A stretch of 63,100 nt of DNA, filler included, from Malassezia furfur (taxonomy: Eukaryota): the NCBI GenBank assembly GCA_052055015.1. It is 9 parts of 9 records of this genome, joined end to end, with 100 filler letters (N's around TTAATTAATTAA, not from the genome) between each part and the next. Parts side by side here need not be neighbours in the genome. Positions count along the whole stretch, not along the records: positions 35,350 to 42,221 come from JBQJIT010000519.1; 8 more parts are not named here. One strand, given 5' to 3'. The translations under genes and the position numbers were made by a program. Of the stretch, positions 1-63,100 are shown one piece after another; positions within the stretch are counted from its first letter, which is position 1; every line of letters begins with the position of its first letter. The notes below the pieces were generated by a model. The model searched no databases, had not been told where the DNA came from, and saw only the letters and a list, made by a program, of their open reading frames with translations.

Positions 1-1070
1 GTCGCTGTCGCGCCGCCCGAGCCCGACGGCGGGCCGAGCGCGTCGTCCGGCGTCGCGTTCGCCGACGTCGGCGCCGAGGCGCCCTGCTGCGGCATGCGGT
101 CCGGGCGGAAGATGTCGACGTCACACCCGAGGTCCACCAGACACGCCTGCAGCTGCAGACACCGGTGGTCCTTTTGCGGGCCCCACGGGAAAATGCGCAC
201 ACGCTTGTTCGGGAGGTGCGGCACCATCGCCTGCAGCGGCAGAGCGTGCACGAGGCGCACGAGCGACGGAGTGCCGTCCGCGACGCTGGCAGGCACACTC
301 GAGATGAGATCGATCGAGCGCGGGCGGCGCAGCGCAATTTGCAGGTACGTTGGGTTCTTGGCGTCGCCGAGCGGCGCGAGGATCGGCAGCGTAGCGCGCT
401 CGTCGGCGGTGAGCGGCGCCTGCGTCGTCGACACGCCGAGCTCGTCGAGGACATGCTGGAGGTGCGCCTGTGGCCCGAGCCACGCGGGCCACGCAGACTC
501 ATCGAGCTGCACGGTGGCATCAAAAAAGAGGTCGATGCGGGCGTCGCTCGAGTGCGAGTGCGACACCGGCAGCATGATCACGCGCGAGTCCTGCTTCGAG
601 AGGCGCACGACCCACGATAGGATGTGCACGAGGATGGTGTGCATCGCGATGCCGTAGTACGCCGAGGGGAACCACGGCAAGCTCATCTCGCCGGGCGCGT
701 CCTGCAGCAGCGCCGTGGCGTCCGCGGCGGCCTCGACCATGGTCGGCGGCGGGACGTAGAGCTGCACGCGGTTCGCGACCGCGCGCATCACCACGACATC
801 TGCGGCGATCTGCACGAGGTCCTCGACGTGCGACGAGCTCGACACGGGCGCCTCCGGGATCGGGATCGCGGTCGGCGCGACACTCTGCGAGAGCCAGGGG
901 CCGAGCCACTGCAGTGCGACGGTGGTGTGCACCACCGCCTGCAGCGACGGCGAGCTCACCGAGACGCGCAGCTGCGCAGACAGCGGCTGCCAGAGTGCCT
1001 GCAGGGTCGCCTCAATGCATTCGAGCAGCGTCTGCGACAGCACCTCGTACGCCTTCTGGCTTGCCAGCAT
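1..1070 (-). CDS. Partial (3'-truncated) protein, possibly Ssk1-type fungal response regulator N-terminal region
   Basis: Open frame from ATG at 1070 (MLASQKAYEVLSQTLL...) runs off the contig start; segment VEDLVQIAADVVVMRAVANRVQLYV resembles the degenerate kinase-like region of fungal Ssk1; receiver domain not in window. Confidence 0.35.
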   Translation of the reverse strand, partial: MLASQKAYEVLSQTLLECIEATLQALWQPLSAQLRVSVSSPSLQAVVHTTVALQWLGPWLSQSVAPTAIPIPEAPVSSSSHVEDLVQIAADVVVMRAVANRVQLYVPPPTMVEAAADATALLQDAPGEMSLPWFPSAYYGIAMHTILVHILSWVVRLSKQDSRVIMLPVSHSHSSDARIDLFFDATVQLDESAWPAWLGPQAHLQHVLDELGVSTTQAPLTADERATLPILAPLGDAKNPTYLQIALRRPRSIDLISSVPASVADGTPSLVRLVHALPLQAMVPHLPNKRVRIFPWGPQKDHRCLQLQACLVDLGCDVDIFRPDRMPQQGASAPTSANATPDDALGPPSGSGGATA

Positions 1071-1162
1071 GCCGCGTCGACGTGGGAGCGCGCGCTGCGC
1101 GCCCGGCGCCCTCGCTCGGCCGGACCTCCACCCGCGCGCGCCCAATCCCCCCGTCACCCCCG

Positions 1163-2856
1163 ATGTCGTGGATGCGCACCCGTGCGGGGGACGCGCGCGA
1201 GCGCCCGCTGCGTGCGTCGCTCGAGGCGGCCCTCGATGCCCTTCCGCCTGCGAGCCCCAAGACGCTCGATGGTGCGACGCTCGTGCGCATGCGCACGTGT
1301 GCCGCGCTCGGCGGCGCCCTCGCACGCGTCCGCTCCGCGCCGGCGCACACCGACGCGGACGCCGAGCGCGTGATCATCGCGGCGCTGCTGTATGTCACCG
1401 ACACGCTCGTGCACGACGCTTCCGCGCTGCACGATGCGCGCTGGTACTGGCAGCAGGTGCACGACTCCCCCTGGCGTGCGGCGCTCGTCTGGACGCAAAG
1501 TACGTGGGCCCCGGCATGCTGACCTTTGCAGCGCTTCCGCAGCGCGCCGCATACAGCGTCGCCCACCGCGGCCTGCGCCCGCTGTGCGCGACGGTGCACC
1601 ACACGCGCCGCGACGCACACGCGCGCATGCACCGCCTCGCAGATACCTACGAGTCGCTCGCCGAAAAGCTCGGCACGCTCGCACTCGACTGGCACCGCGG
1701 CACGATGCCGCGTGCGGTGCTCGCGCAGCACGCCGCGGCTGCGCTCGATCCCGCGCACCACGGCGCGGACGACAAGCCGGACGATGCGCTGGACGCCGCA
1801 CACGCGCTCCTCGAGGCCATTGCGCACCACGAGGCGCACGTCGCCGAGGTGCTCTCGCCGCGCGAGTGCGGCATCCCGTCGGTGCTGATGCGTGTGTGGC
1901 CCGTGGCTGTGGCGTACCCTGTGCTCGCGTACATCGTCACGCGCGCCGTGTCGACGCACTGGCGCACGCTCGTGGCACAGGCGCGCGACGCCGGCGCGAC
2001 GCTGCGTGGCCTCGTGATCGACTGGGTGTGGGAGCCGTCGATGCGCCTGCTCGACACGCTGCGCGCCGGGCGTGCTGAGCGCCGCCTGATCGTGAGCCGC
2101 GACTCGCTCGTCGCGGACGAGCAGAGCCTCGCACGCATGGTCCGTGCGTTTGGTGAGGACCAGCTGCACCTGCGCGGCGCAGAGCTCGACGCGTCGCTGG
2201 CGCGCGCGCAGAACGGCGACCTGACGGACGTGATGGAGCACTATGAGCGCGACATCCGCGCGCCGCTGCGCTCGCTCCTCGTCGGCGGCAGCCTGATCCG
2301 CACCGTGCTGATCCAGGTGCAAAAGGCCAAGGTCGACCTCGAGGTGGCGCTGAACGGCATCGACTGGCTGCTGCACTCGCAGGAGCTGCTCATCGGGTTT
2401 GCGGGCCTCGCGCCGGCGCTTGTGCTCGTGTACGCACTGTGGCGCGTGGCCGCGCGCGCCACGCACGCGCTCGTCTACGGGCGCGCCGCGGGGCAGGCGC
2501 AGCGCTCCACGCAAGAGGCGCGCCTCGAGGCATGGGAGGCGCTGCGCCAGATCGACGCGCTCGTCAGCGAGGCGCCGCGCAGCGAGGCGCGCGCGCCCGC
2601 ATACGGCCACCTGCTGCTCAACATCGACGTGCTGCGCGCCGCGTTTGCGCAGCTGCTCCCCGCCACGACGCGCAAGCGCGCCGTTGGCACGTGCCTCAAC
2701 GACGAGATCGAGCGCGACCTGTGCGCCCTCGAGCTCGCGGGGCAGTCGGCCGTGTTTGCCGGGAACGACACCGCATGGCAGCGCCGCCAGGCGACGATCG
2801 AGCGCATGTGGCGCAGCTGGTCGTGGCTACTTGCTATGAACCGCCTCGTGCCGTAG
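1163..2856 (+). CDS. NCA2: Nuclear control of ATPase protein 2 (Nca2), 1 intron 1500-1531
   Basis: LIRTVLIQVQKAKVDLEVALNGIDWLLHSQELLIGFAGLAP motif; intron joins ORF 914..1522 frame to ORF 922..2856 frame. Confidence 0.85.
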
Positions 2857-2870
2857 CCGAGCGCCCTCGC

Positions 2871-4451
2871 TCACACCATCACCACGCCGTTGCCCGAGCC
2901 AAACAGCGTGGGGTTCGGCACGCTTGCGCCGCCCGCGGCCGCGGGGTCCAGCTCGCGCTCGCCCGCGCGCTGCCCAAGCCCGCCCGCAAGCGGCGGCACA
3001 CGCCAGTTGAACAGGTAGAAGCGCAGAAATCCGTCCCCGGGGCCAAACTTGAGGTCGGGCGCAAACATGGGGTTGTCGAGCACCGTCAGGCAGTTGACCA
3101 CGTCGAAGCGCTGCTGCTTCGCCAGGACGAGCATGTCGGTCATGAGCGCTTGCAGCCGCGTCTTGAGCGCCTCGCGCTGCTCCACGGGCTCCTCGTACCA
3201 CGGGCGCACGTCGGCCTCGTCGGCAAGCTCGGCGTTCGTCAGCTTGCTCAGCCCGGCGCACTCCCACGCCGCCGCGCCGCCGCTCCGCGCCGCGTCGTAC
3301 GCCGACGGGCCCTCGGCCACGTCCGGGCGCGGGAGCACCGGTGCGCTCCACGCCGCTTCGGTCGCGTAATAGAAGAGGTAGGCGGCCTCGAGCGTGTCAT
3401 GCTGGTCGTGCTCAAGGATGGAGGAGGGCAGCGAGTAGAACGAAAAGAAGTCGGTGATGTGCCCGTCGTCGCGCGCCACGACCCACGTCCACGTCACCTG
3501 GCCCTTGCGCGCGACGCCGTCCGCGGCACCGCCGCGCCCGCTGAGCAGGAGGTGCGCGACCTCGGCGTCCGTGTAGCGCGGCGCCATATCAAAGCGGCGC
3601 AGGAAGCGGCGCAGCAGACGTGCGACCTGCGGCACGTCCTCTGGCACCATCTCGCGCAGGCCAGGCAGCGCCGTCTTCTTCGGCAGGTGGAAGCGCGCGA
3701 TGTGCGCATCGCGCGACATGCCCTGCGGCACGGCGCTGAAGCCAATGTCGAGCAGCTTGGACGCATTCAGTGTGCGGTGGTAGTAGCGCGAGCACGACAC
3801 GGGCGTTGGCAGCACGGAGCCGACGGTATAGATCGCCTGGAAGATGCCCGAGCGGTTGCACCGCCGCGTCACCTCCTTGATGAGCACGGGAGCGAACCGC
3901 TTGCTGCGCAGTTTCTTGTGCACGCACAAGAAGTTGATTTCGACCGACTGCCGCGCCATGTCGCGCACGCGCAGCTCCTGCGGGATGCCCGCGATGAATG
4001 CCACGAGCTTGTTGGTCGACACGACCCGCACGCCGACGTGCCACGACTTGTCGTAGCCTGGGTGCCGCAGCACCCAGTGCAGGAATGCAGGCGAGTACTT
4101 GAACCGCATCGTCGAGTCGTCGTCCTCGACGTAGTTCGCCGTGAGCAGCTCGTACACCTCGTGCAGCTGCGCCTCGTCATCCATGTCGACCGTGACCCAC
4201 GTAAAGTCGGGCGGCAGTGGGTACGGCGTCGCGCGCACCTGCTCGGGCGCGAGGTCGGGGTGGATGGGCCCGGCGTCCAGCGCAGGGCTGTCGCCCGGCT
4301 GGGCGACTGGCTGCGTCTTCCAGAACTTGTGCTCGCTCGGCGGAGGCTTTGGCGCAGCTGCACCGCTGCCGCTGCCGCCGTCAAGCATCGCCATGAGCCG
4401 CGCGAGGTTGTGCAGCGAGGCGGCGTCCTTGCGTTCTTCTTCTGGGGGCAT
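2871..4451 (-). CDS. NMT1: Glycylpeptide N-myristoyltransferase
   Basis: HKFWKTQPV, NYVEDDD, EINFLCVHKKLRSKR, KFGPGDG motifs; C-terminal GVVMV. Confidence 0.97.
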   Translation of the reverse strand: MPPEEERKDAASLHNLARLMAMLDGGSGSGAAAPKPPPSEHKFWKTQPVAQPGDSPALDAGPIHPDLAPEQVRATPYPLPPDFTWVTVDMDDEAQLHEVYELLTANYVEDDDSTMRFKYSPAFLHWVLRHPGYDKSWHVGVRVVSTNKLVAFIAGIPQELRVRDMARQSVEINFLCVHKKLRSKRFAPVLIKEVTRRCNRSGIFQAIYTVGSVLPTPVSCSRYYHRTLNASKLLDIGFSAVPQGMSRDAHIARFHLPKKTALPGLREMVPEDVPQVARLLRRFLRRFDMAPRYTDAEVAHLLLSGRGGAADGVARKGQVTWTWVVARDDGHITDFFSFYSLPSSILEHDQHDTLEAAYLFYYATEAAWSAPVLPRPDVAEGPSAYDAARSGGAAAWECAGLSKLTNAELADEADVRPWYEEPVEQREALKTRLQALMTDMLVLAKQQRFDVVNCLTVLDNPMFAPDLKFGPGDGFLRFYLFNWRVPPLAGGLGQRAGERELDPAAAGGASVPNPTLFGSGNGVVMV

Positions 4452-4538
4452 GGTCGTCAAGCACGTGGCACTCCACCCAGTCTAACCCCCTACCCCTCCA
4501 CCACCGCCGCCGCCGCCACTTTTGCGTCCGCGTGGGCC

Positions 4539-5507
4539 ATGGTACGTGTTTTTGTGCTGACCCAGTCGTATGGCTTCCTGAACAAGCAGAACACCGCGAA
4601 TGCGGGGTCATCCTCCGCAGAGACACCCATCCTCTGCGAAACATGTCTCGGGCCGAACCCATACGTGCGCATGTCGCGCCAGCACCTCGGCAAGGAGTGC
4701 AAAGTGTGCGGCCGGCCGTTTACCGTCTTCCGCTGGAACCCCGGCGCGGGGATGCGCTTCAAGAAGACGGAGATCTGCACGACCTGTGCCAAGCTCAAGC
4801 ACGTGTGCCAGACGTGCATCCTTGACCTCGACTACCACCTCCCCACGCACGTCCGTGATGCGGCGCTCCACATCCAAAGCGCGATACCCACGTCGGACAT
4901 CAACCGGCAGTACTATGTGAACCGCATGGAAGCGCTCATGGACGACGAGCAGGCCGCGCCGCAGACGGGACCTGCGCGCGGCGCGGCACATGCGACGCTC
5001 CAAAAGCTCGCGCGCGATACGCCGGACTACAAGCGCAATCGGCCGCAGATCTGCTCGTTCTACGCGCGCGGCGCGTGCACACGCGGCGAAGCGTGCCCGT
5101 ACCGGCATGAGATGCCGAGCGACGCGCCGCGGCAGAGCATTGCCGACCGCTACCACGGCACCAACGACGTCGTGGCGAAGCACATGCTCCAGCGCCTTGC
5201 GCAAGCGAAAGGGCTGACGCCGCCCGCGAACGAGGCCATCATGTCGCTCTTCCTCTCCGGACTGCCCGAGATCAGCGAGGACGGCGTGCGTGCCGCGTTC
5301 CTGGAGAGCGTGCCGGGCCTGCATGCAGACGACATCCGCCAGGTGACGCTGGTGCCGGCGTCGCACTGTGCGTTTGTCAACTTTGCGACGCGTGCGGCCG
5401 CCGAGCGCGCCGCCGAGAGCCTCGCGGTGAAGGTGGAGATTGATGGCAAAGAGGTGCGTGTGGCGTGGGGCCGAACGCCCGCCAAGTCGCGCGAAAAGGA
5501 AACATAG
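4539..5507 (+). CDS. SLT11: Pre-mRNA splicing factor Slt11/RBM22, intron 4542-4565 immediately after ATG
   Basis: PILCETCLGPNPYVRM, ECKVCGRPFTVFRW, KKTEICTTCAKLKHVCQTC, CCCH finger and C-terminal RRM. Confidence 0.93.
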   Translation: MVRVFVLTQSYGFLNKQNTANAGSSSAETPILCETCLGPNPYVRMSRQHLGKECKVCGRPFTVFRWNPGAGMRFKKTEICTTCAKLKHVCQTCILDLDYHLPTHVRDAALHIQSAIPTSDINRQYYVNRMEALMDDEQAAPQTGPARGAAHATLQKLARDTPDYKRNRPQICSFYARGACTRGEACPYRHEMPSDAPRQSIADRYHGTNDVVAKHMLQRLAQAKGLTPPANEAIMSLFLSGLPEISEDGVRAAFLESVPGLHADDIRQVTLVPASHCAFVNFATRAAAERAAESLAVKVEIDGKEVRVAWGRTPAKSREKET

Positions 5508-5531
5508 TGGCTATGTAGACGACGTGCAAGT

Positions 5532-6382
5532 CTACTTGCGACCCTTGCCCTTGGCCTTTTTGGTGGTGATCGGCGTGCCCTCGCGCGCCTCGCGCCCACC
5601 GCTCATCCAGTCGAGGTCGCCCTCGTCAAACGACACGGCCTGCTCGACCTGCACGGCGGCCGCAGCGTCCTCGGCGAAGCGGCGGCGGAAGCGGCCGAGG
5701 CGGCCCGTGTCGTCCTCCGTGTCGCTCTGCGCCGCGCGGCCCATCGTCGGGTTCCACAGCGGGTTGTTGGTGATGTCGCGCGTGAGGCGCACGAGGTGGC
5801 GCGGCGACGTCGTCGTGAGCTGGATCGACGAGCCATCGGCAAGGATGACACGCTGCGGGAACTGCGCGACAGGGCGCGGCAGCGGCGCGGCGCGGGCGTC
5901 CGGGCTGGCGCGCGTCGCGTAGGTGCGGGCGTGCATCCTCGCGTCGGGCCGCGCGTGTGTGTGCAAGTGGGCCGAGGAGCACGGCGTGCGCCGGCCCTGG
6001 GTGCGCTGGATCTCGTCCATCGATGGCGCGCGGCGGGAGCGGCGGATGGTGTCGTTCGAGCCCAGCTCGGTGTCCTTGGTGAAGCGGAGCTCTGTGGTGA
6101 GCCTTTCCAGCACGTACTGTACTTGTGCGGGTCGTCCTCGCCTGCGACGCCCTGCACGACGTTGTGCCGGAAGAGCGCGGCGACCTGCTCGCCCATGGCG
6201 AGACCATCGTCGATTTTCTGAGCGTCGGTCTCGTTGCGAGCCTCGAGGAACCGCCGGCGGGTCTCGTCGTGTGCGGCACGCACTGCGCGCTCGTCACCCG
6301 CAAACACGGTGCGCGTCGTGCGCAGCAGCGTGCGGTACAGCGCGGTCGCGCGCCGCTGCTGCACGGGCGAAAAGGCCGACAT
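5532..6382 (-). CDS. Fusion of Mzm1/LYRM7 (complex III Rieske chaperone) and mitoribosomal bL31m (MrpL36); intron 6092-6117; 274 aa
   Basis: N-half: ALYRTLLR...FAGD...RHNVVQG...KDTELGSNDTI (Mzm1); C-half: VILADGSS...TRDITNNPLWNP...GRLGRFRRRF (bL31m); no stop between them. Confidence 0.85.
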
Positions 6383-6488
6383 GGTGGCTGTAAGACACGT
6401 GGGTCCACGTGATGTTGGCGGCGCAGCGACCGCGCCCCGGGAGGGTGGCAATCGGCCGGGCTGCGTCGACCACCACACCGATAGGAGG

Positions 6489-7058
6489 ATGGTGTCTGCC
6501 GGGGGACGAGTGTACGTCGCTACCACACTAACGCAGCTCGCGCAAGGTGCGCATCACCGTCGTGGCCGCAGATGGGCTCGCCAAGGTACGTGGGCCGCCG
6601 CCGTGCGGCGGGGAGGGCAGACAGACTAACCCCAGCGCGATGTGTTCCGCTTGCCGGACCCGTTTGCCATTGTCACCGTCGACGGCGAACAGACGCACAC
6701 AACGTCCGTCATCAAGAAGACGCTCAACCCGTACTGGAATGACTCGTTCGATATCACCGTGAACGACGCCTCGGTCGTCGCCGTGCAAATCTTTGACCAG
6801 AAAAAGTTTAAAAAGCGCGACCAGGGCTTCCTCGGCGTGATCAACGTGCGCGTCGCCGACGTCATTGACCTCGAGCTTGGCGGCAAGGCGCTGCTCACGC
6901 GCGACCTGAAGAAGTCGAACGACAACCTCGTCGTGCACGGCAAGCTTATTATCGACCTCAACACCAACGTCGGCGGTCCGGCCGACAATGCAGCGCCGCC
7001 GTGAGTGCCCCGGCGCCGCCGCAGGCGCCACGGGCGCGGCACGCACCGGCTCGTCGTG
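6489..7058 (+). CDS. RSP5: Rsp5/Nedd4 E3 ligase, N-terminal C2 domain (partial); introns 6512-6536, 6586-6635
   Basis: [49 protein letters not shown]...[17 protein letters not shown]. Confidence 0.93.
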
Positions 7059-7158
7059 NNNNNNNNNNNNNNNNNNNNNNNNNNNNNNNNNNNNNNNNNN
7101 NNTTAATTAATTAANNNNNNNNNNNNNNNNNNNNNNNNNNNNNNNNNNNNNNNNNNNN
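7059..7158. other. Artificial contig spacer (N44-TTAATTAATTAA-N44)
   Basis: 100-nt N run with a central all-frame stop linker, repeated identically 8 times. Confidence 0.99.
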
Positions 7159-7181
7159 CTCTGCTCTACTACTATACACCG

Positions 7182-7620
7182 CTAGGCAATATTCCGTAGG
7201 ACTGTGTGAGCGCTGTGCACCACCTACCCAGCACGACCGAGTCGCCACGCAAAAACATTTTCGAGATAAAGCGGTCCTTCTGTGGTGAGTGGGGGCGGCG
7301 ACGCACGTTGACGGGCTTCTTGTTCTTGCTTTTCGGCTGCGTCAGTGCTGGACACGTACCACCTCGGTCCACATCTCCTTGACGTTCTCGAGCACCATGT
7401 TCGAGTGCCGGTCAAACGCCTTGACGCGCGCGAGGAGCTTCTTGTTGTTCCGCAGCGAGATGAGCACCTGCGTGTGGTTGCGCACGGACTGCTGCAGCAC
7501 GGAGAGCGGCCCCTGCGAGATCTCGTACTGCTCGAGCTCGCGGATCTGCGCCTCGTCGAGCTCCGACTTGGGCACGTTCACGTATTGACTGCGTCAGCGC
7601 CGCGCCGCTGCCTACCTCAT
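7182..7620 (-). CDS. SMD2: Sm protein D2; introns 7589-7615, 7337-7359, 7280-7306, 7202-7227
   Basis: Spliced product [12 protein letters not shown]...[50 protein letters not shown]...[23 protein letters not shown]. Confidence 0.96.
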
Positions 7621-7668
7621 GGTCGCCGCGAGAAAGCCACGTGACCGACGTTTCTTCGCCCCGACCAT

Positions 7669-10100
7669 ATGAGCGTTACGGTAGTGCTGGACCCGGCCGC
7701 GCGGCTTCCGTTTGTGTCGCCGATCGTGCTGGTGAATGTCGCCGAGGAACACGGAAACAAGGACGTCAAGCTGGACTATGCAGTGAACGAGGGCCCCGCC
7801 GCGACGCTTGCCGACGGCCGCCGCGTCGAGGGCGGCCTGGCGGTGCTGCAGGCGCTCACGTCGCTGTATGCGCCGCTCGGCCTCGCCGGCAGCGACGCGG
7901 AGCGCAGCGCGGTCGACGCGTTTGTGGTGCAGTCGGACACGCTCGCCGCCGCGCCGTTCCAGGAGGCGACGCAGCGCGCCGACGACCTCGACCAGCACCT
8001 GGCGCTGCGCACCTACCTGGTCGGCCACCGCGTGACGGCGGCCGACGTGGCGATCTGGGGCGCGATCCGCTCGTCGTCGCCGCTGCTCGGCATCATCAAG
8101 AAGCACGCGCACACGCACCTCGCGCGCTGGTACGCTCACCTCGACGCGCTGCCGGCGTTTTCGTCGGCGGTGGCCGCCATGGCGCACGCCAAGAGCCACA
8201 TGTTCAAGGAGAAGAAGACGGCGGCGGGCTTTGACCTGTTCCTCAAGGGCGCGAAGGAGGGCGAGGTGGTGACGCGGTTCCCCCCTGAGCCGTCCGGCTA
8301 CCTGCACGTCGGCCACGCGAAGGCCGCGATCCTGAACCAGTACTTTGCGCAGGCGTACAAGGGCAAGCTTGTGGTGCGCTTTGACGACACGAACCCCAGC
8401 AAGGAGAAGCAGGAGTTTGAGGACTCGATCCTCGAGGACCTCAAGCTGCTCGGCATCACGGGCGACGTGGTGACGCACACGTCGGACTACTTCCAGGAGC
8501 TGCACGACCTCGCGGTGCGCCTGATCAAGCAGGGCGATGCGTATGCGGACGACACGCCGCAGGAGGAGATGCGTGCGCAGCGCATGGACGGCCTGCCGAG
8601 CCAGCGGCGCGACGCGAGCGTCGAGGAGAACCTCGCGCGCTTCGCGGAGATGTGCCGCGGCACCGACGAGGGGTGCCGGTGGTGCCTGCGCGCCAAGATG
8701 AGCGTCGACAACCCCAACAAGGCGATGCGCGACCCGGTGATCTACCGGTGCAACGTCGACACGCCGCACGCGCGCACGGGCACGACGTGGAAGGCGTACC
8801 CCACGTACGACTTCTGCTGCCCCGTCGTGGACAGCCTCGAGGGGATCACGCACGCGCTGCGCACGAACGAGTACCACGACCGGAACCCGCAGTACCAGTG
8901 GTTCCTCGAGAAGCTCGGCCTGCGCCACGTGGACATTTGGGACTACGGCCGGATGAACTTTGTGTACACGCTGCTGTCGAAGCGCAAGCTGCAGTGGTTC
9001 GTGGACCACGGCATCGTGCCCGGCTGGGACGACCCGCGCTTCCCGACGGTGCGCGGCATCCGCCGTCGCGGCATGACCATCGACACGATCCGCCAGTTTA
9101 TCCTGTCGCAGGGCCCCTCGCAGCAGATCGTCAACATGGAGTGGGACAACGTGTGGGCGCTCAACAAGCGCCTGCTCGACCCCGTGGTGCCGCGGTACGT
9201 GGCGCTGGACGAGGCGAAGCTCGTCCCGGCGACGCTCGCCAACGCGCCGCCCGCCGAGGAACGCCAGGTGCCGCGCCACAAGAAGAACCCCGAGCTCGGC
9301 ACCAAGACGACCGTGTTTGACGCGGCGATCCTCATCGAGCAGGCGGACGCCGCGTCGTTCGGCGACAACGAGGAGATCACGCTGATGGACTGGGGCAACG
9401 CGATCGTGCGCAAGAAGCACCTCGCCGCCGACGGCTCCGTCGCGTCGCTCGAGCTCGAGGCGAACCTCGACGGCGACTTCAAGGCGACCAAGAAGAAGGT
9501 GACGTGGCTCGCGCAGCCGAACGCGACGCGCCACCTGACGCCGGTGGTGCTGGAGGACTTCGACTACCTGATCACCAAGAAGAAGCTCGAGGAGGACGAC
9601 AAGTTCACCGACTTCCTCTCGCCGCAGACGCGCTTCACCACCGAGGCGCTCGCGGACGCCAACGTCGCCGCGCTCGCCGAGGGCGACGCGATCCAGTTCG
9701 AGCGCAAGGGCTACTTCATCCTCGACCAGGTGCAGGGCCCCGACGGCCGCCGCGTGTTTATCCGCATCCCGGACGGCCGCGCGGCGTCGAGCGCGAGCAA
9801 GGCGGCGCCCGACGAGAATCCCGCCGAGAAGAAGGCCGCCGCCGCCGCCGCGCGCGCGAAGAAGGCCGCGGAGAAGGCCGAGAAGGCGAAGCAGAAGGAG
9901 GCGAAAAAGGCCGCCGCCGGCGGCCGCGGCGCCAAGCCGGTCGCCGACTCGGTGCAGGGCCTGATCGACGAGGGCACGCAGAAGGTCAACATGTACGCGC
10001 TGCCCAACATCAACGAGCCCACCGACACGCAGCCGCAGAGTACGTCGTGACGTCACTGACCCGCTTAGCCAAGATGTACCACGTGCGGCCCATTATGTAG
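7669..10100 (+). CDS. GUS1: Cytosolic glutamyl-tRNA synthetase with GST-like N-domain; intron 10040-10068
   Basis: TRFPPEPSGYLHVGHAKA (HIGH), LSKRKL (KMSKS-like), GWDDPRFPTVRG, IQFERKGYF. Confidence 0.97.
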
Positions 10101-10134
10101 GCGCGCGCATTTCGTAGCTGCACGCGTTGCGACC

Positions 10135-10983
10135 ATGGCCGCGACCGCGACCGCGACCGCGACGCTCGGCCCGCTGCGCACGACGATCGTCGTCGCGGCG
10201 AGCATGCACAACGGCATCGGCGTCTCGGGCACGCTGCCGTGGCGCCTGCCGAAGGACATGGCATACTTCCGCGCCGCGACGAGCCACGTCGTCGACACGC
10301 CGCACGACGACGCGGCCATGGCCGCCGCGGGGTACGCGCGCCGCGCGGACGTGCGCGTCAAAAACGCCGTGATCATGGGGCGCCATACGTGGGACAGTAT
10401 CCCGCCGCGCTTCCGCCCGCTCACCGACCGCATCAACGTCGTCGTGAGTACGACCATGTCGGACGCCGACCTGGACCTCGGCGCGCCGGACCCCGACACG
10501 GTCGTCGTGCCGTCGTTCGAGAACGCCGTTGCACTCCTGCAGCAGCGGCGCCTCGCGCGGTACGTCGAGGGGAGCGGCGGCGCCGCGCTGGGGCACGCGT
10601 TTGTGATTGGCGGCGCGGCACTGTACCGCTACGTGCTGACGCACACGAGCGCCGACTGGACGCTCGATAGCCTGCTGGTGACGCGCATCTTTGCGCCGAT
10701 CGAGCCGTACGACGCGTGCGACGTGTTCTTGGCCGAGTTCCGCACGCCGAAGCAGCGCGCGTGGGAGGCCCAAGTCGCCGAAGAGTGCCTGTGCGCGCTG
10801 CCGACCGACGAGCGCGTGTGTGCCGACGAGGTGGACGACGCGGCCGTGTGGCGGCAGGCACCCGCGCACGAGCACCGCGCGTTTTTCGCGGACGCCGCGC
10901 ACGCCGCGCGTGTGTGCCAGCTGCTGGACGACAAGAGCAATGCGATCCAGTTTCAGTTGTGGCGCCGGCGGCACACAGCATAG
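10135..10983 (+). CDS. DFR1: Dihydrofolate reductase with insertions
   Basis: GIGVSGTLPWRLPKDMAYF, NAVIMGRHTWDSIPPRFRPLTDRINVVVS, FVIGGAALY. Confidence 0.93.
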   Translation: MAATATATATLGPLRTTIVVAASMHNGIGVSGTLPWRLPKDMAYFRAATSHVVDTPHDDAAMAAAGYARRADVRVKNAVIMGRHTWDSIPPRFRPLTDRINVVVSTTMSDADLDLGAPDPDTVVVPSFENAVALLQQRRLARYVEGSGGAALGHAFVIGGAALYRYVLTHTSADWTLDSLLVTRIFAPIEPYDACDVFLAEFRTPKQRAWEAQVAEECLCALPTDERVCADEVDDAAVWRQAPAHEHRAFFADAAHAARVCQLLDDKSNAIQFQLWRRRHTA

Positions 10984-11156
10984 GGCGGGGTGGCCGTGGC
11001 GTGCGCCACGGTAGCCTGGGTAGACTGTACGATCTATGGACGAGGTAGAGAAGGGTGCCGCGGCGGCGGGCGCCAGGTCGCCTTGCGCCGCCTCACACGA
11101 GCCACGTACATTTCTTCGATGGCGAAATTCGCGCGAATTCTTCGTGTGGAGGCACC

Positions 11157-12104
11157 ATGGAAGACCCCCGTACGGACGCCGCGAGCGTGCGCTCTGACGC
11201 CGCGCCCGCCGGCGTGCCAAGTGCTGAGCCGAGTGCCACGGCGCAGGGCACGGACGCGCCCGCGCCCGCTGCCCCCGCCGAGCGCTCGCGCGAGCAGGCC
11301 AAGCAATGGAAGAAAGAGCGCAAGTTGCAGGCGCAGCAGAAAAAGCAGGCGCCGGCCGCGCCGGCTGCGCCGGCGGCCGCCAAGCCCAAGCCGAACCGCC
11401 CGCCGCGCGATGCATCGCCTGCCGTGCAGCTGTCCAAGGCGTTTGCGTACATGCTGCGGCACGGCGCCGAGAAAGAGTTTTTGGCGATCCGCCCCGACGG
11501 CTACATCCGGGTGGATGCGATCCTGGCGCGCCCCAAGCTGCAAAAGATTGCGATGCCCGCCGAGGACGGCACGACACGCGCGCCGAACGCCGACGATGTG
11601 CGCGAGATGGTGCGTGCGAGCGACAAGCAGCGCTTTGCGCTTGCGAGCGGGACGGCCGAGGCGCCCGAGGGCGCTGGCGACGTGCTGTGGGTGCGTGCGG
11701 TGCAGGGCCACTCGCTCGCGAGCGTGACGGAGCTGGACCTGACGCCGCTCACGCGTGCGAATGTGGGCGAGCACCTGTCGGAGGTGGACGGGTACCACTA
11801 TGCGATCCACGGGACGACGGTGGAGGCGTGGTCGGCGATCGTCGCGAGCGGCGCGCTCAAGACCATGGGCCGCAACCACATCCACCTTGCGCGCGGCCTG
11901 CCGGGTGCGTCGGGCGTGATCAGCGGCATGCGCGCCACGAGCACGCGGCTGGTGTGGGTGGACGTGGACCGTGCGCTGTGCGACGGCGTGCCGTTCTTTG
12001 TGTCGGCGAACGGGGTGGTGCTGACGAGCGGGCGGGACGGCGCGCTGCCGCTGAGCTATGTGCGTGTGGTGCGGGACGAGCGTGGGGTACAGGTATGGCC
12101 GTAG
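11157..12104 (+). CDS. TPT1: tRNA 2'-phosphotransferase
   Basis: LSKAFAYMLRHGA, DKQRF, VRAVQGHS, IHGT, MGRNHIHLA, SANGVVLT. Confidence 0.93.
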   Translation: MEDPRTDAASVRSDAAPAGVPSAEPSATAQGTDAPAPAAPAERSREQAKQWKKERKLQAQQKKQAPAAPAAPAAAKPKPNRPPRDASPAVQLSKAFAYMLRHGAEKEFLAIRPDGYIRVDAILARPKLQKIAMPAEDGTTRAPNADDVREMVRASDKQRFALASGTAEAPEGAGDVLWVRAVQGHSLASVTELDLTPLTRANVGEHLSEVDGYHYAIHGTTVEAWSAIVASGALKTMGRNHIHLARGLPGASGVISGMRATSTRLVWVDVDRALCDGVPFFVSANGVVLTSGRDGALPLSYVRVVRDERGVQVWP

Positions 12105-12107
12105 CGA

Positions 12108-13318
12108 CTACACGAGGATCATGGGCTGTTCGGTGAGCACGAACGGGTACACCTCCTGCTCGAGCAGGTTGGCGAACTCGCCCGGCGTCTCCTGCGTGGC
12201 GGGCGCGTCGTGCTTGGCGCTGCGCTCCTTGCCGAGGTACTCGTCGAGGTACGCGTACTCGCTCACGAGCGACTTGAGCAGCTGCTTGATGCGCCGTGCG
12301 TTCGGCCGAAGGATCGACACGGCGTAGTTGGGCGGGAGGCCGAAGCGCAGGACGCTCTCGATAAAGGTGCGCACGGCGCGGTAGTGGATCAGGGCCTGGA
12401 ACGCCTCGCCAAAGTTGACGCGCGCGAGGCGCACGAGCTCCGTCCAGAGCTCCTTCTCCGAGGCGCCGGCCTCGTCGAGCTCGCGGCGCTCGCGCTCGAG
12501 CTGCTCCTCGTCGTAGGTAAAGTCGCGCACCTGGAACTTGTTCTCGCGCGCCTTTTGGATGAACTGCTGCTCGACCTTCTTGAAGACGGTGACGTTGAAC
12601 AGGGCGTACTCGTCGTCCTGCGCGAGCTCCGAGGAGGAGCGCGGGACGACCATCGGCGTGAGGCGCTCGTACTTGTCGAGCCACGTCGCCTTCTGCGTCT
12701 TGGGCACGACGACGAGGAGCGTCACGAGGAAGTCGGAGCGCGCGTCCACGACGTCGTCCTTGTGCACGATGTCGGCCAGGGAGCACATGGACAGGTTGCC
12801 GCTGGGTGAGAGGAGGAGACGTACTGCTTCTTGCGCTCGAGCTGCTGGAGCTGCCCCTTGGCGAGGTTGTAGTTGTTGATCTTCTGCTTCATGATGTTGT
12901 CGACGGTCTGCATCTCGCGCGTGAACGCCTCGATGAGGTCCGGCAGTGCGCGGTCCGCGCGGTACTTGCTGGCGTTCCAGTGCCAGTGGAGCAGATAGTC
13001 GTCGACGCCCTCGTCCTCGACGACCATGTGCTCGTTCATCGCCTGGACGTCGTCGTTGAAGAGCGAGTGCAGCGCGTCGACGATGCGGTTGACGACCGAC
13101 TCAAAGAAGGCGTCGGTGCGCGGCAGGTCCTCGGACAGCGAAATGAGCGTCTCGAGGGTGCCCGTCTTGAGCGCGGGGAGCGGCATTGGCGCGATATCGG
13201 CGGCCTCCAGCGCCCCGTCACGCACGAGGCGCTGTGCGAGGTCCTGCTGCATCTGCTCCGCGCTCTTCTCCTCCTGCACGGGCGCACTCACGATCCAGTA
13301 GCTCGTGTCGGACGGCAT
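12108..13318 (-). CDS. VMA5: V-ATPase subunit C; intron 12802-12824
   Basis: LKTGTLETLISLSEDL, WNASKY, YERLTPMVVPRSS, FIESVLRFGLPP. Confidence 0.95.
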
Positions 13319-13366
13319 TGCGATGGCCGTGCGTGCCGACCCGGCGGGTGGCCACGTGGCTTTTCG

Positions 13367-14180
13367 ATGAACTCGATCCGCGATATCCAGCGGCGCAACG
13401 AGCAGGAGCTCGAGCTGGGGCTCGTCGGGTCGGGCTCGTGGCACGAGCAGTACAAGGGTGCGTGCGCGCCGCTGACACAGACTCGGCGTACATCTATGTG
13501 GGCGGCCTGCCGTACGACGTGACCGAGGGCGACGTGATCACGATCTTCTCGCAGTTTGGCGAGGTGGTCAACATCCACCTGCCGCGTCCGCGCGACGACG
13601 CGCCGCGCGACGACCGCGCGCGCAGGCGCCCGCACGATGACGACGACGCCGAGCGCAAGCCCAAGCACCGCGGCTTCGGCTTCCTCATGTACGAGGACCA
13701 GCGGTCGACGATCCTCGCCGTCGACAACCTGAACGGCGCGCAGGTGCTCGGCCGCACGCTGCGGGTCGACCATGTGCTCAACTACAAGCCGGAGCGCGTG
13801 CCGGACGCGGACGGCAACCTCGTCGAGCCGGACGAGCAGACGTTCAACTGTGCGCCGCCCGAGACGATCGTCGATGGTATGTGGACGTGGCTGACGCAGA
13901 CGACGCCGCCGCCGACGACGACGAGATCGACCTGTCGGATCCGATGGCCGCGTACTTGGCCGAAGAAAAGAAGCGCAAGCGCCACGAGCGCCACGAGCAC
14001 CACCGCCGGCGCAAGGAGCGTCGCGGCGACGAGCGGCGGAGCGAGCGCCGAGACGACGAGCGGCATAGCGAGCGCCGCGACGACGAGCGGCATCGCACGC
14101 GCCGCGGCGAGACGGACCGCGAGCGGCACGAGCGGCACAAGCGCGAGCGCCGCGAGCGGCATGCGCGGCGACGTGAGGTA
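13367..14180 (+). CDS. IST3: RES complex RRM protein Ist3/Snu17 (RBMX2), 3' end at contig edge; introns 13458-13480, 13877-13899
   Basis: [35 protein letters not shown]...YEDQRSTILAVDNLNGAQVLGRTLRVDHV; R/E/H-rich tail. Confidence 0.93.
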
Positions 14181-14280
14181 NNNNNNNNNNNNNNNNNNNN
14201 NNNNNNNNNNNNNNNNNNNNNNNNTTAATTAATTAANNNNNNNNNNNNNNNNNNNNNNNNNNNNNNNNNNNNNNNNNNNN
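14181..14280. other. Artificial contig spacer
   Basis: N run with TTAATTAATTAA. Confidence 0.99.
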
Positions 14281-15125
14281 GGCGCGCCCGGCGCGCCGTA
14301 CAGCAGCGTCTGCGCGTGCGATGGCGTGCGGTCCAGCGGCAGTGCCGGCGCGTTCGGCACTGCCTGGTGGCCACCGAGCGCGCGCAGTGCGACACGGAGC
14401 GTGTCGTTGTCGCGCTTGAGGATTTCAATGGTCTCCAGCGCGTCATTCAGGCGCCGCCGGTGCTCCTCGGCAGCGAGCAGCGCATTCTCAAGCGAGGCGG
14501 CCTTCGCCTCGAGGTCGGCAATGTATTTGTTCTTGCGCTCGCGGAACACGCGCTGAGCGTTGCGGTTCTGCTCCGCGCGGCGGCTTGTGCTGAGCGTGCG
14601 CGTCATGCCCGTCTTCCCGCGCGCACCAACAAGCCCGGTGGACTCCGAGGTGATCTGCTTCTCCGCGGGGGGCGGCGGGGGCGGCGCCATGCGCGCGTTC
14701 TCGTCCACGACGCCCTCGCCATAGTTCCCGACCCCGTGGGCGGCCGGGTCGAACGGCGAGTCACCGTGGCCGAGATGCATGCCGTTCTGGTCCAGGCCAT
14801 GCGCGCCGTACGGCGACGGCTGGTTCGCGCCCGCGTGCGGATCGTGTGGCGCGCCGTACGCGGGCGGCGGCGCGGTAGGCCACGAGAGCGCCTGGGCATC
14901 GACCGGCTGCCCGTGCTCGTTGTCCATGCGGACCTGCTTGTTAGGCCGGCCCGAGTCGCCCATATCGCGCCCACGCGTCTTGCCCTGGCGCGATCCATCA
15001 TGCGCGCCCCCGCGCGCGTCGTTCATGTCGCCCTCGTGACGCGACGCGGCCTGGGCGAGCTGCATCACGGCGCCGAGCGCCTCGTCGGCCAAAGGAGGGG
15101 GTGGCGTAGGCGATGTTTGGTCCAT
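14281..15125 (-). CDS. Yap-like bZIP transcription factor (3'-partial); probable 5'UTR intron 15127-15177
   Basis: STSRRAEQNRNAQRVFRERKNKYIADLE basic region followed by a heptad zipper. Confidence 0.85.
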
Positions 15126-15422
15126 ACTGTCGTGTCAGTACCGGTCCAGGCGCGTCGCGCACCACGCCCGTGCATACCACGCGGCGCGGCGCGTAGCACG
15201 CGTTCCCCAATACACACCTCGACGTGTTCGTGAGGGGCCAATTTGCTAAGGATGACAAAACTCGGCGGTGGTACGGAAAGAGCAGGCGGGCCGGCGCGGC
15301 GGCGCGCTTTGTCGGCCGACGAATGCCGCGCGGACGTCCACGGCCGAAACGGTGCGCGGGCCCCCGGTGGAGGTGGTTGCCACACGCCGTGGGGTGCCTC
15401 GCTGTGTGTGTGTGCTGCATGG

Positions 15423-16856
15423 ATGCCGCCGCCCAGCGCCATGGCCTCGCCTGCGCCCAGCGTGGCAGATGAGCCCGACTTGCTCATGCTGCTGCTCCCG
15501 TTGCTTGTGCTGCTATGCGCGCTCGTGCTCATGGTGCTCACGCCGTTCCTGTTCTGCATCGTGTTCCGCCTGCGCGGCAGCATCGCGCTCGCCGATCGCG
15601 ACGGGCCCGTGAACATCGCATACGAGGAGCAGCGGGAGTCGCGCGGAGCACGCGTTGCTGCACAGCAGCGATGGGTCGACCATATTGACGACGCGACGCG
15701 CATGGGCTATGAGCGCGCCGTGCAGTGGTCGATCCAGCACCCACCGGCCTCGCCACGCGACACCGACATCACCATGCCGCAGTTCCTCGGCATCCAAGAA
15801 AAGGGCGTGAGTGCGTGGAGCTTTGATGCTGCCTACGAGTCCAACATCGGCGCGATCGTCTCAGCGCGCACCGAAATTCAGTTCTTTGCCGACAGCCCTG
15901 GGATGGCCCCTAGCGAGGGCGGTGCGTGCACGATGCAGACCAATCTGCCCGTGCCCAAAATGAACGAGGTATACTATTGGGAGGCCAAGATGTTCTCCAA
16001 ACCTGCGTCGACCGCCATTGCCGTCGGGCTGGCCACCAAGCCCTATCCGCCGTTCCGTTTCCCGGGACTGTGCAAGCATTCGGTTGGCTATTTTTCCGAG
16101 GACGGGTTCAAGTGCTACAACCACCCATTCAATGCACACTCTTACGGGCCACCGTATGTCCAAGGCGACGTTGTCGGCGTCGGATACCGCCCGCGTACCG
16201 GCACCGTTTTCTTTACACGCAACGGACGGCGTATGGAGGAGGCGTACATTGGGATGCTCGGCCACAATGTGTTTCCCACCGTCGCCGCCGACGGCGCCGC
16301 CGAAGTGCATGTCAACTTTGGCCAGGCCGGATTCGTGCTGATCGAGGCCAACGTCAAGCGCTGGGGGCTTGCGCCCATGGTCGGTACTCTGGCACCGCCG
16401 CCGGCTTACGGCCAGGACAAGGATAGCATCCTCATTGAGACGGGCTACGAGCCGCGACACGAGCCCAATGCAACGCCAGGATCGAGCCGCGCGGGCGACG
16501 TACCCGGTGCACCGGCGCCGCTGCCGCGTGTCCCGTCGTATGCGGCATCCGTCGGCGCGTCCAGCCAACACAACGAGTGGCAGCATGGCCCTGCCCACGG
16601 CATCCGCCTCGACACGCTCGGTCGCCCCGCCGAGAGTCCGCCGCCGTATGCGCCCGGTGCCCCTGCTTGTGCATCCTCGTCGCGTGCCGACGGCGCGGGG
16701 CCAACGCCGGCACCGGCGCGACGGCAGTCGCCCGCGCCGCCGACGCGCAGCGTATGGAGCGCCATGCGTGGCTGGATTGCGCAGTGGACCAGCAACTCCG
16801 AGCCGCAGCGCGATGCTGCTTTGCCCACCGAGCTGGTGGGCGTGACGATCGAATAG
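15423..16856 (+). CDS. SSH4: Ssh4-like SPRY-domain membrane protein (Rsp5 adaptor)
   Basis: N-terminal TM, IQEKGVSAW, YYWEAKM, GLATKPYPPFRFPG, EANVKRWGLAPMVGTLAPPPAYG, PPxY motifs. Confidence 0.88.
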   Translation: MPPPSAMASPAPSVADEPDLLMLLLPLLVLLCALVLMVLTPFLFCIVFRLRGSIALADRDGPVNIAYEEQRESRGARVAAQQRWVDHIDDATRMGYERAVQWSIQHPPASPRDTDITMPQFLGIQEKGVSAWSFDAAYESNIGAIVSARTEIQFFADSPGMAPSEGGACTMQTNLPVPKMNEVYYWEAKMFSKPASTAIAVGLATKPYPPFRFPGLCKHSVGYFSEDGFKCYNHPFNAHSYGPPYVQGDVVGVGYRPRTGTVFFTRNGRRMEEAYIGMLGHNVFPTVAADGAAEVHVNFGQAGFVLIEANVKRWGLAPMVGTLAPPPAYGQDKDSILIETGYEPRHEPNATPGSSRAGDVPGAPAPLPRVPSYAASVGASSQHNEWQHGPAHGIRLDTLGRPAESPPPYAPGAPACASSSRADGAGPTPAPARRQSPAPPTRSVWSAMRGWIAQWTSNSEPQRDAALPTELVGVTIE

Positions 16857-16931
16857 GCACCCTCTTGTACAGTAGACGACACGACCTGCTTCGCACACCT
16901 CCACCGTGTTGTTCCCCTTGGGCTGCTCCAC

Positions 16932-18736
16932 ATGCCCGCCTATCCGGAGGCGGGGGACGCGGCGCGTCGCCGCCGCTCGCGGACCGAGAGCGCGTCGCGG
17001 TGGGACGTATCAGACGATACGGGCAAGCACATGCATGTACCCTTCCCGGTGCATGGGACGCCGCGCCCATGGGAACAGTATACGCTCGTGCGGCGCCTGG
17101 GCCGCGGGAGTTTTGGGCAGGTGTATGAAGCGATGCACGTCCCGAGCGCAACCGTCGTCGCCGTGAAGCAGATCCACCTCGAATCATCCACAGACGACGA
17201 TGCACATGCGACACAGGCGCAGGATCTCTCAGAAATTCAGCGCGAGATCACGAGCCTTGCTCAGTGTGCGTCGTGCGAACGCGTGACGCGCTACTATGGG
17301 AGCTTTGTGAAGCAATACACACTGTGGGTCGTGATGGAGCTCATGGACGCTGGATCATGCCTGGCGCTGCTGCGCCGCGTCGGGCCGCTCGCCGAGCCTG
17401 TGGTCGCGGTGATATGCCGCGAACTCGTGCTGGGCCTGGAATACTTGCATGACCACGGCATCATCCATCGCGACATTAAGGCGGCGAATGTACTCCTATC
17501 GCACCGCGGGCAAGTCAAACTTGGTATGTTACCTGCTGACCCTCAGCCGACTTTGGTGTCGCTGCGCAGCTCCTCCATCGTGGGTCGCGGCGCAATACGC
17601 TCGTGGGCACGCCGTACTGGATGGCGCCCGAGGTGATCAAGCAGTCGCACTACGACGCGCGCGCTGACATTTGGTCGCTCGGTATCACCGCGCTTGAGCT
17701 TGCTACTGGCCATCCGCCGCTGTCGTCCTATCACCCGATGCGCGCGTTGTTCCTCATCCCCAAGGCGAACGCGCCTCAGGTCGATACCAGCGACGGGAAA
17801 CACACGGCGGCATTTGCGCGTTTTGTTGAAATGTGTCTTGCCAAGCGCCCCGAGGACCGCGCGACGGCACACACTCTGCGCAGCACGGCCTTTCTCGAAC
17901 ACGCCGGCGGCCTGGATCTCGTGCGCGCGCTGCTGGGCGAGCGCCGCGACGCGTCCGATGACACCCGCGACGCGCTGCCCAGCGACACGCTCGACAACTC
18001 TCTGCTGGACACAACCAACGTGTCCGAGTGGGTGTTTGACATTTCGGGCGAGGTCGCGGGCGGGCTCGGCGTGAACGTCACGACCGATGTGCTGCCTGCA
18101 GCCGCGGCGCTCGCTGACGCCGTGCAACCCGAGGGGCGCGACGCGCGCGCGGCACTGAGTGCCGCCGTGGCGGCGCCCGAGCCGCCGGTTGCCACACGAG
18201 TACCGCCCCCGGCCGACGCGGTGCTGCTGGGCTCTCCGGCGCCCATCAGTGCACCGCAGACGCCTGCGATCGCTGCGACGCCCGCCACGCCGTCCGAGCA
18301 GCCGACAACGGCGCGGCCGACGACGCCGCACACACCGGCATCGCCTCCAGGTGCACCAGCGCGTACGCCTGCGACGCCGCATGGCTCGCCGCGGCGCACG
18401 CCGCGCGCACCGACGTCGCCGCGTCTACGGCGTGCCGAGGCGGCGCAAACGCGCGTCCAGGCGGCGCTCGAGCAGCTTGCGTACCAGGCGGGCCAGGACG
18501 CGGGTGCCGCCGATACGCCGACGACGCAACTGTACCAGCTGCATGGGCTGTTGAGCCACATGGGGCGCCAAAATCCCGAGTACTTGGAGCAGTTTGTCGA
18601 CCTGCTGTGTGCGCCGCGCATGCCGACGCGTGCGCCGGCGGCTGCGTCGCGGCTGGCCGGCTTGCTGTACGACCGGTGGCTCGAGGGTCTGCGTGCGCGA
18701 TGGCAGGTGCTCGATACGGGCGCGGGCCCTACATAG
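16932..18736 (+). CDS. STE20/GCK-family Ser/Thr kinase, Sid1-like; intron 17524-17546
   Basis: LGRGSFGQVY, VAVK, HRDIKAAN, spliced LADFG, GTPYWMAPEVI; C-terminal LLYDRWLEGLRARW. Confidence 0.85.
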
Positions 18737-18756
18737 TGTACATCACCCCTGAAACG

Positions 18757-20255
18757 CTATTCACACAATTGGCCCAGCAGGGCGGCCGGGTCGACCACAT
18801 CGAAGAACTCGTCTTTGTGCCGGTGGGTCGGGTTCGGGTGCGCGTGATGGTGGTGGTGGTGCGTGCCGGACTGGTAGTGCTGGGCGAGTGCCTGGCCGAG
18901 CGCCGTGCTGGGGTGTGGCCGGCGCACTTCTACCGCAAGGTCCTCGTGGTGCGCCATCGCCTCGGCAATGGCCGGGCGGTCGAGCATGCGCAGCGGCGCG
19001 AGCTGGTCGAGTAGCACGCGGTTGCGCACCGAGTCGCGCTGGTTCTGCAGCTGCTGCCGCATGCGCATCGTCGCATCTGCACTGGGATCACTCGGTGGTG
19101 GCGGCGCGGCCGAGTCGGCAAGCTTTGCCGTGGCACACGCCTGGGCGTACCGTGCGAGGGCCTCTTCGGGTGCCCACGACACGCCCCCGGGGCCCGCGGG
19201 CGCAGGCGCCGCGGGATCGTCGAGGTCTGGCGCAAGTAGACGCTCGAGCGCGCCCTGTCCCAGCGGCTCGACCACGACGTGCGGCGACAGGTCGAGCAGC
19301 GCGGCCATATCCGGCATCTTGAGCCGCCCAAATGTCGATGTGCCCGCGTCGCCCCGTGATGGACCGCGCACACGCGCGAGGGCACTGCTGATAATGTTGC
19401 GTAGGTGGTCTTCGAGCGCAGCAAGCACCACGGCCGCGGCCTGGACATGCACGCCCTCGGCGAGGCCGGCCTCGACGGCGGTGAACGTCATGCGGTCCTG
19501 AAGGGTATGTACGTCGGGCAGCTCGTGCATCTCGATGCAGTGCGGCACCATAACCCCGCGCGCAAACGTCTCCTGCATCGTGTTGGAGAGGCGGGCGCGG
19601 ATGGTATCGGTCTGCATGGCGCTTTGCACCGCGTGCGCCCGCCAGGACACGGCGCCGATCGCCGACTTGGCCTCGCGCGTGCGGCGCCGCTCCTCGACGG
19701 CCTTGCGCTTCTCGTCCTCCTTGCGTTTCTTCTCGAGCAGCTCGGCGCCCGCGCCGGCCCACACGGTCGCGGCGGTGTGTACACCACTCTGGCTGCCGGT
19801 CGGCAACTGCTGCAGCCGCGCGCGCTCGCGCTGAGACAGACCCGCGTACATGTGCCGCAGGCGCTTGCTGCTCCGTGAATCGATGCCATTCACGGGTGGC
19901 TCATGCTCGAGGTCCTCGTCGTCGTCCGTATCGAGCATCGATACGTCGCGCACACGGATCGGCGAGGTGGGCGCTGCCGCCAGCGCGTTGTGTAAGGGGA
20001 CTGCGTTAGTCGCTGCCACGCGCACAGCCTGCACGTACCATACTCGTCGGGCAGCCATGGCTCGACGCGCGCCGCAAACTCCGCACGATCGATCGCCGCG
20101 GTACAGAAATCCCCGAGCGCGGCCCAGTAGTCGGTCGCATGGTCGCCCAGCACCGAAAGGAGCCGCGCCTTGATTGCACGCGTGTCTCCCAGCTCGTCGG
20201 CCGCGACACTCGCGCGCGTGGACGCGGGCGTGCCTCGGCCCGCGGTCTCCGCCAT
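18757..20255 (-). CDS. HFI1: SAGA subunit Ada1/Hfi1 (Tad1); intron 20001-20038
   Basis: N-terminal YWAALGDF...IDRAEF...PLHNAL; ELPDVHTLQDRMTFTAVEAGL...ALEDHLRNIISS histone-fold region. Confidence 0.75.
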
Positions 20256-20310
20256 TGCGGGGGATGGGAAGAAGCGACAGGTCGGTCATGTGACTATGGC
20301 GCGGCGCGCG

Positions 20311-21221
20311 CTACGCACGGCCACTGTTGGACAGGAGGTGCTCGAGGGCGCGCTCGGTGCGGTAGCCGCACCGCTCCAGCGCACGCACTACCTGTGTGCG
20401 CGAGAAGCCCATCTGGCACAGCTGGCGCACGGGGCCCACGTCGTCGGGCAGCGCGGGCGACGGCGCACGCACCTGGCTCGCGGGCGCCGCCTCCGCGGGC
20501 GGGTACGAGGGCGGCGGCGACGTGGTTGACGGCTTGGCCGCGTCCGTGGGCGCCGCACCCGCGGCGGACGGCAGGCTCGGTGCGCTGCCCGTCGACGCCG
20601 ACGTCGGCGACCCAATCACCACGGGCGGACGCCCACTCATCGCGCCGTACGCATCGCCCTGCATGGGGTCCTGCGCCTTGCGCGCCCCGGGCAGGTCGGT
20701 GGGGTCCGCACGCGGCGCCATCGTCGTGCTCGACAGGTACGACAGCGGGCTCGCAAAGTGCGAGCCGCCGACGGGTGCCGGCGCCGGGGCAGGGCCCGAC
20801 GTGCGCGCGGGTGCCGGCACGGGCACAGGCACAGGCACGGGCTGGGCGCTGGGCGCGGTGCTACTGCTCGTCGTCGCGCCGCTCGCGCTGCGCTGCGGCA
20901 GCGGAGGTGCGTTCGAGGCGGAGGCAAGCGGCGCCGCACTGCTCTTGGGCGTGGTCGGCGCAAACGACGTGCTAAAGTTGTCCTCAAACGAGTCAAAGGT
21001 GTCCGCATAGGGCGATGCGCTCGTGGTGTTGGCACTCGGCGTGCCTTGCACGACGTGCGCCAGGCCGAGGTTCGCAAACGCCGAGTCAAAGTCGTCCAGG
21101 CCCGACGGCGTCTTGGTGCTCGCCTGCGCACCGGCCAACGTCGTGGGACCCGGCGTGGCTGCGGGCGTCGACGCCACCGTCGCCGACGTCGACCAGGACG
21201 TCGGAGCACGCTCGACGGGCT
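20311..21221 (-). CDS. C-terminal fragment of an Ede1/Eps15-like endocytic scaffold with UBA domain
   Basis: DDFDSAFANL, DTFDSFEDNF low-complexity region then DDVGPVRQLCQMGFSRTQVVRALERCGY UBA. Confidence 0.65.
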
Positions 21222-21321
21222 NNNNNNNNNNNNNNNNNNNNNNNNNNNNNNNNNNNNNNNNNNNNTTAATTAATTAANNNNNNNNNNNNNNNNNNNNNNN
21301 NNNNNNNNNNNNNNNNNNNNN
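21222..21321. other. Artificial contig spacer
   Basis: N run with TTAATTAATTAA. Confidence 0.99.
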
Positions 21322-24031
21322 TCCACGCGTCCCAGAACGCGGGCTGCGTCTTGGGGTTGCACAGCTGGCTCGTGTGCGCATAGATCGCCCGCGCGCGGTC
21401 CACCTCGCCGAGCTTGCGCTCCATCGCCGCAAAGCGCTGTCCGATGCGCGCCGCCTCGCGGTCCGGCAGCGACTCGAGCGCCGCCTCGTAAATCGGGCGC
21501 GTCGCCGCGAGGCCAAAGTGCGCCGCGGCCTTCGCGAGGTAGAAGAGGTACATCGTGTAGCGGTCGCCCGCCGCCACCGCGCGCGTCGCGCGCTCGTAGA
21601 TCGACATCGCCTTGCGCAGCAGGCCGTGCTCCTCCTCGAACGCGCCGTACTGCATGTAGATCATCTTGGCAAACTTCGGCGGGCACTTGTCGAGCGCCTG
21701 CTCAAACAGGTCGCGCGTGCGCTCCAAACGCGAGCCGCCCTGGGTCAGTGGGTGTGCGGGACGTACGTAGCGCTTGACAAACTTGCTCAGGTACACGTTC
21801 CACAGCTCAAACGCCACGGGGTACGTAAACACCTCGACGCCGCGCTCGTACACCTTGAACGACTCCTCAAAGTAGTGCTGCTCCTCGAGGAACAGCGCAT
21901 AGTTGAGGATCGTCTGCGCGTTGGCGATCTTCAGCTCCATGATCCGGTCGAACGCGTGCTTGGCGCTCTCGAGCGAGCCGAGCGACTCCTGCAGGTCGGT
22001 GTACAGCCCCCACACACGCAGGCTCTTGAACAGCCGGCTCTGCGGCGGGAGCGCATCGTCGTAGTACGACACAGCCTTGATCTTGTGCTGCCCCGTCGGG
22101 CCGCTCGTCGCGCGCGACAGGACGCGCAGCGCCTCGTCGTAGTGCCCGTGACGCACCTCCATCTCCGCCCAGCTGCACCACACCTCGGCGAGGTCGTCGA
22201 CGCGCCGGAACGGCACCTTGACCGCCTTCTCGAGGATCTGCCGCGCGCCCGCCAGATCCGGCACGGCGTGCGCGGGGTCGGTGCGTGCGGCCGCGCCGCC
22301 CTGCTCGTAGAAGCGCGCAAAGTGCAGGTACAGCTGGTGCAGGTTCGGCGTCGCCTTGCGCGGGTTGATGGTGTCGATCGCCTGCTTGTAGGTCGCGACG
22401 ACCTCGGCGTCGTTGTCGCCCCACAGCGCCACGCGCTTCTCCCACTCCTGCACGTCGTCGGGGTTGCGCCGCAGCAGCACGTCGTTCACCAAAAAGGGGC
22501 GGCGCTCCATCAGCTCCTCAAACGCCTGCATCCGCCGGTCGACTTCCGCCTCGCGCTCGGCGAGCGACGCGCCTTCCTCGTCGTCCTCGTCGTCCTCGTC
22601 GGGCTCCGCCAGCTCGTCCATCAGGAAGCGGATCACGTTCTCGCTCGTCTCCGCGTACGCGTCAAAGATCTGCGTAAAGTCGCGCACGGTCAGCACCTGC
22701 TTCATGCCCTGCTCAAACGTGTCGTGCGCCGCGTCAAAGTCGCCGCGCTTGATGTAGTACGTCGCGAGGCCCGTCCACAGCCGGCCCGCCTGGTCGGGGA
22801 AGCGCGCCAGCCCGTCGCGCTCCACAATCCGCCGCACCGGCAGGCGCGCAGGGTCCTCGGCATCGCCCTCGGCGCGCGCCAGCGCCGCGTCGTCCTCGGC
22901 GAGCGCCGCCTCTTCCTCGCGCGACAGGCCCGTCTCCTCGGGGAAGCGCTCCGTCAGGTCGAGCCACTCGAGCAGCAGCTGGTACGCGCTCTTCCCGTCG
23001 GGGCTCGTGTACGTCCCATCGAGCGCCCGCCGCGCGAGGCGCAGCAGGATCTTGGCGGCCTCGAGGATGCGCCGCTGCGCCACATCGTCCACATCCTCCT
23101 CGTCCTCGTCCGCGCGCGGCGCATCCGCACGCGCGATGCTGTTCTGCGCACCGTCCGCATAGTGCAGCGCGCCGGCATGCTCGACGAGCATCGTCACGTA
23201 CCGCTCCGACAGACTCGGGTCGACCGCCAGGTAGCGGCGCCACACTTTTTGCGCGACGATCCCGCCGCACAGCTCCGCCCACCGCAGATACACCTTCCAC
23301 ACGCGCAGGTGCAGCGAGCCGGGCAGCGTGCGCAGCGCGCGGTCAAACGTGCGCCGCGCATGCGTCCGGCTCAGCGCCGGCGAGCATTTCGGGTGCACAA
23401 ACAGCGCGAGGTAGTCGAGCCACAGCCGCGGCATCGTCGGCAGCCACATGAGCGCGCGCTCGTACGCGGCCGCGAGGCTGCGCCACTCCTGCCAGCCCAG
23501 CACGCCGTCGAGCCCAAACTCGTACACGTTCGCCTCCTCTTCGGCCTTGCGCGCGTCGAGGAGCGTCGGGCCCATCTCGGACACGTGGTTCGTCTGCAGC
23601 ATGCGCTTGCGCGCGGCCGCCGCGCCGCCGCGCATCTCGCCTAGCACAAAGCGCGCGCGCGCGTCCAGGTAGCGGTGCCAGAGGCGGTACGAGCGGGGGA
23701 ACTGCGCCAGCGCACGCTCGTACACACTCACGATGCGCTGCAGCGCGAGGCGCTGCGACGCATCCGAGAGCAGGCCCAGCAGCTGGACGCCCTCGGACGA
23801 CATGCCCGCGTCGGGCAGCGGGCGCTTGCGGTAGTTGGTCTCCTCGACATGCGCAATGTACGAGTTCCACGTGCGGAAGTTGTCCGGATTGCGCAGCAGC
23901 TCCTGCTCGAGCACGAGGTCGTCCGCAGGCACGAGCCCGTCGTGCGTCGCCGGCGACGGCACGGGGAACGTCAGGGGAAAGAGCGACTCGTACCGCGCAT
24001 ACTCGGACGCGCCCTCCGCCGCGGTCGCCAT
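21322..24031 (-). CDS. SYF1: NTC splicing factor Syf1/XAB2 (3'-partial); intron 21740-21766; alternative start at 24094
   Basis: EQELLRNP, RRTFDRALRTLP, TVRDFTQIFDAY, RRPFLVNDVLLRRNPDDVQEWEKRV, FEESFKVYERGV HAT repeats. Confidence 0.95.
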
Positions 24032-24092
24032 CGCGTCGTCGTCGTCGAAGCGAATCTCGGCCGATGCGAGGTGGAGGCGCCCGCTTCGCGAC

Positions 24093-24701
24093 ATGCCGCG
24101 CGGTGCGCCGCAGCGTGTGGGGTCGCGCGTGTCGATCCCGGTGAACGTGCCGGACGACGAGCTGGATGCGTACATCACCGAGATGATCCTCGCAGAGGCT
24201 CGCGCGAACGAGGAAGCGTACGCGCGCCGCGGGCCGGCCGCCGAGGCGTTCGCCAGCGCTTCGGCGCGGTCGGCGCCGCCGGCGCGCACCAACAAGCGCT
24301 TCCTCGCGACCATGATCCGCAGCGTCGACGCACACAACCAGCGCCAGGAGGCCAGCGAGGCACGGGCGTCGCGGCACCGTACGCACGCGCGCGCCGCCGA
24401 CGACCGCGCGGGACTGCGGCATGCGCGCGCGGGGCTCGACCGCTTCGTCCAGCGCGCCTTGGCCGACCGCGCAGGCGCTCGCACGCACCGCGAGGCGAGT
24501 CCCGAGCGCACCCCACGCACACACACACAGCCTGCACGTGCAACGAGCCGGTGGGACCAGCGGCCCTCTGACGCCGAGCGCACGCCCCGACGCGACGCAC
24601 CGCCGCCGTTGCGCCGTGCGCCCTCCTCCTCACCCGAGATGGGGCCGCAGCCTGCGCCGCCCGTGCGGCAGTGGGACCTGGGGAAGGAGCGTGATCTATG
24701 A
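24093..24701 (+). CDS. Conserved fungal hypothetical protein
   Basis: DDELDAYITEMILAEA...TNKRFLATMIRSVDAHN...VRQWDLGK pattern; fills the space between SYF1 and the GH5 gene. Confidence 0.6.
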   Translation: MPRGAPQRVGSRVSIPVNVPDDELDAYITEMILAEARANEEAYARRGPAAEAFASASARSAPPARTNKRFLATMIRSVDAHNQRQEASEARASRHRTHARAADDRAGLRHARAGLDRFVQRALADRAGARTHREASPERTPRTHTQPARATSRWDQRPSDAERTPRRDAPPPLRRAPSSSPEMGPQPAPPVRQWDLGKERDL

Positions 24702-24702
24702 G

Positions 24703-26956
24703 CTACGCGGCGCGGTACGCGAGCACGGCGACCAGAAGAGCACATAGCGCCGCTAGCAGCATGATACCCTGCATCGAGTCGCGCGCGCCGCCCGCGCCTT
24801 GGAGCGTGACGTGGTGCACAGCACCCGGCGTGTGCACGGCGTGGTAGATGTACAGCGTCTGCTCCTCGGGCACGTACTTGTACGTGCCGTCGCTCAGCTG
24901 CACATGCGGCGCGTGTTCGCGGAACACGTAGTCGGGCACATACACCTCGGTCGCCGCGCGGCACTCCTCCGGCCCGTTGCGCCAGGAGAAGCGCAGGGTG
25001 CGCCGCGATGCATCCCACGCCGTGGACACAGGCACGCCCGCAATCTTGCACGCATACGGACGGAGCACGGCGTCGAGCGCACGGCCGCCGCGGTACACCG
25101 TCTCGTGCGCGCGTGCGTTTTGGCGGTCGGCGGCGTGCGTCTCAAAGTTGACCAGCGAAAAGTCTTCCTGGTTCCACCCGTCGCCGTGCGCGACCGTGTT
25201 GGCGGGGTTGTAGTTCCACAGCGTGAACGAGATCAGGTTGCGCTCGAGGCCGGACACGAGCGCGCTGAGCAGCGTACGCTGCACGTCGTACACGCCCGGC
25301 GTCCGCCGCAGCGTGTCGTTCACGTCAAACGGGATGCCGACCTCGCCCACGACGATCGGCACATCGCCCAGCGCCGCATACCCGCGCTGCGTCAGCTGCC
25401 GCAGCTGGTGGTAGTAGTTGCGCGCGAGGCCTCGCGCGCCAAAGTAGAGCGCACACAGGATAAACATGCCGCGGCTCAGGCCCTGCACGTTGACGCTCAT
25501 CCCGCGGTACGCCTTGAAGAAGAGCACGTTCAAGTCGTAAAAGTGGGGGCCGTACACCAGGTTCGCGGGCTGTGCGTCGGGGATCACGGGGTCGGACGCC
25601 GTGCCCAGAGGCTTGGCGCCCACGCCCCAGCGAGGCATAAACTCGTTGGGGATCGGCTCGACGAGCAGCAGCGCCGTGGGTGCGATGCGGTGCAAACTGG
25701 GTCAGTCACTAAACGTACCGCTCGGCAAACGCTTCGACGAACGGCGCATAAAAGTCGCGGTAAAACTCGACGCGCCGCCGCCCGTGCCCGGGGCGCGGGT
25801 CGACGGAGAAGTAGTCGGCCTGCAGCACCACGGGCTTTTGGTTCTTTTCGTTCCACGCCCACACACCGTGCTCGCGCCAGACGCACCCGTCGCTCCGCCG
25901 CGTGCTGGGGAAGGGCGCAGCAGCTCGATCGATCCACACGCGCGACGGCGGCGCAATGTGCGTCCGGTGCGACATGCGCGAGGGGAACGGCCACGACTTG
26001 ACGTAGAACGGGATGTCCTGCGCGTGCCCGTCGCCGAGCGCAAAGCTCTCGAGCGCCGAGGGGTAGTGACCGATGTGCAGGTCCGTCTCGTAGCACCACC
26101 GGTCGAAGGAGTACAGGTTGATGTAGCCGCGGTGCGGCTCGTTCATCAGGTCAAAGCCGGCCAGCGCAGGGCACGAGCGGAGCGCCTCGGCGAGCTGTGC
26201 AAACGCCTCGATGTACGATGCCTGCAAAAAGTCTTGGATGTTTTCCGGCTGCGCACGGCCCGCATGGTCGGTCGCCAGGCAGAGGTTCGGCGCAAACGTC
26301 CGGCCGCCCCAGAAGAGCGTCGCCATGGTCGCCGGGGCCATTTTTTGGTAGCCGGATGGCCAGTTGAACGGGCCGGTCGGCTCCTCCTTGCCCGCAGGCG
26401 GCACACTGGCGAGCGCTTCGCCGCCCGCGTCGGGGACCAGCGCCGTGGCCGTCGCGTTCAGCCGGCGCGGGTCGAGGCCGGCGGCTTCGAGCGTCCACCC
26501 CGGCGCACCACTGCCACCACACAGCCGGCTCCATACGTCCTGGTGCGCGCACACGATGCACTTTAAGCCAAACTCGTCCATGATCGCAAAGAGCGCCTGC
26601 AGGTAGGCGACGTAGTCGGCGTCAATGTCGTACGCGGGACACGGACCCGCATGCGACAGTGCCTCCCACGTCACCAGCAGACGCACAAACGTCAGGCCCC
26701 ACTGCTTCAGCCGCGCAAAGTGCTCGCGTGCCTCGGTGAGCGGGAAAGGTCGGTCGACAAACGACACCTGCGTATGGTCCACATACGTGTCTCCGGCGGA
26801 GCTCGGGCTGCGTCAGCGGTACGCGTACAGTTTGCTCACGCCGGCCAGATTCACGCCGCGCAGCAGCAGCGTGCGCCCACGCTCATCGGCAAGGAACCGT
26901 CCACGACGCCCGAGGCGGCCGCCCAGCGCCTCGGAACTCAGATCGGCTGCAGGCAT
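24703..26956 (-). CDS. GH5 endoglycoceramidase-related protein (EGCrP/Egh1 family glucosylceramidase or sterylglucosidase) with C-terminal TM; introns 26808-26828, 25697-25718
   Basis: GRTLLLRGVNLAG, SFVDRPFPL, HQDVWSRLCGGSGAPGW, NEP acid/base motif, VGEVGIPF nucleophile, WNYNP, WNQEDFS. Confidence 0.9.
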
Positions 26957-26980
26957 GGTGTGTGGAGAAACGGCGAATTT

Positions 26981-28239
26981 TTACAAACGGTCTACGGAAT
27001 CGGCGTCCGTGGACGGCTCCTGCGGCGGGGGTGCGGGGCGACCTGCGCGTGCACTCCGCCATGCGGGCGACGTGGGGGGCAGGGGGGTCGTGGGCGATGT
27101 GGTCGACAGCGCTTCGTGCTGCGACACAGAACGACCAAAACGGGATAGACTCGGCGTAGACAAAGGAGTGTGTCGTGCGGCATAGAAGGCCGTGGACCGG
27201 CTCGACGGCTCGAGGCGCGCGTACGGCACGCCGTCGCCCGGCTGGAACGACATGTGCACCGCTGATGTCTGCCGCGGGCTCGGCGAGGGGTACGCGTTGG
27301 AGGCATAGCGCGGCGAGCCTACAGGCTGCATCTCGCGCGCGCTCATGGAGGCGCGCGGTGGACTCAACATCCGCGCCGTTTCCTGGCGCCGTAGTGCGCG
27401 CTCTTCTTTGCCCAGTGCAATGAGCGTGTCGGTGAGGCTGCGCACATGGTCGTCGCTGTGCTTGAGCAGGTCGCTCAAGTTGGTGTCCAAGGTATCCACG
27501 AGCCCTTCCATGGGCTCGTACGCCGGCTGCAGTGCCAGCGACATGCGCACTTCGAGCGAAGCGCGGATGGTACGTCGCAGGCCGTTGTTGACCTCCTCCG
27601 CGAGGCGCACCGCCGCGCCGAGCTGCTGCACCAGTTCGGAGGTGGGCTCCGATGTACGCTCCAACTGCTCGAGTGCCAGGCGCAGATTCCGTGTGTGGGG
27701 CTCGAGAGGGGCCGACTCGGGCGTGCTGTGATGCGACATCGAGCGTCGCAGCTGCGCGGGTGCCGTCGCACTCCGGTGGGCCTGAGGAGTCTGTGCTAGG
27801 TTCCGCATCGACATGGACGCAAGGCGATGCGAAATGTCCGCGTGCATGTACTCGTCGCCAAAGTCGGGCTGTGCATCGGTGCTTTGACGCGACTCCATCG
27901 AGGCTCGCGGGTGGTGCACCGGAGTCGTGCGCGTGTTTGGCGTGGTACGAAAGGCATACGAGCTCGTACGCCGGCGCGAAGGCGTAGTGGATGCTGGCGC
28001 AGACGCCTCACGAGGCGCGGGCGCTGCGTGTGGGGGCTCGGTGGCCGACGTCGGTGCGACGCGCGGCGCTGGAATGTCGCCCCCCGCGTCCATACTACGG
28101 CGTGCGCGGCGATACTTGGCGGCGACAGAGGGTGACTCGCTGCCGTCCTTGCGCTCGCGTGCAGTTGACGCGTCGGCATCGATCGCGCGCGTGATTTTGT
28201 CCGCGAGGCGCGCGATCTCCGACTCGTGCTGCTCGCTTC
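26981..28239 (-). CDS. Hypothetical protein, 5'-partial (Ser/Pro-rich with a helical segment)
   Basis: Long open frame running in from the contig edge; no family recognised. Confidence 0.55.
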
Positions 28240-28339
28240 NNNNNNNNNNNNNNNNNNNNNNNNNNNNNNNNNNNNNNNNNNNNTTAATTAATTAANNNNN
28301 NNNNNNNNNNNNNNNNNNNNNNNNNNNNNNNNNNNNNNN
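28240..28339. other. Artificial contig spacer
   Basis: N run with TTAATTAATTAA. Confidence 0.99.
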
Positions 28340-28368
28340 CGCACCTTGTCGTCGTGGGGTCGATCGCG

Positions 28369-29599
28369 ATGGACGATTCACGGCCTGTTGTCGTGGACAA
28401 CGGTACTGGCGTACGTACCAGCTCTAATCGCAGTTTGTCAAGGTCGGATATGCGGGCTCCAATTTCCCGGAGCACGTCTTCCCTTCGATTGTCGGCCGGC
28501 CCATCCTCCGCACCGAGGAGCGGGAGTCCATCTCCGCGAATGGCGTGGAGATCAAGGACCTGATGGTCGGCGACGAGGCCGAGGCTGTGCGCAGCTATCT
28601 CCAGGTGACGCAGCCGATGGAGCACGGTGTCGTGAAGGATTTCGAAGACATGCGTCACGGTATGTCGCTTGTTCTCACGCAGTGTGGAACTATACGTTTG
28701 ACGAAAAGCTGCGGATCAACCCGCAGGGTCGCAAGGTGCTCCTTACTGAGCCACCGATGAACCCCAAGAAGAACCGCGAAGAGATGTGCCGCATCATGTT
28801 CGAAGAGTACGGCTTCGATGGTGTCTATGTCGCGATTCAGGCGGTGCTAACGCTCTATGCGCAAGGTCTCCAGACCGGTGTGGTCGTCGATAGCGGCGAC
28901 GGTGTGACGCACATTGTGCCCGTGTACGAGGGCTTTGCCATGCCGCATCTGACGCGCCGCCTCGACATCGCAGGCCGCGACGTGACGCGCTACTTGATCA
29001 AGCTGCTTTTGCTGCGTGGCTATGCGTTCAACCGCACCGCCGACTTTGAGACAGTGCGCCAGATCAAGGAGAAATTGTGCTACGTCTCGTACGACCTCAA
29101 CCTTGACAAGAAGCTGGCGGACGAGACGACAGTCCTGGTCGAGTCGTACACGCTGCCCGACGGTCGTGTGATCAAAGTCGGGCCGGAGCGCTTCGAAGCA
29201 CCCGAGTGCCTCTTCCAGCCGCATTTGGCCGGACTCGAGCAGGCTGGTATGGCCGAGATGCTGTTCCAGACGATCCAGAGTGCGGCAGTCGATGTGCGCT
29301 CGGAGCTGTATAAGCACATTGTGCTCAGTGGTGGCAGCAGCATGTACCCCGGTCTTCCCAGCCGTCTCGAGAAGGAGATGAAGCAGTTGTACCTCTCGCG
29401 TGTGCTGCAGGGTGATGGAAGCCGACTCAATAACTTCAAGATCCGTATCGAGGACCCGCCGAGGAGGAAGCACATGGTATTCTTGGGCGGTGCGGTCCTG
29501 GCCGACATCATGAAGAACCGCGACAGCTTCTGGATCAGCCGCCAAGAGTGGTATGAAAAGGGGCCTGCGGCACTCGATCGTCTGGGTCGCAATGCATAG
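28369..29599 (+). CDS. ARP2: Actin-related protein 2; introns 28411-28433, 28660-28682
   Basis: [61 protein letters not shown]. Confidence 0.97.
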
Positions 29600-29798
29600 C
29601 GAATGTAGACGCGCCAGAAGCAGTCTTGCCGACATGCGCAAGCCCAGGCCTCCACACGGAGCGCCGTGGCCTTGGCTACCCGCGTGGGGGGCCAGGCACA
29701 AGGAACACGCACAAAGTATGAGACACTCATGTATTTGTGCCTACGCGAAACAGGACTTGTACAATAGAAATACACTATTTAATTAATCAGGAATGCAC

Positions 29799-30800
29799 TT
29801 AGTGGCGGAGGCGCTTGCCGATCTCCGACTGCCAGTTGGAGGCACGCTCAAAACCGTTGCGAGCCATCTGGAAGTCCTCCATAGCCTCGAAGATCTCCTT
29901 CTTGGAGCACATCACGAAAGGACCGTACTGCACGACGGGGTGATCAAGCGGCTCTCCGGCGATCAGGATTACGCGCGCGGGCTTGTCCGTCGGGTTGCTA
30001 ATGCGGACACCATCGTTGTTGCTAAGCACGGTCTTGGCTTCCTCGGCAGTGTCCGTCTTCAGGGCAGGGTTAGACAGGATAAGAGTGTGGTACTGGTCAT
30101 GCACATCCTTGCTGTCGCCAACCTGGACCTTGCCGTCAGCGACGTAAGCAAAGGCATTCCAGGTGTGCGGAATCTCTTGGAAGATCCAACCGCCCGGCTG
30201 AAGCTTGATGTCCATGTAGTAGCACCCGCCGTTCTCCGGCAGGCGCACGGGCGACTCCACACCGTGGCTCTTGCCCGAGATCACCTTAACTTCCCAGCCT
30301 TCGCCCTCGGTCTCCTTCGGCTCCGAGGTACGCGGCGTTTGCACAGGAAGATCCTTACCCGAGAACTCCTGGTAGGAGGGGTCGATCTTCTTCGACGCGG
30401 CAGGCAGGTCGATCCACAGCTGCATACCAACAGGGGTAGGCAGCGGCTTGCCCTCCTTGTCGCGGTGGAGAGGCATTTCGGCATGCATGATACCACGGCC
30501 GACCATCATCCACTGGATGTCACCGGGGCCGATGATGCCGCGGTGGCCGGCAAAGTCTTCGTGCTCCATGTACCCGTCAAACATGTAGGTGACGGTGGTC
30601 TGGCCACGGTGGGGATGGTCGGCGAAACCGGCACCCTCACCAACCTTGAAGTGGTCAAGCATCAGGAAGGGGCTGAAGTTGCGGAGCTGAGCGTTGCCAA
30701 GGGCACGGCGCACGCGAGCACCGACGCCTTCGCCCTGCTCGACTGCGTGAATTTGTTGAACAACCTTGCGAGAGATTTGTTGCATTGCGCGAGAACTCAT
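29799..30800 (-). CDS. Pirin (bicupin), intronless; start could be 30839, 30800 or 30785
   Basis: EGVGARVRR, PFLMLDHF, GFADHPHRGQTTVTY, HEDF, GRGIMHAEMP, QLWIDLP, PVVQYGPFVM. Confidence 0.93.
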   Translation of the reverse strand: MSSRAMQQISRKVVQQIHAVEQGEGVGARVRRALGNAQLRNFSPFLMLDHFKVGEGAGFADHPHRGQTTVTYMFDGYMEHEDFAGHRGIIGPGDIQWMMVGRGIMHAEMPLHRDKEGKPLPTPVGMQLWIDLPAASKKIDPSYQEFSGKDLPVQTPRTSEPKETEGEGWEVKVISGKSHGVESPVRLPENGGCYYMDIKLQPGGWIFQEIPHTWNAFAYVADGKVQVGDSKDVHDQYHTLILSNPALKTDTAEEAKTVLSNNDGVRISNPTDKPARVILIAGEPLDHPVVQYGPFVMCSKKEIFEAMEDFQMARNGFERASNWQSEIGKRLRH

Positions 30801-30841
30801 TTGATTTGAAATGTAACGAAATGACGAGCTCGCGAACATGG

Positions 30842-30849
30842 TTTTTATA
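30842..30849 (-). promoter_or_regulatory. Candidate TATA box of the pirin gene
   Basis: TATAAAAA on the minus strand about 40-55 nt upstream of the likely starts, next to an AT-enriched intergenic region. Confidence 0.5.
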
Positions 30850-31202
30850 CCTTCAGAGGGACCGTCCCATCGGGCCGCCACGACTGCACTTGGGCCCAAA
30901 CGCTACGGGATTAATTTAGCGATAACACCGTTTTAGACTTTTTAGGCCGTGTTAGAAAAAAATCCGCACGCAACATGACGCTGTCGGACAGAAGATTTCG
31001 ATTGCGGGCGGCCCAAACGCCGTGTCACGATTACAAATAAAAATGGACCTAAAAGGTACCCTTAGGATGTTACGGCGTAGCGACTTATGATCGTCATGTA
31101 TTTACCTAATAGGCTAAAATCCGTGCCCGGCATGTTGGTGGCCTTGTAGGCCCGTGTCTCGAATCTTCGAGCTGCTCGCTTGCACGACGCACGATCGAAC
31201 CC

Positions 31203-34001
31203 ATGTGGCGAGCGCAGCCGGGCGTCTCGTGGACCGATCTCGGCCTGGTCGCGAAATCGGCAGGGCGCTTGGCGCAGCAGGTGGCCTTAGCGCGCCCACA
31301 GGCGCCTGCAGCTGCTGCGGGTGCGTGGCCGACGCAGCGCTCCGCACCGGAAGAAAAGGAGGGTGTGTGGGATGCGACCCCTCGTGCCGCTCCGTCGGCG
31401 CCATTCCCAGGCGCTGCGCAACCAAAACGCGCGCCAAGCACACCATGGCCCTCGAAGCAGGCCGCGGGTCGTGAGTCGAGCCGTGTTCCGGAGCAACCTG
31501 CACCGGTTGCATCGCCGGTGCCGCCGCAAGAAGAACGGCGTGCATCGGTCTCAACTGAGCCGTCCACCCCGGTCAGCGGCGAGGCGCCCATCAAGGCGCG
31601 TGTGGATGCGCCGACATTGGAGCTGAGGAGTGCAAGCGCGTCGCGCACGGATGCGCCGGAGCCGTCTTTGGCAAGCTCAAAGCCGTCGGCGCCGTCGGCG
31701 CCGACGCGCGCAGATGCCGCCGCCGAGGTCGCACAGGGGCTTGAGCAGACAGCTGCAACGGCCGTGCGAGGTGCTGCAGAGACCGTGAAGGAGAATGCGA
31801 CTCCGTCAGCACACACCGAGTCGACAAACGCAGCCCCTATCTCCCCGAGCGCTGCAGTGGTCGAGGACGAGTACGATGCGGCGACCGAGGAGCGTGCGAC
31901 GCCGCTGCGTGCGGCTCGTGTGCCCTCGTCGCGTCTTGGGCGCCTACTGCATTATGGAAGTCTGGGCGCTGGCCTCGCATGGGGCTCGGCGGGCGAGTAT
32001 CTGCGCCGCGCGACGGGTCCGTCGGACGCGTCTGGACGTTCGTCGCCGTTCCTGTCGGAGGCCAACGTGAACCGACTGGTGGATAAGCTGAGCACGATGC
32101 GTGGCGCGGCGCTCAAGCTCGGCCAGTTCCTGAGCATTCAGGATAGCCACATGCTCCCGCCTCAGATCGAGCAAGTGATGCTGCGTGTGCAGAACAGTGC
32201 GCACTACATGCCGGCATGGCAGCTGGAGCGTGTGATGCGCGCCGAGCTCGGAGACGACTGGCGTGCGTCGTTTGCGTCGTTTGACGAGCGGCCGTTTGCC
32301 GCGGCGTCGATCGGGCAGGTGCACAGTGCCGTGCTCGCCGACCCGTTCCCGGCGCAGCCTGATATGGCGGGCCAGCGCGTGGCGGTCAAGGTGCAGTTCC
32401 CCGGTGTGGCTGACTCGATCTCGTCCGACTTGTCGAACATCAAGTGGCTGCTGATGGCCTCGTCGTTGCTGCCGAAAGGCCTGTTTCTGGAAAACAGCGT
32501 GCGCGTGCTGCAAAAAGAGCTCGAGGAGGAGTGCGACTACACGCGCGAGGCCGAGATGGGTCGCCGCTTCCGTGCGCACATCGACGCTGGAGGCGGTGCA
32601 CCCGAAGCGCTGCGCCTCGAGGTGCCGCGTGTCGTTGATTCGCTGTGCACCCCCCGTGTGCTGACGACCGAGTTTATGCGCGGCCGGCCGCTGACCAAAG
32701 TTATGCAGCTCGACGCTGCGACGCGCGACCGCATCGGCCTGACGGTGATGGATCTGAGCCTGCGCGAGCTGTTCGAGTGGCGCCTGATGCAGACGGACCC
32801 GAACTGGACCAACTTTTTGTACAGCGAGCGCAACCAGAGCCTGCAGCTGATCGACTTTGGCGCGACGCGGCCCTACACGCCCCAATTCATGGACGCATGG
32901 ATCAGCCTGCTCCGTGCCGCCGTCGCGGGCGATCGCGAGGCGTGCGAGGCGTGGAGCGTCGCGATCGGCTACCTCAACGGCGAGGAGCCCGAGGTACGTT
33001 GCCGCCCCATCACTGACCCAGACCATGCGCAAGGCCCACGTCGACTCGATGGTCGCGCTCGGCGAGCCGTTCCGTGCGTCGGCGCCGCAGCCGTTCCCTT
33101 TCGCGAACCAGACCATCACGGACGAGGTGCGTGCGCAGATCCCCGTGATGCTGCGCGAGCGGCTGCGCCCGCCGCCGCCGGAAACCTACTCGCTGAACCG
33201 CAAGCTGAGCGGCGCATTCTTGTTGTGCGCACGCCTCGGCGCGCACGTCGACTGCCGTGCATTGTTCGAGCGGATCACAAACGCCTACGTGTACAGCGAC
33301 GGAACGCACAACCCCCCCTCGCCCGGCGCGTTTGCGCGCAGCGGCGCACGTGGCCTGCACACCAAGGCCGCTCGACAGCGTGCGTAGCGTGGGCTCACGC
33401 AGGACTCGGGCGCAACTTGACCGACGTGTGGGCGCGTTATCCCCTCGATGAGATGCTTGCGCAAAAGATCGCGGCCGAGGACCGTGCGGATCCCAACATG
33501 GCCGTGCCGCGGCCCAAGATTGAGTTTGTGGGCCGCGCGGCGTCGGAGCCGACTATCAACTACCTTTCTTCGGAACAGATCCGCCCCGAGGCCGCGGGGA
33601 CCGTGCGGGTGCGTGGCATCGACGTGCCGCTGCGGCCCAACCCCCCCGGTGCGGAAGACTGCTGCATGTCGGGTACGTGCGCTGCTGACAAATAAGGGTG
33701 TGTCAATTGCGTGTACAATCTGTACGCCGACGACGTGGAGGAGTGGAAGGAGGAGATGAGCGCAATCCGCGCGCGCCTGGCGGACGCTTCGCCGCCTATC
33801 ACTACGGAGGAGTGGAACCCCAAGAAACTTGGCCCGCTGCCCGGCGAGTCGAATGCCGAGGTGAAGGAGGAGGAGGCCGAGGAGGAGGCCGCGGTCGGCA
33901 CCGAGGACCCGACACTGCAAGCCTTTTTCCAGCTCGAGCAGCGCATCACACGCAAGCACCGCAATGCGGCCAAAGCGGCTGAACGGAGTTCCGAACTATA
34001 G
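31203..34001 (+). CDS. COQ8: Coq8/ABC1 atypical kinase, extended by splicing into an Oxidored-like (Oxld1/YPL107W-like) domain; introns 32994-33021, 33380-33402, 33673-33696. Coq8-only form ends at TAG 33387
   Basis: MRGAALKLGQ, FAAASIGQVH, AVKVQFPGV, MQTDPNWTNF, DFGA, PPPETYSLNRKLSG; distal part PNPPGAEDCCMSGCVNCVYNLY...LQAFFQLEQR. Confidence 0.85.
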
Positions 34002-34019
34002 TGGTGGGGTTCGCTAGAG

Positions 34020-34465
34020 TTACGACGAGTAGAGCTGCTCCTTGAGCGGCACGCCGAGCTCCTCGCGCACCGACGAGAGCGCCTCGAGATAGGCCTTGTA
34101 CTGCGTGTCCGTCTCGACCTTGTACTTCAGGCCCTCAAAGATACGCACGGCCAGCGAGAAGTCGTTCACGCGCCGGGCCGCACGCAGGGCGCTCTCGATC
34201 ACCTCCGGCGAGGGAACGAGATCCTGGCCGAACGCGTTGTTGAGGCCGCGCTGCGCCTCGAACTGGTCCTCGACGCCGTCAAAGAACTTGACGAAGCGCT
34301 CGTTGAACTCTTCAAAGGTCTCGGTCGACTCCGAGTAGGCACGCGCTGCGAGTCAGTAGATCAATACATACCCTGCATAGCAAGCGGAGCACCGCGCGAA
34401 AACAGCGCCGCGCGCGCACTGGTCGATGCAGCAGCAACACGGAAAGCACCCGTCAGCAGAGCCAT
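34020..34465 (-). CDS. COX6: Cytochrome c oxidase subunit VI (Va); intron 34346-34371
   Basis: Presequence ...QARAYS then ETFEEFNER, QRGLNNAFGQDLVPSPEVIESALRAARRVNDF, FEGLKYKVE. Confidence 0.95.
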
Positions 34466-34538
34466 GGTGGAAGGAGGAGCTCGCAAAAACCGGGCCGTAC
34501 CCTCCGCTCCATCCCGACGTCACGTGCCACGGTGGACC

Positions 34539-35249
34539 ATGCGCCACGCGTACCTGCGCGTGGCTCCGCAGCCGCATGGCGGCGAGCTCGCGACGCGCGC
34601 CGCGCTCGACGTGCACGCACGTCCCAAGCGGCCTCTCGATGCCGTCGAACACGGCCCGCAGCTCGTCACGGCGCAGCTGCATTTTACGCTCCGTGACGAC
34701 GACGATGAGGCCGACGATGCCACCAGCGCACGTGCCGCTCTCGCATCCTTCGCGTCGTACGTGCGCCTGGCGCTCGTCGACGACTGGGCCACGCGGCTGC
34801 GCCCAGGCACGCTGATTGCGCCGACGCATGCGGCGCTCGTCGACGTGCTGGTCGACGACACGCGCCTCCTTACGCTGCCGGTTGCACGCGCACCGGACAC
34901 GGCGTGGCTCGCGCCGCTGCTGCAGCTTGCGCACGGCGCCGACGTCGTTCAGGTAGGCGCACACGTTGCCATACACGACGATACCCTTACGCTCGATGTC
35001 GACGCACACGTCTCGCCCCAAGCGCTCGACCGCCCGCACGCCTTGCCGGTCACGACGCAGCTGCTGGCGCTGCTTTCGACGCTCGACCCTGCGCACGACG
35101 CCGATGCCGCGCATGCGAGCGGTGCGGACCTCGTGTACTCGAGCCTGTGTGCGCGCGAGCGAGACGAAGCGACGCGCATGCCCGAGGCGCCGCAGCCACG
35201 CGCATTGCATGCGCATCTGCTGCCGTTCCAGCGGCGGTCGTTGGCGTTT
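34539..35249 (+). CDS. N-terminal fragment of a SNF2-family helicase/E3 (Irc20/SHPRH-like)
   Basis: Ends at contig edge in PQPRALHAHLLPFQRRSLAF, the typical lead-in to the SNF2 ATPase domain. Confidence 0.5.
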
Positions 35250-35349
35250 NNNNNNNNNNNNNNNNNNNNNNNNNNNNNNNNNNNNNNNNNNNNTTAATTA
35301 ATTAANNNNNNNNNNNNNNNNNNNNNNNNNNNNNNNNNNNNNNNNNNNN
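35250..35349. other. Artificial contig spacer
   Basis: N run with TTAATTAATTAA. Confidence 0.99.
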
Positions 35350-35921
35350 CGCGGCGCAAGGCACGCGAGCCGCGCGCGCCGATCCACACGCTGCTCGGCC
35401 TGCTCGAGCACGACGCGCTGCTCGCGAACGCACAGCTCGTCGACGCGCTCATGGCGCTGCTGAACGCCATCACGAAGCCGCTCGCGAGCGCACACCCCCT
35501 GCCGGAGCCGCCGGCGTGCGCAAGTGCGCCGACGGCCGCGGTCGCGGTGCTCAGTGCGCCGCTCGCCGGCAGCGAGGTGCTGCCGATCGCGGCCGAGCGC
35601 CTCGCGAGCGTCGTGCGGCCGCTGCGCACGGCGATCAGCTCGCGCGGCTTCCAGCACACGCTCGCGGTCGCGGCGCACCTCGCGCGCCTGCGCGGCGCGC
35701 GCGACGTGCTCAGCGACGCCCTGCGCCGCGAGGCGGAGCGCGCCTCGGCAGCGCTCATCGCCGACCTCGACACGCTCGTCGCCGCCCTGCCGCCGCCCGA
35801 CGCGCCGGACACGGGCGCGGTGCGCGCCGCGCCGCTCGCCAAGCTGGCCAGCCCCACGAGCGCGCAGGCGCAGCTGCTCCGCTGCCTGCGCGCGCTCGAC
35901 TACCTGTACATGGGGAAATAG
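35350..35921 (+). CDS. TOM1: 3' end of a Tom1/HUWE1-like protein that terminates before the HECT domain
   Basis: LLGLLE...LLNAITKPL...FQHTLAVAAHL...ARDVL...IADLDTL...LAKLASPTSAQAQLLRCLRALDYLY resembles the Tom1 pre-HECT helical region (LAKFSPASSDQAKLLRVLTALDYL type). Confidence 0.75.
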
Positions 35922-35954
35922 GTCGTAGAAGTACAATGCACGGCACCGCCATGC

Positions 35955-36746
35955 CTACACAGGGGGGGCGACGTGCCCCGTATCGGACGCATCGAGCGCC
36001 GCCGCGTCCGGCGCCACGGCAGGCGCCGCCGTACGCACCTCGATCGCCTGCGCGGGGACGTCGGTCGCGGCACTCGCCGTGCTCGCCGCGCCCGCCGCGC
36101 CCGCCGCGCCGCCGTCCTCGGGGAGCGGCAGGCCAAGCAGCGAGCGCAGCATCGCGTTCTCTACACGCAGCTGCTCGACCTCCGTCGCGGTGTCCAGCGC
36201 CGCGGCACTCGCGCGCCCCGAGTCGTCCGGCTCGGTGTCCTCGCCGTCGACGAGGCGCAGCGCATCGCGCACCAGCGCACCGAGGCGCGCGATCGACGCG
36301 TCGCGGTCCTGGTGCTCGTGCCGCTGCAGCGCATCGAGCTGCTGCGTCTGCGACGCGAGCCGCGACTGGTAGTACGCAGACAGGTCCAGGCCATACTGCT
36401 GCACGGCGTGCGAAAAGCTGCGGAACTTGCCCATGACCGTCTCGAGCGTCGCCTCGCACTCGCGCAGCAGCGCGCCGAGCTGCTTCGCCTCGTGCGCCAG
36501 CATCGTGTTTTCCTGCGTGAGCTGCACGTTGAGGCGCTCCAGCTCGCTCGTGAACGTCTCTTCGGCGACGTCGACGTTGAAGCGCCGCAGCGCATAGCCG
36601 CTCTTGGCGTGCACCGCCTGGCCCTGCAGCTCGTCGATCTGCGTCTTGAGCGCATCGGCCACCTGCTTGTTCGCCGTGACCTGCGCAGAGAGGTCGAGGA
36701 TCAGCGACCACAGCCGGTCATCCTGCTCGCCGTCCGGGCCTGCCAT
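35955..36746 (-). CDS. Small coiled-coil protein, SIKE/FGFR1OP2-like (STRIPAK subunit)
   Basis: LWSLILDLSAQV...GYALRRFNVD...FTSELERLN...ENTMLAHEAKQLGALLRECEATLETVMGKFR. Confidence 0.6.
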   Translation of the reverse strand: MAGPDGEQDDRLWSLILDLSAQVTANKQVADALKTQIDELQGQAVHAKSGYALRRFNVDVAEETFTSELERLNVQLTQENTMLAHEAKQLGALLRECEATLETVMGKFRSFSHAVQQYGLDLSAYYQSRLASQTQQLDALQRHEHQDRDASIARLGALVRDALRLVDGEDTEPDDSGRASAAALDTATEVEQLRVENAMLRSLLGLPLPEDGGAAGAAGAASTASAATDVPAQAIEVRTAAPAVAPDAAALDASDTGHVAPPV

Positions 36747-36853
36747 GGGGGGTGGGTCGAGAAAAGCGCCGGGCGCACCACGCACGCCCTCCACACACAC
36801 CCCCGCGCCTCGCTTGCAGGCGCCCGCACCCACCCACTCCGCCGCGCACGCTC

Positions 36854-38589
36854 ATGCCGGACGAGCCGACGGACGCGGCGCAGCTCGCGGCCATCGCGCG
36901 GTACCTGCACACGCTCACCGGCCGCCCACACGACACGGACCGCGCGATCCTCACCGACGCGCGCGCGCTCTTCGACGTGCTCGCGGGCATCGACGCCGCG
37001 CACTTTCGCAAGCCCAAGAAGAAGCCGACCCTCGACGCCGTGTACCGCCGGCTCGTGCACTAGTACGTGCGCCGACCGCTGACCCAGCTACGAAGATGTT
37101 CTGAGCTGGGACACCGCCGTTCCGACGCTCGACGGCCTCGGCGCAGACGACCTCGCGGACGCACAGCTCGCACAGCTGCTGCGCATGGTGCTGGGCGTGA
37201 TCGCCAAGAGCGAGGCGAACGACGCACAGATCCACGCGATGCAGACGCTCCCGTACGACGACCAGATGGTGCTCATGCGCGTCATCGAGCGCGTGCTAGC
37301 CGCCGGCGACGCACGCGACGACGCGACACCGACGCCCGACGCCGCCGACACGTCGCTCGTCGCCGACGCACGCGAGGTCGATGCGCTGCGCCGCGAGCTC
37401 GCGAAGCAGACGGAGCGCGCGACGTTGTACCAGGACCAGCTCGCGAGCGTCGAGGCGCACCTCCAGCGCGTCACGGAAGAGCACGGCGAAATGGCCGCCG
37501 AGCTGCCGACGCTGCGCGAGCGCGAGCGCGAGCGCATCGCGCTGCGCGACCAGCTCGACGAGTGGCGCCCGCTCGTCGAGCTCAGCAAGCGGCACGAGGC
37601 GCAGCTCGCCAAGTACCGCGAGCGGCTCGACGAGATGGGCACGCTCCGGCGCGAGCTGCAGGCCCTGCGTGCCGAGCGGACGCCGGCGCAGAGTGGCGCC
37701 GCATCGAGCGACACGGCGCCGGGCGCCGCGTCCTCGACGCTGCTGCTCGAGCGCCAGCTTGCGGCGCTCCAGGAAGAACACGCAGAGCTGCAGCAGGCGC
37801 ATGCGGCGCTCGTGGCGCGCTCCGCTGCGCCGTCCGATGCGGCGGCTCCCGACGTGCACGACGCGGCCAAGAGCGACACGTCGCGCGCGACCGACACCAT
37901 CGCGTCGCTGCGCAGCGAGGTGTCGCAGCTCCAAAAGCAGCTCGCCCAGACGCAGCTGGGCGGCCACGCGCCCGACCACGACACCGTCTCGCCCGAACAG
38001 CGCCAGTCGCAGCTCGCGGCCGTGCACGCGGACATCACGGCGATGCGCAACAATGCGCGGTCGAAGGAGAAAGAGGCCCAGTACGTCGCTTCGCGCCAAC
38101 TCACCCAGGTCGCTCCTGCGCAAGCTCGCGAAAAAGTACCCCTCCGACAAGAAGGAGGGCAAGTCGGCCTCCGGGCGCTCCACGCCGAAAGAGTTCCGCT
38201 CCGTGCTCGACCTGCTCACCGAGTCGTTCCGGCTGGACGACGTCGTGACACAGCGCCTGTTTACGTGCTGGGACGAGGCCAATCAGTCGCGCGCCGCGGC
38301 GCACCACAACGAGGAGGCGCCGGCGTCCGACGAGGCGCTGCGCGCCGTCCAGCGCGAGCGCGATCAGCTGCGCCGCGAGCTCCGGCTGATGGCCTCGGCG
38401 TACCACACGCTCGGGCAGCGCGTGTACCGCGAGACGAGCTGGGACCCGCTGGGGGCAGTGGCACCGATGCCCACGGCGCCCGCCGCGGACCCCGCCACGT
38501 ACACCCCCACGCCGGCGCCGGCGCAGACCTCGTGGCTCGCGCAGCAGCGCGGCGCGCTGGCGGGCGCGTTGCGCTTTGCCAAATCATAG
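36854..38589 (+). CDS. Hook-family dynein adaptor (HookA/Hok1-like), 560 aa; introns 37063-37087, 38081-38108
   Basis: N-terminal Hook-like LLRMVLGVIAKSE...QMVLMRVIERV, central coiled coil, C-terminal LRRELRLMASAYHTLG and SWLAQQR. Confidence 0.7.
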
Positions 38590-38626
38590 CCTCCTGTACA
38601 TGGGTCTACACACATCCTATCTCTCC

Positions 38627-40345
38627 TCATCGCCGCTCGACCATCGCGTTGACCGTGTTTTTGCGGCAGTCGCGCAGGAAACTCACCAGCTCGGTGCCCC
38701 CCGTGCCCCGGATGACCGCCTCTTTGCGCTCCGTGCGGCCCTGCGGCGGGCCGGCGCGCGCGGGCTGCACAATGTACTGCATCGCAATACGCATGTGCTC
38801 GTCGCGCAGCGCCCGCAGCGCCCGCAGCGCCTCGTCGTACGCACGTACCAGCGGGTGGTCCGCGCCCGCCCACCGGCACCGCAGCACGAGCGCACGCAGC
38901 GGGTGGTCGGACCACTCGGGCTCGGCGCCGTCGTCGCGCGGTGGACCACACACGGCCTCGGTGCCGATGCCGTGCTGCAGGTGCCGCAAGAAGGCGCGGT
39001 GGTGCAGCGGCATGTACGACTGCATGCGCTCCATAAACGTCGCGTCGGACGCGGGCCGCGCCGCGCCGCTCGCCTCGGGCGCGCGCTTTGTCCGCGCATG
39101 GTCCACGTCGAGGAACAGGTCGAGCGCGTGGATCAGCGTGCTCTGCCCGGCGCTCGGGCCGGTCCACAGCGAGGGCTCCGTCGCGGCGCCCTCGAGCACC
39201 CAGCCAGGCGCACGTCCCGAGGGCGTCGTCGTGTACATCGCGTCGCCAGTCTTGAACCACGGGCGGATCTGCCAGTAAAAGGTCGCGGGGTCGCACCCGT
39301 CGCGCATCTGGCGCAGGAGCGCCGTCAGCTTGCGGATCACCTCGGCGAGCTCCTCGAGGTAGCACGCAATGCGCTTCTCGGCCAGCTCATCCACGGCGAA
39401 CGCCTCGTTGAGCGACACACGCATCAGCGTGAGCGCCTCGACGCCCTGCAGCTCGATCAGCAGCGAGATGTAGTAAAAGTGCGCCTCGGACGGCGTGTTG
39501 GTAAACGTCTCCTGCATGCGCATGTTGCTCGGCACCATGCCGCGCGCGGGGTCGATCAGCGTCCAGTTCCACAGCACCGTCGTCGCATACGTCAGCACCG
39601 GCGGCAGACCCAGCCGGTCGCTCACCGCCACAAACGGCACGGCCAGCGACGCAGGCAGGCGGCCAATGTAGGCGGCCTCGTCGTCCGCGCCGCGCCGCGC
39701 CGCGCCCCACCGCGCAAACCATCCGGTGCGCGGCTGAGCCGCGCTCGCCACGGCCGCCGCCTTCTCGGCGTCGGCCTCGTACTGGCCCACGTCGGGCTGG
39801 GCATGCATGTAAAAGTGCGTCAAGAACGCCAGGACCACACACGCACGGCGCGCGGTGCGAATGTCGTCCAGCTGCTGCGCGGTGAGGGCAATCAGCGGCA
39901 TCGCCCGGATCGCTTCGCGCCATCGGCGCGCCTCGTCCCGCTGCACCGGCCCGTCGTACCGATCGCCGATCTCCAGGGGAATGGACTTGGCCCAGTCCAG
40001 CATCGCCTCCCACAGTGAAGGGGAGGCTGTGTCGTACGTCGTGTGCTGCACGTCGTACGCGGGGCCCGCAAGGCGCTCCAGCGGAGGCTCGGGCGGCAGG
40101 AAGCCCGAACGGACATCCACATCGAAATCGGCCGCCGCCAGGGTCGACGTATCCGGGCGGCTGTCGGCAGGCCGTGGCGTCGATGCCGCCTTGGGCATCC
40201 GACGACTCAGGCCTGCCAGGATATCGCGGGGGCTTCCCGCCGGCGCTGCCGATGAGCCATGCAGGCTACTGCACTCAGCCTCGGCGCTAGGACACTCCCG
40301 CTCGGGTTCCCGCGCCAGAAAATGACCCGGCTGGATCATCGACAT
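38627..40345 (-). CDS. Indoleamine 2,3-dioxygenase (Bna2 family), intronless
   Basis: SGFLPPEPPL, LGLPPVLTYA..VLWNW, SEAHFY, FYWQIRPW, GPSAGQS, YMPLHHRAFL, LRDEH, RGTGGT..VSFL. Confidence 0.92.
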   Translation of the reverse strand: MSMIQPGHFLAREPERECPSAEAECSSLHGSSAAPAGSPRDILAGLSRRMPKAASTPRPADSRPDTSTLAAADFDVDVRSGFLPPEPPLERLAGPAYDVQHTTYDTASPSLWEAMLDWAKSIPLEIGDRYDGPVQRDEARRWREAIRAMPLIALTAQQLDDIRTARRACVVLAFLTHFYMHAQPDVGQYEADAEKAAAVASAAQPRTGWFARWGAARRGADDEAAYIGRLPASLAVPFVAVSDRLGLPPVLTYATTVLWNWTLIDPARGMVPSNMRMQETFTNTPSEAHFYYISLLIELQGVEALTLMRVSLNEAFAVDELAEKRIACYLEELAEVIRKLTALLRQMRDGCDPATFYWQIRPWFKTGDAMYTTTPSGRAPGWVLEGAATEPSLWTGPSAGQSTLIHALDLFLDVDHARTKRAPEASGAARPASDATFMERMQSYMPLHHRAFLRHLQHGIGTEAVCGPPRDDGAEPEWSDHPLRALVLRCRWAGADHPLVRAYDEALRALRALRDEHMRIAMQYIVQPARAGPPQGRTERKEAVIRGTGGTELVSFLRDCRKNTVNAMVERR

Positions 40346-40451
40346 CGCCGTCGTGAAAACGCAACCCGCGCTCCACAAGATTCTCGGCACAATTTGATCG
40401 GGCCACCTCCCCCACCGACCGGAAGACGCAAAGAGGGGTTTCTCACTGACC

Positions 40452-40920
40452 CAATATAATGGATAAAATACTTTGAACTAACTTGAAATCTATTCTTATT
40501 TTGGCTATATAATTTACAATAGCATTAAACAGAAGTTGTACGTAATATAGCAAAAAACATATAATTATATATAAAATTATATAAACCAATTCCAAGCATG
40601 CCAATGTATATTTAAGTTATTTTATAAAATAATATAGTTGATTAGGATTAGATAGTAGTGAACATATAATTTATAATATACATTATTCTAAAAAAAATAC
40701 ATAATCTATTTGATTATATTATGTTATAATTTATTATTATACAATTATAGATACATAAGATATATTCATTGTAATATTGTTCTCAGATTATTTATTCAAA
40801 TAATAAGTTTTATATTATCAATAATCATTTATAAATGGTGAAAATTGTCTTTATATTCTATCGTGTATACTTTTAATAGTTTCGCTTGTGTATATAGCTA
40901 ATATAAATTAGATATTTTCG
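40452..40920. other. AT-rich non-coding island, candidate centromere core
   Basis: Hand count 76 G+C in 420 nt (40501-40920), about 18% GC, versus about 65-70% elsewhere; no ORF; lies mid-contig between divergent genes. Confidence 0.7.
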
Positions 40921-40989
40921 GGTTCAACTCAGCGCTGCTGTGGGGTAATCAGACCGATTACGTCAAGTGGAACTTGGGCTTGCATTAAC

Positions 40990-42221
40990 ATGTGTCGACT
41001 ACTGGGTAGGTGGTGATGATGGTGTCTAGGTGTCAGAGCTAACCTAGTGCAGTCTTCAAGGGCACAGAGCCTATTCTTCTGTCGCATTTGCTCACCCGAC
41101 CGGCGCACAGCATCATCAACCAGGTACGTCGTGGATCCAGCTCTGCGCCTCGTGATACTGACACGGTCGCCCAGGCGTTCGACTCGCGCCTTCGCATCGA
41201 CATGAACCAGCCCATCAATGTACGTCCCAGGCAATATTGGCGGTGACTGACACTGCTAGGGCGATGGTTTTGGTGTCGGCTGGTATGACTCGACGTGGGA
41301 CTCGGAACTCGGCGAGGCGCCCTGTATCTTTACCAGTGTGACACCGGTAGGTACCCATGGGCTGCAGCGTACTGACCCAGGCCTGGAACAATGTCAACTT
41401 GCATCGCATTGCGGAAAAGATCAAGAGCCCGCTGGTCTTGTATGTATGGCCCCCGGGTCGCTAACGTACAGTGGTCATGTGCGCGCCTCGACGGCGGGGG
41501 CGCTGAGTGAGACCAACTGCCACCCCTGGCGCTATGGGCGGCTGATGTGGTGCGTATGAAATCGCTGACAGCAGGATGCACAATGGCCAGATTTCGCAGT
41601 TTTCCAAGATCAAGCGGCGTGTGCTGGCGGCGCTGCCGGAGCCGCTGTTCCTGTGGCCACAGGGGCATACGGATTCCGAGTTTGCGTTTGCCCTGTTCCT
41701 GAGCCACCTGGGCAACCCCGAGAGCATGGACGAGTTTAGCTACCTCGAGCTCAAGGACGCGATGCTCAAGACCATCCAGAACCTCAACCAATGGTCCCAA
41801 GAGGCCAACATTCAGGAGCCGAGTTTGATGAACTTTTGTGTGACGGATGGAAAGAGCATTGTGTGCACGCGCTACGTGTCGAGCAAGGTGGACGAAGCCG
41901 CGAGCCTGGTACGTGTGTGGCTGACCCAGTACTTTTCGACCGGCACGTCGTTCTACGAGCACTCCGAAGGGGCCTACCGCATGGTCAAAGCCGACCGGCG
42001 GCAGAAGATTGTGGTGGTGGCGAGTGAGCCCCTCACGTTTGAAAAAGGTGCGTGCGGCACCGGCTGACCCGCAGCGGACTGGATGGAGATTGAGTCCAAC
42101 ACGATCCTGTGCATTACGCCCAACATGAATGTGCTGCAATACCCCATCATTGACGAATACCACACGCCGCGCACGAATGCGCCTGCGCGCAACCCCGACT
42201 TTGCGATGCGCGCTGGCTTCC
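40990..42221 (+). CDS. DUG3: Class II glutamine amidotransferase Dug3 (3'-partial); 8 introns: 41006-41052, 41124-41174, 41220-41259, 41347-41380, 41440-41471, 41550-41574, 41909-41929, 42048-42074
   Basis: Spliced MCRLLVFKG...RPAHSIINQAFDSRLR...INGDGFGVGWY...TPAWNNVNL...FGHVRAST...NCHPW...MHNG...TDSEFAF...ASEPLTFE. Confidence 0.93.
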
Positions 42222-42321
42222 NNNNNNNNNNNNNNNNNNNNNNNNNNNNNNNNNNNNNNNNNNNNTTAATTAATTAANNNNNNNNNNNNNNNNNNNNNNN
42301 NNNNNNNNNNNNNNNNNNNNN
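42222..42321. other. Artificial contig spacer
   Basis: N run with TTAATTAATTAA. Confidence 0.99.
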
Positions 42322-43628
42322 CCTTCCGCCGGCCGCCCGCGGCGCTGCGCATGGGCAAGAGCTCGCCCAAGCTCGGCGGACAGCCGCTCACCGACGACGA
42401 GGGCGCGTACCACGCGTGGGTCGAGCGCCTCGACGCGAGCGAGCGCGGCCTGCTTCGCTTCGCCGAGCAGTGCACGTCCTGGGCGCAGTGCGTGCGCTCG
42501 ATGTATGGGACGCAGCTGCGCGTCGCCGACGAGTGGATCGCCGTGTACCGCACCGACGCCGCGGTCGGCGTGCAGAGCGCCGTCGACCGCCTGCTCGAGT
42601 ACCGCACGCTCGTCCAGCACACGTTTTTGGGGACGGTGTGCGCGCGACTCGACGCCGAGCTGCAGCGCACCGTCACTGCCACAACGCACGCCGTGCACCG
42701 CCTGCTCGAGCGTCCGCGCATGGTGATGGCGAACCGCGCGGCAAAGGAGCACGAGTACCGCAAGTACCTCGCGGACCTGGCGCGGCGTCCGCACGCCCAA
42801 CCGAGCAGCGGCGCACGCGCCTTTCTCTCGATGCACGTGCAGCTCATGGAAGAGCTCCCGGCGCTCATCCGCGGCATCGCCCTCCTGCTCGACCGGTGCA
42901 TCGTGTTCTTCGCCGAGATCCAGACGACCTACTACGGCGTCGTGGTCGACGAGCTCCGTGCGTTCTGCGCGCGCCACTTTCCTTCCATTTTGTCGCCGAA
43001 CAGCGCATCCACACCGACCGCCGGCGCGAACCCGCTGCTCTCGCCCGTCGAAACACACTCCGAGCCGCTGCTCGATGCACTCACCGCGGCGCTCGTGGCG
43101 GGCAACCCCGAGGAGGCGCGCCAGCCCCCTGCGGCACTGCGCCCGGCCGCCGCTCCCATTGCGGAGCTGCCCGCCTCCACCGCACCCGCGCTGCCGGCCG
43201 AGCCACCCCAGCGGCCCATGCGCATCGAGGCGCGCGCACACGCCGCGGCACCGCGGCCCAAACCGCCGCCGCTCGCGCCGATCGACGTGTCGCCCACGAC
43301 GACATTCGGGGCGCCTCCGACGCCGCTTACGCCGCGGTCCGCGACCTCGTCCACGGCACCATGGACCCCGCAGCGGTCCTCGGTGCACCACGCGAGCAAC
43401 GCGAGCATCTGGGAGACGCCGCGGTCGTCGTTCACGAGCGCGCGCTCGTACTACGACGAGGCGCGCGCGTCGCCCGACCGCTCCGCGCAGCTCGACAGCT
43501 ACCGCCGATCGAGTGCGGGCCACTCGCTCTTCCGCGACGCCCGTACGTCGTTTAGCTCGACGTCGGGTGCCTCCATCTATCGCGACGCACGCACGTCGAC
43601 CGATACATATGCTGACGGCGCACCATAG
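42322..43628 (+). CDS. C-terminal fragment of a BAR-domain protein (possibly RhoGEF-BAR)
   Basis: RAAKEHEYRKY...FLSMHVQLMEELPAL...FAEIQTTYY BAR-like helices then a Ser/Pro-rich tail. Confidence 0.55.
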
Positions 43629-43689
43629 CGCGACATAGCCAATACAGGCGCCCTCGACGCTCGCCGTGTGGAGGTCGGTGCTCCTCGCG

Positions 43690-44372
43690 ATGCACGACGA
43701 CGCGTGCGTGCGCCCCGCCCCGGGCACGGTGCCGGCGCCGCATGCACGCGACTACATCCAGACCACGGCTACTGGCAATGCCATCTCGCGCCGCGCCGCC
43801 ATTTACGGCGCCGCCCACATCGTGCTCGGCGGGAAATGCATCGTCGAGCACCGCGCCGTGATCCGCGGCGATCTCACGCGCGCGCTCCGCACCGATGACA
43901 CGGAACGCTCCGGCACCTCGATGGCCATCTCGATGGGGCGCTACGGATGCGTGGGTGAGCGCGCCATCCTGCGGCCGCCGAACAAAATTTACCAGGGGTA
44001 CGTCGCTGACCACTCACGCAAGGCACTTCTCCTACTTTCCACAGCGCATCGGTGACTACGTGTACATCGGCCCACGCACCGTCGTTGAGGCATCTCAAAT
44101 CGGCAGCTACGTCGAGATCGGCGAGGACTGCGTCGTGGTACGTGTGCCGCACTCACCCACAGGGACCCTCGTGCGTGATCCGTGACTGTGCAGTGCTCCT
44201 ACCCGGCTCCGTACTCGCTCCAGAGACGGTCGTGCCGAGTCAGTCCATCTTTGGCGGTGCGCCCGCCCAGTTTGTTGCGCCCCTGCTCGAGTCGTTCCAG
44301 GAAGACTGTGAGGACCGTGCCCGGAGCGCCTACGGCACCTTTCTAGCGGGCCTCGCTCCACGTTCTACGTAA
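43690..44372 (+). CDS. Dynactin p25 (DCTN5); introns 43998-44022, 44138-44162
   Basis: YIQTTATGNAISRRAAIYG..HIVLGGK..IRGDL..ILRPP..IGDYVYIG..ASQIGSYV left-handed beta-helix. Confidence 0.9.
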
Positions 44373-44420
44373 ATTGTAGCCATTTCTCCACACTCCACCC
44401 CCACCTCCCTCGCACCCCCC

Positions 44421-45848
44421 ATGACGTCGACGACGCCGGCGCCCGTGCGCCTACCGTCGCTGCTGGACACGGATGTGTACAAGTTGACGATGCAGCAGGC
44501 CGTGCAGAAGCACTTTCCAGATGCCAAGGTCACCTGTATGTTGGCACGCACTTACCGCAGACCGATTCACGAACCGATCCAAGGAGATGCAGTTCACGCA
44601 GCGTGCGGTCGAATTGATCGAGCAGGGCATTCACCGTACGCGCACAACCCACTGACACAGACCTCGGCGACCTGCGCATGACCCCGGATGAGCTCGAGTG
44701 GCTCCGTACCACGTGCCCGTACTTCCAGCCGGCCTATCTCGACTTCCTGCAGTCGTTCCAGCTGCAGCCGACGGACGAGGTGCAGGTGCAGTTTGTGCCG
44801 GGTACGCAGGAATGCAACGGCGAACGCATGGGTGACCTGGAAGTCACCATCAAGGGCCTCTGGTCGCACGTCATCTTGTACGAGGTGCCCGTCATGGCCA
44901 TTATCAGCGAGACCTACTTCCGTACGGTCGACACCGATTGGACATCCGAGGGGCAGCGCGAGCAGGCTGCACGCAAGGCACACACCCTCCTCACAAACGG
45001 CATCATGCTCTCGGAGTTTGGCACACGCCGCCGCCGCTCGCTCGCGACGCACGAGGTGGTCATCCAGGGTCTGCTCGACGCCGAGGCGCAGCTTGCCAAC
45101 ACGCCGCACAAGGGTCGCATCTTGGGCACCAGTAACGTGCTGCTTGCAAAGAAGTTTGGTCTGGCGCCTGTAGGCACGGTTGCGCACGAGTGGACCATGG
45201 GCATCGCCGCGATTGGTGGCTACGAACACAGCAACCTCCGTGCGCTGCAGCTGTGGGACGACGTGTACGCCCCGCCGGCGTTTACGCCGCAGCGGCCGAG
45301 CGAGGATTTGACGATCGCGCTCACCGACACCTTCAGTACGCGCGTGTTTTGGGACGATCTCTTGTCCAGCGACAAGGGGATCGAAATCCTGCGTCGCTGG
45401 CGCGGCGTGCGGCAGGACAGCGGCGACTCGCGCGTCTTTGTGCGACACGCGCTCGACGTGTACGAGCGCATCGGCGTCGACCCACGGAAAAAGCTTGTGA
45501 TTTTTTCAGACGGTACGTTGTCACTCACTGACGCGCCAGGCCTCAACGTCGACAAGTGTCTCGAGCTGCAGCAGTACGCGCGCGACGTGGGTATCCAAGC
45601 CGGATTCGGTGTTGGCACGCACCTCACGAACGATTTCCGCAAGGCATCGAACCCGGACGAAAAGAGTCGCGCGCTCAACATCGTGCTCAAAATCAGCTCG
45701 ATTAACGGCCACCCCACGGTCAAGATCAGCGACGAGCTCACCAAGAACACGGGCGATGCCGACGAGATTGCGTACGTATACGCGCTGACCCAGCTTTGTC
45801 AAGCGCCGCTTCGGGCTCGAGGGCCAAGAGTCGGTAGAAGACGCATAA
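44421..45848 (+). CDS. NPT1: Nicotinate phosphoribosyltransferase; introns 44536-44560, 44636-44660, 45513-45539, 45772-45793
   Basis: SLLDTDVYKLTMQQAV, SEFGTRRRRS, GTSNV, GTVAHEW, GVRQDSGD, FSDGL, FGVGTHLTNDF. Confidence 0.96.
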
Positions 45849-45879
45849 CTATACAACACACAGATGGACTACGTTCGCC

Positions 45880-46394
45880 CTAGGCCAGCTCCTCGCAAGG
45901 GCACATGCCGAGCATCGCAACGACTGCGGTGAGCATGCCACGTACACTTTCGGTACTCGAACCGCTTGCGTGTCCGGTCCAGGTAGGCTGGCACGAGTAG
46001 CTTATCGATCTGGGTCAGGCTGCTCACGTACCGCCTCTTGGTCGCCAGCCAGGATCTCGTGCACGGTTGCGACGTCGACAAACCCGTCGTCGCGCTCGTC
46101 GAAGCTCTCAAACGCGTCGAGCAGCTTACGCGCATCACTCAGCGCGCCCATGCGATTGCCCATCATCGTCAGAAAACTGGTCGCGTCCAGGCCGCGATCC
46201 GACAGCTGCGTGCCGACCACGTCGGCACTCAGGTACGTCGGTGCCTCGGTCGTCGCGTCCTTCGTCCCAAGGCTGCGCAGCGTCTTGTTCACGTCGCTCT
46301 CGGTAATGTAGTTGTCCTCGTCGCGGTCCACTGCATAAAACACGCGCTGGAGCTGCTTGATCTGTGCTGGCGACAGGCTCTCCAGACCCGACAT
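45880..46394 (-). CDS. EF-hand protein, myosin regulatory light chain-like; introns 46010-46031, 45924-45945
   Basis: LSPAQIKQLQRVFYAVDRDEDNYI, FLTMMG, LLDAFESFDERDDGFV, FEYRKFV. Confidence 0.75.
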
Positions 46395-46457
46395 GATGCG
46401 CGACGGAGCAACAAGTGTTGTTGTCACGTGCGCCGACGGCCCTTGTGAGCGCTCCTC

Positions 46458-47486
46458 ATGTTGCTGCCCGTGACGCCCGGGCGGTCGTCGCCATGGCGTA
46501 CGCCGCAGAGCGCGGCACGCAGGATGCAGAATGCGGGGCGGAGTGCAGGGCGAGGTACTGGAACCTCGCCGAGTATGATCACGCCGGGTTCGGGCGTCGT
46601 CGAGGCCACCTCGCCCAAGTCGGTCGCGGTGCGTCCTCCGGCGCCGTCGACGATCGCGCCGGCGGCGCCGACGCCGGCGGCGCCTGTAATGCCCACAGCA
46701 CCTGTGGCGCCTGCAAAGCCAAGTAAAGGCAGTATGCCGCCGCCCGCGGCGCCCGAGAAGCGTGCGCCGACTGCGCGAGTGCAAATGACGCCGGCGACGG
46801 CGCAGCGCCGCGCTTCGTGGAACGCTGCGGCGCTTCTTCTCTTGTACGGTGTGCCGGCCGTGTGGCCACGGCTGCTGGATGTATATTATGATGTGCTCGA
46901 GATGGTGGTCGAGCTCGGCAAGCTGCCGCCCGACGCCGACGAGCTGATCGATACGGCGCTTGTGTGGCTGCGGTACGCCGTGACCATTGTGTTTGTGTTG
47001 AACCTTGCCGAGGCGCTCATGGTACGTGCGCCTCCCCCATCGGTTGAGGCGCGCCCGACCGAGGTAGGTGCGGCGTTTGCACGGAGTGTGTCGAGCGGCT
47101 CGCCGCTGACGCGGCCGGACGCGCCGCTGAAGCGGAAACCGAGCGGTGTACCGAGCCCCGTGACGCCGGCGTCGCCTGCACCCGGCTCGCCGGCGCGCTC
47201 GCCGTCGCTGCGTGCCGAGTCGCCGTACGGGCGCGCGTCGGCTGCGTCGCCGTATGCGTTGGGCCGCGGGCGGCCGTCGACGCCCTTTTCTGCGCGTGTG
47301 CCGTCTGGAGCGACGGCACGACGCACTCCGAGCCACAAAGACGTGTTTGCTGGGCGCAGTGTGAGCCGCTCCTCGCCTGGGCACACGCATTCGCCGCGCG
47401 CACGCACCGAGCTGGGTACGTGGGAGGGAGTTGCTGACCTAGACGATGCACACGAAGTCGAGCTGGCGCTGCAGCAGCTACGCTAA
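46458..47486 (+). CDS. Two-TM membrane protein with Ser/Pro/Thr-rich flanks (possibly Pom34-like nuclear envelope protein)
   Basis: WNAAALLLLYG and WLRYAVTIVFVLNLAEAL hydrophobic segments; many SP/TP sites. Confidence 0.4.
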   Translation: MLLPVTPGRSSPWRTPQSAARRMQNAGRSAGRGTGTSPSMITPGSGVVEATSPKSVAVRPPAPSTIAPAAPTPAAPVMPTAPVAPAKPSKGSMPPPAAPEKRAPTARVQMTPATAQRRASWNAAALLLLYGVPAVWPRLLDVYYDVLEMVVELGKLPPDADELIDTALVWLRYAVTIVFVLNLAEALMVRAPPPSVEARPTEVGAAFARSVSSGSPLTRPDAPLKRKPSGVPSPVTPASPAPGSPARSPSLRAESPYGRASAASPYALGRGRPSTPFSARVPSGATARRTPSHKDVFAGRSVSRSSPGHTHSPRARTELGTWEGVADLDDAHEVELALQQLR

Positions 47487-47510
47487 GGGGGCGAAAAAGG
47501 GTATCGAAGC

Positions 47511-48077
47511 CTATAGGGTCAAGTTGTATTCGTAGTCGCTCTCGACGCGCTGGCTGAACCAGAGGATCACAGCGCAGGCCATGATCAAGAGGTTCTGCAC
47601 GACGCCCGCGACGCCGAGCTCGATGAATCCCTCGGCGTGCGTGTTTGCGAGGTACTTGATGATGAGCACGGCCATGCTGCCCGCCATGCCGCCCGCGAGG
47701 AAGGCGAAGCCGATAAAGAGCCACATGCGCGTGCGCCAGAGGACGGGGTCCTCGTTCCACGAGCCGCTCTGCAGTGCGCCGTCATCTAGCAGATACTGCT
47801 TGTTGATCATGTTGACGATGATGAGCCCTGTCGTGGTGCACAGGCCCGACACCCAGTCGTCGAGTTTGATGGCGACCTCGGGCGGGTGGAAGGGGACGCC
47901 CTCGGGCGGGGGCCGGTGGAGCTGATGGGAGCGCACGCACGCGTCGAAGAAGATCCACCAGCCTGCGGCGAAGAGCGCGCCGCTCGCATACACGCCGAAT
48001 GCACGCCGGTTGGTGCGCAGCAGGAGGGGCAGGTTGGGGAGCCGCACGCGGCACACACGCCGCGTCTCGCTCCGCAT
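47511..48077 (-). CDS. VPS68: Vacuolar protein sorting protein 68
   Basis: GVYASGALFAAGWWIFFDA, DWVSGLCTTTGLIIVNMINK, WLFIGFAFLAGGMAGS, ESDYEYNL. Confidence 0.92.
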   Translation of the reverse strand: MRSETRRVCRVRLPNLPLLLRTNRRAFGVYASGALFAAGWWIFFDACVRSHQLHRPPPEGVPFHPPEVAIKLDDWVSGLCTTTGLIIVNMINKQYLLDDGALQSGSWNEDPVLWRTRMWLFIGFAFLAGGMAGSMAVLIIKYLANTHAEGFIELGVAGVVQNLLIMACAVILWFSQRVESDYEYNLTL

Positions 48078-48132
48078 TGTGGACGACGAGAGGGCCCGTG
48101 TGGCTTACGTCAGCCCTTTGTCGTCGACCGCC

Positions 48133-49192
<1,060 letters not shown>

Positions 49193-49292
49193 NNNNNNNN
49201 NNNNNNNNNNNNNNNNNNNNNNNNNNNNNNNNNNNNTTAATTAATTAANNNNNNNNNNNNNNNNNNNNNNNNNNNNNNNNNNNNNNNNNNNN
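49193..49292. other. Artificial contig spacer
   Basis: N run with TTAATTAATTAA. Confidence 0.99.
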
Positions 49293-49360
49293 GCGGCGCC
49301 GAGCCGGCCGCGGTGGAGGCGCCGCGGCCGCCCGTAGGTTGACTAAACGCCCTTTGTCGC

Positions 49361-50752
49361 ATGTCGGCGCGCATCTCGGCGCCGCCCACGACCGAGGCGA
49401 TGGAGTACGGCGCGCTGGAGGATGTCGTGCGCGACCGCGCGTCGCAGGTGGCCGTGAAAGAGTTTGCGACCAAGCTGCGGCGGCAGCAGATCCAAGGGAC
49501 ACAGGCGGTCGCCGAGGCGACCGCGAAGACGATCCGCGGCGTCGTCAGCTCGGCCAAGTACTGGCGGCTCGAGGAGCTCGTGCGCATGATCCGGACGGTC
49601 GGGCATGTGCTGCAGGATGCGCTGCCGTCCGAGCCGGTGATCGGCAACGTGACGCGCCGGGTGCTCTTCCTGCTGCGCGAGGAGGCCAAAGCCGCGCAGA
49701 ACCTGGGCGACCTTGCCGGCACGCCGGCGGCGGCGGGCGGCGCGCGCGCACAGCCGCACCCCAGTGTCGCGCAGTCGCTTGTGGCGCTGTCGCTGTCGCC
49801 GTCGGTGCCGTCCTCGCCGTCGACCTCGATGCACGGCGCGCGCCCCGACGTGATGCGCCGTTCCTTCTCGATCGCCGATCTGGTGCTCACCGGCGCCAGC
49901 GGCAGTGTGTCGCCGCACGCGGATGCCGCGGCGCACCTGGCGCAGTCGGTGGATGACGTGAGTGCGTCGCCACTGCGGCACGGCACGCGCGCCGACGAGT
50001 TGTCCGACAGCGACTCGGACTCGGACGAGGCGCCTGCGGCGGCGGCGGCGCCGTCGCACGCGTACCAGCTCAAGCCGCTGCTCATCCAGGCGATCCAGGA
50101 GCTGATTGACGAGATCGAGACGGTGGACACCAACATCTCGAAGGACGCGCGCGACCACATCCACTCTGGCGAGGTCATCCTCACCGTCGGCAACTCGGCG
50201 ACGGTGCGCAACTTTTTGCGGAGCGCCGCCAAGCACCGCAAGTTTATCACGGTGGTGCCCGAGTCGGCACCGAGCTTTGCCGGGCACCAGATGGCGCGCG
50301 CGCTGTCGGCCGCGGGCCTCTCGGTGCTGCTTGTGCCCGACTCGAACCTGTACGCGCTGATGCCGCGCGTGTCCAAAGTGCTGCTCGGCGCGCGGTGCGT
50401 GCTGGCCAACGGCGGGATCCTGGCGGCGGTCGGCGCGAAGCTCGTGGCGATGGCCGCGCGCGAGCACGCGACGCCCGTCGTGGCGCTCGCCGGGGTGTAC
50501 CGCGTGTCGCCCGACTGGACGTGGGTGGGCCCCGAGCGCCTCGCGCGGGGCAACCAGGGCGCGGTGTCCGAGGTGGTGAACTATGCGACGTCGGCGCGCC
50601 TGGCGGACGAGGCCGAGATTGCGAACCCGCTGTGGGACTATGTCGAGCCGAACCAGCTGGACGTGATCATCACCAACGTCGGCGAGCACCCCCCGTCCTA
50701 CGTGTACCGGTTGATCCAGGAAAACTACCACGAGCAGGACGTCAATCTGTAG
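49361..50752 (+). CDS. GCD7: eIF2B beta subunit
   Basis: KLRRQQIQG, EPVIGNVTRRVLFLLREE, DHIHSGEVILT, NPLWDYV, GEHPPSYVYRL. Confidence 0.93.
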   Translation: MSARISAPPTTEAMEYGALEDVVRDRASQVAVKEFATKLRRQQIQGTQAVAEATAKTIRGVVSSAKYWRLEELVRMIRTVGHVLQDALPSEPVIGNVTRRVLFLLREEAKAAQNLGDLAGTPAAAGGARAQPHPSVAQSLVALSLSPSVPSSPSTSMHGARPDVMRRSFSIADLVLTGASGSVSPHADAAAHLAQSVDDVSASPLRHGTRADELSDSDSDSDEAPAAAAAPSHAYQLKPLLIQAIQELIDEIETVDTNISKDARDHIHSGEVILTVGNSATVRNFLRSAAKHRKFITVVPESAPSFAGHQMARALSAAGLSVLLVPDSNLYALMPRVSKVLLGARCVLANGGILAAVGAKLVAMAAREHATPVVALAGVYRVSPDWTWVGPERLARGNQGAVSEVVNYATSARLADEAEIANPLWDYVEPNQLDVIITNVGEHPPSYVYRLIQENYHEQDVNL

Positions 50753-52566
50753 CGCGCGCGCCGCTGAACTCGGCCTGGCTCCAGCGCAGCACCTTGGGGT
50801 GCGCCATGACCTTGCGCGCCTCGAAGCCGATCACCTGCAGCGTGTCGAGCGAGGTGGCACGCGATAGCGCGACGTAGGCTTGCCCCTTTTCAAACACGCG
50901 GCGCAAGTCGATGCGGCAGCACGCGAGCGTCTGCCCCTGCGACTTGTGGATCGACATGGCCCACGCGAGCACGAGCGGCACCTGCGTGCGCGACGCGACC
51001 ACCTCGCCGTTCGGCTCCTCGTTCTTCCACGTCTCGGGGCGCACGAGCAGGTCGCGCGTCCCGCCGCCGGGCACGACGAAGCGCACGAGCGGCCACTGCG
51101 GCAGCGGCTTGCCCGCCTTGTCCGGCGACGCGCCGCGCTTCACGGGCGACGTGCTGCGCCGCGTGCGGTCGTTGCGCGCAAGCAGCTTGCTCGTGACCTC
51201 CTCGCGGTACACGTCGTCCTCGTCGCCGTACGCGTCGTCGTACTGCGCCTCGTCGAGGAAGTCAACCACGGTGCCGATCGAGCCGTTCACGAGCGACTCG
51301 CCGAGGTTCTTAATGAGCATCACCTGCGCGCCCGCCTTCAGATGCACCTGCCGCGGCGCGAGGAAGTTTTCCAGCACGCGGTCGCGGAACTCGCCCTGGA
51401 GCGTGCCGCCGTCCAGCGAGGTGTAGACGCGCACCTCGCTCGCGATCGCGTCGAGCCGCGTCTGGTTTGCGCGGTCGACGTCGCGGCGCAGCGGGAACAG
51501 CTCGGTGGGCGTCATGTTCTCGGGCAGCTGCGGCGTGCGCTCCAGCTGCGCAAACGCCCGCACGGTCGCCGGCGACATTTTGCCGTAGCGCATCTCGTTG
51601 AGCATGGTGACAAACGTCGAGTCTTTCTGGCGGAAGACCTGGGTGAGGTTGAACGTCTGCTCGATCACCTCGCGCCACTTGTTCGACTCAAACACAAACT
51701 GCGACTCGCCGCCGGCCGACACGGGCGGCAGCTGGAAAAAGTCGCCCGTGGCCACAATCTGGATGCCGCCAAACGGCTTGGGGCTCTTGCGGATGAGCCG
51801 CGCGACGGCTTCGAGCTTTTCAAAGAGTTTCGGGTCAATCATCGAGACTGCGTCAGCCACACACACACGCACTCTCGTCAATGATCAGCACCTGCGTCCG
51901 CATCCACCGCGTGACGGCCTTGCGGTTGCGCCGCACGTAGCTCAGCAGCCGCTCAGGCGACTCTTTCGCGAGGCCCACGCCGCCAAAGCTGTGCAGCGTC
52001 GTGCCCCCGACGTTGCACGCGGCAATCCCGGTGGACGCCGTGACCGCAATCGCGTCCGGCTTCAGCTTGTATTTCTGCTTGAGGTCCGCAATGATGTAGC
52101 GCAGCAGCACCGACTTGCCCGTGCCGGCGGACCCGGTGAAGAAGACATTGCGCCCTTGCTTCACCACGGTCTCCAAAACGCGCTGCTGCTCCAGCGACAA
52201 AAAGACGCGGCTCATTTGGCGCGGACGCGGCTCGTCTTCGGCCGCGGGCGGTGCCGGCGCCGCACGCGCTGCGGCGGGCGCAGGCTTCGACGCGACGCCC
52301 GACAGCGGGCGGATCAGCGCGTCAAGCGATGGCGCGGACGTCGTGCGCTTCGTGAACGGCGCCCAGCTCGCGTCCAGTTTGCGCTTTTTGTCTGCGTGAG
52401 GACGCGACGTACCTAGGTGGGTATTCGTGGCCTCGGCCAGCGGCGTCGGCGCGGGCGGCGCATCGGCGGCGGCGGGCGTGCCCGCAGGCTCTGCCGCACC
52501 GCTTCCACGCGTATTCTCCGACCAGGATCGCTTCAGCATGCGCAGTCCCGACCGCGGCTCCGTCAT
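50742..52566 (-). CDS. PIF1: Pif1 5'-3' DNA helicase; intron 51848-51872
   Basis: [74 protein letters not shown]. Confidence 0.96.
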
Positions 52567-52683
52567 GGTGCACGAGACGAACCGACCAACGCCCACCACG
52601 CGCCGCGGCGCGTCGCGCCCACGTGCCGAATCGGCCACAACGCCGCCTCGCATCGGGCGACCGACCGCGGAGCCTGGGCGAGG

Positions 52684-53058
52684 ATGCAGCACGCAGTGTA
52701 CGTCGCGCGCGCCTGTCCTCACACAGTACGCTCGCGATTCCGTGTCCAGATGATGCCGCAGCACAGATCGTGCAGCAGGTGATTGGCGTCGACAAAGAGC
52801 TGCGGCCGCACGACGTGCACAAGGAACTGTGCATCGAAGGCGCCGCGGCCGACACCGTCTTGCATGTGTACGTCGTCCCACTGACGCAGGACGATGCGCG
52901 CTACAACGCTGCGGCACCTGCGACTGGCACTGAATGCGTTTTTGGAGGATGCAGCGCTCATCCTGCGTACCATGCAGGCCTTCCAGCGCAGCGGCGCCGA
53001 GGCAAGCACCGACGCCGACGGGCCGCTCGAGCAGGGCGCGACCGGCATCGCGGGGTAA
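52684..53058 (+). CDS. PCC1: KEOPS subunit Pcc1; introns 52698-52726, 52868-52889
   Basis: Spliced MQHAVTLAIPCP...VDKELRP...[28 protein letters not shown]. Confidence 0.85.
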
Positions 53059-53299
53059 GCGCCCAGGGTAGGGCATGCGCGCCATGCAGCGATGGCGCGA
53101 CGCCATCCCTTTATCTTCTGTGCCCCCGCACGCACCTCTGGGTCTGCGCCGCTGCTCCCTGGGGCGCCCTTGCGGCGCGGCGCCTCTTGTATACCATAGC
53201 CACGCAACGTAGCGCACGACCTGTTAGTGGGCCTTGTGGGTCGCCTGCCTTCTTCTGACCCGGCTCGCCGCCGCCGCACGCCGGTTGCCCCCCACCACC

Positions 53300-53743
53300 A
53301 TGTCGTCGGCCGCGCGGCCCCAGGCGATCCACCATGCCGCGCACAGCGCCATAGACCCCATGGCGCAGGCGTACCCCGCGCAAGCCGCGGCACTCTTTCA
53401 GACGTACGTCGACTTGCGGTACGCGGCATCGTGGCGCGATTTGCGCGTCATCGAAATCGTGCGCGACGCGTCCGGCGACGCGCGCACGTTTGGCGCACGG
53501 GGCTGGGCGCTGATCTGCGGCACGGCGCCGCAGGCCACGCAGCCGCAGGCGGTGCTGCCCATGTCGATTGAGCAGACGTTTGACACGGCGATGTACGTGG
53601 CGCACTCACCCAGGTTCTCGAGCGTGTTTGCGCAGCTGCCTGACGACGTCGCCGCGTCGCACCTGCTGCTGGCGATGATGTCATCCGACTCGACCGTCGT
53701 GTACTACAAGCTGTCGCAGGGCCTCGTGAAGCCCGTCAACTAG
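53300..53743 (+). CDS. SEN15: tRNA splicing endonuclease subunit Sen15; probable in-frame intron 53593-53613
   Basis: LFQTYVDL...W...VLPMS...LLLAMMSSDSTVVYYKLSQGLVKP. Confidence 0.85.
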   Translation: MSSAARPQAIHHAAHSAIDPMAQAYPAQAAALFQTYVDLRYAASWRDLRVIEIVRDASGDARTFGARGWALICGTAPQATQPQAVLPMSIEQTFDTAMYVAHSPRFSSVFAQLPDDVAASHLLLAMMSSDSTVVYYKLSQGLVKPVN

Positions 53744-53756
53744 GGTATGTGCGCGA

Positions 53757-54336
53757 CTATCCCGAGCGACTACCGATACGTGCGAGGCCCTCTTCGCCCT
53801 GCTCGGCCTCCTCGACGCCGTCGCCTTGCGTCACGACGCGCAGCACCGACTTTTTGCTCGTTTCCTGGAGCTCGCCGGCGATGACGAGCTCGTCAAAGAT
53901 CTGGTAGGCCTTTTGGAAGTTGAAAATGCTGCATCAGCCATCGACGTACAGGTCGAGCTCGCACACGTTGCCAAAGTAGCGGTCAAGGATCTCCACGTAG
54001 CGGTGGATCACCTCGAGCGCGATCAGCTCGTTGTCGTCCGGCGCGATGCCCGTCACGAAGAAGAGCGACGCGTACCGCCGGTACACAATCTTGGAGTCTG
54101 GGTCAGTGAGCTGGTGTGCGCACCCTTGTATTCAATAAAGTTGCACATGCGCGACTGCATCAGCGGCGCCCCAACGTACCCTGCGCGCGAGCACGAGCTG
54201 CGTCACGTCCTTGACGATCTTCGACTTGCTCTTCTGGCTCATGGTACTGTACCACTTCGACAGGCGCACCTTGCCCTGCCGCGAGATGAGCAGCGCCCAC
54301 TGGATCTGGGGGTGAGTCGGCCCGACGTACTGCCAT
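53757..54336 (-). CDS. APS1: AP-1 adaptor sigma subunit; introns 54306-54330, 54155-54179, 54098-54123, 53929-53949
   Basis: [15 protein letters not shown]...[15 protein letters not shown]...[10 protein letters not shown]...[20 protein letters not shown]. Confidence 0.93.
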
Positions 54337-54378
54337 GGTCGTCGCCTTGGACCCACCTCCACCTGACCGGCGCCGTGG

Positions 54379-56148
54379 ATGCTGCCGCGGCACTCGGGGC
54401 ACACGATGGAAGACGACAGCGTGCGCGCGCGACTGATGCCGCTCGAGACCGAGCGAGAGGGCGATGCACGGTCGCTGTGGCAGCGTCGCGGGATCACGCT
54501 GCTTACCGTCGACCCGTACCTCACCGAGGGCCCCGAAGCGCCCGCGAAGAACGAGCCGGTGCCGCCGCCGCGGTGGTGGACGCGCGAGTTTCTCGTGTAC
54601 TTTGTCGCGCTCTTCACCATCGGGCCGTACATGGTATGGGTACCGATGCGTCTGAGCACGCCCGAAGGCAACCCCAACTTTGACGCATTTGCGCACCGCC
54701 TCGTGCCTGGCTGGATGCTGGGACGCATGCGCGACAACAGCGACTACCAATACCGCCTTTTTCGCAACTACCTGCCGATGATCTTCTTGCTGATGAGCAT
54801 CTATGTGGTGCTCGCATGGAGCGTCAAGGGCGCGGCGCACCTGCTTCGGTGCACGCTCGCCCAGCGCCTCGTCGTGCGCGAAGCGTTGTGGGGTGCGATG
54901 GGCGTGGTTTGTGTCGGCGCGATGCACGGCAGCAATGCGCCCAAGCTGCTTGCGCTTGCGCTCGGCAACTATGCGCTTGCGCGGCAAAGCACGCGCCTGG
55001 TGCCGTGGGCGGCGCGCGCGGCGGTATGGGTGTACAACTGCGCGGTGCTCTTTCTCGTGTTCTACACCGCGGGCGTGCCGTATGCGCGGATTGCGCCCTC
55101 GCTCGCATGGTTGGTACGTGCCCGACTGACCCAGGATGCCTATGCAGGGCTGTTGCCGCGCTGGTACATCAACTACAATTTCTCGATGCTGCGTTTTGTG
55201 TCGTATGCGCTCGACTACCAGTGGGCCGAGGCGCAGACCGCGCAGGAGGCACCGCGCGAGCTGGCGCCGGGCGTGCCCGATGCGCGTACGCGGATGCGGC
55301 AGCACCGCGCGCTGCAGGAGTATGACATGCGCGCGTACCTCTTGTACATATTCTACCCTCCCCTGTTCATCGCCGGCCCGATCATGACCTTTAACGACTT
55401 TGCCGCGCAGCTCCGGCGGCCGCTGCCCGTGCGGGCGACGCGCGTGGTGATGTATGCGGTGCGGTGTGCACTGCTTCTGCTCGCGATGGAGTTTTTGCTG
55501 CACTACATGTACGTCAACGCGATCAAAAACGCACACGCCTGGGCCAACCACACGCCAATGGAGCTGAGCATGATTGGGTTCTGGAACCTGATGTTTGTCT
55601 GGCTCAAGCTGCTCCTTCCCTGGCGCGTGTTCCGGCTGTGGGCGCTGCTGGACGGCGTCGACCCGCCCGAGAACATGATCCGCGCCATGTTCAACAACTA
55701 CTCGGTCATGGGCTTTTGGCGCTCGTGGCACCGCAGCTACAACCTGTGGGTCGTGCGGTATATCTACATCCCGGTGGGCGGCGCACACAACCTGCTTCCC
55801 GCGGTGCTCCTCGTGTTCACCTTTGTGGCCTTGTGGCACGACCTGTCGTTCACGCTGCTCGCGTGGGCATGGCTCATTACGTTGTTCATCGCGCCCGAAG
55901 CCGCGGCGCGCTATGTGCTGCCGAGCCGCACGTACGGTGCGCGGCCGTGGTACCGGCATGTGTGTGCACTCGGCGGCGCACTGAACGTGCTCATGATGAT
56001 CACGGCAAACCTCGTGGGCTTCGTGGTGGGCGTCGACGGGGTCAAGTACCTCTGGTCGCAGCTGGTCCGCAGCCGCGCGGGGATGCTGTTCCTCGCCGAG
56101 GCGATCCCGACGCTGTTTGTCGGCGTCCAGCTCATGTACGTGGTTCCC
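54379..56148 (+). CDS. GUP1: Gup1 MBOAT acyltransferase (3'-partial); in-frame intron 55114-55134
   Basis: WWTREF, DNSDYQYR.FR, YPPLFIAGPIMTFNDF, WLKLLLPWRVFRLW, PPENM, FWRSWHRSYN, FVALWHD. Confidence 0.95.
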
Positions 56149-56248
56149 NNNNNNNNNNNNNNNNNNNNNNNNNNNNNNNNNNNNNNNNNNNNTTAATTAA
56201 TTAANNNNNNNNNNNNNNNNNNNNNNNNNNNNNNNNNNNNNNNNNNNN
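56149..56248. other. Artificial contig spacer
   Basis: N run with TTAATTAATTAA. Confidence 0.99.
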
Positions 56249-58006
56249 CGCGGCTTTTCCGGCGAGGCGCTGGGGGCGGGGGTGCGGTCCTCCTTCTTGA
56301 CCGTCTTTTTGGGTGCGCGGCGCTTGGTCTGGGTAAAGACGTGCGAGGTGGTGGCGGTGGCCTGGCGCGCGTCGTCGGCGAGGATGGCCTCCCACTCCTC
56401 GAGGAAGGTGGTGAGGTCCTCGTCCCAGAGGTTCTGCGGCGAGCGGCCGAGGAGCACCTTGAGCTGGTGCTCGGTTTCGTCGCGCTCCTTGAGCAGGCGC
56501 TCGACTCGCTCGCGCGTCAGCGAGTAGATCGCCATGCCGAGCAGGTAGTCAAAGTCGGCGACGCTGCCCGTCTCGGGCTCCTCTGCCGTGGGCTCTTCTT
56601 CGGCCATGTCGGCGACGCTCGTGGCCTTGGCCTCCTTCTTGGGGAACGGCTGGAACTGGAGATCGCGCAGCTCCTGCACGATCTCGTTCTTCTTGCGGTT
56701 CGACACGCTGAGCTCCTTGGAGATGATCATGCTCACGAAGCGCGCCTGGTTCGACAGCCGGTCGTACACGAGCTTGAGCTCGTCGACGAGGTGCTCCTTG
56801 CGCCGCTGGTAGAAGCCGAGGCGCAGGAAGTAGAAGTCGTCGAGGATCTCGAGCGGCGTCGCGTACTTCTTGATCTTGCCCTCGGGCGAGAAGAGCACCA
56901 TGTTGCCCGTCGAGAGCACGGTCGTGAGCCGGAAGAAGGTCTCGGGGCCGACCTTGTCGATCTCCTCCATGCCGCGCGGGTTGAGCTCCACGACAAAGTG
57001 CACGGTGCGGTCCGTGTGGTACTCCTTGTACTCGCGCACGGTCGCGGGCGTCTTGTCGCTGCCGACCGTGCGCTCCTCGAGCCACTCCTTGTACGTCGTC
57101 GTCCACGTGCGGATCGGCAGCTCCGTGATCTCCCACGTGCGCTCATCGAGCTGCTGCGCGTGGCCCGCGACGCGGTAGCGCCCGGCGGTGGTCGGCTCGA
57201 TGGTGCCGGTGAAGCCGCGGTACCACGGGACCATCGGCACGTACTCCTCGCCGGCCATGCGCCGGCGCAGGTTCGCCACGACGTCGGCCGGGTTGTAGTT
57301 CGGCACAAACGTGCTCCATCCGGTGCCGATGCCCTCGCCGCCGTTGAGCAGCACCTGGGGGACGACCGGCACGTACCACTCCGGCTCGATGCTCTGCCCG
57401 TCGTCGTCGAGGTAGTTGAGCAGCGCATCGTCCTTGGCGTTGAAGAGCGCACGCGTAATGCGCGGCACGGCGGTGAAGATGTAACGCGCACTGGCCGCGT
57501 CCTTGCCGCCCATGGAGCGCGTACCGAACTGGCCGTTGGGCATGAGCATGTTGACGTTGTTGCTCCCGCAGAAGTCCTGCGCAAGGCCGACGATGGTCAT
57601 CACCAGGCTCTGGTCGCCGTGGTGATAGGCGGTGTGCTCCGCGACGTAGCCCTGCAGCTGCTGCACCTTGATTTCGGTCTTGAGGTTGCGCTTGAAGCAG
57701 CCAAACAGCACCTTGCGCTGCCCGGGCTTCAAGCCGTCGACCACCGACGGGATGGAGCGGATGTTGTCGGCCATCGAGAAGAGGATCAGCTCCTTGTTGA
57801 TAAAGTCGGCGATGGGGATCTGGCGGATGCGGTGGTCAAGGTAGGTGCCGGGCACAAACTGGCGCAGCCACTCCTTGCGGTCGTCGGCCTTCTTCTTGTT
57901 GAACGCGAGGTCCACAAGCTCGCGGTCGCCGGGCTTCATCGTCTCGAACGAGAGCATGTGCGTGTCCATGTTGCGGAAGTACTTCTTCATGTCCTCCGCC
58001 TTGGAC

Positions 58007-58038
<32 letters not shown>

Positions 58039-59829
58039 GCCGCGGCCCCCGTCGGCGCTCTCCTTCCAGCGCTCGTACTCGGGCACGGTGAAGAATGCCT
58101 TGACCTCCTGGCCCTTGGTCGCCTTGATGATCGGCGTGATGAACTCCACGAGGAAGTTGGGCAGGCGCAGCAGCGACGGGTAGAAGTGGTCGAGGAAGTT
58201 GATGATCAGGCCCTTGATGTGCGACCCGTCAAAGTCCTGGTCGGTCATGATCATCAGACTGCCGTAGCGCAGCCCATCGACCGAGTCGTAGTGCTTGCCG
58301 TGCTGCAGCCCCAGGATCTCTTTGATGTTTTTGATCTCGGCATTGTTCTTGATCGACTCGTGCGTCGCCTCGCGCACATTGAGCAGCTTGCCGCGCAGCG
58401 GAAACACGCCGTACGCGTCGCGGCCCACCTCGCTCAGACCCGACACGGCGAGCGCCTTGGCCGAGTCACCCTCGGTGAGGATCAGCGTGCACTCGGCGCT
58501 GCGCTTGCCGCCCGCCCAGTTGGCGTCCTCGAGCTTGGCGACCGACACACGCGAGCGCTTGCGCCCGTCGCTGGTCTGCAGCTGGCGGTCCTGGTAGTAC
58601 TGCGCGATGCTCTGCACGTTGTCGATCACGCCCGACTTGAGCATCTTGCGCGCAAAGTCGTCCGGCATCACCCACTTGGAGCCGAACGCCGACGGCTTCA
58701 GCGTGAGCGTCTCCTTGGTCTGGCTGTCGAACGACGGGTTGACAATCTGGCAGTTGACAAAGATCCACAGCTGCTGCCGCACCTGGTTCGCCTTGACCGC
58801 CGTGCCCTTCTTGCCTTTGGACACGTGCTCGAGGATGCGCGCCACGATCTGCTGCTCGACGTGCTCGACGTGCTTGCCGCCCTTGATCGTCGCGATGTTG
58901 TTCACAAACGACACCTGCCGCGCCGTGCCGTCGGACACGGCGAAGCCCACCTCCCACACGCGCCCGTTGTTCTCGCTCTGGTCAAACACCACGGTGGGCT
59001 TCGGGTTCGCCGCGTCCTCGCTCTTGGGGTTGCCGCTGATCTCCTGGATCGCCTGCACGTACATCTCGACGTACTGCTTAAAGTTTTTGATCTTGAGGCG
59101 CTCGCCGTTCAAAAAGACCTTGACGCCTTTGACCGTGCCCGCCATGTCGTACACGCGCTTCATCAGCAGCGCCTCGGTGTCCGCATCGATGCCGTCCATG
59201 TGGAACAGGGCAAGGTCCGGCTTGAAGGTGATGCACGTATACTCTTCCTTGCGCGTGTTCTTCGTGATCTTGGGCTCCGTCTTTTCGTGCATGTGCTGCG
59301 AAAAGACCTGCTTGTACTTGAGCTCGCGCTCGCGGTCCGCTGTCTCGACGATGAACTCGCTCGAGTAGATGTTGGTGAGCTTCGCACCGAAACCGTTGCG
59401 GCCGCCCGTCACCTTGTCTTCGTCGTCGTCGTAGTTCGACGAGGTGAGCAGGTTGCCAAAGATCAGCTCAGGGATGTACACCTGCTCCTTCTCGTGCATC
59501 TCAATCGGGATACCTTTCCCGTTGTTCCACACCGACACGGTGCCCGCGGCGCGGTCGATGGTGACCTTGAGCGTGTCCATGTCGGGGTCGCGCACCTTGT
59601 TGTCGGCCGCATTCACCAGGATCTCGTCAAAGATCTTGTAGAAGCCGGGCACGTACGACGTCTCCCGGTTGACCATCTGCTGCTTCTCGGCGTCAAACAC
59701 CCACATGGTCTCGGTGCGGCGCTCGATGCTGCCGATGTACGTGTCGGGGCGTCGGAGGACGTGCTCCAGCTGGCTCAGCTTCTGGTACGTCTCCGACGCC
59801 GTTTTCGGCACACGCGCTTGGCTCTCCAT
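56249..59829 (-). CDS. TOP2: DNA topoisomerase II (3'-partial); possible upstream in-frame start at 59937
   Basis: YQKLSQLEHVLRRPDTYIGS, EILVNAADN, GGRNGFGAKL, TEGDSA, PLRGK, DQDFDGSHI, YYKGLGTS, ASARY active site. Confidence 0.98.
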
Positions 59830-60004
59830 ACTCAACGGACGCACGCAACTATGCACGCAGGGGGGGACAGGGCGCACCCACAACCAACTCCGAAGAAGAC
59901 GCGCACCAACGAGCGACCAACACCCGCCACGGCGCATAAAAAACACCCCCCTCGCCCCCGCGCGTGTCGGCACGTGATCCCACCGCCCACGGACCCGCCC
60001 AACG

Positions 60005-60985
60005 ATGAGTGCAGAGGACAAGCGCGAGGCACGGCGCAAGCGCATCCTGGAGCGCGGCGGCGACCGCCTCTCACGCATCACGCATACGGGACGCGGCGAA
60101 GGCTACGTCGGCCTTGACGCGACGCCCGTCCAGGCCCCCAAGCACGACGACTCCCCGGAGGTGGGGCCCGATGCCCTGGCGGAAGCGGCCCGCGCCGCCT
60201 CCGCCGCGCCCGCGGGTGCCGACGCCAACGTCACCAAGCGGAGCGGCGACCCGTTCGCAGAGATGATGGCCGCCGTGCAGGGCAAGTCGGCGGGCACGCA
60301 GGACCCGATGGCGCTCATGCAGGAGCTGCTCGGCCGCACGGCGAACGCCGCGAGCGACCCCCACGCGATGCCGAGCGTGCCCGATGTGCCCGCCGCGACG
60401 CTGCGGCGTGCGGAGCGCCTCGACCGGCGCATGCGTCTCGTGCAGTCGACCATCGTCGTGCTGTTCTCGGTGTACATCGTCTTTGGCTCGATCTTTAGTG
60501 AGGCGCCGCCCGGCATCCTGGGCCGCCTCTTCCCCACGGCGGCGGCCGTGCAGGCGCACGAGGCGCACACCTACCGCCGACAGTGGGCCGCGCTTGCGGA
60601 GCAGTTTGTGCCAATCAGCGAGTGGATCAGCGTCGAGGACCCGAGTGTGTTCCCGTGGGGCGCCCTCCGCTCTCCGCTCGACGCGCTGCACCCGTCGCTC
60701 GGCGCGGCGTTGCACCCCGCGAACCTGCCGCGGTGGCCCGTGTTTTGGGTGTTCTTCACCATGGAGGTTGCACTCGTCGGCATGCGCATCGCGATGCAGC
60801 AGCAGCTGCCCGCGGCGCCGCCGACGGGCCTCGGCAGCGTGCTGCGGCTCTGGGCGCCCGGGCTCGTGGAGTTTGTCACGCCGCTGCTGAGCGCCGTGAG
60901 CGTCGCGAGTGCGCTGGTGGACGACCTGTGCATCTTGCTGTTTGCGATCGGCGCTGGCGTGCTGTTTTGCCAGCTGTTTGGATAG
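60005..60985 (+). CDS. Get2/CAML-like ER insertase receptor
   Basis: N-terminal REARRKRILERGGDRLSRIT motif plus three C-terminal hydrophobic segments. Confidence 0.7.
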   Translation: MSAEDKREARRKRILERGGDRLSRITHTGRGEGYVGLDATPVQAPKHDDSPEVGPDALAEAARAASAAPAGADANVTKRSGDPFAEMMAAVQGKSAGTQDPMALMQELLGRTANAASDPHAMPSVPDVPAATLRRAERLDRRMRLVQSTIVVLFSVYIVFGSIFSEAPPGILGRLFPTAAAVQAHEAHTYRRQWAALAEQFVPISEWISVEDPSVFPWGALRSPLDALHPSLGAALHPANLPRWPVFWVFFTMEVALVGMRIAMQQQLPAAPPTGLGSVLRLWAPGLVEFVTPLLSAVSVASALVDDLCILLFAIGAGVLFCQLFG

Positions 60986-60991
60986 CTATGA

Positions 60992-63100
60992 CTAGAGCGA
61001 CCACACCTTGACGCAGCTGTCGCGCGCGCCGGTCACGGCGTAGCGGTCCATGTAGCGCAGACGCTCGGCGGGCGCCGTGTGCCCGTTGAGCGCGAGCGGC
61101 GTGTGCTTTTCGGCGGTGCGGTTGTACATCTGGGTGAGCGTGGTACGTACATCGAGCGCCTGGGCGCCGCACGCCACCAGCACCTTGCGCGAGTCAAACT
61201 GCAGCGCGGTCACAGGGTAGTCATAGTGCAGCGTGTCGACGACGCTGCCCATGCGCAGGTCCCACACACGCACCGTCTTGTCCAGGCTGCCGGACACGAG
61301 GTGCGTCTCGTCAAACTGCAGGCAACTGATCGGCGCCGTGTGGCCCAGCAGCGTGCGGTGCGCCTGGCCCGTGCGCAGGTCCCACAGGCGCACACACCCG
61401 TCGCCGCTGCCGCTCGCCAGCGCGTAGCCCCAGAACTGCACGCCGCCCACAAAGTCCTGGTACATCTCCCAGCTCCCGTCCTCGAACGGGGGCATCGGGT
61501 ACGAAAAGGGGCCGGCAAACTGGCTCGACATGCTCCCCAGCGGATCGACGCCCGGGTCGCCGACCGCCGGCGCAGCCCGCACGCGCTCGTCGATCGTCGC
61601 GTGCGCCCCGGCGTTGGTCATCGCCCAGAGGATGTCCATCGTCAGCACACACTGCCCCGTCTCGAGGTCCCACTGCCGCAGCGTCTTGTCCGCGGCGCCG
61701 GTCACGAGGCACCCGTCGTCAAAGTAGAGCGCCGTGACGCCTTTGCTGTGCCCCTCGAGCGTGCGCACGCACGGGTCGTCGGCGGCGTCGGCGTTGGCGT
61801 CGGCGTCCGCGGGCGCCTCGTCGGCCTGCTCCCGCGCCCGCAGCGCCGCCTCGTAGTCGTCCACGCGCCGCAGGTCCCACAGGCGCAGCGCATGGTCCGA
61901 CGACCCGCTCACACACAGCTCGTCTTCCACCTGCAGGCACTTGACCGCGTCTGTGTGGCCGCGCAGGCGCCCGACCTCTTCGCCGGTCGACAAGTCCCAC
62001 ACCCGCATGTGCGCCTCGCTCGCCGCCGACACCAGCGTGCCGTACGGCTCGGAGAAGTCGAGCGCCGCAATGGGGCCGCTGTGGTGCGCAAGCGACATGA
62101 ACGCGACGCCGTGCGGCAGCTCGTCGTGCTCGCTCGGGAGGAACACGGGCAGCTTGCGCCGTCGGCTCGTGCTCTTGTGCGTGGGCTGCGCCGCATCGGG
62201 CGCGGCCGGCAGCACCGTCCGCGCATCCAAGCCACGCCCGCCGGGCATCGCGCGGCGGAGACGCTGCAGCTCGAGCAGCTCGGCAAGGCCCGCGCCTGGG
62301 TGAGTGGGTGCCACGTACGTTCGTCCTCGAGCTCGAGCTCCTCCTCGCGCACGTCGAGCAGCTTCTGCTGCAGCGACGCCTTGGTCGCCTCGAGCGCCGC
62401 CATCTTGGCATCGACGTGCACCATCTCGGCGTGGTACAGGTTGCGCCGGATCTCGACGTTGCGCAGCTCGTCGGCAATCTCGCGGTGCTGCTGCTCCAGC
62501 TCCCCGAGCGAGAGCAGCTTCTTTTCGGGCGCAGCGAGGCGCCGGCGCCGCTCGTGCCGCGGGCGGTGTGCGTCGTCGTCGTGGCCGCTCGCGATCGCGC
62601 GCACCTTGCGCCGCCGCGTCTTGTTCGCGTGCGCCTGCGGCACGGTCGCCTCAAAGCCGCGCAGCAGCGACACGGGCACCTCGTCGCGCCCGCCCTCGTC
62701 GAGCAGCGAGGTGTCGAGCGCATTCTCCAGGTCGGCCGCCGCCCCCTCGAGGATGCGCTGGCTCTCTTCGAGCACGCCGAGGTCCATCGACGTGACGGGC
62801 GCACGCGCAGGCGCGCCGCTGCGCGCGCCCTTGCCGAGCCCACTGAACTGCAGCAGCGAGTGGCTGATGCGCGCCAAGCTTCGTGCGGGGTGCTCCATCG
62901 AGAAGCGGGGCGCGAGCAGCAGCGTCGCACGCTGCAGGGGGTACGGGTCGCGCGTGCTCGACAGCTGGCCGGCCTGCAAGCTCACCTTGGCCAGCGCATT
63001 CACCATACTCGGCGTCAACAGGTGCGGCGCCATCTCGGCCAGCAGCCGGTTCGGCTCGCCGAGGTGCCGGGCGGTGTCGGCGTCGGTGCGCGGCGCCGAG
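60992..63100 (-). CDS. MDV1: Mitochondrial fission adaptor Mdv1/Caf4 (5'-partial); introns 62296-62318, 61130-61150
   Basis: VSLLRGFEAT, coiled coil, ALDFSEPYGTLVSA, WD40 repeats, QWDLETGQCVLTMDILWA. Confidence 0.92.

Follow-up and report, generated by a model that had tools for sequence, protein, structure and literature searches.

A single nuclear gene of the skin yeast Malassezia furfur encodes, in one unbroken reading frame, a LYR protein of apparent Mzm1/LYRM7 type followed by the mitoribosomal large-subunit protein bL31m. We propose that its product is a composite mitochondrial precursor, which the matrix processing peptidase (MPP) probably cuts near R144-T145-Y146/A147 (the slash marking the scissile bond). 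The N-terminal 128 residues would make up the complete chaperone and the C-terminal 128 or so residues the ribosomal protein.

Gene structure

The fused gene is located on the minus strand of the window (the whole stretch of DNA analysed, 63,100 nucleotides, filler included), running from the ATG at 6382 to the TAG at 5532 (Table 1). Removal of the intron leaves an 825-nt coding sequence of 274 codons, and the spliced product of 274 amino acids has one stop, which is terminal. Compared with a 272-residue M. furfur protein (P0003), the product is identical at 263 positions, including the residues spanning the splice junction, bearing out the original prediction that excision of a 26-nt intron gives one complete frame. 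An intron of this size is ordinary for the genus: in the curated annotation of M. sympodialis, introns average 30 bp (Table 2 of PMC5389616, seen in excerpt).

Table 1. Features of the fused gene, in window positions.
Feature	Positions	Strand	Basis
Start codon ATG	6380..6382	-	N-terminus agrees with M. furfur P0003
Exon 1, 88 codons plus first base of codon 89; three-helix LYR domain, Mzm1/LYRM7-type	6118..6382	-	Pfam Complex1_LYR
Spliceosomal intron, 26 nt, GTACGT...CTCAC...CAG	6092..6117	-	Junction residues same as in annotated M. furfur protein
Exon 2	5535..6091	-	
Start of exon 2, C-terminal tail of the Mzm1 module (LRFTKDTELGSNDTI ... RTPCSS)	5973..6091	-	Tail shared with stand-alone relatives
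Linker, 30 residues (AHLHTHARPDARMHARTYATRASPDARAAP), presequence-like, predicted disordered	5883..5972	-	AF2 pLDDT of P0003
MPP-consensus-like site R144-T145-Y146-A147-T148, predicted cut Y146/A147	5913..5927	-	Motif conservation
Internal in-frame ATG (Met141), four codons ahead of the predicted cut; not conserved	5934..5936	-	
bL31m (yeast MrpL36 family) module, LPRPVAQFPQRVILADGSS to KKAKGKGRK end	5535..5882	-	Pfam bL31_N and PDB matches
Stop codon TAG	5532..5534	-	

Across the joint the frame reads ...RTPCSS AHLHTHARPDARMHARTYATRASP..., and the uninterrupted passage from the PCSS tail into bL31m, which had been predicted too, is present in the spliced coding sequence. GC content is 66.9% in the window and 71% in the gene, and an unspliced, non-homologous frame is likewise open for 259 codons; the lack of stops is thus little evidence in itself. 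The joint goes beyond chance because Pfam domains are present on both exons and the same unbroken frame recurs in dozens of species. Nor does the continuity between the Mzm1 tail and bL31m depend on how introns are modelled, as it is found in single open frames on metagenome or run contigs (for example P0006, P0032, P0041 and P0053).

Linker and putative processing site

The joint is of variable length and rich in serine and alanine. In the AF2 model of P0003, it corresponds to a segment of low pLDDT (<50, over approximately residues 123-149) lying between two confident modules. The joint segment that was scored in the relatives, which extends from just past TELGSNDT to 14 residues ahead of ILADGS, contains 26-109 residues and is always in frame; past its first 20 residues, it is composed of 27% Ser, 18% Ala and 3.6% Asp plus Glu. 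The window's linker contains two Asp residues.

An MPP consensus is quoted in an excerpt of PMC5063612 as [R][AFR][FLY]/[AKLS][HSTQ]. The RTY/AT of the window fits it at four of the five positions, departing at position -2, where Thr takes the place of Ala, Phe or Arg. Motifs were counted over related sequences, so the 76 linkers are not independent events; the relaxed form, R-x-[FLY]-[AKLS]-[HSTQ], is present in 70 of them (shuffle mean 4.8, maximum 14) and the strict consensus in 41 (shuffle mean 1.4, maximum 7). Beyond the linker, the strict motif is absent from all 76 proteins and the relaxed one occurs in three. The motif arginine is missing from six linkers, belonging to four Tilletia proteins, to Meira and to the unnamed P0089, which retain only x-F-S-T or F-H-T. 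The original prediction of an RxY/(A/S) MPP site at the joint is strengthened by this retention across the subphylum, far above the shuffled expectation.

The LYR domain begins at residue 10 and leaves no space for a separate N-terminal presequence; the LYR motif itself begins at residue 15. In 59 full-length relatives, Lys plus Arg average 5.1 over the N-terminal 30 residues and Asp plus Glu 0.53 over the first 28. The basic, acid-free first helix would presumably be responsible for targeting, as in stand-alone Mzm1. Once the precursor is imported, MPP would cut the disordered linker at its conserved R-x-(F/Y)/(S/A)-(T/S) site; cleavage one residue before this point and subsequent trimming by Icp55 would lead to the same end. 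The expected products are free Mzm1, extended by a short tail at its C-terminus, and mature bL31m starting from near A147. The site looks like the remnant end of an ancestral bL31m presequence.

The fusion might also be real and stay uncut, as a bifunctional protein whose bL31m half would position the LYR chaperone at the mitoribosomal central protuberance. A long linker that is predicted to be flexible could let each module fold on its own, LYR proteins are known on mitoribosome assembly intermediates (a L0R8F8 chain is among the weak structural matches), and there are the six linkers without the motif arginine. We nevertheless consider this unlikely. Yeast Mzm1 is a soluble chaperone that serves Rip1 in the matrix, and the MPP-consensus motif, of the kind that ends a presequence, is the sole conserved feature of an otherwise unalignable linker and is rare elsewhere in these proteins. 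Furthermore, all characterised mitochondrial tandem precursors with such a joint that are covered by excerpts of PMC8734313 and PMC5063612 are cut. None of the six peptides expected was present in one supplementary file (14,595 characters) of the M. sympodialis proteogenomics paper PMC5389616.

The N-terminal LYR module

Exon 1 matches the Pfam family Complex1_LYR (PF05347) with an E-value of 1e-7 and 32.3 bits, against a cut-off of 24.8, over residues 10-66 (DNA 6355-6185). The window's protein has the tripeptide L15-Y16-R17; in an alignment of 54 fused relatives, L15, Y16 and F27 are invariant, as are T96, E97, L98 and G99 in the fused-relative alignment A3. The AF2 model of P0003 contains helices at residues 6-26, 31-49 and 54-73, with mean pLDDT per block of 89-95 over residues 11-70. 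A Foldseek search of the PDB with this model gave weak matches to ISD11, with an rmsd of 1.4-1.6 Å over about 65 residues and all with E >0.001.

In yeast and human, Mzm1/LYRM7 is a matrix protein that stabilises the Rieske Fe/S protein ahead of its insertion into complex III. Assignment of the module to this subfamily is based on source names, on the architecture of the tail and on the name of one Atlas cluster. The fused proteins bear the source names 'Mitochondrial zinc maintenance protein 1', 'related to MZM1', 'complex III assembly factor LYRM7' and 'complex III protein'. A profile of the N-terminal half retrieves 672 proteins, mostly of 80-150 amino acids, of which the best stand-alone relatives (80-150 amino acids) stop around 30-45 residues past a shared TELG-N motif; several of these end in ...QPCS, KKCS or CCSS, to be compared with ...RTPCSS in the window. 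The three-helix LYR domain, the conserved tail segments NVVQG and TELG-N and a short, cysteine-containing C-terminal end are common to the module and to stand-alone Mzm1/LYRM7; unlike the stand-alone proteins, which end there, the window's frame continues into bL31m. The Atlas neighbours of the fragment P0126 are of the LYR family only, and one of their clusters carries the name 'Mitochondrial zinc maintenance protein 1', at a score of 0.90. A search for shorter homologues of residues 1-125 of P0003 yielded just four unnamed fragments among 13 candidates. Taken at the sequence level, the domain match, the TELG-N tail, the cysteine-containing end and the source names support an Mzm1/LYRM7-type LYR protein that is complete and reaches to the PCSS tail, as had been proposed.

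Pfam resolves only the general LYR family, and P0182, a stand-alone relative of vertebrate type, retrieved no solved LYRM7/Mzm1 structure from the PDB for comparison. The module might be another LYR protein, for example one of mitoribosome assembly, rather than an Mzm1/LYRM7 orthologue, in which case the pairing would be of ribosome with ribosome. This seems very unlikely, given that independent sources use MZM1 or LYRM7 as the name, that the best of the 672 profile matches share the TELG-N tail and the cysteine-containing end, and given the name of the neighbouring Atlas cluster.

The C-terminal bL31m module

Exon 2 matches Pfam bL31_N (PF21492) with an E-value of 7.7e-7 and 29.1 bits, against a cut-off of 27 (DNA 5864-5745); profile searches therefore place both domains above their Pfam cut-offs. 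Sequence matches in the PDB are to bL31m of Neurospora crassa (6yw5_V, 2e-7) and of yeast (3j6b_V/5mrc, 2.7e-6), and to 8ux4_V (1.2e-4). In the Foldseek search of the PDB with the AF2 model, there were no matches at E<=0.001 and the weak rows were to bL31m chains and LYR proteins only, the bL31m chains being the top rows (E 0.012-0.06). Judged by the domain and chain matches, the module is bL31m, and the predicted bL31m/MrpL36 identity of the second part stands.

The core, from P-x-P-x-x-F-P through DGS...TSPR...RD.TN.PLWNP...GRL.RF, aligns with stand-alone bL31m (yeast MrpL36; N. crassa 6YW5 chain V). These proteins have their own initiator methionine and a presequence of 20-50 residues, whereas in the window the linker behind Mzm1 fills that place. 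In stand-alone bL31m of other basidiomycetes, presequences of 20-35 residues end in R-x-x-S-S-S or R-S-F-T-S, directly upstream of the same P-x-P-x-x-[FY]-P core.

Distribution and origin of the fusion

The fused and split states were compared by a protein profile search, which returned 148 proteins at E<=1e-3, with 120 listed. Among the matches listed, the two-part protein is present in 32 named entries of 252-368 amino acids, all from Ustilaginomycotina and spanning the Malasseziomycetes, Ustilaginomycetes and Exobasidiomycetes, and the bL31m part stands alone in 12 named entries of 105-192 amino acids from Agaricomycotina and Pucciniomycotina. Taxonomy was checked for nine names among the entries; the others presumably belong to the subphyla and classes given here. 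The fusion is not peculiar to Malassezia and spans every class of Ustilaginomycotina sampled.

In Ustilaginomycotina, bL31m is apparently made from the fusion gene only, judging from protein searches in which no stand-alone bL31m from a named species of the subphylum was among the matches listed. An unnamed protein of 195 amino acids (P0091) counts against sole-copy status, being a stand-alone bL31m with a core like that of Ustilaginomycotina and its own N-terminal methionine. A profile search of the 63-kb window found no second copy of either half.

Ancestral adjacency of the two genes was addressed with a profile of Mzm1 relatives, run against all six frames of loci with bL31m of the stand-alone type. 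There were no matches, even at E<=10, in 80 taxonomically unassigned metagenome loci (665,567 bases, 57 loci with at least 1 kb upstream; introns could mask weak matches). As a positive control, the same profile found the window's gene at 7.6e-35. There is thus no sign in these loci of the two genes adjoining outside the subphylum. The fusion probably arose in a single event at the base of Ustilaginomycotina.

The window has an in-frame ATG at 5936, and chance open frames run long at 67-71% GC; bL31m could then be made separately, either from a start inside the gene or from a transcript of its own, with the open joint an incidental read-through in GC-rich DNA. This we consider highly unlikely. 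The linker methionine is not conserved (M. brasiliensis has valine), and since 39 of 62 full-length relatives have no methionine in the linker, initiation within the gene is not a conserved route; in only 12 of the 62 does a methionine lie at least ten residues upstream of the motif. Met141 of the window, at just four codons before the predicted cut, would be too close to it to provide a presequence. More than 70 sequences, whose joint segments range from 26 to 109 residues, keep the frame without a single stop, and separate bL31m entries from named species of the subphylum are missing among the matches listed. That a stop was missed in assembly, or that two gene models were merged, as is a general risk in compact genomes, is ruled out by the same unbroken frame in independent assemblies of about 30 named species and in many metagenome open reading frames.

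Comparison with known tandem precursors

The Rsm22-Cox11 tandem precursor of Schizosaccharomyces pombe, reportedly described by Khalimonchuk et al. in 2006, has an N-terminal presequence; the precursor encoded in the window, in contrast, opens directly with the LYR domain. The original prediction cited Rsm22-Cox11 as a precedent, and it is among the closest known systems: one nuclear gene combines a mitoribosome-related protein with an OXPHOS assembly factor, and two proteins result when the presequence-like joint is cut after import, a cut that in the window's gene is predicted (excerpts of PMC4381221 and PMC8734313). The partners differ, a methyltransferase-like factor of the small subunit and a copper chaperone of complex IV there, a structural protein of the large subunit and a complex III chaperone here, and the order is reversed, with the assembly factor first in our case.

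Excerpts of PMC8734313 and PMC5063612 describe yeast Arg5,6 and Atp25 as carrying, where their domains join, an internal MTS-like segment with an MPP consensus and as keeping the tandem state over a large fungal clade, as here; one product of Atp25 also binds the mitoribosome. According to the same excerpts, Arg5,6 consists of two enzymes of one pathway and Atp25 of Rsf and an mRNA stabiliser, and, unlike the window's precursor with its predicted site, both start with a cleavable N-terminal presequence and have sites that were mapped by experiment. LYR proteins annotated as fused to other mitochondrial proteins were compiled by Angerer in 2015, with the suggestion that they may be cut like Rsm22-Cox11 (Table 2 and excerpts of PMC4381221). 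The nine fusions of that compilation, as excerpted, include none of LYRM7 with ribosomal L31; the lone LYRM7 entry is a fusion with a CS domain in Dictyostelium. As in other tandem precursors, the two proteins are separate in other lineages: bL31m in the 12 named entries among the matches listed, and the LYR protein in the stand-alone relatives of 80-150 amino acids.

Implications

Few natural tandem mitochondrial precursors are known; an excerpt of PMC8734313 lists Arg5,6, Atp25, Etp1, Rsm22-Cox11, SPAC22A12.08c and rice RPS14. They provide the main evidence for an additional role of MPP as an internal processing protease. The fused gene would be a new example, conserved over three fungal classes that include the tractable model Ustilago maydis and the Malassezia yeasts of human skin. 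Literature searches found no paper on the Mzm1-bL31m pairing, in agreement with the original statement that it was not known as described. Two of its traits are unusual: the leading partner is without a cleavable presequence, and the trailing partner is a structural mitoribosomal protein whose independent gene has seemingly been lost. One partner of such fusions is often mitoribosomal, according to an excerpt of PMC5063612, a trend that the fused gene fits and extends. Gene models are already present in public databases under the MZM1 name; the annotation would need correction, as 'Mitochondrial zinc maintenance protein 1' conceals what is apparently the only bL31m of these genomes.

A further-reaching view is that the mitoribosomal bridge protein bL31m, without a gene of its own in the whole subphylum, reaches the matrix only behind a Rieske chaperone that lacks a presequence, which would leave the precursor with a single, internal MPP site. 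In its bolder form, some of the precursor would stay uncut and dock the complex III chaperone on the mitoribosome, or the Mzm1 cap would prevent bL31m from interfering with cytosolic ribosomes. We regard this as quite unlikely; if the bolder form were true, the 1:1 coupling of mitoribosome supply with complex III assembly would be functional and not accidental. With the composite precursor that we favour, the fused gene offers a natural system for asking why the two proteins are joined, be it for protection of the cytosolic translation machinery, for stoichiometric co-expression or by chance.

Gene structure and genomic context

Removal of a 26-nt intron joins position 6118 to 6091 and, as originally predicted, leaves a frame that runs through both modules. 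The spliced coding sequence is 825 nt long, with 274 codons and a single stop. Its product is identical to the annotated M. furfur relative P0003 (272 amino acids) at 263 of 274 residues, and the residues at the splice junction are the same in both. The intron is of ordinary size for Malassezia, the mean in the curated M. sympodialis annotation being 30 bp (PMC5389616, Table 2). With a GC content of 66.9% for the window and 71% for the fused gene, a long open frame alone is weak evidence; the unspliced, non-homologous frame is likewise open, over 259 codons. The case for the fused gene rests on homology and conservation. The M. yamatoensis gene model P0007 has eight extra residues right where the short intron lies (columns 93-100 of alignment A1 of the relatives), pointing to a mis-modelled splice in this model.

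Features of the fused gene and of the flanking sequence
Feature	Position	Strand	Remarks
Start codon ATG of fused gene	6382 downwards	-	opens 88-codon frame
Intron, 26 nt	6117-6092	-	GTACGT first, CTCAC inside, CAG last
Internal in-frame ATG	5936		four codons ahead of predicted cut
C-terminal extension of bL31m	5535-5640	-	
Stop codon TAG	5534-5532	-	single stop of spliced frame
Slt11/RBM22-type splicing factor	4203-5507	+	convergent; Pfam STL11_N 7.9e-27, RBM22 CCCH finger 6.7e-12
C2-domain open frame	6630-7004	+	divergent; Pfam C2 1.5e-16
Paired N runs	7059-7158, 14181-14280, 21222-21321, and so on		44 N per run, pairs 12 bases apart

The stops of the fused gene and of the convergent splicing-factor gene are 24 nt apart, so their 3' UTRs overlap or are extremely short. 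The upstream region shared with the C2-domain frame is at most about 250 nt long. Sixteen N runs (704 N) occur in pairs every 7 kb or so, one pair interrupting the C2-domain gene; they look like masking and not assembly gaps.

The LYR and bL31m modules

Both domains of the predicted fusion are found by Pfam search, each above threshold: exon 1 matches Complex1_LYR (32.3 bits, threshold 24.8; E 1e-7) and exon 2 matches bL31_N (29.1 bits, threshold 27). The LYR module extends past the intron into exon 2 (LRFTKDTELGSNDTI...RTPCSS). Searching 1.84 billion representatives with a profile of this half gave 672 matches at E<=1e-3, nearly all stand-alone proteins of 80-150 amino acids; the strict TELG-N motif is present in 7 of the 143 matches examined by script. 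Several stand-alone relatives terminate about 30-45 residues past TELG-N, in ...QPCS, ...KKCS or ...CCSS. Because these ends match in position and Cys content, we regard Mzm1 as complete at ...PCSS, as had been proposed.

The putative assignment of this module to Mzm1/LYRM7 specifically rests on the source names of the fused proteins ('related to MZM1', 'Mitochondrial zinc maintenance protein 1', 'complex III assembly factor LYRM7'), the tail architecture, one neighbour cluster in the Atlas named Mzm1 (score 0.90) and a presumed likeness to the yeast and human proteins. In public databases the gene models bear only the MZM1 label, with 'ribosomal protein L31' or 'LYRM7' used for a few from JGI. 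PDB searches found no solved Mzm1/LYRM7 structure for comparison. Residue 10 is the first of the Pfam match, and the LYR motif itself occupies residues 15-17; judged from its sequence, the precursor therefore has no separate N-terminal presequence, like the stand-alone relatives, in which the LYR domain likewise comes first. Over 59 full-length relatives, the first 30 residues contain a mean of 5.1 Lys plus Arg and the first 28 a mean of 0.53 Asp plus Glu.

Exon 2 also matches bL31m chains of solved mitoribosomes, from Neurospora crassa (6yw5_V, 2e-7) and yeast (3j6b_V/5mrc, 2.7e-6). In these stand-alone proteins the conserved core begins around residue 39 in yeast and at residues 47-55 in Neurospora; the fused protein thus has its linker of 30 residues where they have an N-terminal leader. 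Basidiomycete bL31m carries a conserved C-terminal extension, D-L-D-W-M-S-G-G-R-E-A-R ... K-G-K-G-K-K (alignments A1, A3 and A4), of which Asp245, Trp248, Gly251 and Gly252 are invariant in 54 fused proteins. Its L-D-W-M-S part is also present in stand-alone bL31m from Naganishia and Melampsora, and the extension aligns weakly with the Neurospora chain.

An AlphaFold2 model of P0003, made with 54 fused relatives, has block means of pLDDT of 89-95 for residues 11-70 (three helices), below 50 around residues 123-149 and about 78 for the bL31 hairpin (160-180), with an overall mean pLDDT of 68.3 and a pTM of 0.36. Foldseek gave no match to this model at E<=0.001; above that value, the weak top rows consisted of bL31m chains and of LYR proteins, ISD11 among them.

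Distribution and origin of the fusion

A search with the exon 2 sequence found 62 proteins at E<=1e-3, and a profile search found 148, of which the 120 listed provide the counts. Among these, at least 32 named entries, 252-368 amino acids long, contain both halves, and all 32 are from Ustilaginomycotina, in three classes: Malasseziomycetes (Malassezia, 10 species-level names), Ustilaginomycetes (Ustilago, Sporisorium, Pseudozyma, Kalmanozyma, Melanopsichium, Testicularia, Violaceomyces and Thecaphora) and Exobasidiomycetes (Exobasidium, Tilletia, Tilletiaria, Ceraceosorus, Meira, Microstroma, Parajaminaea and Sympodiomycopsis). Taxonomy was looked up for nine names; the others are placed by their usual classification. 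The 12 named entries outside the subphylum among the matches listed (Melampsora and Naganishia, two each, Mycena, Ceratobasidium, Rhizoctonia, Pleurotus, Dentipellis, Sistotremastrum, Gloeopeniophorella and Auriscalpium) are 105-192 amino acids long and consist of the bL31m part only, preceded by a short leader that starts with a Met of its own. No stand-alone bL31m from a named Ustilaginomycotina species is among the matches listed. Shorter unnamed matches are mostly single-ORF calls of exon 2, continuous from the TELG tail into bL31m, so the continuity is independent of intron models.

P0091, an unnamed run-assembly protein of 195 amino acids, is a stand-alone bL31m with its own N-terminal Met and a basic leader; its core (LPRPVP...) and C-terminal tail (WMSVGGREARAGS...KGKGKKK) resemble the Ustilaginomycotina type. 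It could come from a branch close to the root of the subphylum that lacks the fusion, or be an ORF call cut short.

As a test for neighbouring Mzm1 and bL31m genes outside the subphylum, 80 metagenome loci with stand-alone-type bL31m (665,567 bases; at least 1 kb upstream in 57 and at least 9 kb in 14) were searched with an Mzm1-relative profile that scores the fused gene of the window at 7.6e-35. No locus matched, even at E<=10; as the contigs carry no taxonomic assignment, this is no more than a hint against simple read-through of ancestral neighbour genes.

The joint and its putative cleavage motif

The joint was compared in 76 sequences, the window and 75 relatives with both regular-expression anchors (TELG-type upstream, I/L/V-L/M-S/A-DGS downstream); sequences without one or both anchors, such as P0018, P0068, P0059 and P0090, were left out. 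The scored segment starts directly behind TELGSNDT, stops 14 residues short of ILADGS and takes in the Mzm1 tail with the linker proper. Its length is 26-109 residues, and it is unalignable between classes; past its first 20 residues it contains 27% Ser, 18% Ala and 3.6% Asp plus Glu, against 11% Asp plus Glu in whole proteins. An element R-x-F/Y-S/A-T/S recurs in it (RAFST, RSFST or RGYST, for example; RTYAT in the window). Woellhaf et al., citing Vögtle et al., give the MPP consensus as [R][AFR][FLY]↓[AKLS][HSTQ], the arrow marking the cut (PMC5063612).

The strict motif, R[AFR][FLY][AKLS][HSTQ], is present in 41/76 linkers (mean 1.4 and maximum 7 in 1000 shuffles) and outside the linker in none of the 76 proteins. 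Relaxed at position 2, R.[FLY][AKLS][HSTQ], it is found in 70/76 linkers (shuffle mean 4.8, maximum 14), which, the sequences being related, are not 70 independent events, and outside the linker in three proteins. The six sequences without Arg at the motif spacing, four Tilletia proteins, Meira and the unnamed P0089, keep x-F-S-T or F-H-T. This putative MPP motif is the sole conserved element in a joint otherwise free in length and sequence.

Stand-alone basidiomycete bL31m has a leader of 20-35 residues ending in R-x-x-S-S-S or R-S-F-T-S, before the same P-x-P-x-x-F/Y-P core as fused bL31m; the linker motif would therefore most simply be the remaining end of the ancestral bL31m presequence. 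In the Ustilago group (Ustilaginales, e.g. P0036, P0039 and P0043), linkers are about 75 residues long and contain a second, weaker motif copy some 40 residues downstream of R-A-F-S-T, namely S-G-F-A-S-S (R-G-F-A-S-S in Melanopsichium), which hints at two processing sites or a duplicated presequence end.

Translation of bL31m from its own AUG is ruled out as a general route in these fungi, because the linker has no Met in 39 of 62 full-length fused relatives and just 12 have a linker Met 10 or more residues upstream of the motif. At the position of the internal Met of the window, M. brasiliensis has Val.

Proposed maturation and relation to known precursors

The tandem-precursor interpretation is supported as far as computation goes, with cleavage itself a prediction; the fused product is probably an MPP-cleaved composite precursor. 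Its import would follow the route of Mzm1, whichever that is, with possible help from the presequence-like segment inside the protein. MPP would cut after Tyr146, or after Thr145 with subsequent removal of Tyr146 by Icp55; Oct1-type octapeptide removal is also conceivable in species with R-A-F-S-T-S. Cleavage would yield Mzm1 of about 146 residues, the last 18 of them a tail, and a 128-residue mature bL31m starting at Ala147. The documented composite-precursor behaviour of Arg5,6, Atp25 and Rsm22-Cox11 (PMC8734313, PMC5063612) would be the model for this cleavage.

The pairing appears not to have been described before. A search of openly available full-text literature found no paper on it, nor any linking Mzm1 with Ustilago or describing an Ustilaginomycotina mitochondrial ribosomal-protein fusion. 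Papers mentioning LYRM7 together with MRPL36 were unrelated, and the listed ones that mention bL31m and fusion concerned other topics, as judged by titles and abstract starts. Among the matches listed, none combined 'zinc maintenance protein' with a smut or Malassezia genus, and the tandem- or composite-precursor papers on Mzm1 or MrpL36 did not, as listed, include the pairing. Angerer's table of predicted LYRM fusions has nine, the sole LYRM7 entry being a CS-domain fusion (PMC4381221), and Mzm1-bL31m is absent from the known composite precursors that PMC8734313 lists. The sequence evidence supports placing the fused gene, as a new example, in the known class of MPP-split tandem mitochondrial precursors, where it would be notable for its subphylum-wide conservation, a leading partner without a presequence and the apparent loss of an independent bL31m gene.

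Follow-up and report, generated by a model that had tools for sequence, protein, structure and literature searches.

Two genes of Malassezia furfur each encode a pair of mitochondrial proteins in one reading frame: one joins Mzm1/LYRM7 to the mitoribosomal protein bL31m, the other combines Coq8/ABC1 with an Oxidoreductase-like (OXLD1-type) protein. Both fusions are real, and they are old features common to the smut-fungus lineage (Ustilaginomycotina), not a by-product of compaction of this genome. The genes probably encode composite mitochondrial precursors with a predicted internal cleavage, and each fusion probably has a single origin no later than the base of Ustilaginomycotina. The window, i.e. 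the whole stretch of 63,100 nucleotides analysed here, consists of nine fragments of ~7 kb with runs of N between them. The two genes lie on fragments 1 and 5, respectively, in agreement with an earlier note on this DNA which had placed them on unrelated contigs. That note counted about 44 genes, which is roughly right (Pfam labels ~38 gene-like units, and several more are unlabelled), and it saw no comparable non-mitochondrial fusion; Pfam scans of 241 ORFs (150 + 91), made per ORF and not on spliced models, revealed no further ORF with domains of two unrelated proteins.

The Mzm1/LYRM7-bL31m gene occupies positions 5532-6382 on the minus strand, contains one intron of 26 nt and encodes 274 aa:

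6118..6382, minus strand: exon 1, with the start codon (ATG 6382-6380) and the LYR three-helix part of Mzm1/LYRM7 (Complex1_LYR, E 1e-07)
6092..6117, minus strand: intron of 26 nt (GTACGT..CTCAC..CAG), whose removal restores the frame
5973..6091, minus strand: first part of exon 2, the C-terminal segment of Mzm1 (LRFTKDTELGSNDTI ... PCSS), placed by alignment
5883..5972, minus strand: linker, residues ~129-158 (~30 residues), with the motif R-T-Y-A-T at 5913-5927 and an internal Met at 5936-5934
5532..5882, minus strand: bL31m part (LPRPVAQFPQRVILADGSS ... KGKGRK; bL31_N, E 7.7e-07), with the stop codon at 5534-5532

After removal of the intron the frame reads HKYKLRFTKDTELG, in agreement with the proteins of M. 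furfur and M. brasiliensis, and exon 2 is a single open frame through the C-terminus of Mzm1, the linker and bL31m. The upstream half is recognised as LYRM7/Mzm1 by its match to PF05347 (E 1e-07) together with the conserved C-terminal segment TELG(S/N)N, of which the T, E, L and G columns are invariant in the orthologue alignment. Orthologues carry the Mzm1 name in UniRef, and the AlphaFold model of the M. furfur orthologue displays three helices in residues 1-70 (pLDDT 79-93). The bL31m half matches PF21492 at 29.1 bits (cut-off 27) as well as mitoribosome chains in the PDB (N. crassa 6yw5_V, E 2e-07; yeast 3j6b_V, E 2.7e-06). Residues 2-29 are basic and acid-free in a crude scan for presequence-likeness, which was applied to both fusion proteins.

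The Coq8-Oxidored-like gene, at 31203-34001 on the plus strand, encodes 907 aa in four exons:

31203..32993, plus strand: exon 1, N-terminal region and kinase-like domain of Coq8/ABC1 (ABC1, E 1.5e-63)
32994..33021, plus strand: intron 1 of 28 nt (GTACGT..CTGAC..CAG); once spliced here, the frame runs collinear with homologues
33022..33379, plus strand: exon 2, the Coq8 C-terminus (LSGAFLL, 33205-33225), then the linker with the motif R-G-L-H-T (33349-33363)
33380..33402, plus strand: junction intron of 23 nt (GTGCGTAG..CTCAC.CAG), with an intron at the same place in relatives
33403..33672, plus strand: exon 3, N-terminal part of the Oxidored-like protein (LGRNLTDVW, 33405-33431) to CCMSG (E 4.5e-05)
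33673..33696, plus strand: intron 3 of 24 nt (GTACGT..CTGAC..AAG) within the Oxidored-like domain; splicing restores CCMSGCVNCVY as in homologues
33697..34001, plus strand: exon 4, second half of the Oxidored-like domain and C-terminus (E 3.5e-07, 1.8e-08), with the stop codon at 33999-34001

The start of this gene agrees with the models of M. yamatoensis and M. psittaci, and the spliced model is collinear with the fused proteins of relatives. Its Coq8 half scores 214.6 bits against PF03109 and has Coq8/ABC1 as best named matches; the N-terminus of the model carries no presequence-like flag in the crude basic/acid-free scan. In the Oxidored-like half (PF09791, CCxSGCxxCV(Y/W)), exon 4 reaches 30.2-34.4 bits at a cut-off of 24. 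Exon 3 alone stays slightly under this cut-off (23.5 bits) because the 24-nt intron splits the domain, which scores 57.9 bits where it is intron-free, in a related metagenome contig (L005). The segment GRNLxDR[WF]PR is kept in this half across Ustilaginomycotina.

The Coq8 fusion requires removal of the 23-nt junction intron, since its retention brings an in-frame TAG (33385-33387) behind Coq8 and linker. An intron at the same site and with the same GTGCGTAG start was found in L001 and L004 (28 nt) and in L002 (43 nt), and in all three retention likewise leads to an in-frame stop. Such stops, together with the internal Met codons present in both genes and the short Coq8 of several public annotations, would suit a separate expression of the halves, with the junction intron normally retained, the Oxidored-like protein started at Met 33453, and bL31m made from Met 5936 on a transcript of its own. 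We consider this very improbable. No stop codon separates Mzm1 from bL31m, and any translation of Mzm1 hence runs into bL31m; the internal Met of this gene is non-conserved, and 7 of 28 orthologues possess no Met between the halves, so that AUG-initiated internal translation cannot yield bL31m there. A protein begun at Met 33453 would be devoid of any targeting signal and of the conserved GRNLxDR[WF] segment. Moreover, the Coq8 C-terminus, the linker and the Oxidored-like domain of L005 form one uninterrupted ORF (2492-3283) with neither intron nor stop at the junction, and protein P0078 is the spliced fused form of an L002-like locus. The expectation that public annotation would overlook or corrupt the Coq8 fusion because of tiny introns was borne out: the models of M. 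pachydermatis, M. cuniculi, Tilletiopsis and Jaminaea stop at the junction, and that of M. brasiliensis omits part of the Oxidored-like domain. The fusions thereby expose recurrent annotation errors caused by introns of 23-43 nt in Malassezia and its relatives.

That both fusions join two mitochondrial proteins through a presequence-like linker, as the earlier note had claimed, is supported by conserved motifs in both linkers and by the N-termini of standalone bL31m, which align to the linker of the Mzm1 fusion. In this fusion RX[FYIL][SA][ST] was found in 27 of 32 orthologue linkers, with 31 matches in 2,832 linker residues vs none in the 6,856 residues outside, counts that stem from kindred sequences and do not represent independent events. 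The motif is the ICP55-type RX(F/Y/I/L)(S/A)(S/T) as given in PMC8847149. Among 26 standalone bL31m representatives only four carry the strict motif within their first 80 residues, while R-x-V-S-S is present in most. In the Coq8 fusion the published motif occurs in the tails of only 4 of 26 Ustilaginomycotina, and a variant with His at the fourth position, defined post hoc as R-x-[FYIL]-[HY]-x, in 23 of these 26 kindred sequences. The crude scan detected two basic acid-free regions in the Mzm1 fusion and three in the Coq8 fusion, the linkers among them, and the linker of the M. furfur Mzm1 orthologue is disordered in the AlphaFold model (pLDDT < 50 for residues 122-149).

In both genes a single frame thus covers two proteins which elsewhere are made as separate polypeptides, and the junction holds an internal presequence-like segment with an arginine motif of MPP/Icp55 type (in its His variant in the Coq8 fusion). 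Mzm1, bL31m, Coq8 and OXLD1 are mitochondrial matrix-side proteins. By analogy with Arg5,6 or Rsm22-Cox11, we infer that both genes encode composite mitochondrial precursors with a predicted internal cut by MPP. Each precursor would be imported by means of the N-terminal signal of its upstream half, and a cut in the linker, which most simply would be the former presequence of the downstream gene, would free two separate proteins, as experiments have demonstrated for Arg5,6, Atp25 and Rsm22-Cox11; in the Mzm1 fusion R-x-Y/F followed by S/A-T points to probable trimming by Icp55. Alternatively, the products could be uncleaved bifunctional proteins, reflecting functional links between Mzm1 and the mitoribosome and between the OXLD1-type protein and Coq8 in coenzyme Q synthesis. 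The preservation of in-frame fusions across a subphylum would be in line with such links, which are a frequent reading of domain fusions (as discussed in PMC11293456), and the motif of the Coq8 fusion deviates from the published ICP55 motif. However, the disordered linkers, ranging from ~55 to 125 residues, are variable and conserve only an arginine motif of the presequence-cleavage type, the studied tandem precursors Rsm22-Cox11 and Arg5,6 undergo cleavage (according to PMC4381221 and PMC8734313), and the AlphaFold model offers no confident inter-domain packing (pTM 0.35, which is weak evidence). We regard uncleaved proteins as unlikely, though with some chance of being correct.

Both architectures extend across Ustilaginomycotina (Malassezia, Ustilago, Sporisorium, Exobasidium, Tilletia, Ceraceosorus, Meira and others), and Coq8 and bL31m are standalone in the other basidiomycetes examined. 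All 17 organism-named matches to an exon-2 query spanning the junction of the Mzm1 fusion belong to Ustilaginomycotina (244-324 aa, at least 93% query coverage), a profile search added 14 further named Ustilaginomycotina entries with this fusion, and in the alignment of orthologues both halves lie within one chain. Among the 150 best cluster representatives of an HMM search ~14 span the junction, and the others match the Mzm1 half or the bL31m half alone. The outgroup state is represented by few named sequences, such as the standalone bL31m of Ganoderma (148 aa) and Vanrija (169 aa) and the standalone Mzm1 of Lichtheimia (125 aa). In some Agaricomycotina, Mzm1 is annotated with other fusion partners, namely an RF-1/GGQ-domain protein in several of them and an uncharacterised partner of ~550 aa in Rhizoctonia and Ceratobasidium. 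Mzm1 thus forms the N-terminal half in no fewer than three different fusions, and its ancestral state is not plainly 'standalone'. For the second gene, PF03109 and PF09791 occur together in 28 of the 120 Coq8 matches listed, every named one from Ustilaginomycotina (e.g. UMAG_02464 of U. maydis, 956 aa), and among the matches listed PF09791 was found in none of the 49 Coq8 entries named Pucciniomycotina, Agaricomycotina or Wallemia (Pfam re-checked). Correspondingly, the Coq8 tail past LSGAF measures 26-34 aa in seven outgroup basidiomycetes vs 197-345 aa in full fused models. Each fusion would go back to a single event no later than the base of Ustilaginomycotina, with the frame preserved ever since.

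The earlier note had instead seen compaction as the cause: the deletion of intergenic space would have fused tandem mitochondrial genes where the downstream presequence could serve as linker, and many more hidden polyproteins would be expected as part of a genome-wide strategy. Gene packing is indeed tight (the convergent stops of the Coq8 fusion, at 34001, and of COX5A, at 34020, have 18 nt between them), the introns of the window genes examined measure 23-28 nt, public models of relatives end at the junction intron, and two fusions in ~40 genes would correspond to 0.6-17% of genes (Clopper-Pearson 95% interval) if the sample were random. The window was flagged for its two fusions, however, and this rate is hence biased upward, while the three further mitochondrial genes noticed in the window, NCA2, COX5A and PIF1, are all standalone and lend no support to a genome-wide polyprotein strategy. 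Above all, both fusions are ancient and also present in larger genomes, those of U. maydis, Tilletia, Meira, Sympodiomycopsis and Exobasidium, the last with the fusion gene on contigs of 7.1 and 5.5 Mb. The earlier note itself had named such a distribution as refuting its reading, and we hold compaction as the cause to be extremely improbable. Kept in the small genomes of Malassezia and in the far larger ones of smuts and Exobasidium alike, the fusions are lineage markers rather than compaction products, and both provide clean shared-derived characters of Ustilaginomycotina. A broader reading, in which composite precursors are a systematic habit of Basidiomycota and not rare curiosities, and in which the GTGCGTAG junction intron acts as a switch, appears decidedly doubtful. 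The Coq8-OXLD1 and Mzm1 fusions, as two in a sample of ~40 genes, could mean dozens per genome, and the junction intron could be a splice switch that yields Coq8 only when retained and Coq8 plus OXLD1 when spliced; if so, the uncharacterised function of OXLD1 would be tied to coenzyme Q biogenesis. The Coq8-OXLD1 link is in any case a cheap, testable lead on the function of the OXLD1-type family.

Judged from their sequences, the two fusions would add to the known class of composite mitochondrial precursors. As in-frame fusions that span a subphylum, they would be suitable natural substrates for the study of internal MPP cleavage and would aid the question why unrelated mitochondrial proteins are co-translated. 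Natural composite precursors are few, those given in PMC8734313 being Arg5,6, Atp25, Etp1, Rsm22-Cox11, SPAC22A12.08c and rice RPS14. Arg5,6 of S. cerevisiae (arg-6 of N. crassa) is a composite precursor with internal MPP cleavage, as described in PMC8734313. Like the present genes, it comprises two matrix proteins in one ORF with a presequence-like segment and MPP-type motif at the junction, an architecture kept across a large fungal clade. It differs in that its two enzymes act consecutively in a single pathway and their fusion mirrors an operon of bacteria, whereas no pathway is known to be shared by the partners here, and in that Arg5,6 is a cleaved precursor while cleavage is predicted here. 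The Rsm22-Cox11 tandem protein of fission yeast was reportedly described by Khalimonchuk et al. in 2006. In Schizosaccharomyces pombe it is cleaved after import (as stated in PMC4381221 and PMC8734313) and, similar to Mzm1-bL31m, combines a protein related to the mitoribosome with an assembly factor of the respiratory chain; the two parts stand in the opposite order, the ribosome factor lying upstream, and its description concerns fission yeast only, in contrast to the subphylum-wide fusions reported here. The Atp25 precursor, too, is divided by MPP into two proteins of unrelated function, and one of these binds to the mitoribosome (PMC5063612, PMC8734313); the proteins are others than here, and three MPP cuts are reported. 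Fusions of LYRM domains have been catalogued and suggested by the authors to be possible cleaved tandems (PMC4381221), ~10% of Lyrm7 sequences carrying fusions or extensions according to PMC11293456. In these, as in Mzm1-bL31m, the LYR protein takes the N-terminal position within a mitochondrial protein of several domains (PMC4381221); a bL31m partner is not named in the passages considered, and supplementary table S3 of PMC11293456 may list one. By Pfam and PDB matches, the four parts belong to the same families as the standalone Mzm1/LYRM7, bL31m (yeast MRPL36, 3j6b_V/5mrc), Coq8/ADCK3 and OXLD1. The yeast OXLD1 is presumably YPL107W. Unlike in the fusions reported here, bL31m and Coq8 are separate proteins in yeast, in Neurospora and in the non-Ustilaginomycotina basidiomycetes examined.

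Two genes of the window each join a pair of mitochondrial proteins through a linker: fusion 1 unites Mzm1/LYRM7 with bL31m, and fusion 2 unites Coq8/ABC1 with an Oxidored-like protein of the OXLD1 type (PF09791). Across most of the window G+C content is ~62-72%, and the best protein matches are from Malassezia furfur at 95% identity, with one Logan/ENA protein cluster 100% identical. Since the window consists of nine concatenated fragments of ~7 kb, gene neighbourhood across its joints, each of which is made of 12 bases between two runs of 44 N, is meaningless. The features on which the following rests are:

ATG at 6382, stop at 5532-5534, minus strand, fragment 1: fusion 1, with a 26-nt intron at 6092-6117; 274 aa
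31203-32993, 33022-33379, 33403-33672 and 33697-34001, plus strand, fragment 5: exons of fusion 2, separated by introns of 28, 23 and 24 nt; 907 aa
6092-6117, 32994-33021, 33380-33402, 33673-33696 and 34347-34372 (approximate): the five introns examined, all of 23-28 nt
7059-7158, 14181-14280, 21222-21321, 28240-28339, 35250-35349, 42222-42321, 49193-49292 and 56149-56248: the eight joints

Fusion 1 has a Pfam match to Complex1_LYR in exon 1 and to bL31_N in exon 2, and its bL31m half matches the bL31m chains in the mitoribosome structures of Neurospora and yeast. Exon 2 is a single open frame that runs from the conserved C-terminal segment of Mzm1 (LRFTKDTELGSNDTI) through a linker of ~30 residues into bL31m; this one exon spans all three parts, and fusion 1 is therefore independent of intron calls. 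In fusion 2, the ABC1/Coq8 domain lies within exon 1 and the Oxidored-like domain is divided between exons 3 and 4, so that the fused protein requires splicing of the 23-nt intron at 33380-33402 (GTGCGTAG..CTCAC.CAG). If this junction intron is retained, an in-frame TAG at 33385-33387 ends the protein. The spliced model is collinear across the junction with the fused proteins of relatives.

Further evidence on this junction came from a scan of metagenome contigs, which returned 80 loci. In one of them (L005) the Coq8 C-terminus, the linker and the Oxidored-like domain (Pfam, 57.9 bits) lie in one unbroken ORF at 2492-3283, and the junction intron is entirely lost. Enumeration of all GT..AG pairs at the junctions of the other loci was ambiguous as an intron call and was abandoned; with consensus 5' sites only, one sensible intron each was obtained in L001, L002 and L004, none in L003 and several in L006, while a frame switch occurs at the junction point in L003 and L006 too. 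The introns at the window's junction position are:

L001, 2802-2829: 28 nt
L004, 2802-2829: 28 nt
L002, 2820-2862: 43 nt

In the window as in these three loci the intron is in phase 1 and opens with GTGCGTAG, so that retention leads to an immediate in-frame stop in all four. The Logan assembly protein P0078 is identical to what splicing of an L002-like locus would give; as P0063 and further Logan proteins are translated straight across introns, P0078 probably derives from cDNA. The junction intron might act as a splice-dependent switch between the Coq8 and the Coq8-OXLD1 forms. Alternatively, its shared GTGCGTAG start may simply be the consensus of the 5' splice site. All five introns examined in the window have a 5' site of the form GT[AG][CT]GT, together with a CT[CG]AC branch-like box 5-9 nt upstream of the 3' AG. 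For comparison, introns in M. sympodialis average 30 bp (PMC5389616, Table 2).

Introns this small appear to have misled the annotation of relatives, as the earlier note had anticipated. Public Coq8 models are short in M. pachydermatis, M. cuniculi, Tilletiopsis washingtonensis and Jaminaea rosea; all of them extend beyond the normal Coq8 end (4/4), include the linker motif in three cases and terminate shortly past it in all four, about at the junction intron, and the model of M. brasiliensis omits part of the Oxidored-like domain. These short or skipping models (P0064, P0072, P0082, P0091 and P0138) probably reflect misannotation owing to tiny introns.

Both fusions are widespread in Ustilaginomycotina. 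When the junction-spanning translation of exon 2 of fusion 1 was used as query, all 17 matches with an organism name belonged to this group, were 244-324 aa long and covered at least 93% of the query; they came from nine Malassezia species, Exobasidium, Sporisorium, Ustilago, Melanopsichium, Kalmanozyma, Tilletiaria, Thecaphora and Ceraceosorus. A profile search added Pseudozyma, Testicularia, Violaceomyces, Meira, Tilletia, Microstroma, Parajaminaea and Sympodiomycopsis, and recovered a standalone bL31m (148 aa) from Ganoderma. When 1.84 billion representatives were searched exhaustively with an HMM, 1,418 matches were obtained; among the best 150, ~14 span the junction and the rest match the Mzm1 or the bL31m half alone. 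Standalone proteins with an organism name are a bL31m of 169 aa from Vanrija and an Mzm1 of 125 aa from Lichtheimia. Similarly, PF03109 and PF09791 occur together in 28 of 120 Coq8 relatives among the matches listed, every named one from Ustilaginomycotina (e.g. UMAG_02464 of U. maydis), and in none of the 49 listed matches named as Pucciniomycotina, Agaricomycotina or Wallemia. The Coq8 tail past LSGAF comprises 26-34 residues in seven outgroup species versus 197-345 in complete models of Ustilaginomycotina. The proposal that genome compaction had caused the fusions is contradicted by this distribution, which the earlier note itself had named as refuting: both are ancient and shared with non-compact basidiomycetes.

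Mzm1 is also annotated as the N-terminal half of fusions with other partners in Agaricomycotina (HMM matches P0339, P0346, P0348, P0352, P0271, P0303 and P0311). Gene models of Phlebiopsis, Calocera, Fomitiporia, Exidia and Serendipita vermifera join it to an RF-1/GGQ-domain protein, and those of Rhizoctonia and Ceratobasidium to a region of ~550 aa without Pfam match. RSFST or RSYST is found in the linkers of four of these Agaricomycotina fusions, which may be either genuine tandem precursors or the result of gene models having been merged. A 2024 survey gives fusions or extensions for ~10% of Lyrm7 sequences (PMC11293456).

In the window, a GC3-based ORF filter lost true genes, e.g. Coq8, and wider ORF sets were scanned with Pfam in its place; no further odd domain combination was found in the 241 ORFs scanned. 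Two fusions in ~40 genes correspond to a 95% interval of 0.6-17%, a figure biased upward because the window was flagged for its two fusions. The other mitochondrial genes recognised in the window, NCA2 (760-2853), PIF1 and COX5A, are all standalone; COX5A, with a presequence and a 26-nt intron, begins at an ATG of its own (34465). The Coq8-OXLD1 stop (34001) and the convergent COX5A stop (34020-34022) are 18 nt apart (region 33999-34022), and the 3' ends of the transcripts must therefore overlap or be extremely short. An apparent N-terminal extension of ~480 aa in the Syf1 ORF was rejected as a fusion, since the upstream part overlaps the GH5 glycosidase gene in a different frame and Syf1 starts at an internal Met. 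The ~700 nt at 23990-24705 (minus strand) from the GH5 stop to the Syf1 start are long given the density of the genome, and may contain a small unlabelled gene or a long UTR.

Apart from one arginine motif, the linkers of both fusions differ in both length and sequence. The published ICP55-type motif RX(F/Y/I/L)(S/A)(S/T) (PMC8847149, section 7) is present in 27 of 32 fusion 1 linkers; it occurs 31 times in their 2,832 residues and is absent from the 6,856 residues outside them, and in the window it reads R-T-Y-A-T (5913-5927). For standalone bL31m representatives, the alignment to the fused profile begins at positions ~120-140, so that their presequences match the linker position. Most simply, the fusion 1 linker would represent the ancestral bL31m presequence, as suggested by this alignment position and by a looser likeness to R-x-V-S-S, which most standalone bL31m carry, the strict motif being found in only 4 of 26. 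Internal AUG initiation cannot account for bL31m in general, because seven of 28 orthologous linkers lack Met and its position is not conserved where present. Of the fusion 2 tails, four of 26 contain the published motif and 23 a His variant (R-G-L-H-T in the window) that was defined post hoc, on data already seen.

Both linkers lie within the few basic, acid-free stretches of their proteins. For the M. furfur orthologue of fusion 1, AlphaFold gives a confident LYR bundle, pLDDT <50 at linker residues 122-149 and a pTM of 0.35; the model fits independent modules and is compatible with cleaved as well as uncleaved forms. Given the arginine motif, the basic stretches and the precedent of Arg5,6 and Atp25, each fused precursor would be imported as a single chain and then, fairly probably, be cut by MPP.

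In the literature found, the supplementary tables of PMC11293456 apart, there is no description of Mzm1-bL31m or Coq8-OXLD1 fusions, and both fused proteins are already visible in public annotation. The two fusions are undescribed in that literature, yet the kind of system is already known: MPP is known to cut Arg5,6 and Atp25 internally, and the same is predicted for Rsm22-Cox11, Etp1 and rice RPS14 (PMC8734313).

Follow-up and report, generated by a model that had tools for sequence, protein, structure and literature searches.

In the part of PMC8734313 available to us, the processing peptidase MPP cleaves composite mitochondrial precursors at their junctions; those listed there are Arg5,6, Atp25, S. 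pombe Rsm22-Cox11 and Etp1, SPAC22A12.08c, and rice RPS14, every one of them with an MPP site at its junction. Human OXLD1 (C17orf90) is imported and processed, its import depending on the membrane potential, according to the accessible text of PMC8664129, and its over-expression or knock-down altered the activities of complexes I and V in H9c2 cells, according to the accessible text of PMC12413873. The only experimentally placed member of the OXLD1 family is a complex I subunit, Ct-NDUFV3 of Chaetomium thermophilum (PDB 7zm7 chain o, 'Oxidoreductase-like domain-containing protein', 380 aa), which is located at the tip of the complex I peripheral arm (PMC9699679 text, Table S5). Ultra-short introns are well documented in Malassezia, the curated annotation of M. 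sympodialis holding 5350 introns with a mean length of 30 bp, of which 99% are supported by RNA-seq (PMC5389616 Table 2).

The window analysed here is a stretch of 63,100 nucleotides, filler included, made of nine joined parts of the Malassezia furfur assembly GCA_052055015.1. We are highly confident in reading positions 31203-34001 as a single gene with three ultra-short spliceosomal introns that encodes a predicted Coq8-Oxld1 fusion. Its mRNA would be translated into a composite mitochondrial precursor of 907 aa, with a COQ8/UbiB-family atypical kinase as the N-terminal part, a low-complexity linker, and, as the C-terminal part, some 190 aa that form an Oxidored-like module of the OXLD1 / Ct-NDUFV3 family. 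After import, MPP would cut the linker at its conserved R-x-[LIF]-H-[TS] motif, and this would free Coq8 and separate the Oxld1 module, as with Arg5,6, Atp25 and Rsm22-Cox11. For this whole reading, from the spliced one-gene fusion through the composite precursor to the MPP cut in the linker, we estimate a probability of about 0.6. The locus resembles the composite MPP precursors in having two mitochondrial proteins per reading frame and an arginine-containing junction motif that may be presequence-like; it differs in that the Coq8/Oxld1 pair is absent from the list in the available part of PMC8734313 and in that its cleavage site is a candidate derived from the motif.

The coordinates of all exons and introns (Table 1) were re-checked on the window sequence. 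Removal of the 28-, 23- and 24-nt introns leaves a joined CDS of 2724 nt, or 907 aa, with only one stop, at its end; at the second junction the C at 33379 is joined to GA at 33403-33404 to form CGA, and reading continues in frame 0. A preliminary description had proposed the 23- and 24-nt introns, the in-frame fusion of 907 aa, a 718-aa Coq8 from the form that retains the 23-nt intron, and an Oxld1 module without a start of its own. These proposals hold: the two introns carry the local signals and restore the frame when removed, relatives keep the position and phase of intron 2, the single open frame has an uninterrupted counterpart in a Malassezia-like locus, recomputation of the unspliced product gave the same length, and the conserved N-box lies 5' of any in-frame ATG. 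Splicing of 33380-33402 would be the normal route, and the Coq8 stop codon would lie inside the 23-nt intron because this intron sits at the old gene junction.

Table 1. Coordinates of the features of the predicted Coq8-Oxld1 gene, in positions of the window.
Feature	Position	Strand	Details
Exon 1, Coq8 N-terminal region and ABC1/UbiB atypical-kinase domain	31203..32993	+	597 codons, ATG 31203, Pfam ABC1
Intron 1	32994..33021	+	28 nt, phase 0, GTACGT..CTGAC..CAG
Exon 2, Coq8 C-terminal part and first linker part	33022..33379	+	in frame-1 ORF 32851..33387
R-G-L-H-T, candidate internal MPP cleavage motif	33349..33363	+	linker motif conservation
Intron 2, GTGCGTAGCGTGGGCTCACGCAG	33380..33402	+	23 nt, phase 1, in-frame TAG 33385-33387
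Exon 3, Oxld1 N-box, spacer and first half of Oxidored-like domain	33403..33672	+	PF09791 profile positions 2-20; covered by P0002
N-box L-G-R-N-L-x-D-x-W	33405..33431	+	family conservation
Cys cluster CC-x-S-G-C-x-x-C, interrupted by intron 3	33660..33710	+	alignments A2, A3
Intron 3	33673..33696	+	24 nt, phase 1, in-frame TAA 33693-33695, GTACGT..CTGAC..AAG
Exon 4, second half of Oxidored-like domain and C-terminal helix motif	33697..34001	+	PF09791 positions 22-45; stop TAG 33999-34001

The first part is assigned to the COQ8/UbiB family. Exon 1 matches Pfam ABC1 (PF03109) with 214.6 bits (cut-off 22.9, E 1.5e-63), and among solved structures the Coq8 part is closest to COQ8B (9tvk, E 4.8e-95) and COQ8A (4ped, E 9e-78), bacterial ABC1 proteins matching it only at about 1e-31. 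The KxGQ, VAVK, QTDPN and DFG motifs are present in the translation and invariant in alignment A1. At its N-terminus, which is conserved among relatives, the protein can be aligned with the M. yamatoensis model P0005; the exon-2 region is 60-77% identical to six metagenome loci, and for P0017 the ESM Atlas confirmed the COQ8 family and nothing further.

The PF09791 domain of the second part is split exactly by the 24-nt intron, its halves abutting in the profile with 23.5 and, for exon 4, 30.2 bits (cut-off 24); the Cys cluster columns C, C, G, C and C are invariant in alignments A2 and A3. Judged by sequence similarity, the module is a member of the family of Ct-NDUFV3: phmmer gave an E value of 3e-9 over the Cys-cluster domain, and the family profile A3 gave 1.9e-24 from that domain through the C-terminal helix motif, which the Ct-NDUFV3 sequence in PMC9699679 Table S5 carries as well. 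The two differ in that Ct-NDUFV3 is a standalone protein with a long acidic and proline-rich N-terminal half. An AlphaFold2 model of P0002, a public ORF that carries PF09791 (mean pLDDT 77), was paired by Foldseek with no PDB chain at E <= 0.001, 7zm7 chain o included, and the predicted fold thus adds no information. A search for homologues of near length with P0002 returned only 4 matches, and the standalone Oxld1 proteins surfaced through a representative search. The likeness to human OXLD1 is one of PF09791 family only; human OXLD1 and YPL107W, which we take, as the preliminary description did, to be the yeast counterpart, are standalone genes, unlike the fusion found here.

Ahead of the Cys cluster, the N-box (motif 2) is found in 30 of the 34 fused proteins (0.47 expected) and in 28 of 96 proteins of the standalone Oxld1 type. 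The first in-frame ATG, at 33453-33455, lies 3' of this box, and from 33022 up to 33453 no Met is encoded in frame 0. Because the N-box is thus upstream of any in-frame ATG, a separate translation start for Oxld1 appears very unlikely.

Intron 2 is composed of GTGCGT, CTCAC and CAG over 23 nt and shows each of the features that we looked for in an ultra-short intron, namely GT..AG ends, the local type of 5' site, a branch box placed 4-9 nt upstream of the 3' AG, and a length within the local range. A census of GTRYGT..CTNAY..YAG candidates in the window, with at least 60 open codons on either side, yielded 29 of 19-50 nt, among which 21-29 nt dominate and 23 nt is the commonest length (7/29). 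A looser intron pattern was matched 107 times in the window compared with 45 +/- 8 in Markov-1 shuffles, and the tail of intron 2, CTCACGCAG, recurs at 28660 and 52392. Relative to the ultra-short introns of M. sympodialis, the 23-nt intron is an ordinary member, with no difference noted. A stop within an intron is not unusual here either (8 of 27 window candidates). Truncation of the protein would follow from retention of any intron in 31203-34001, not of intron 2 alone. Use of the next AG (33451-33452) as the 3' splice site was rejected, as the resulting 73-nt intron would break the frame, and so was stop-codon read-through or frameshifting in place of splicing, given that the public ORF P0014 has the exact splice-formed codon of the related locus L002.

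The preliminary description had treated the fusion as a peculiarity of this locus; it is instead an old Ustilaginomycotina architecture that is already present in public annotations, and a literature search found no paper describing it. At least 23 named species in three classes, Ustilago maydis included, are annotated with proteins that carry both ABC1 and Oxidored-like domains. PF03109 and PF09791 occur together in 31 of the 120 proteins listed; the named ones (n=23) all belong to the Ustilaginomycotina, and none of the named matches outside this subphylum among these 120 carries PF09791. The orthologues in Ustilago (Mycosarcoma) maydis (UMAG_02464, 956 aa), Sporisorium reilianum, Tilletiaria anomala and Malassezia yamatoensis (MYAM1_000663) have both Pfam domains in the order seen here and the same two linker motifs, and the linkers of annotated Ustilaginomycotina orthologues are longer (164-254 residues compared with about 100-150 in Malassezia).

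Conservation of the junction, which the preliminary description had proposed to check, was found for the intron position and for the linker motif. The intron is present at the same codon and phase in three related loci (28 nt in L001 and L003, 43 nt in L002), and the frame is restored on its removal in all of them and in the window, though these lengths differ modulo 3 from 23 nt. In L004, which is Malassezia-like, the junction intron is absent and one unbroken ORF of 260 codons runs from the Coq8 C-terminus through Oxld1; the protein P0128 likewise has no intron at the junction. An intron at the place of intron 1 is present in L001-L004, and the NCBI models P0003 and P0005 use this junction. 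Intron 3 is absent from L001, L003 and L004 and has 121 nt in L002. The M. brasiliensis model P0003 uses the same junction as the window, which we counted as support for the fusion.

Indirect evidence at the level of transcripts comes from public ORFs. P0014 matches the exact spliced form of L002 with 94-97% identity in three blocks and reads exactly across both L002 introns, which points to a fused transcript, already spliced, in a sister species. Both P0014 and P0008 presumably derive from RNA, to judge from the prokaryote-style ORF calls in their source. For the species of the window itself, no protein crossing the spliced 33379/33403 junction was found in the protein databases searched. 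Its only RNA-type ORF is P0002, which bridges the 24-nt intron 3 exactly and starts at TTG 33417, just after the TAG; on the simplest reading, the 23-nt intron is still present in the contig from which it was called.

Conservation of the linker motif in fused proteins across the subphylum supports the proposal, also made in the preliminary description, that the product is a tandem mitochondrial precursor. Of the 34 fused linkers, 22 contain the strict form R.[LIF]H[TS], compared with a mean of 0.2 and a maximum of 2 in 200 shuffles; the motif is separated from the N-box by 8-61 residues and precedes it, in a stretch where K/R exceed D/E. The motif is absent from the tails of unfused Coq8 proteins, which end 21-43 residues past the domain. 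Near the N-terminus and ahead of the N-box, R-x-F-[HS]-[ST] occurs in some, though only 8 of the 28, standalone Oxld1 proteins that bear this box. Such conservation favours, short of proof, a cut inside the precursor by the processing peptidase like that in Arg5,6, and we lean towards the view that MPP cuts the precursor at R-x-[LIF]-H-[TS].

A possible but less probable explanation is that the spliced fusion stays one two-domain protein in which Oxld1 acts tethered to Coq8, the conserved linker motifs serving binding or regulation rather than cleavage. Maintenance of the fusion in three classes would fit a need for physical coupling, the linkers, at 102-254 residues, have the length that an uncut protein with tethered domains would need, and the cleavage motif is degenerate in some lineages, with K for R and S or Y for H; a regular expression for the loose form found no motif in 5 of the 34 fused proteins. 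A tethered protein is, however, at odds with a motif that resembles the end of a presequence in both form and placement and comes ahead of the N-box, as it does in some standalone proteins, and with the junction MPP sites of all composite precursors in the available list of PMC8734313. The only located homologue, at the tip of the complex I peripheral arm, is placed away from the expected site of Coq8 and was counted in favour of cleavage. With residues 331-740 of P0005 as the Coq8 domain and 786-966 as the Oxld1 module, prediction of a complex gave a score of 0.00 which, obtained without controls, is neutral for binding.

For intron 2, regulatory use of its retention, the gating proposed in the preliminary description, appears improbable, and still less probable is its service as a switch in which unspliced RNA gives Coq8 alone and spliced RNA gives Coq8 plus Oxld1, so that Oxld1 is made in smaller amounts than Coq8. 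In favour of such a switch stands GTGCGTAG, with its TAG two codons inside the intron: the window, L001/L003 and L002 share it unchanged, whereas the remaining intron sequence varies; AG at +7/+8 is found in 0 of 26 other candidate introns of the window. P0002, which hints at an RNA contig that has lost intron 3 by splicing but kept intron 2, and the databases searched, which held no junction-spanning ORF of the window's species, point in the same direction. Against this, the ratio would be fixed in L004 and P0128, which have no junction intron, the stop falls 4 codons later in M. cuniculi-like proteins, and conservation extends to G at +3, the minor 5' variant, which suggests plain inheritance of the splice site. 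The stop also falls about 600 nt ahead of the normal one, and a stop at such a distance is expected to trigger nonsense-mediated decay.

That the locus holds two neighbouring genes or a bicistronic RNA, Coq8 ending at TAG 33385, Oxld1 starting from ATG 33453 and the 'intron' being a chance match over-used by predictors, is very improbable: some annotations do let Coq8 end where the two parts meet (622 aa in M. pachydermatis, 658 aa in M. cuniculi) and P0002 is called as a separate ORF, but the ORF of L004 is continuous, intron lengths in three other loci compensate so that the frame is maintained, the sequence of P0014 is exactly the spliced one, the conserved N-box would stay untranslated, the 170-aa product from ATG 33453 would begin with an acidic stretch and no presequence, and the gap from TAG to ATG is only 65 nt.

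The single fused gene, with probable cleavage of its product, has practical consequences. Among public Malassezia models, those of M. pachydermatis and M. cuniculi cut the gene at the junction; the models of M. brasiliensis and M. psittaci skip part of the Oxidored-like domain, and prokaryote-style ORF calls yield chimeric wrong-frame proteins such as P0001. The Coq8-Oxld1 precursor is a candidate new substrate of internal MPP cleavage. The link of Oxld1 to coenzyme Q synthesis that the preliminary description proposed is a possibility raised by the fusion only, and binding of the module to complex I at the NDUFV3 site, as shown for the C. thermophilum member, is a possibility raised by homology only. 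Speculatively, and with low probability, a COQ8 plus NDUFV3-like OXLD1 precursor throughout the subphylum could place the OXLD1 family, including human OXLD1 and YPL107W, at the interface of CoQ supply and NADH:ubiquinone oxidoreduction, with some Malassezia using the conserved stop behind the 5' splice site to obtain an excess of Coq8 through retention. Preservation of the fusion in three classes is a classical 'Rosetta stone' hint for the orphan OXLD1 family, which suggests that this family works with COQ8, or in the same place and amount. Together with the placement in complex I, the fusion opens a concrete route to the function of an uncharacterised human mitochondrial protein.

The 23-nt element that holds the stop codon between Coq8 (ABC1, PF03109) and Oxld1 (Oxidored-like, PF09791) was compared with other candidate introns of the window. 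Our census, run on both strands with the pattern GTRYGT..CTNAY..YAG and at least 60 open codons on either side, yielded 29 candidates of 19-50 nt with a modal length of 23 nt (7/29). The tail of the junction intron, CTCACGCAG, is also present in two other candidates, and a looser intron pattern matched 107 times compared with 45 +/- 8 in Markov-1 shuffles. Introns in the curated annotation of M. sympodialis average 30 bp, and of the 5350 it lists 99% are supported by RNA-seq (PMC5389616, Table 2). Therefore, the stop-bearing element is an ordinary local intron. Stops inside short introns are no rarity here either, being found in 8 of 27 window candidates, with phases assigned heuristically.

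After intron 1, the frame-1 ORF of Coq8 ends at TAG 33385-33387. Excision of the junction intron joins C33379 to GA33403-04, and reading goes on in frame 0. Joining the four exons by coordinates with a script gave 2724 nt, or 907 codons with a single terminal stop, and 718 codons when the junction intron was retained. This confirms the preliminary description, which had placed the TAG within the 23-nt element and predicted in-frame splicing to about 907 aa as opposed to 718 aa upon retention. Its further intron inside the Oxidored-like domain was found as well; the two halves of the PF09791 profile (positions 2-20 and 22-45, Pfam) flank intron 3 exactly. The ABC1 match lies in exon 1 (E 1.5e-63, Pfam).

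Features of the Coq8-Oxld1 gene in the window and junction introns of related metagenome-contig loci
Feature	Locus	Position	Strand	Length and phase	Remark
Coq8 start	window	ATG 31203	+		read on the sequence
Intron 1	window	32994-33021	+	28 nt, phase 0	within Coq8
Intron 2 (junction)	window	33380-33402	+	23 nt, phase 1	GTGCGTAGCGTGGGCTCACGCAG; holds TAG; 2 modulo 3
Intron 3	window	33673-33696	+	24 nt	holds TAA
Junction intron	L001, L003			28 nt, phase 1	1 modulo 3; loci near-identical
Junction intron	L002			43 nt, phase 1	1 modulo 3
Junction intron	L004			none	uninterrupted 260-codon ORF 2501-3283

An 860-codon open frame (31113-33695, frame 0) crosses introns 1 and 2 and reads Coq8 exon 2 out of frame, and prokaryote-style ORF callers make chimeric public proteins of it (P0001, 830 aa; P0004, 805 aa). 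Downstream lies a convergent COX5A gene (34020-34470, minus strand; Pfam E 2.2e-40) with a 26-nt intron at 34346-34371. Because its stop is only 18 nt from that of Oxld1, the two 3′ UTRs must overlap. The divergent upstream neighbour, a pirin with Pirin and Pirin_C domains (29802-30902, minus strand), is about 300 nt from the Coq8 ATG. Sixteen runs of 44 N (704 N in total), paired and spaced about every 7 kb (e.g. 7059-7158, 14181-14280 and 21222-21321), look like masking rather than biology, and none touches the gene.

Six loci came from a single scan of metagenome contigs, for which Coq8 exon 2 served as the query. Two of them, L005 and L006, lack the fusion and stop directly past the domain; L001-L004 are Malassezia-like, with short introns and the convergent COX5A neighbour as in the window. 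All junction introns share one codon, immediately ahead of an L/R-G-x-[DN]-[LM] box, and splicing restores exactly the observed downstream frame in each intron-bearing locus. The ORF of L004 opens with the Met that follows intron 1 and closes at the stop of Oxld1, and its Cys cluster is also intronless. Conservation of the intron in other Malassezia, proposed as a check in the preliminary description, holds in the Malassezia-like L001-L003 for codon and phase, with L004 lacking the intron. The introns of this one locus have turned over between the window and L001-L004. All five keep intron 1 (24-28 nt, longer in L002), and the Cys-cluster intron measures 24 nt in the window, 121 nt in L002 and 0 nt in L001, L003 and L004.

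The public 605-aa ORF P0014 is 94-97% identical to L002 in three blocks and reads exactly over both of its introns (43 and 121 nt), down to the Tyr codon that T|AT forms. Because its source calls ORFs prokaryote-style (introns are read through in P0001 and P0004, an in-frame intron is retained in P0122, and P0002, the Oxld1-region ORF of the window's species, starts at TTG), P0014 and likewise P0008 probably derive from RNA assemblies. If so, a spliced fused mRNA would exist in sister species.

To place the fusion, we searched proteins with the junction region of M. brasiliensis P0003. Among the best 120 of 576 matches, 31 proteins combine PF03109 and PF09791. The 23 named fused proteins among the matches listed all belong to Ustilaginomycotina (lineage verified for four) and cover Ustilago/Mycosarcoma, Sporisorium, Pseudozyma, Testicularia, Thecaphora, Violaceomyces, Tilletia, Tilletiaria, Exobasidium, Meira, Ceraceosorus and Malassezia; the named matches listed from Agaricomycotina, Tremellomycetes and Ascomycota hold ABC1 alone. 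The fusion is real and is the normal, ancient gene architecture in Ustilaginomycotina, and public annotations already show it. Unfused proteins extend 21-43 residues beyond the conserved YSLNRKLSGAFLL box. 'Coq8-only' proteins of the Ustilaginomycotina type extend 38-84 residues, most 57-84, hold the first linker motif (R-x-[LIF]-H-[TS]) or a variant, and end 4-32 residues after it, which is what a stop within the junction intron would produce. Ultra-short introns appear to have defeated gene predictors at this locus: the models that NCBI gives for M. brasiliensis and M. psittaci omit the latter half of the Cys cluster (CCM[ST] leading to later residues; 33660-33710 in the window), and those of M. 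cuniculi and M. pachydermatis terminate at the junction (public models P0003, P0006, P0018 and P0042).

Some observations hint at regulated retention of the junction intron, and nothing shows regulation. The window (33380-33387), L001/L003 (2802-2809) and L002 (2820-2827) share the eight bases with which the intron begins, GTGCGTAG, and so have an in-frame TAG two codons past the 5′ splice site in three lineages, whereas the remaining sequence and length vary. No other candidate intron of the window has AG at +7/+8. P0002, one residue different from the window, has the 24-nt intron spliced, yet its first codon is TTG 33417, consistent with a contig still holding the TAG, and the listed matches of the protein searches include no junction-spanning protein of this species. 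Three points count against regulation: the junction intron is absent from L004 and the protein P0128, the stop lies later in other Malassezia, and a retained stop about 600 nt ahead of the normal one is expected to elicit nonsense-mediated decay. M. pachydermatis P0042 terminates in R-A-stop, which would suit the GTGCGTAG 8-mer, judged from the protein alone.

Among solved chains the Oxld1 module has one match, 7zm7_o ('Oxidoreductase-like domain-containing protein'), with E 3e-9 for P0002. A 120-member family profile matches this chain with E 1.9e-24 over a region that begins at the Cys cluster and takes in the C-terminal helix motif. This chain is Chaetomium thermophilum Ct-NDUFV3, bound at the NDUFV3 site; its sequence in Table S5 has 380 aa, the same Cys motif and 47% mass-spectrometry coverage with 39 PSMs (PMC9699679). 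Ct-NDUFV3 is a full PF09791 member, C-terminal helix motif included. Therefore, the sole experimentally located member of the Oxld1 family is a complex I subunit. Over-expression or knock-down of OXLD1 in cell culture is reported to alter complex I and V activities (PMC12413873). Our literature search found no paper tying OXLD1 to NDUFV3 or COQ8 or describing the fusion, and the main text of PMC9699679 lacks the term 'oxidoreductase-like'. A fold search with the P0002 model (Foldseek, PDB, E <= 0.001) gave no match.

A conserved box, L-G-R-N-L-x-D-x-W (N-box), is encoded by the nine codons that follow the 3′ splice site. Of the 34 fused proteins, 30 have it in the form [NDE][LM]..[RTV][WFY], where shuffled linkers predict 0.47, and among 96 standalone-type members of the family collected by an exhaustive search, 28 have G-x-N-L-x-x-R-[YFW]. 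No Met occurs in frame 0 between 33022 and its first ATG (33453-33455), which is 3′ of the N-box, so that a product starting there would have neither N-box nor presequence, and a separate start for Oxld1 is very unlikely. This agrees with the earlier view that the downstream domain has no obvious presequence of its own.

The cleavage-like motif R-x-L|H-T of the preliminary description proved to be conserved: of the 34 fused linkers, 22 contain strict R.[LIF]H[TS] (200 shuffles: mean 0.2, maximum 2) and 29 a looser form, lying 8-61 residues ahead of the N-box in 25. The 20 preceding residues hold 2-5 K/R and mostly 0-2 D/E. Some standalone members have a presequence-like start ending in R-x-F-[HS]-[ST], followed by the same N-box, although by regex in only 8 of 28 box-bearing proteins. 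For human OXLD1, import and processing have been demonstrated in vitro (PMC8664129), and the mitochondrial processing peptidase (MPP) cuts composite precursors such as Arg5,6 and Atp25 at junction sites (PMC8734313). From the conserved motif, the standalone presequences, OXLD1 processing and these known precursors, we think that the linker probably retains the end of the ancestral Oxld1 presequence and that MPP probably cuts the Coq8-Oxld1 precursor within it. We liken the fusion to Arg5,6 and Atp25, where MPP cutting is known, whereas here we infer it. Its conserved cleavage-type motif makes the gene's product a candidate for a new composite mitochondrial precursor. This motif, together with the complex I tie of the Oxld1 module, is more interesting than the junction intron itself.

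Follow-up and report, generated by a model that had tools for sequence, protein, structure and literature searches.

HUWE1 and Tom1 are E3 ubiquitin ligases built as a single chain of 370–480 kDa. In the window analysed here, a 63,100-nt stretch of the Malassezia furfur assembly GCA_052055015.1, a reading frame resembling the helical block that precedes the HECT domain of Tom1 runs into a TAG codon, raising the question of whether a Tom1 gene can naturally end before its HECT domain and, if so, where that domain is encoded. The first-pass annotation had proposed either fission of the gene, its HECT part being encoded apart from the scaffold and acting in trans, or a catalytically dead scaffold. 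The explanation that we favour as a whole, and consider probably correct, is that the window holds the natural 3′ end of a scaffold gene left by fission of TOM1, and that the two gene products would form a two-subunit ligase.

The scaffold gene tail and its assignment to Tom1/HUWE1

Nine pieces of 6.85–7.06 kb each, in descending length, make up the window, and the frame of interest opens one of them, a separate contig at 35350–42221 (Table 1). As 35350 is the first base of this contig, only the 3′ tail of the Tom1 scaffold gene (the last 189 codons) lies in the window. The frame 35352–35918 encodes 189 residues (P0001) with the C-terminal end ...SAQAQLLRCLRALDYLYMGK, and is closed by TAG at 35919–35921. 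The DNA before the linker is unrelated to the Tom1 tail and carries an ABC1/COQ8-type kinase.

Table 1 Features around the 3′ end of the Tom1 scaffold gene (window coordinates).
Feature	Position	Strand	Basis or description
Artificial contig-joining linker	35250..35349	.	N44 + TTAATTAATTAA + N44, 100 nt; eight identical copies in the window
Tom1/HUWE1 scaffold gene tail (189 codons + TAG; most of the final repeats of ARLD4; 5′ part cut by contig end)	35352..35921	+	Translation, homology, alignment
Two terminal scaffold helices (P0001 residues 121–187), predicted docking site for the HECT subunit's first helices	35712..35912	+	Complex prediction
Spacer between two convergent stop codons	35922..35954	.	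33 nt, too short for more exons
SIKE-family coiled-coil gene, convergent, stop included; conserved downstream neighbour of the scaffold gene	35955..36851	-	PF05769; synteny with contig L001

Translation, together with the minus-strand open reading frame downstream, bore out the layout described in the first-pass annotation, namely a TAG followed 33 nt later by the stop of a convergent gene; its statement that there is neither a consensus intron nor room for further exons also held, as there is no GT at the stop and the spacer is only 33 nt long. The convergent gene matches PF05769 at E 1.6e-4, just below the gathering score, and is 58% identical over 198 aa to the convergent open reading frame that follows the scaffold stop on L001, a 12.5-kb Malassezia-like metagenome contig.

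A Pfam search of the 189-residue fragment alone returned no match, so the assignment to Tom1 rests on homology searches. These retrieved 130 library proteins at E ≤ 0.001, 30 of them at ≤1e-10 and six at ≤1e-30. The HECT-bearing Tom1 protein P0029 (3373 residues) aligns at residues 2686–2868 (E 1e-11), further Tom1 proteins with a HECT domain match this block as well (E 1e-11 and weaker), and the fragment follows the pre-HECT block of canonical Tom1 column by column. In the PDB, the top match is the corresponding part of yeast Tom1 (9egk_A, residues 2668–2761), at a weak E of 0.09. Judged by these alignments, the match of the fragment to Tom1/HUWE1 is far beyond chance. The library matches, the column-wise alignment and the placement on yeast Tom1 agree with the pre-HECT identity originally given to the frame, and dispose of the concern, raised with it, that the fragment might not align to Tom1.

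The stop codon and the scaffold proteins of Ustilaginomycotina

One way to account for the missing HECT domain is an artefact (misassembly, a chimera at the contig end, or a missed intron or exon), with the real gene running on into HECT. The assembly is indeed highly fragmented, with contigs of ~7 kb, and the 5′ side of the gene is cut by a contig end. However, the same stop recurs in independent material. Residues 2714–2902 of the scaffold protein P0005 (2902 aa) are 97% identical to the fragment and end at the same residue; the P0005 cluster is found on five contigs, the longest of 833,513 nt. On L001, 44% identical over the scaffold tail, a single open reading frame of 2178 codons ends ...LRCLRALDYLYVGK-TAG at the same residue as in the window, and only 8 nt separate it from the stop codon of the convergent gene, an orthologue of the SIKE-family gene in the window. 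The stop position is the same in nine named Malassezia species, and 21 of the 26 scaffold tails compared end exactly there; four extend 2–50 residues past it, still lacking a HECT domain, and one ends short of it. The C-terminal signature ...LRxLRAL[DEN][YW]xxxG[KR]-stop is present in both the window and L001. A tblastn search with a Malassezia HECT part found no HECT-like coding anywhere in the window. Misassembly, named in the first-pass annotation as a possible cause, is thus contradicted by P0005, on its 833-kb contig, and by L001: both terminate where the window gene does, and on L001 the convergent neighbour is shared as well. Taken across these genomes, the window stop is a genuine and old end of the scaffold gene, and we regard an artefact as exceedingly unlikely.

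We also considered read-through into an intron, in which the 'GK-stop' ending shared with protein P0004 would represent a G|GTAAGT splice donor. At the stop, the window has GGG AAA TAG and L001 has GGG AAG TAG, neither of which contains a GT; moreover, convergent genes lie within 33 nt (window) and 8 nt (L001) of the stop, and full-length relatives (2,800–3,800 aa) from annotated genome records stop at the same place. This candidate was rejected.

The absence of a HECT domain extends well beyond the window gene, which has no C-terminal HECT on the same polypeptide. A domain search of the 12 closest long relatives, P0005 included, found DUF908, DUF913 and/or UBM and no HECT in every case (12/12), with DUF908, DUF913, UBA and UBM recorded in P0005 and across the 11 other scaffolds; the window copy covers the last 189 codons only. 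Three of three more distant Tom1 proteins carry a HECT domain. Among 81 matches to the full scaffold (1596–5079 aa), PF00632 was absent from all 36 ranked above the first HECT-bearing match. The 22 named entries among these 36 all belong to Ustilaginomycotina, and the HECT-less scaffolds come from Malassezia (nine species), Ustilago, Sporisorium, Pseudozyma, Thecaphora, Testicularia, Violaceomyces, Microstroma and Tilletia. PF00632 was present in 19/19 named Agaricomycotina and Pucciniomycotina entries of the same 81 matches. The sampled lineages cover three of the five classes of Ustilaginomycotina (Ustilaginomycetes, Exobasidiomycetes and Malasseziomycetes), Moniliellomycetes and Peribolosporomycetes lying outside the sample. 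Across the 26 scaffolds compared, the protein stays full-length and alignable.

The separately encoded HECT part

The first-pass annotation had suggested looking in relatives for a stand-alone HECT gene starting just past the breakpoint, and such genes were found. At least 28 named Ustilaginomycotina proteins of 540–774 aa, among 120 matches listed, carry PF00632 only; they include U. maydis UMAG_03442 and proteins of six Malassezia species, the HECT half being known here from records of relatives of the window's genome. Over the 538-aa tail of one canonical Tom1, all 28 show 59–65% identity, the best local alignment of each spanning 81–100% of that tail (93–100% for 27/28; the exception, P0229 of Malassezia sp. 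CBS 17886, has 64% identity over 81%). The 27 aligned HECT parts begin in the ancestral linker; conservation sets in with the helices that come after the breakpoint linker in one-chain Tom1, and the last ARLD4 helices and the HECT domain are kept. C560, the catalytic Cys, is invariant in 27/27, as is most of the HECT domain. N-terminal extensions of 50–200 aa are variable, and a search of them for a conserved docking motif gave only a loose hydrophobic-x-x-(I/V)-P in some species, which we find unconvincing. Conservation patterns thus place both halves under constraint.

These records bear on another reading, that the window gene is a partial, HECT-less paralog with a normal full-length TOM1 elsewhere in the genome, a case that the first-pass annotation had also raised. 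Against it, none of the Ustilaginomycotina records among the 81 scaffold matches (1596–5079 aa) is a full-length TOM1 with HECT, and the named Ustilaginomycotina entries with a Tom1-type HECT among the 120 matches listed are, without exception, 540–774 aa long. One TOM1-type HECT is counted in Ustilago maydis in the accessible part of a published survey (Marin 2018, PMC5913265, Table 1). We consider a paralog very unlikely. The same survey, in the part available, describes 33 of 204 TOM1 sequences as 'potentially truncated' or with duplicated DUF908/DUF913.

The two pieces are complementary to the residue. On yeast Tom1 (9egk_A), the window block maps to 2668–2761 and the Malassezia yamatoensis HECT part to 2762–3268, so that they abut exactly; HECT parts are alignable from the linker right after ...LDYL, with every downstream conserved element retained. 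According to the accessible text of a structural report, yeast Tom1 ARLD4 comprises aa 2456–2889, with HECT beginning at 2890 (bioRxiv 10.1101/2024.11.25.625210). In 12/12 species listed for both halves, the scaffold and the HECT protein lie on contigs of differing size, contig size here being that of the longest contig in the sequence cluster and not always that of the exact record. Locus tags are also far apart within single assemblies, as in U. loliicola (NDA16_003752 vs NDA16_003433) and T. walkeri (A4X09_0g5202 vs 0g5834). A quick maximum-likelihood tree built from 45 C-terminal regions points to a single origin: the stand-alone HECT parts, 21 in number, cluster together (SH-aLRT 99), nested within a Basidiomycota group (90) without long branches.

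The break, the exact complementarity of the pieces, their clade distribution, the unlinked genes and the conservation of both halves are established here at the level of sequence. The fission originally proposed is supported throughout the subphylum by HECT-less scaffolds and stand-alone HECT proteins, with an invariant Cys and unlinked genes, and TOM1 gene fission is, in our estimate, nearly certain. In an ancestor shared by all the Ustilaginomycotina sampled, a single TOM1 would have been broken within ARLD4, at a disordered linker after the position of yeast residue 2761, leaving two genes. One product would be a HECT-less solenoid of 2700–3800 aa with DUF908, DUF913, UBA, UBM and most of ARLD4. 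Such a fission would serve as a clear-cut marker of Ustilaginomycotina, a rare genomic change that can be dated.

Candidate reassembly of the two halves

In the accessible portions of structural reports, HUWE1/Tom1 is described as a ring-shaped solenoid with ARLD1–ARLD4 closure, in which a closed-ring contact of the N-terminal head, ARLD4 and HECT is needed for full activity and the role of ring opening is reported as unknown (bioRxiv 10.1101/2024.11.25.625210; PMC13196369). In the split enzyme, the two polypeptides may come back together non-covalently, with the HECT subunit's first helices stacked on the final two scaffold helices (35712–35912), so that ARLD4 is rebuilt. A likely second contact, suggested by the yeast structures, would be the N-terminal ARLD1 head closing the ring, and the assembled pair would work as a two-subunit Tom1 ligase.

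The first-pass annotation had recommended structure prediction of the two halves. For M. yamatoensis scaffold residues 2660–3018 with HECT part residues 1–240, prediction from single sequences, made without alignments, gave a complex score of 0.78, and the best of three controls reached 0.26; the mark set for this score is reached by 51/78 solved complexes and 2/108 mismatched pairs. Contact agreement between runs was at least 69% and partner pLDDT at least 59. The predicted interface pairs scaffold 2948–3016 with HECT part 92–142, and mapping of its scaffold side onto the window showed 23 of 30 residues to be identical. On the scaffold, 17/30 interface positions are ≥90% conserved, vs 11/49 in the rest of the segment; the HECT-part interface is no more conserved than its surroundings (12/30 vs 10/28). 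The conserved interface residues are conserved in unsplit Tom1 too, and are thus not specific support for assembly in trans. The docking score may likewise echo the solved structures of one-chain Tom1/HUWE1, in which these helices pack within a single polypeptide, and would then reflect likeness, not binding. Obligate assembly of the halves in trans seems to us likely, at a lower level of confidence than the fission itself.

The fission could also be real with the halves no longer cooperating, the scaffold serving HECT-independent roles (histone/ubiquitin binding, chaperoning) and the HECT protein standing free or working with other adaptors. The variable 50–200 aa extensions could recruit other partners, and the HECT-part interface, conserved no more than neighbouring positions, would fit such a loss of contact. 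Yet the last ARLD4 helices are retained in 27/27 aligned HECT parts, and we know of no function for them outside the solenoid. The terminal helices are also the most conserved positions of the scaffold tail, both halves are present in 12/12 species listed for both, and the predicted complex passes its controls. In one-chain HUWE1/Tom1, moreover, the scaffold–HECT contact of the closed ring is needed for full activity, according to the available text (PMC13196369; bioRxiv 10.1101/2024.11.25.625210). Non-cooperation therefore appears improbable to us, and we retain a two-subunit ligase as the preferred reading. We put forward more tentatively, as a doubtful extension of it, that assembly is under control: carrying its lineage-specific extension, the HECT subunit would bind to the solenoid's open end and come off again, so that association, and not the intramolecular open/closed hinge of the yeast and human enzymes, might govern ring closure and catalysis, and the free HECT subunit or scaffold may have separate functions.

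S. cerevisiae Tom1 (3268 aa; PDB 9egk, 9eld, 9dns, 9dnt, 9mhp) shares its solenoid and HECT modules with the pair and matches the M. yamatoensis HECT part at E 1e-170, with the catalytic Cys and pre-HECT helices conserved; yeast Tom1 is one polypeptide, whereas Ustilaginomycotina Tom1 is cut inside ARLD4 into two unlinked genes. Human HUWE1 (4374 aa; PDB 7jq9, 7mwd and others) shares the DUF908–DUF913–UBA–UBM architecture of the scaffolds, and its HECT domain is homologous to the Malassezia HECT part (E 3e-144). Both HUWE1, which additionally has a WWE domain, and Nematocida HUWE1N (7nh1) are one chain each. The split pair would thus represent, in nature, a two-piece version of a ligase that other eukaryotes make as a single chain. 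We found no prior report of a split Tom1, or of the two halves as one enzyme, in literature outside subscription-only papers and supplements, and the accessible parts of the structural literature on HUWE1/Tom1 describe no split form of HUWE1/HUWE1N.

In the sampled Ustilaginomycotina, among them the smut fungi and Malassezia, a yeast of human skin, the chain is cut inside ARLD4 and both halves have been kept throughout the radiation. If the halves do work together, a covalent HECT–scaffold linkage would be dispensable in nature. The position after yeast residue 2761 would be a permissive split site, which could ease the expression, labelling and study of giant ligases as two pieces.

The halves of the orthologous gene pair are already modelled as separate genes in existing records, such as U. 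maydis UMAG_03442 (571 aa) and the S. reilianum protein 'related to E3 ubiquitin protein ligase TOM1' (3714 aa). Database records name them singly, as 'HECT-type E3 ubiquitin transferase', 'DUF913-domain-containing protein' or 'related to ubiquitin-protein ligase 1'. The present assignment corrects this annotation, in which HECT-less scaffolds are labelled 'HECT-type E3 ubiquitin transferase' and HECT halves go unrecognised as Tom1.

End of the Tom1 frame in the window

Eight identical 100-nt linkers (44 N, TTAATTAATTAA, 44 N) cut the window of 63,100 bases into nine pieces, with lengths descending from 7058 down to 6852 nt; the window is therefore a row of separate contigs, and features read over a linker are artificial. 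The Tom1 frame opens the sixth piece (35350-42221), and the piece preceding it, which carries an ABC1/COQ8-type kinase, is unrelated to the Tom1 fragment. Translation and an ORF map agreed with the first-pass annotation, which had described a frame closed by TAG at 35919-35921: as the minus-strand ORF downstream includes its own stop, 33 nt separate the two stops.

Features of the window and of metagenome contig L001
Feature	Sequence	Coordinates	Strand	Details
Contig-joining linkers	Window	7059-7158, 14181-14280, 21222-21321, 28240-28339, 35250-35349, 42222-42321, 49193-49292, 56149-56248		N44-TTAATTAATTAA-N44
ABC1/COQ8-type kinase	Window	31113-33695	+	PF03109, E 3e-63, residues 358-612
Tom1 fragment (P0001)	Window	35352-35921	+	189 residues, end ...SAQAQLLRCLRALDYLYMGK
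Predicted scaffold interface	Window	35712-35912		P0001 121-187; 23/30 residues identical
SIKE-family coiled-coil protein, convergent with Tom1 frame	Window	35955-36851, stop included	-	PF05769, E 1.6e-4
Hook-like coiled-coil ORF	Window	37083-38250	+	Weak sub-threshold HOOK and CENP-H coiled-coil family matches
Indoleamine 2,3-dioxygenase gene	Window	38630-40477	-	PF01231, E 4e-110
Class-II glutamine amidotransferase fragment	Window	Further along contig 35350-42221
Scaffold ORF	L001	133-6669	+	2178 codons, open at 5' end of locus, end ...LRCLRALDYLYVGK
Convergent ORF	L001	6678-7763	-	Stop 8 nt past scaffold stop

Pfam gave no match to the 189-residue fragment. Run exhaustively over 1.84 billion representatives, phmmer returned 130 proteins at E ≤ 0.001, led by a 2902-aa protein (P0005) that is 97% identical over residues 2714-2902, its extreme end. 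The remoter matches were classical Tom1/HUWE1 proteins, confirming the proposed pre-HECT identity; in these the block lies ~500 residues ahead of the C-terminus (for instance at 2686-2868 of the 3373-aa P0029). P0005 and 11 other close long matches contained DUF908, DUF913, UBA and/or UBM domains in a Pfam scan that found a HECT domain in none of these 12 and in all three distant proteins scanned (P0029, P0032, P0033). On alignment, the break falls right behind the conserved ...LLRxLxxxDYL helix, past which one-chain proteins have a low-complexity linker, 2-3 further helices (...LW..L...HVATVLLPLIESFMVV...), another linker and finally the HECT domain.

Among 26 scaffold tails compared, 21 end at the fragment's position, with xG[KR] or RK and then a stop; four extend by 2-50 residues of low complexity and still have no HECT domain, and one stops earlier. 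With the fragment as query, we recovered a 12.5-kb metagenome contig (L001) from another Malassezia-like yeast, in which the end of the scaffold gene and a SIKE-family gene converge in the same way. Its convergent ORF is 58% identical to the SIKE-family gene of the window (198 residues, E 7e-80), and the two scaffold tails share only 44% identity. As stop and neighbour are common to both sequences, gene end and neighbour are conserved between two species, and the stop is not an accident of the window's assembly. Read-through of a GGTAAGT splice donor as the source of the terminal 'G-K-stop' was excluded, the DNA being GGG AAA TAG in the window and GGG AAG TAG in L001.

The kinase frame has an apparently out-of-frame stretch after its kinase domain, followed by a weak Oxidored-like N-terminal match near its end, and its translation looks odd past ~residue 650; it is probably two genes, or contains an intron or frame change. 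The Hook-like ORF is divergent from the SIKE-family gene, and the dioxygenase has an unusually long N-terminal extension (~115 residues ahead of PF01231).

Distribution of HECT-less scaffolds and stand-alone HECT parts

With the whole of P0005 as query among proteins of 1596-5079 aa, we obtained 81 matches. All 36 that ranked above the first HECT-bearing protein lacked PF00632, and 22 of them were named: Malassezia obtusa (the closest named scaffold, 64% identity), M. yamatoensis, M. japonica, M. vespertilionis, M. caprae, M. equina, M. nana, M. pachydermatis and M. cuniculi, together with Violaceomyces, Thecaphora, Pseudozyma hubeiensis, P. flocculosa (two records), Testicularia, Sporisorium reilianum, Ustilago loliicola, U. 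hordei, Microstroma and three Tilletia species. PF00632 was present in 43 of the remaining 45, including 19/19 named Agaricomycotina and Pucciniomycotina records (genera such as Trametes, Dichomitus, Mycena, Kwoniella, Rhodotorula, Microbotryum and Sporobolomyces); the two others, from Tilletia horrida and Coemansia, are marked partial. Less familiar genera were assigned to Ustilaginomycotina by taxonomy look-up, and three of the five named classes were sampled.

The separately encoded HECT part that had been proposed was found in relatives by searching shorter proteins with a 538-residue canonical Tom1 tail (P0033 3128-3665). Among the matches listed, 28 named proteins from Ustilaginomycotina, 540-774 aa long, have PF00632 as their sole Pfam domain and are 59-65% identical to the tail, including those of U. 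maydis (UMAG_03442, 571 aa), S. reilianum, Thecaphora, Ceraceosorus, Meira, Exobasidium, Parajaminaea, Tilletia, and Malassezia vespertilionis, psittaci, caprae, yamatoensis, sympodialis and sp. CBS 17886. Their best local alignments span 81-100% of the tail (27/28 at 93-100%), the exception being that of Malassezia sp. CBS 17886 (P0229; 64% identity, 81%). After a variable N-terminal extension of 50-200 aa, these proteins hold the post-break Tom1 helices (...LAKIYE.F.F..LW.KLS..L.RL..DP..AQILLPLIESLMVVS...) and all elements downstream; the catalytic Cys (AHTCFNQLDLP) is invariant in 27/27 aligned. The same search lists short HECT records from Cerrena (634 aa), Diversispora (794 aa) and Mycena (432 aa), which we take to be fragmentary models.

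That the missing HECT domain reflects misassembly, as the first-pass annotation had allowed, is highly improbable: the stop is shared by 21/26 tails and the SIKE-family neighbour by L001, scaffolds lack the domain clade-wide, and stand-alone HECT parts exist. Against the same observations, a partial paralog in the window is scarcely more probable. The Tom1 split is real, clade-wide and structurally informative; of it, the window shows just the scaffold's last 189 codons.

In databases, each half is already annotated as a gene of its own, and the names look unrelated. Marin 2018 (PMC5913265) reports one TOM1 in U. maydis, describes 33/204 TOM1 sequences as either potentially truncated or having DUF908/DUF913 in duplicate, and nowhere uses the word fission. 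We found no description of a split Tom1/HUWE1 in searches of the main text of openly accessible papers, nor in the available portion of a 2026 review on the structures of full-length HECT ligases (PMC13196369).

Fit of the halves and proposed assembly

In a PDB search, the window fragment aligned to yeast Tom1 2668-2761 and the M. yamatoensis HECT part to 2762-3268 (E 1e-170); the halves abut to the residue, with no loss and no duplication. For the 12 species listed for both, the halves lie on contigs of different length in every case, the length field being that of the longest contig of the cluster (M. yamatoensis, 791,929 versus 3,109,868; Thecaphora, 1,214,808 versus 1,788,653; U. loliicola, 555,119 versus 742,984), and locus tags within one assembly are far apart (NDA16_003752/NDA16_003433; A4X09_0g5202/0g5834). 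In a quick maximum-likelihood tree built from the C-terminal 500 residues of 45 proteins, the 21 stand-alone HECT parts formed one group (SH-aLRT 99), with branches of ordinary length, nested in a basidiomycete group (90) that also holds Agaricomycotina (9 rows) and Pucciniomycotina (5 rows). This fits a single fission in the ancestor of those Ustilaginomycotina that were sampled, with normal purifying selection thereafter.

According to the available text of the yeast Tom1 cryo-EM preprints, the solenoid extends to residue 2888/2889, ARLD4 comprising aa 2456-2889 and the HECT module 2890-3268 (bioRxiv 10.1101/2024.11.25.625210); ring closure is through an ARLD1-ARLD4 interface measuring 1,122 square angstroms, and the N-terminal head touches the last ARM-like repeat as well as the first helix of HECT. 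On these boundaries the cut after 2761 sits within ARLD4, and the HECT subunit bears the last ~127 solenoid residues, the part clamped by the head domain in the one-chain enzyme. A scaffold that is dead or independent of the HECT part is unlikely, because the HECT subunit still carries this ARLD4 tail and the two genes have been retained jointly. Fold complementation would be the simplest mechanism: the first HECT-subunit helices would stack onto the scaffold's last two helices, rebuilding ARLD4 and bringing the HECT domain to where the ring closes.

Complex prediction for the same-species pair of M. yamatoensis (scaffold 2660-3018, HECT part 1-240) scored 0.78 (runs 0.79, 0.78 and 0.78; best of three controls 0.26), the mark being reached by 51/78 solved complexes and 2/108 mismatched pairs. 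Runs shared at least 69% of contacts, with partner pLDDT of at least 59, and the confident predicted interface joins scaffold 2948-3016 to HECT part 92-142. On the scaffold side, 17/30 interface positions are at least 90% conserved, versus 11/49 in the remaining tail; the HECT-part interface is not more conserved than other positions (12/30 versus 10/28). As the same helices pack together in solved structures of one-chain Tom1/HUWE1, the predictor may simply be reproducing these, and the prediction supports likeness of the interface, not binding.

The scaffold C-terminus is conserved as xG[KR]-COOH (G3017 of P0253, at least 90% in the scaffold alignment), whereas one-chain Tom1 has variable residues at the aligned positions; this end may have been selected after fission. 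The lineage-specific 50-200-residue extensions of the HECT parts have no counterpart in one-chain Tom1 and could be docking or regulatory elements gained after fission. A loose hydrophobic-x-x-(I/V)-P pattern occurs near their start in some species (HECT-part alignment, first ~90 residues of P0197).
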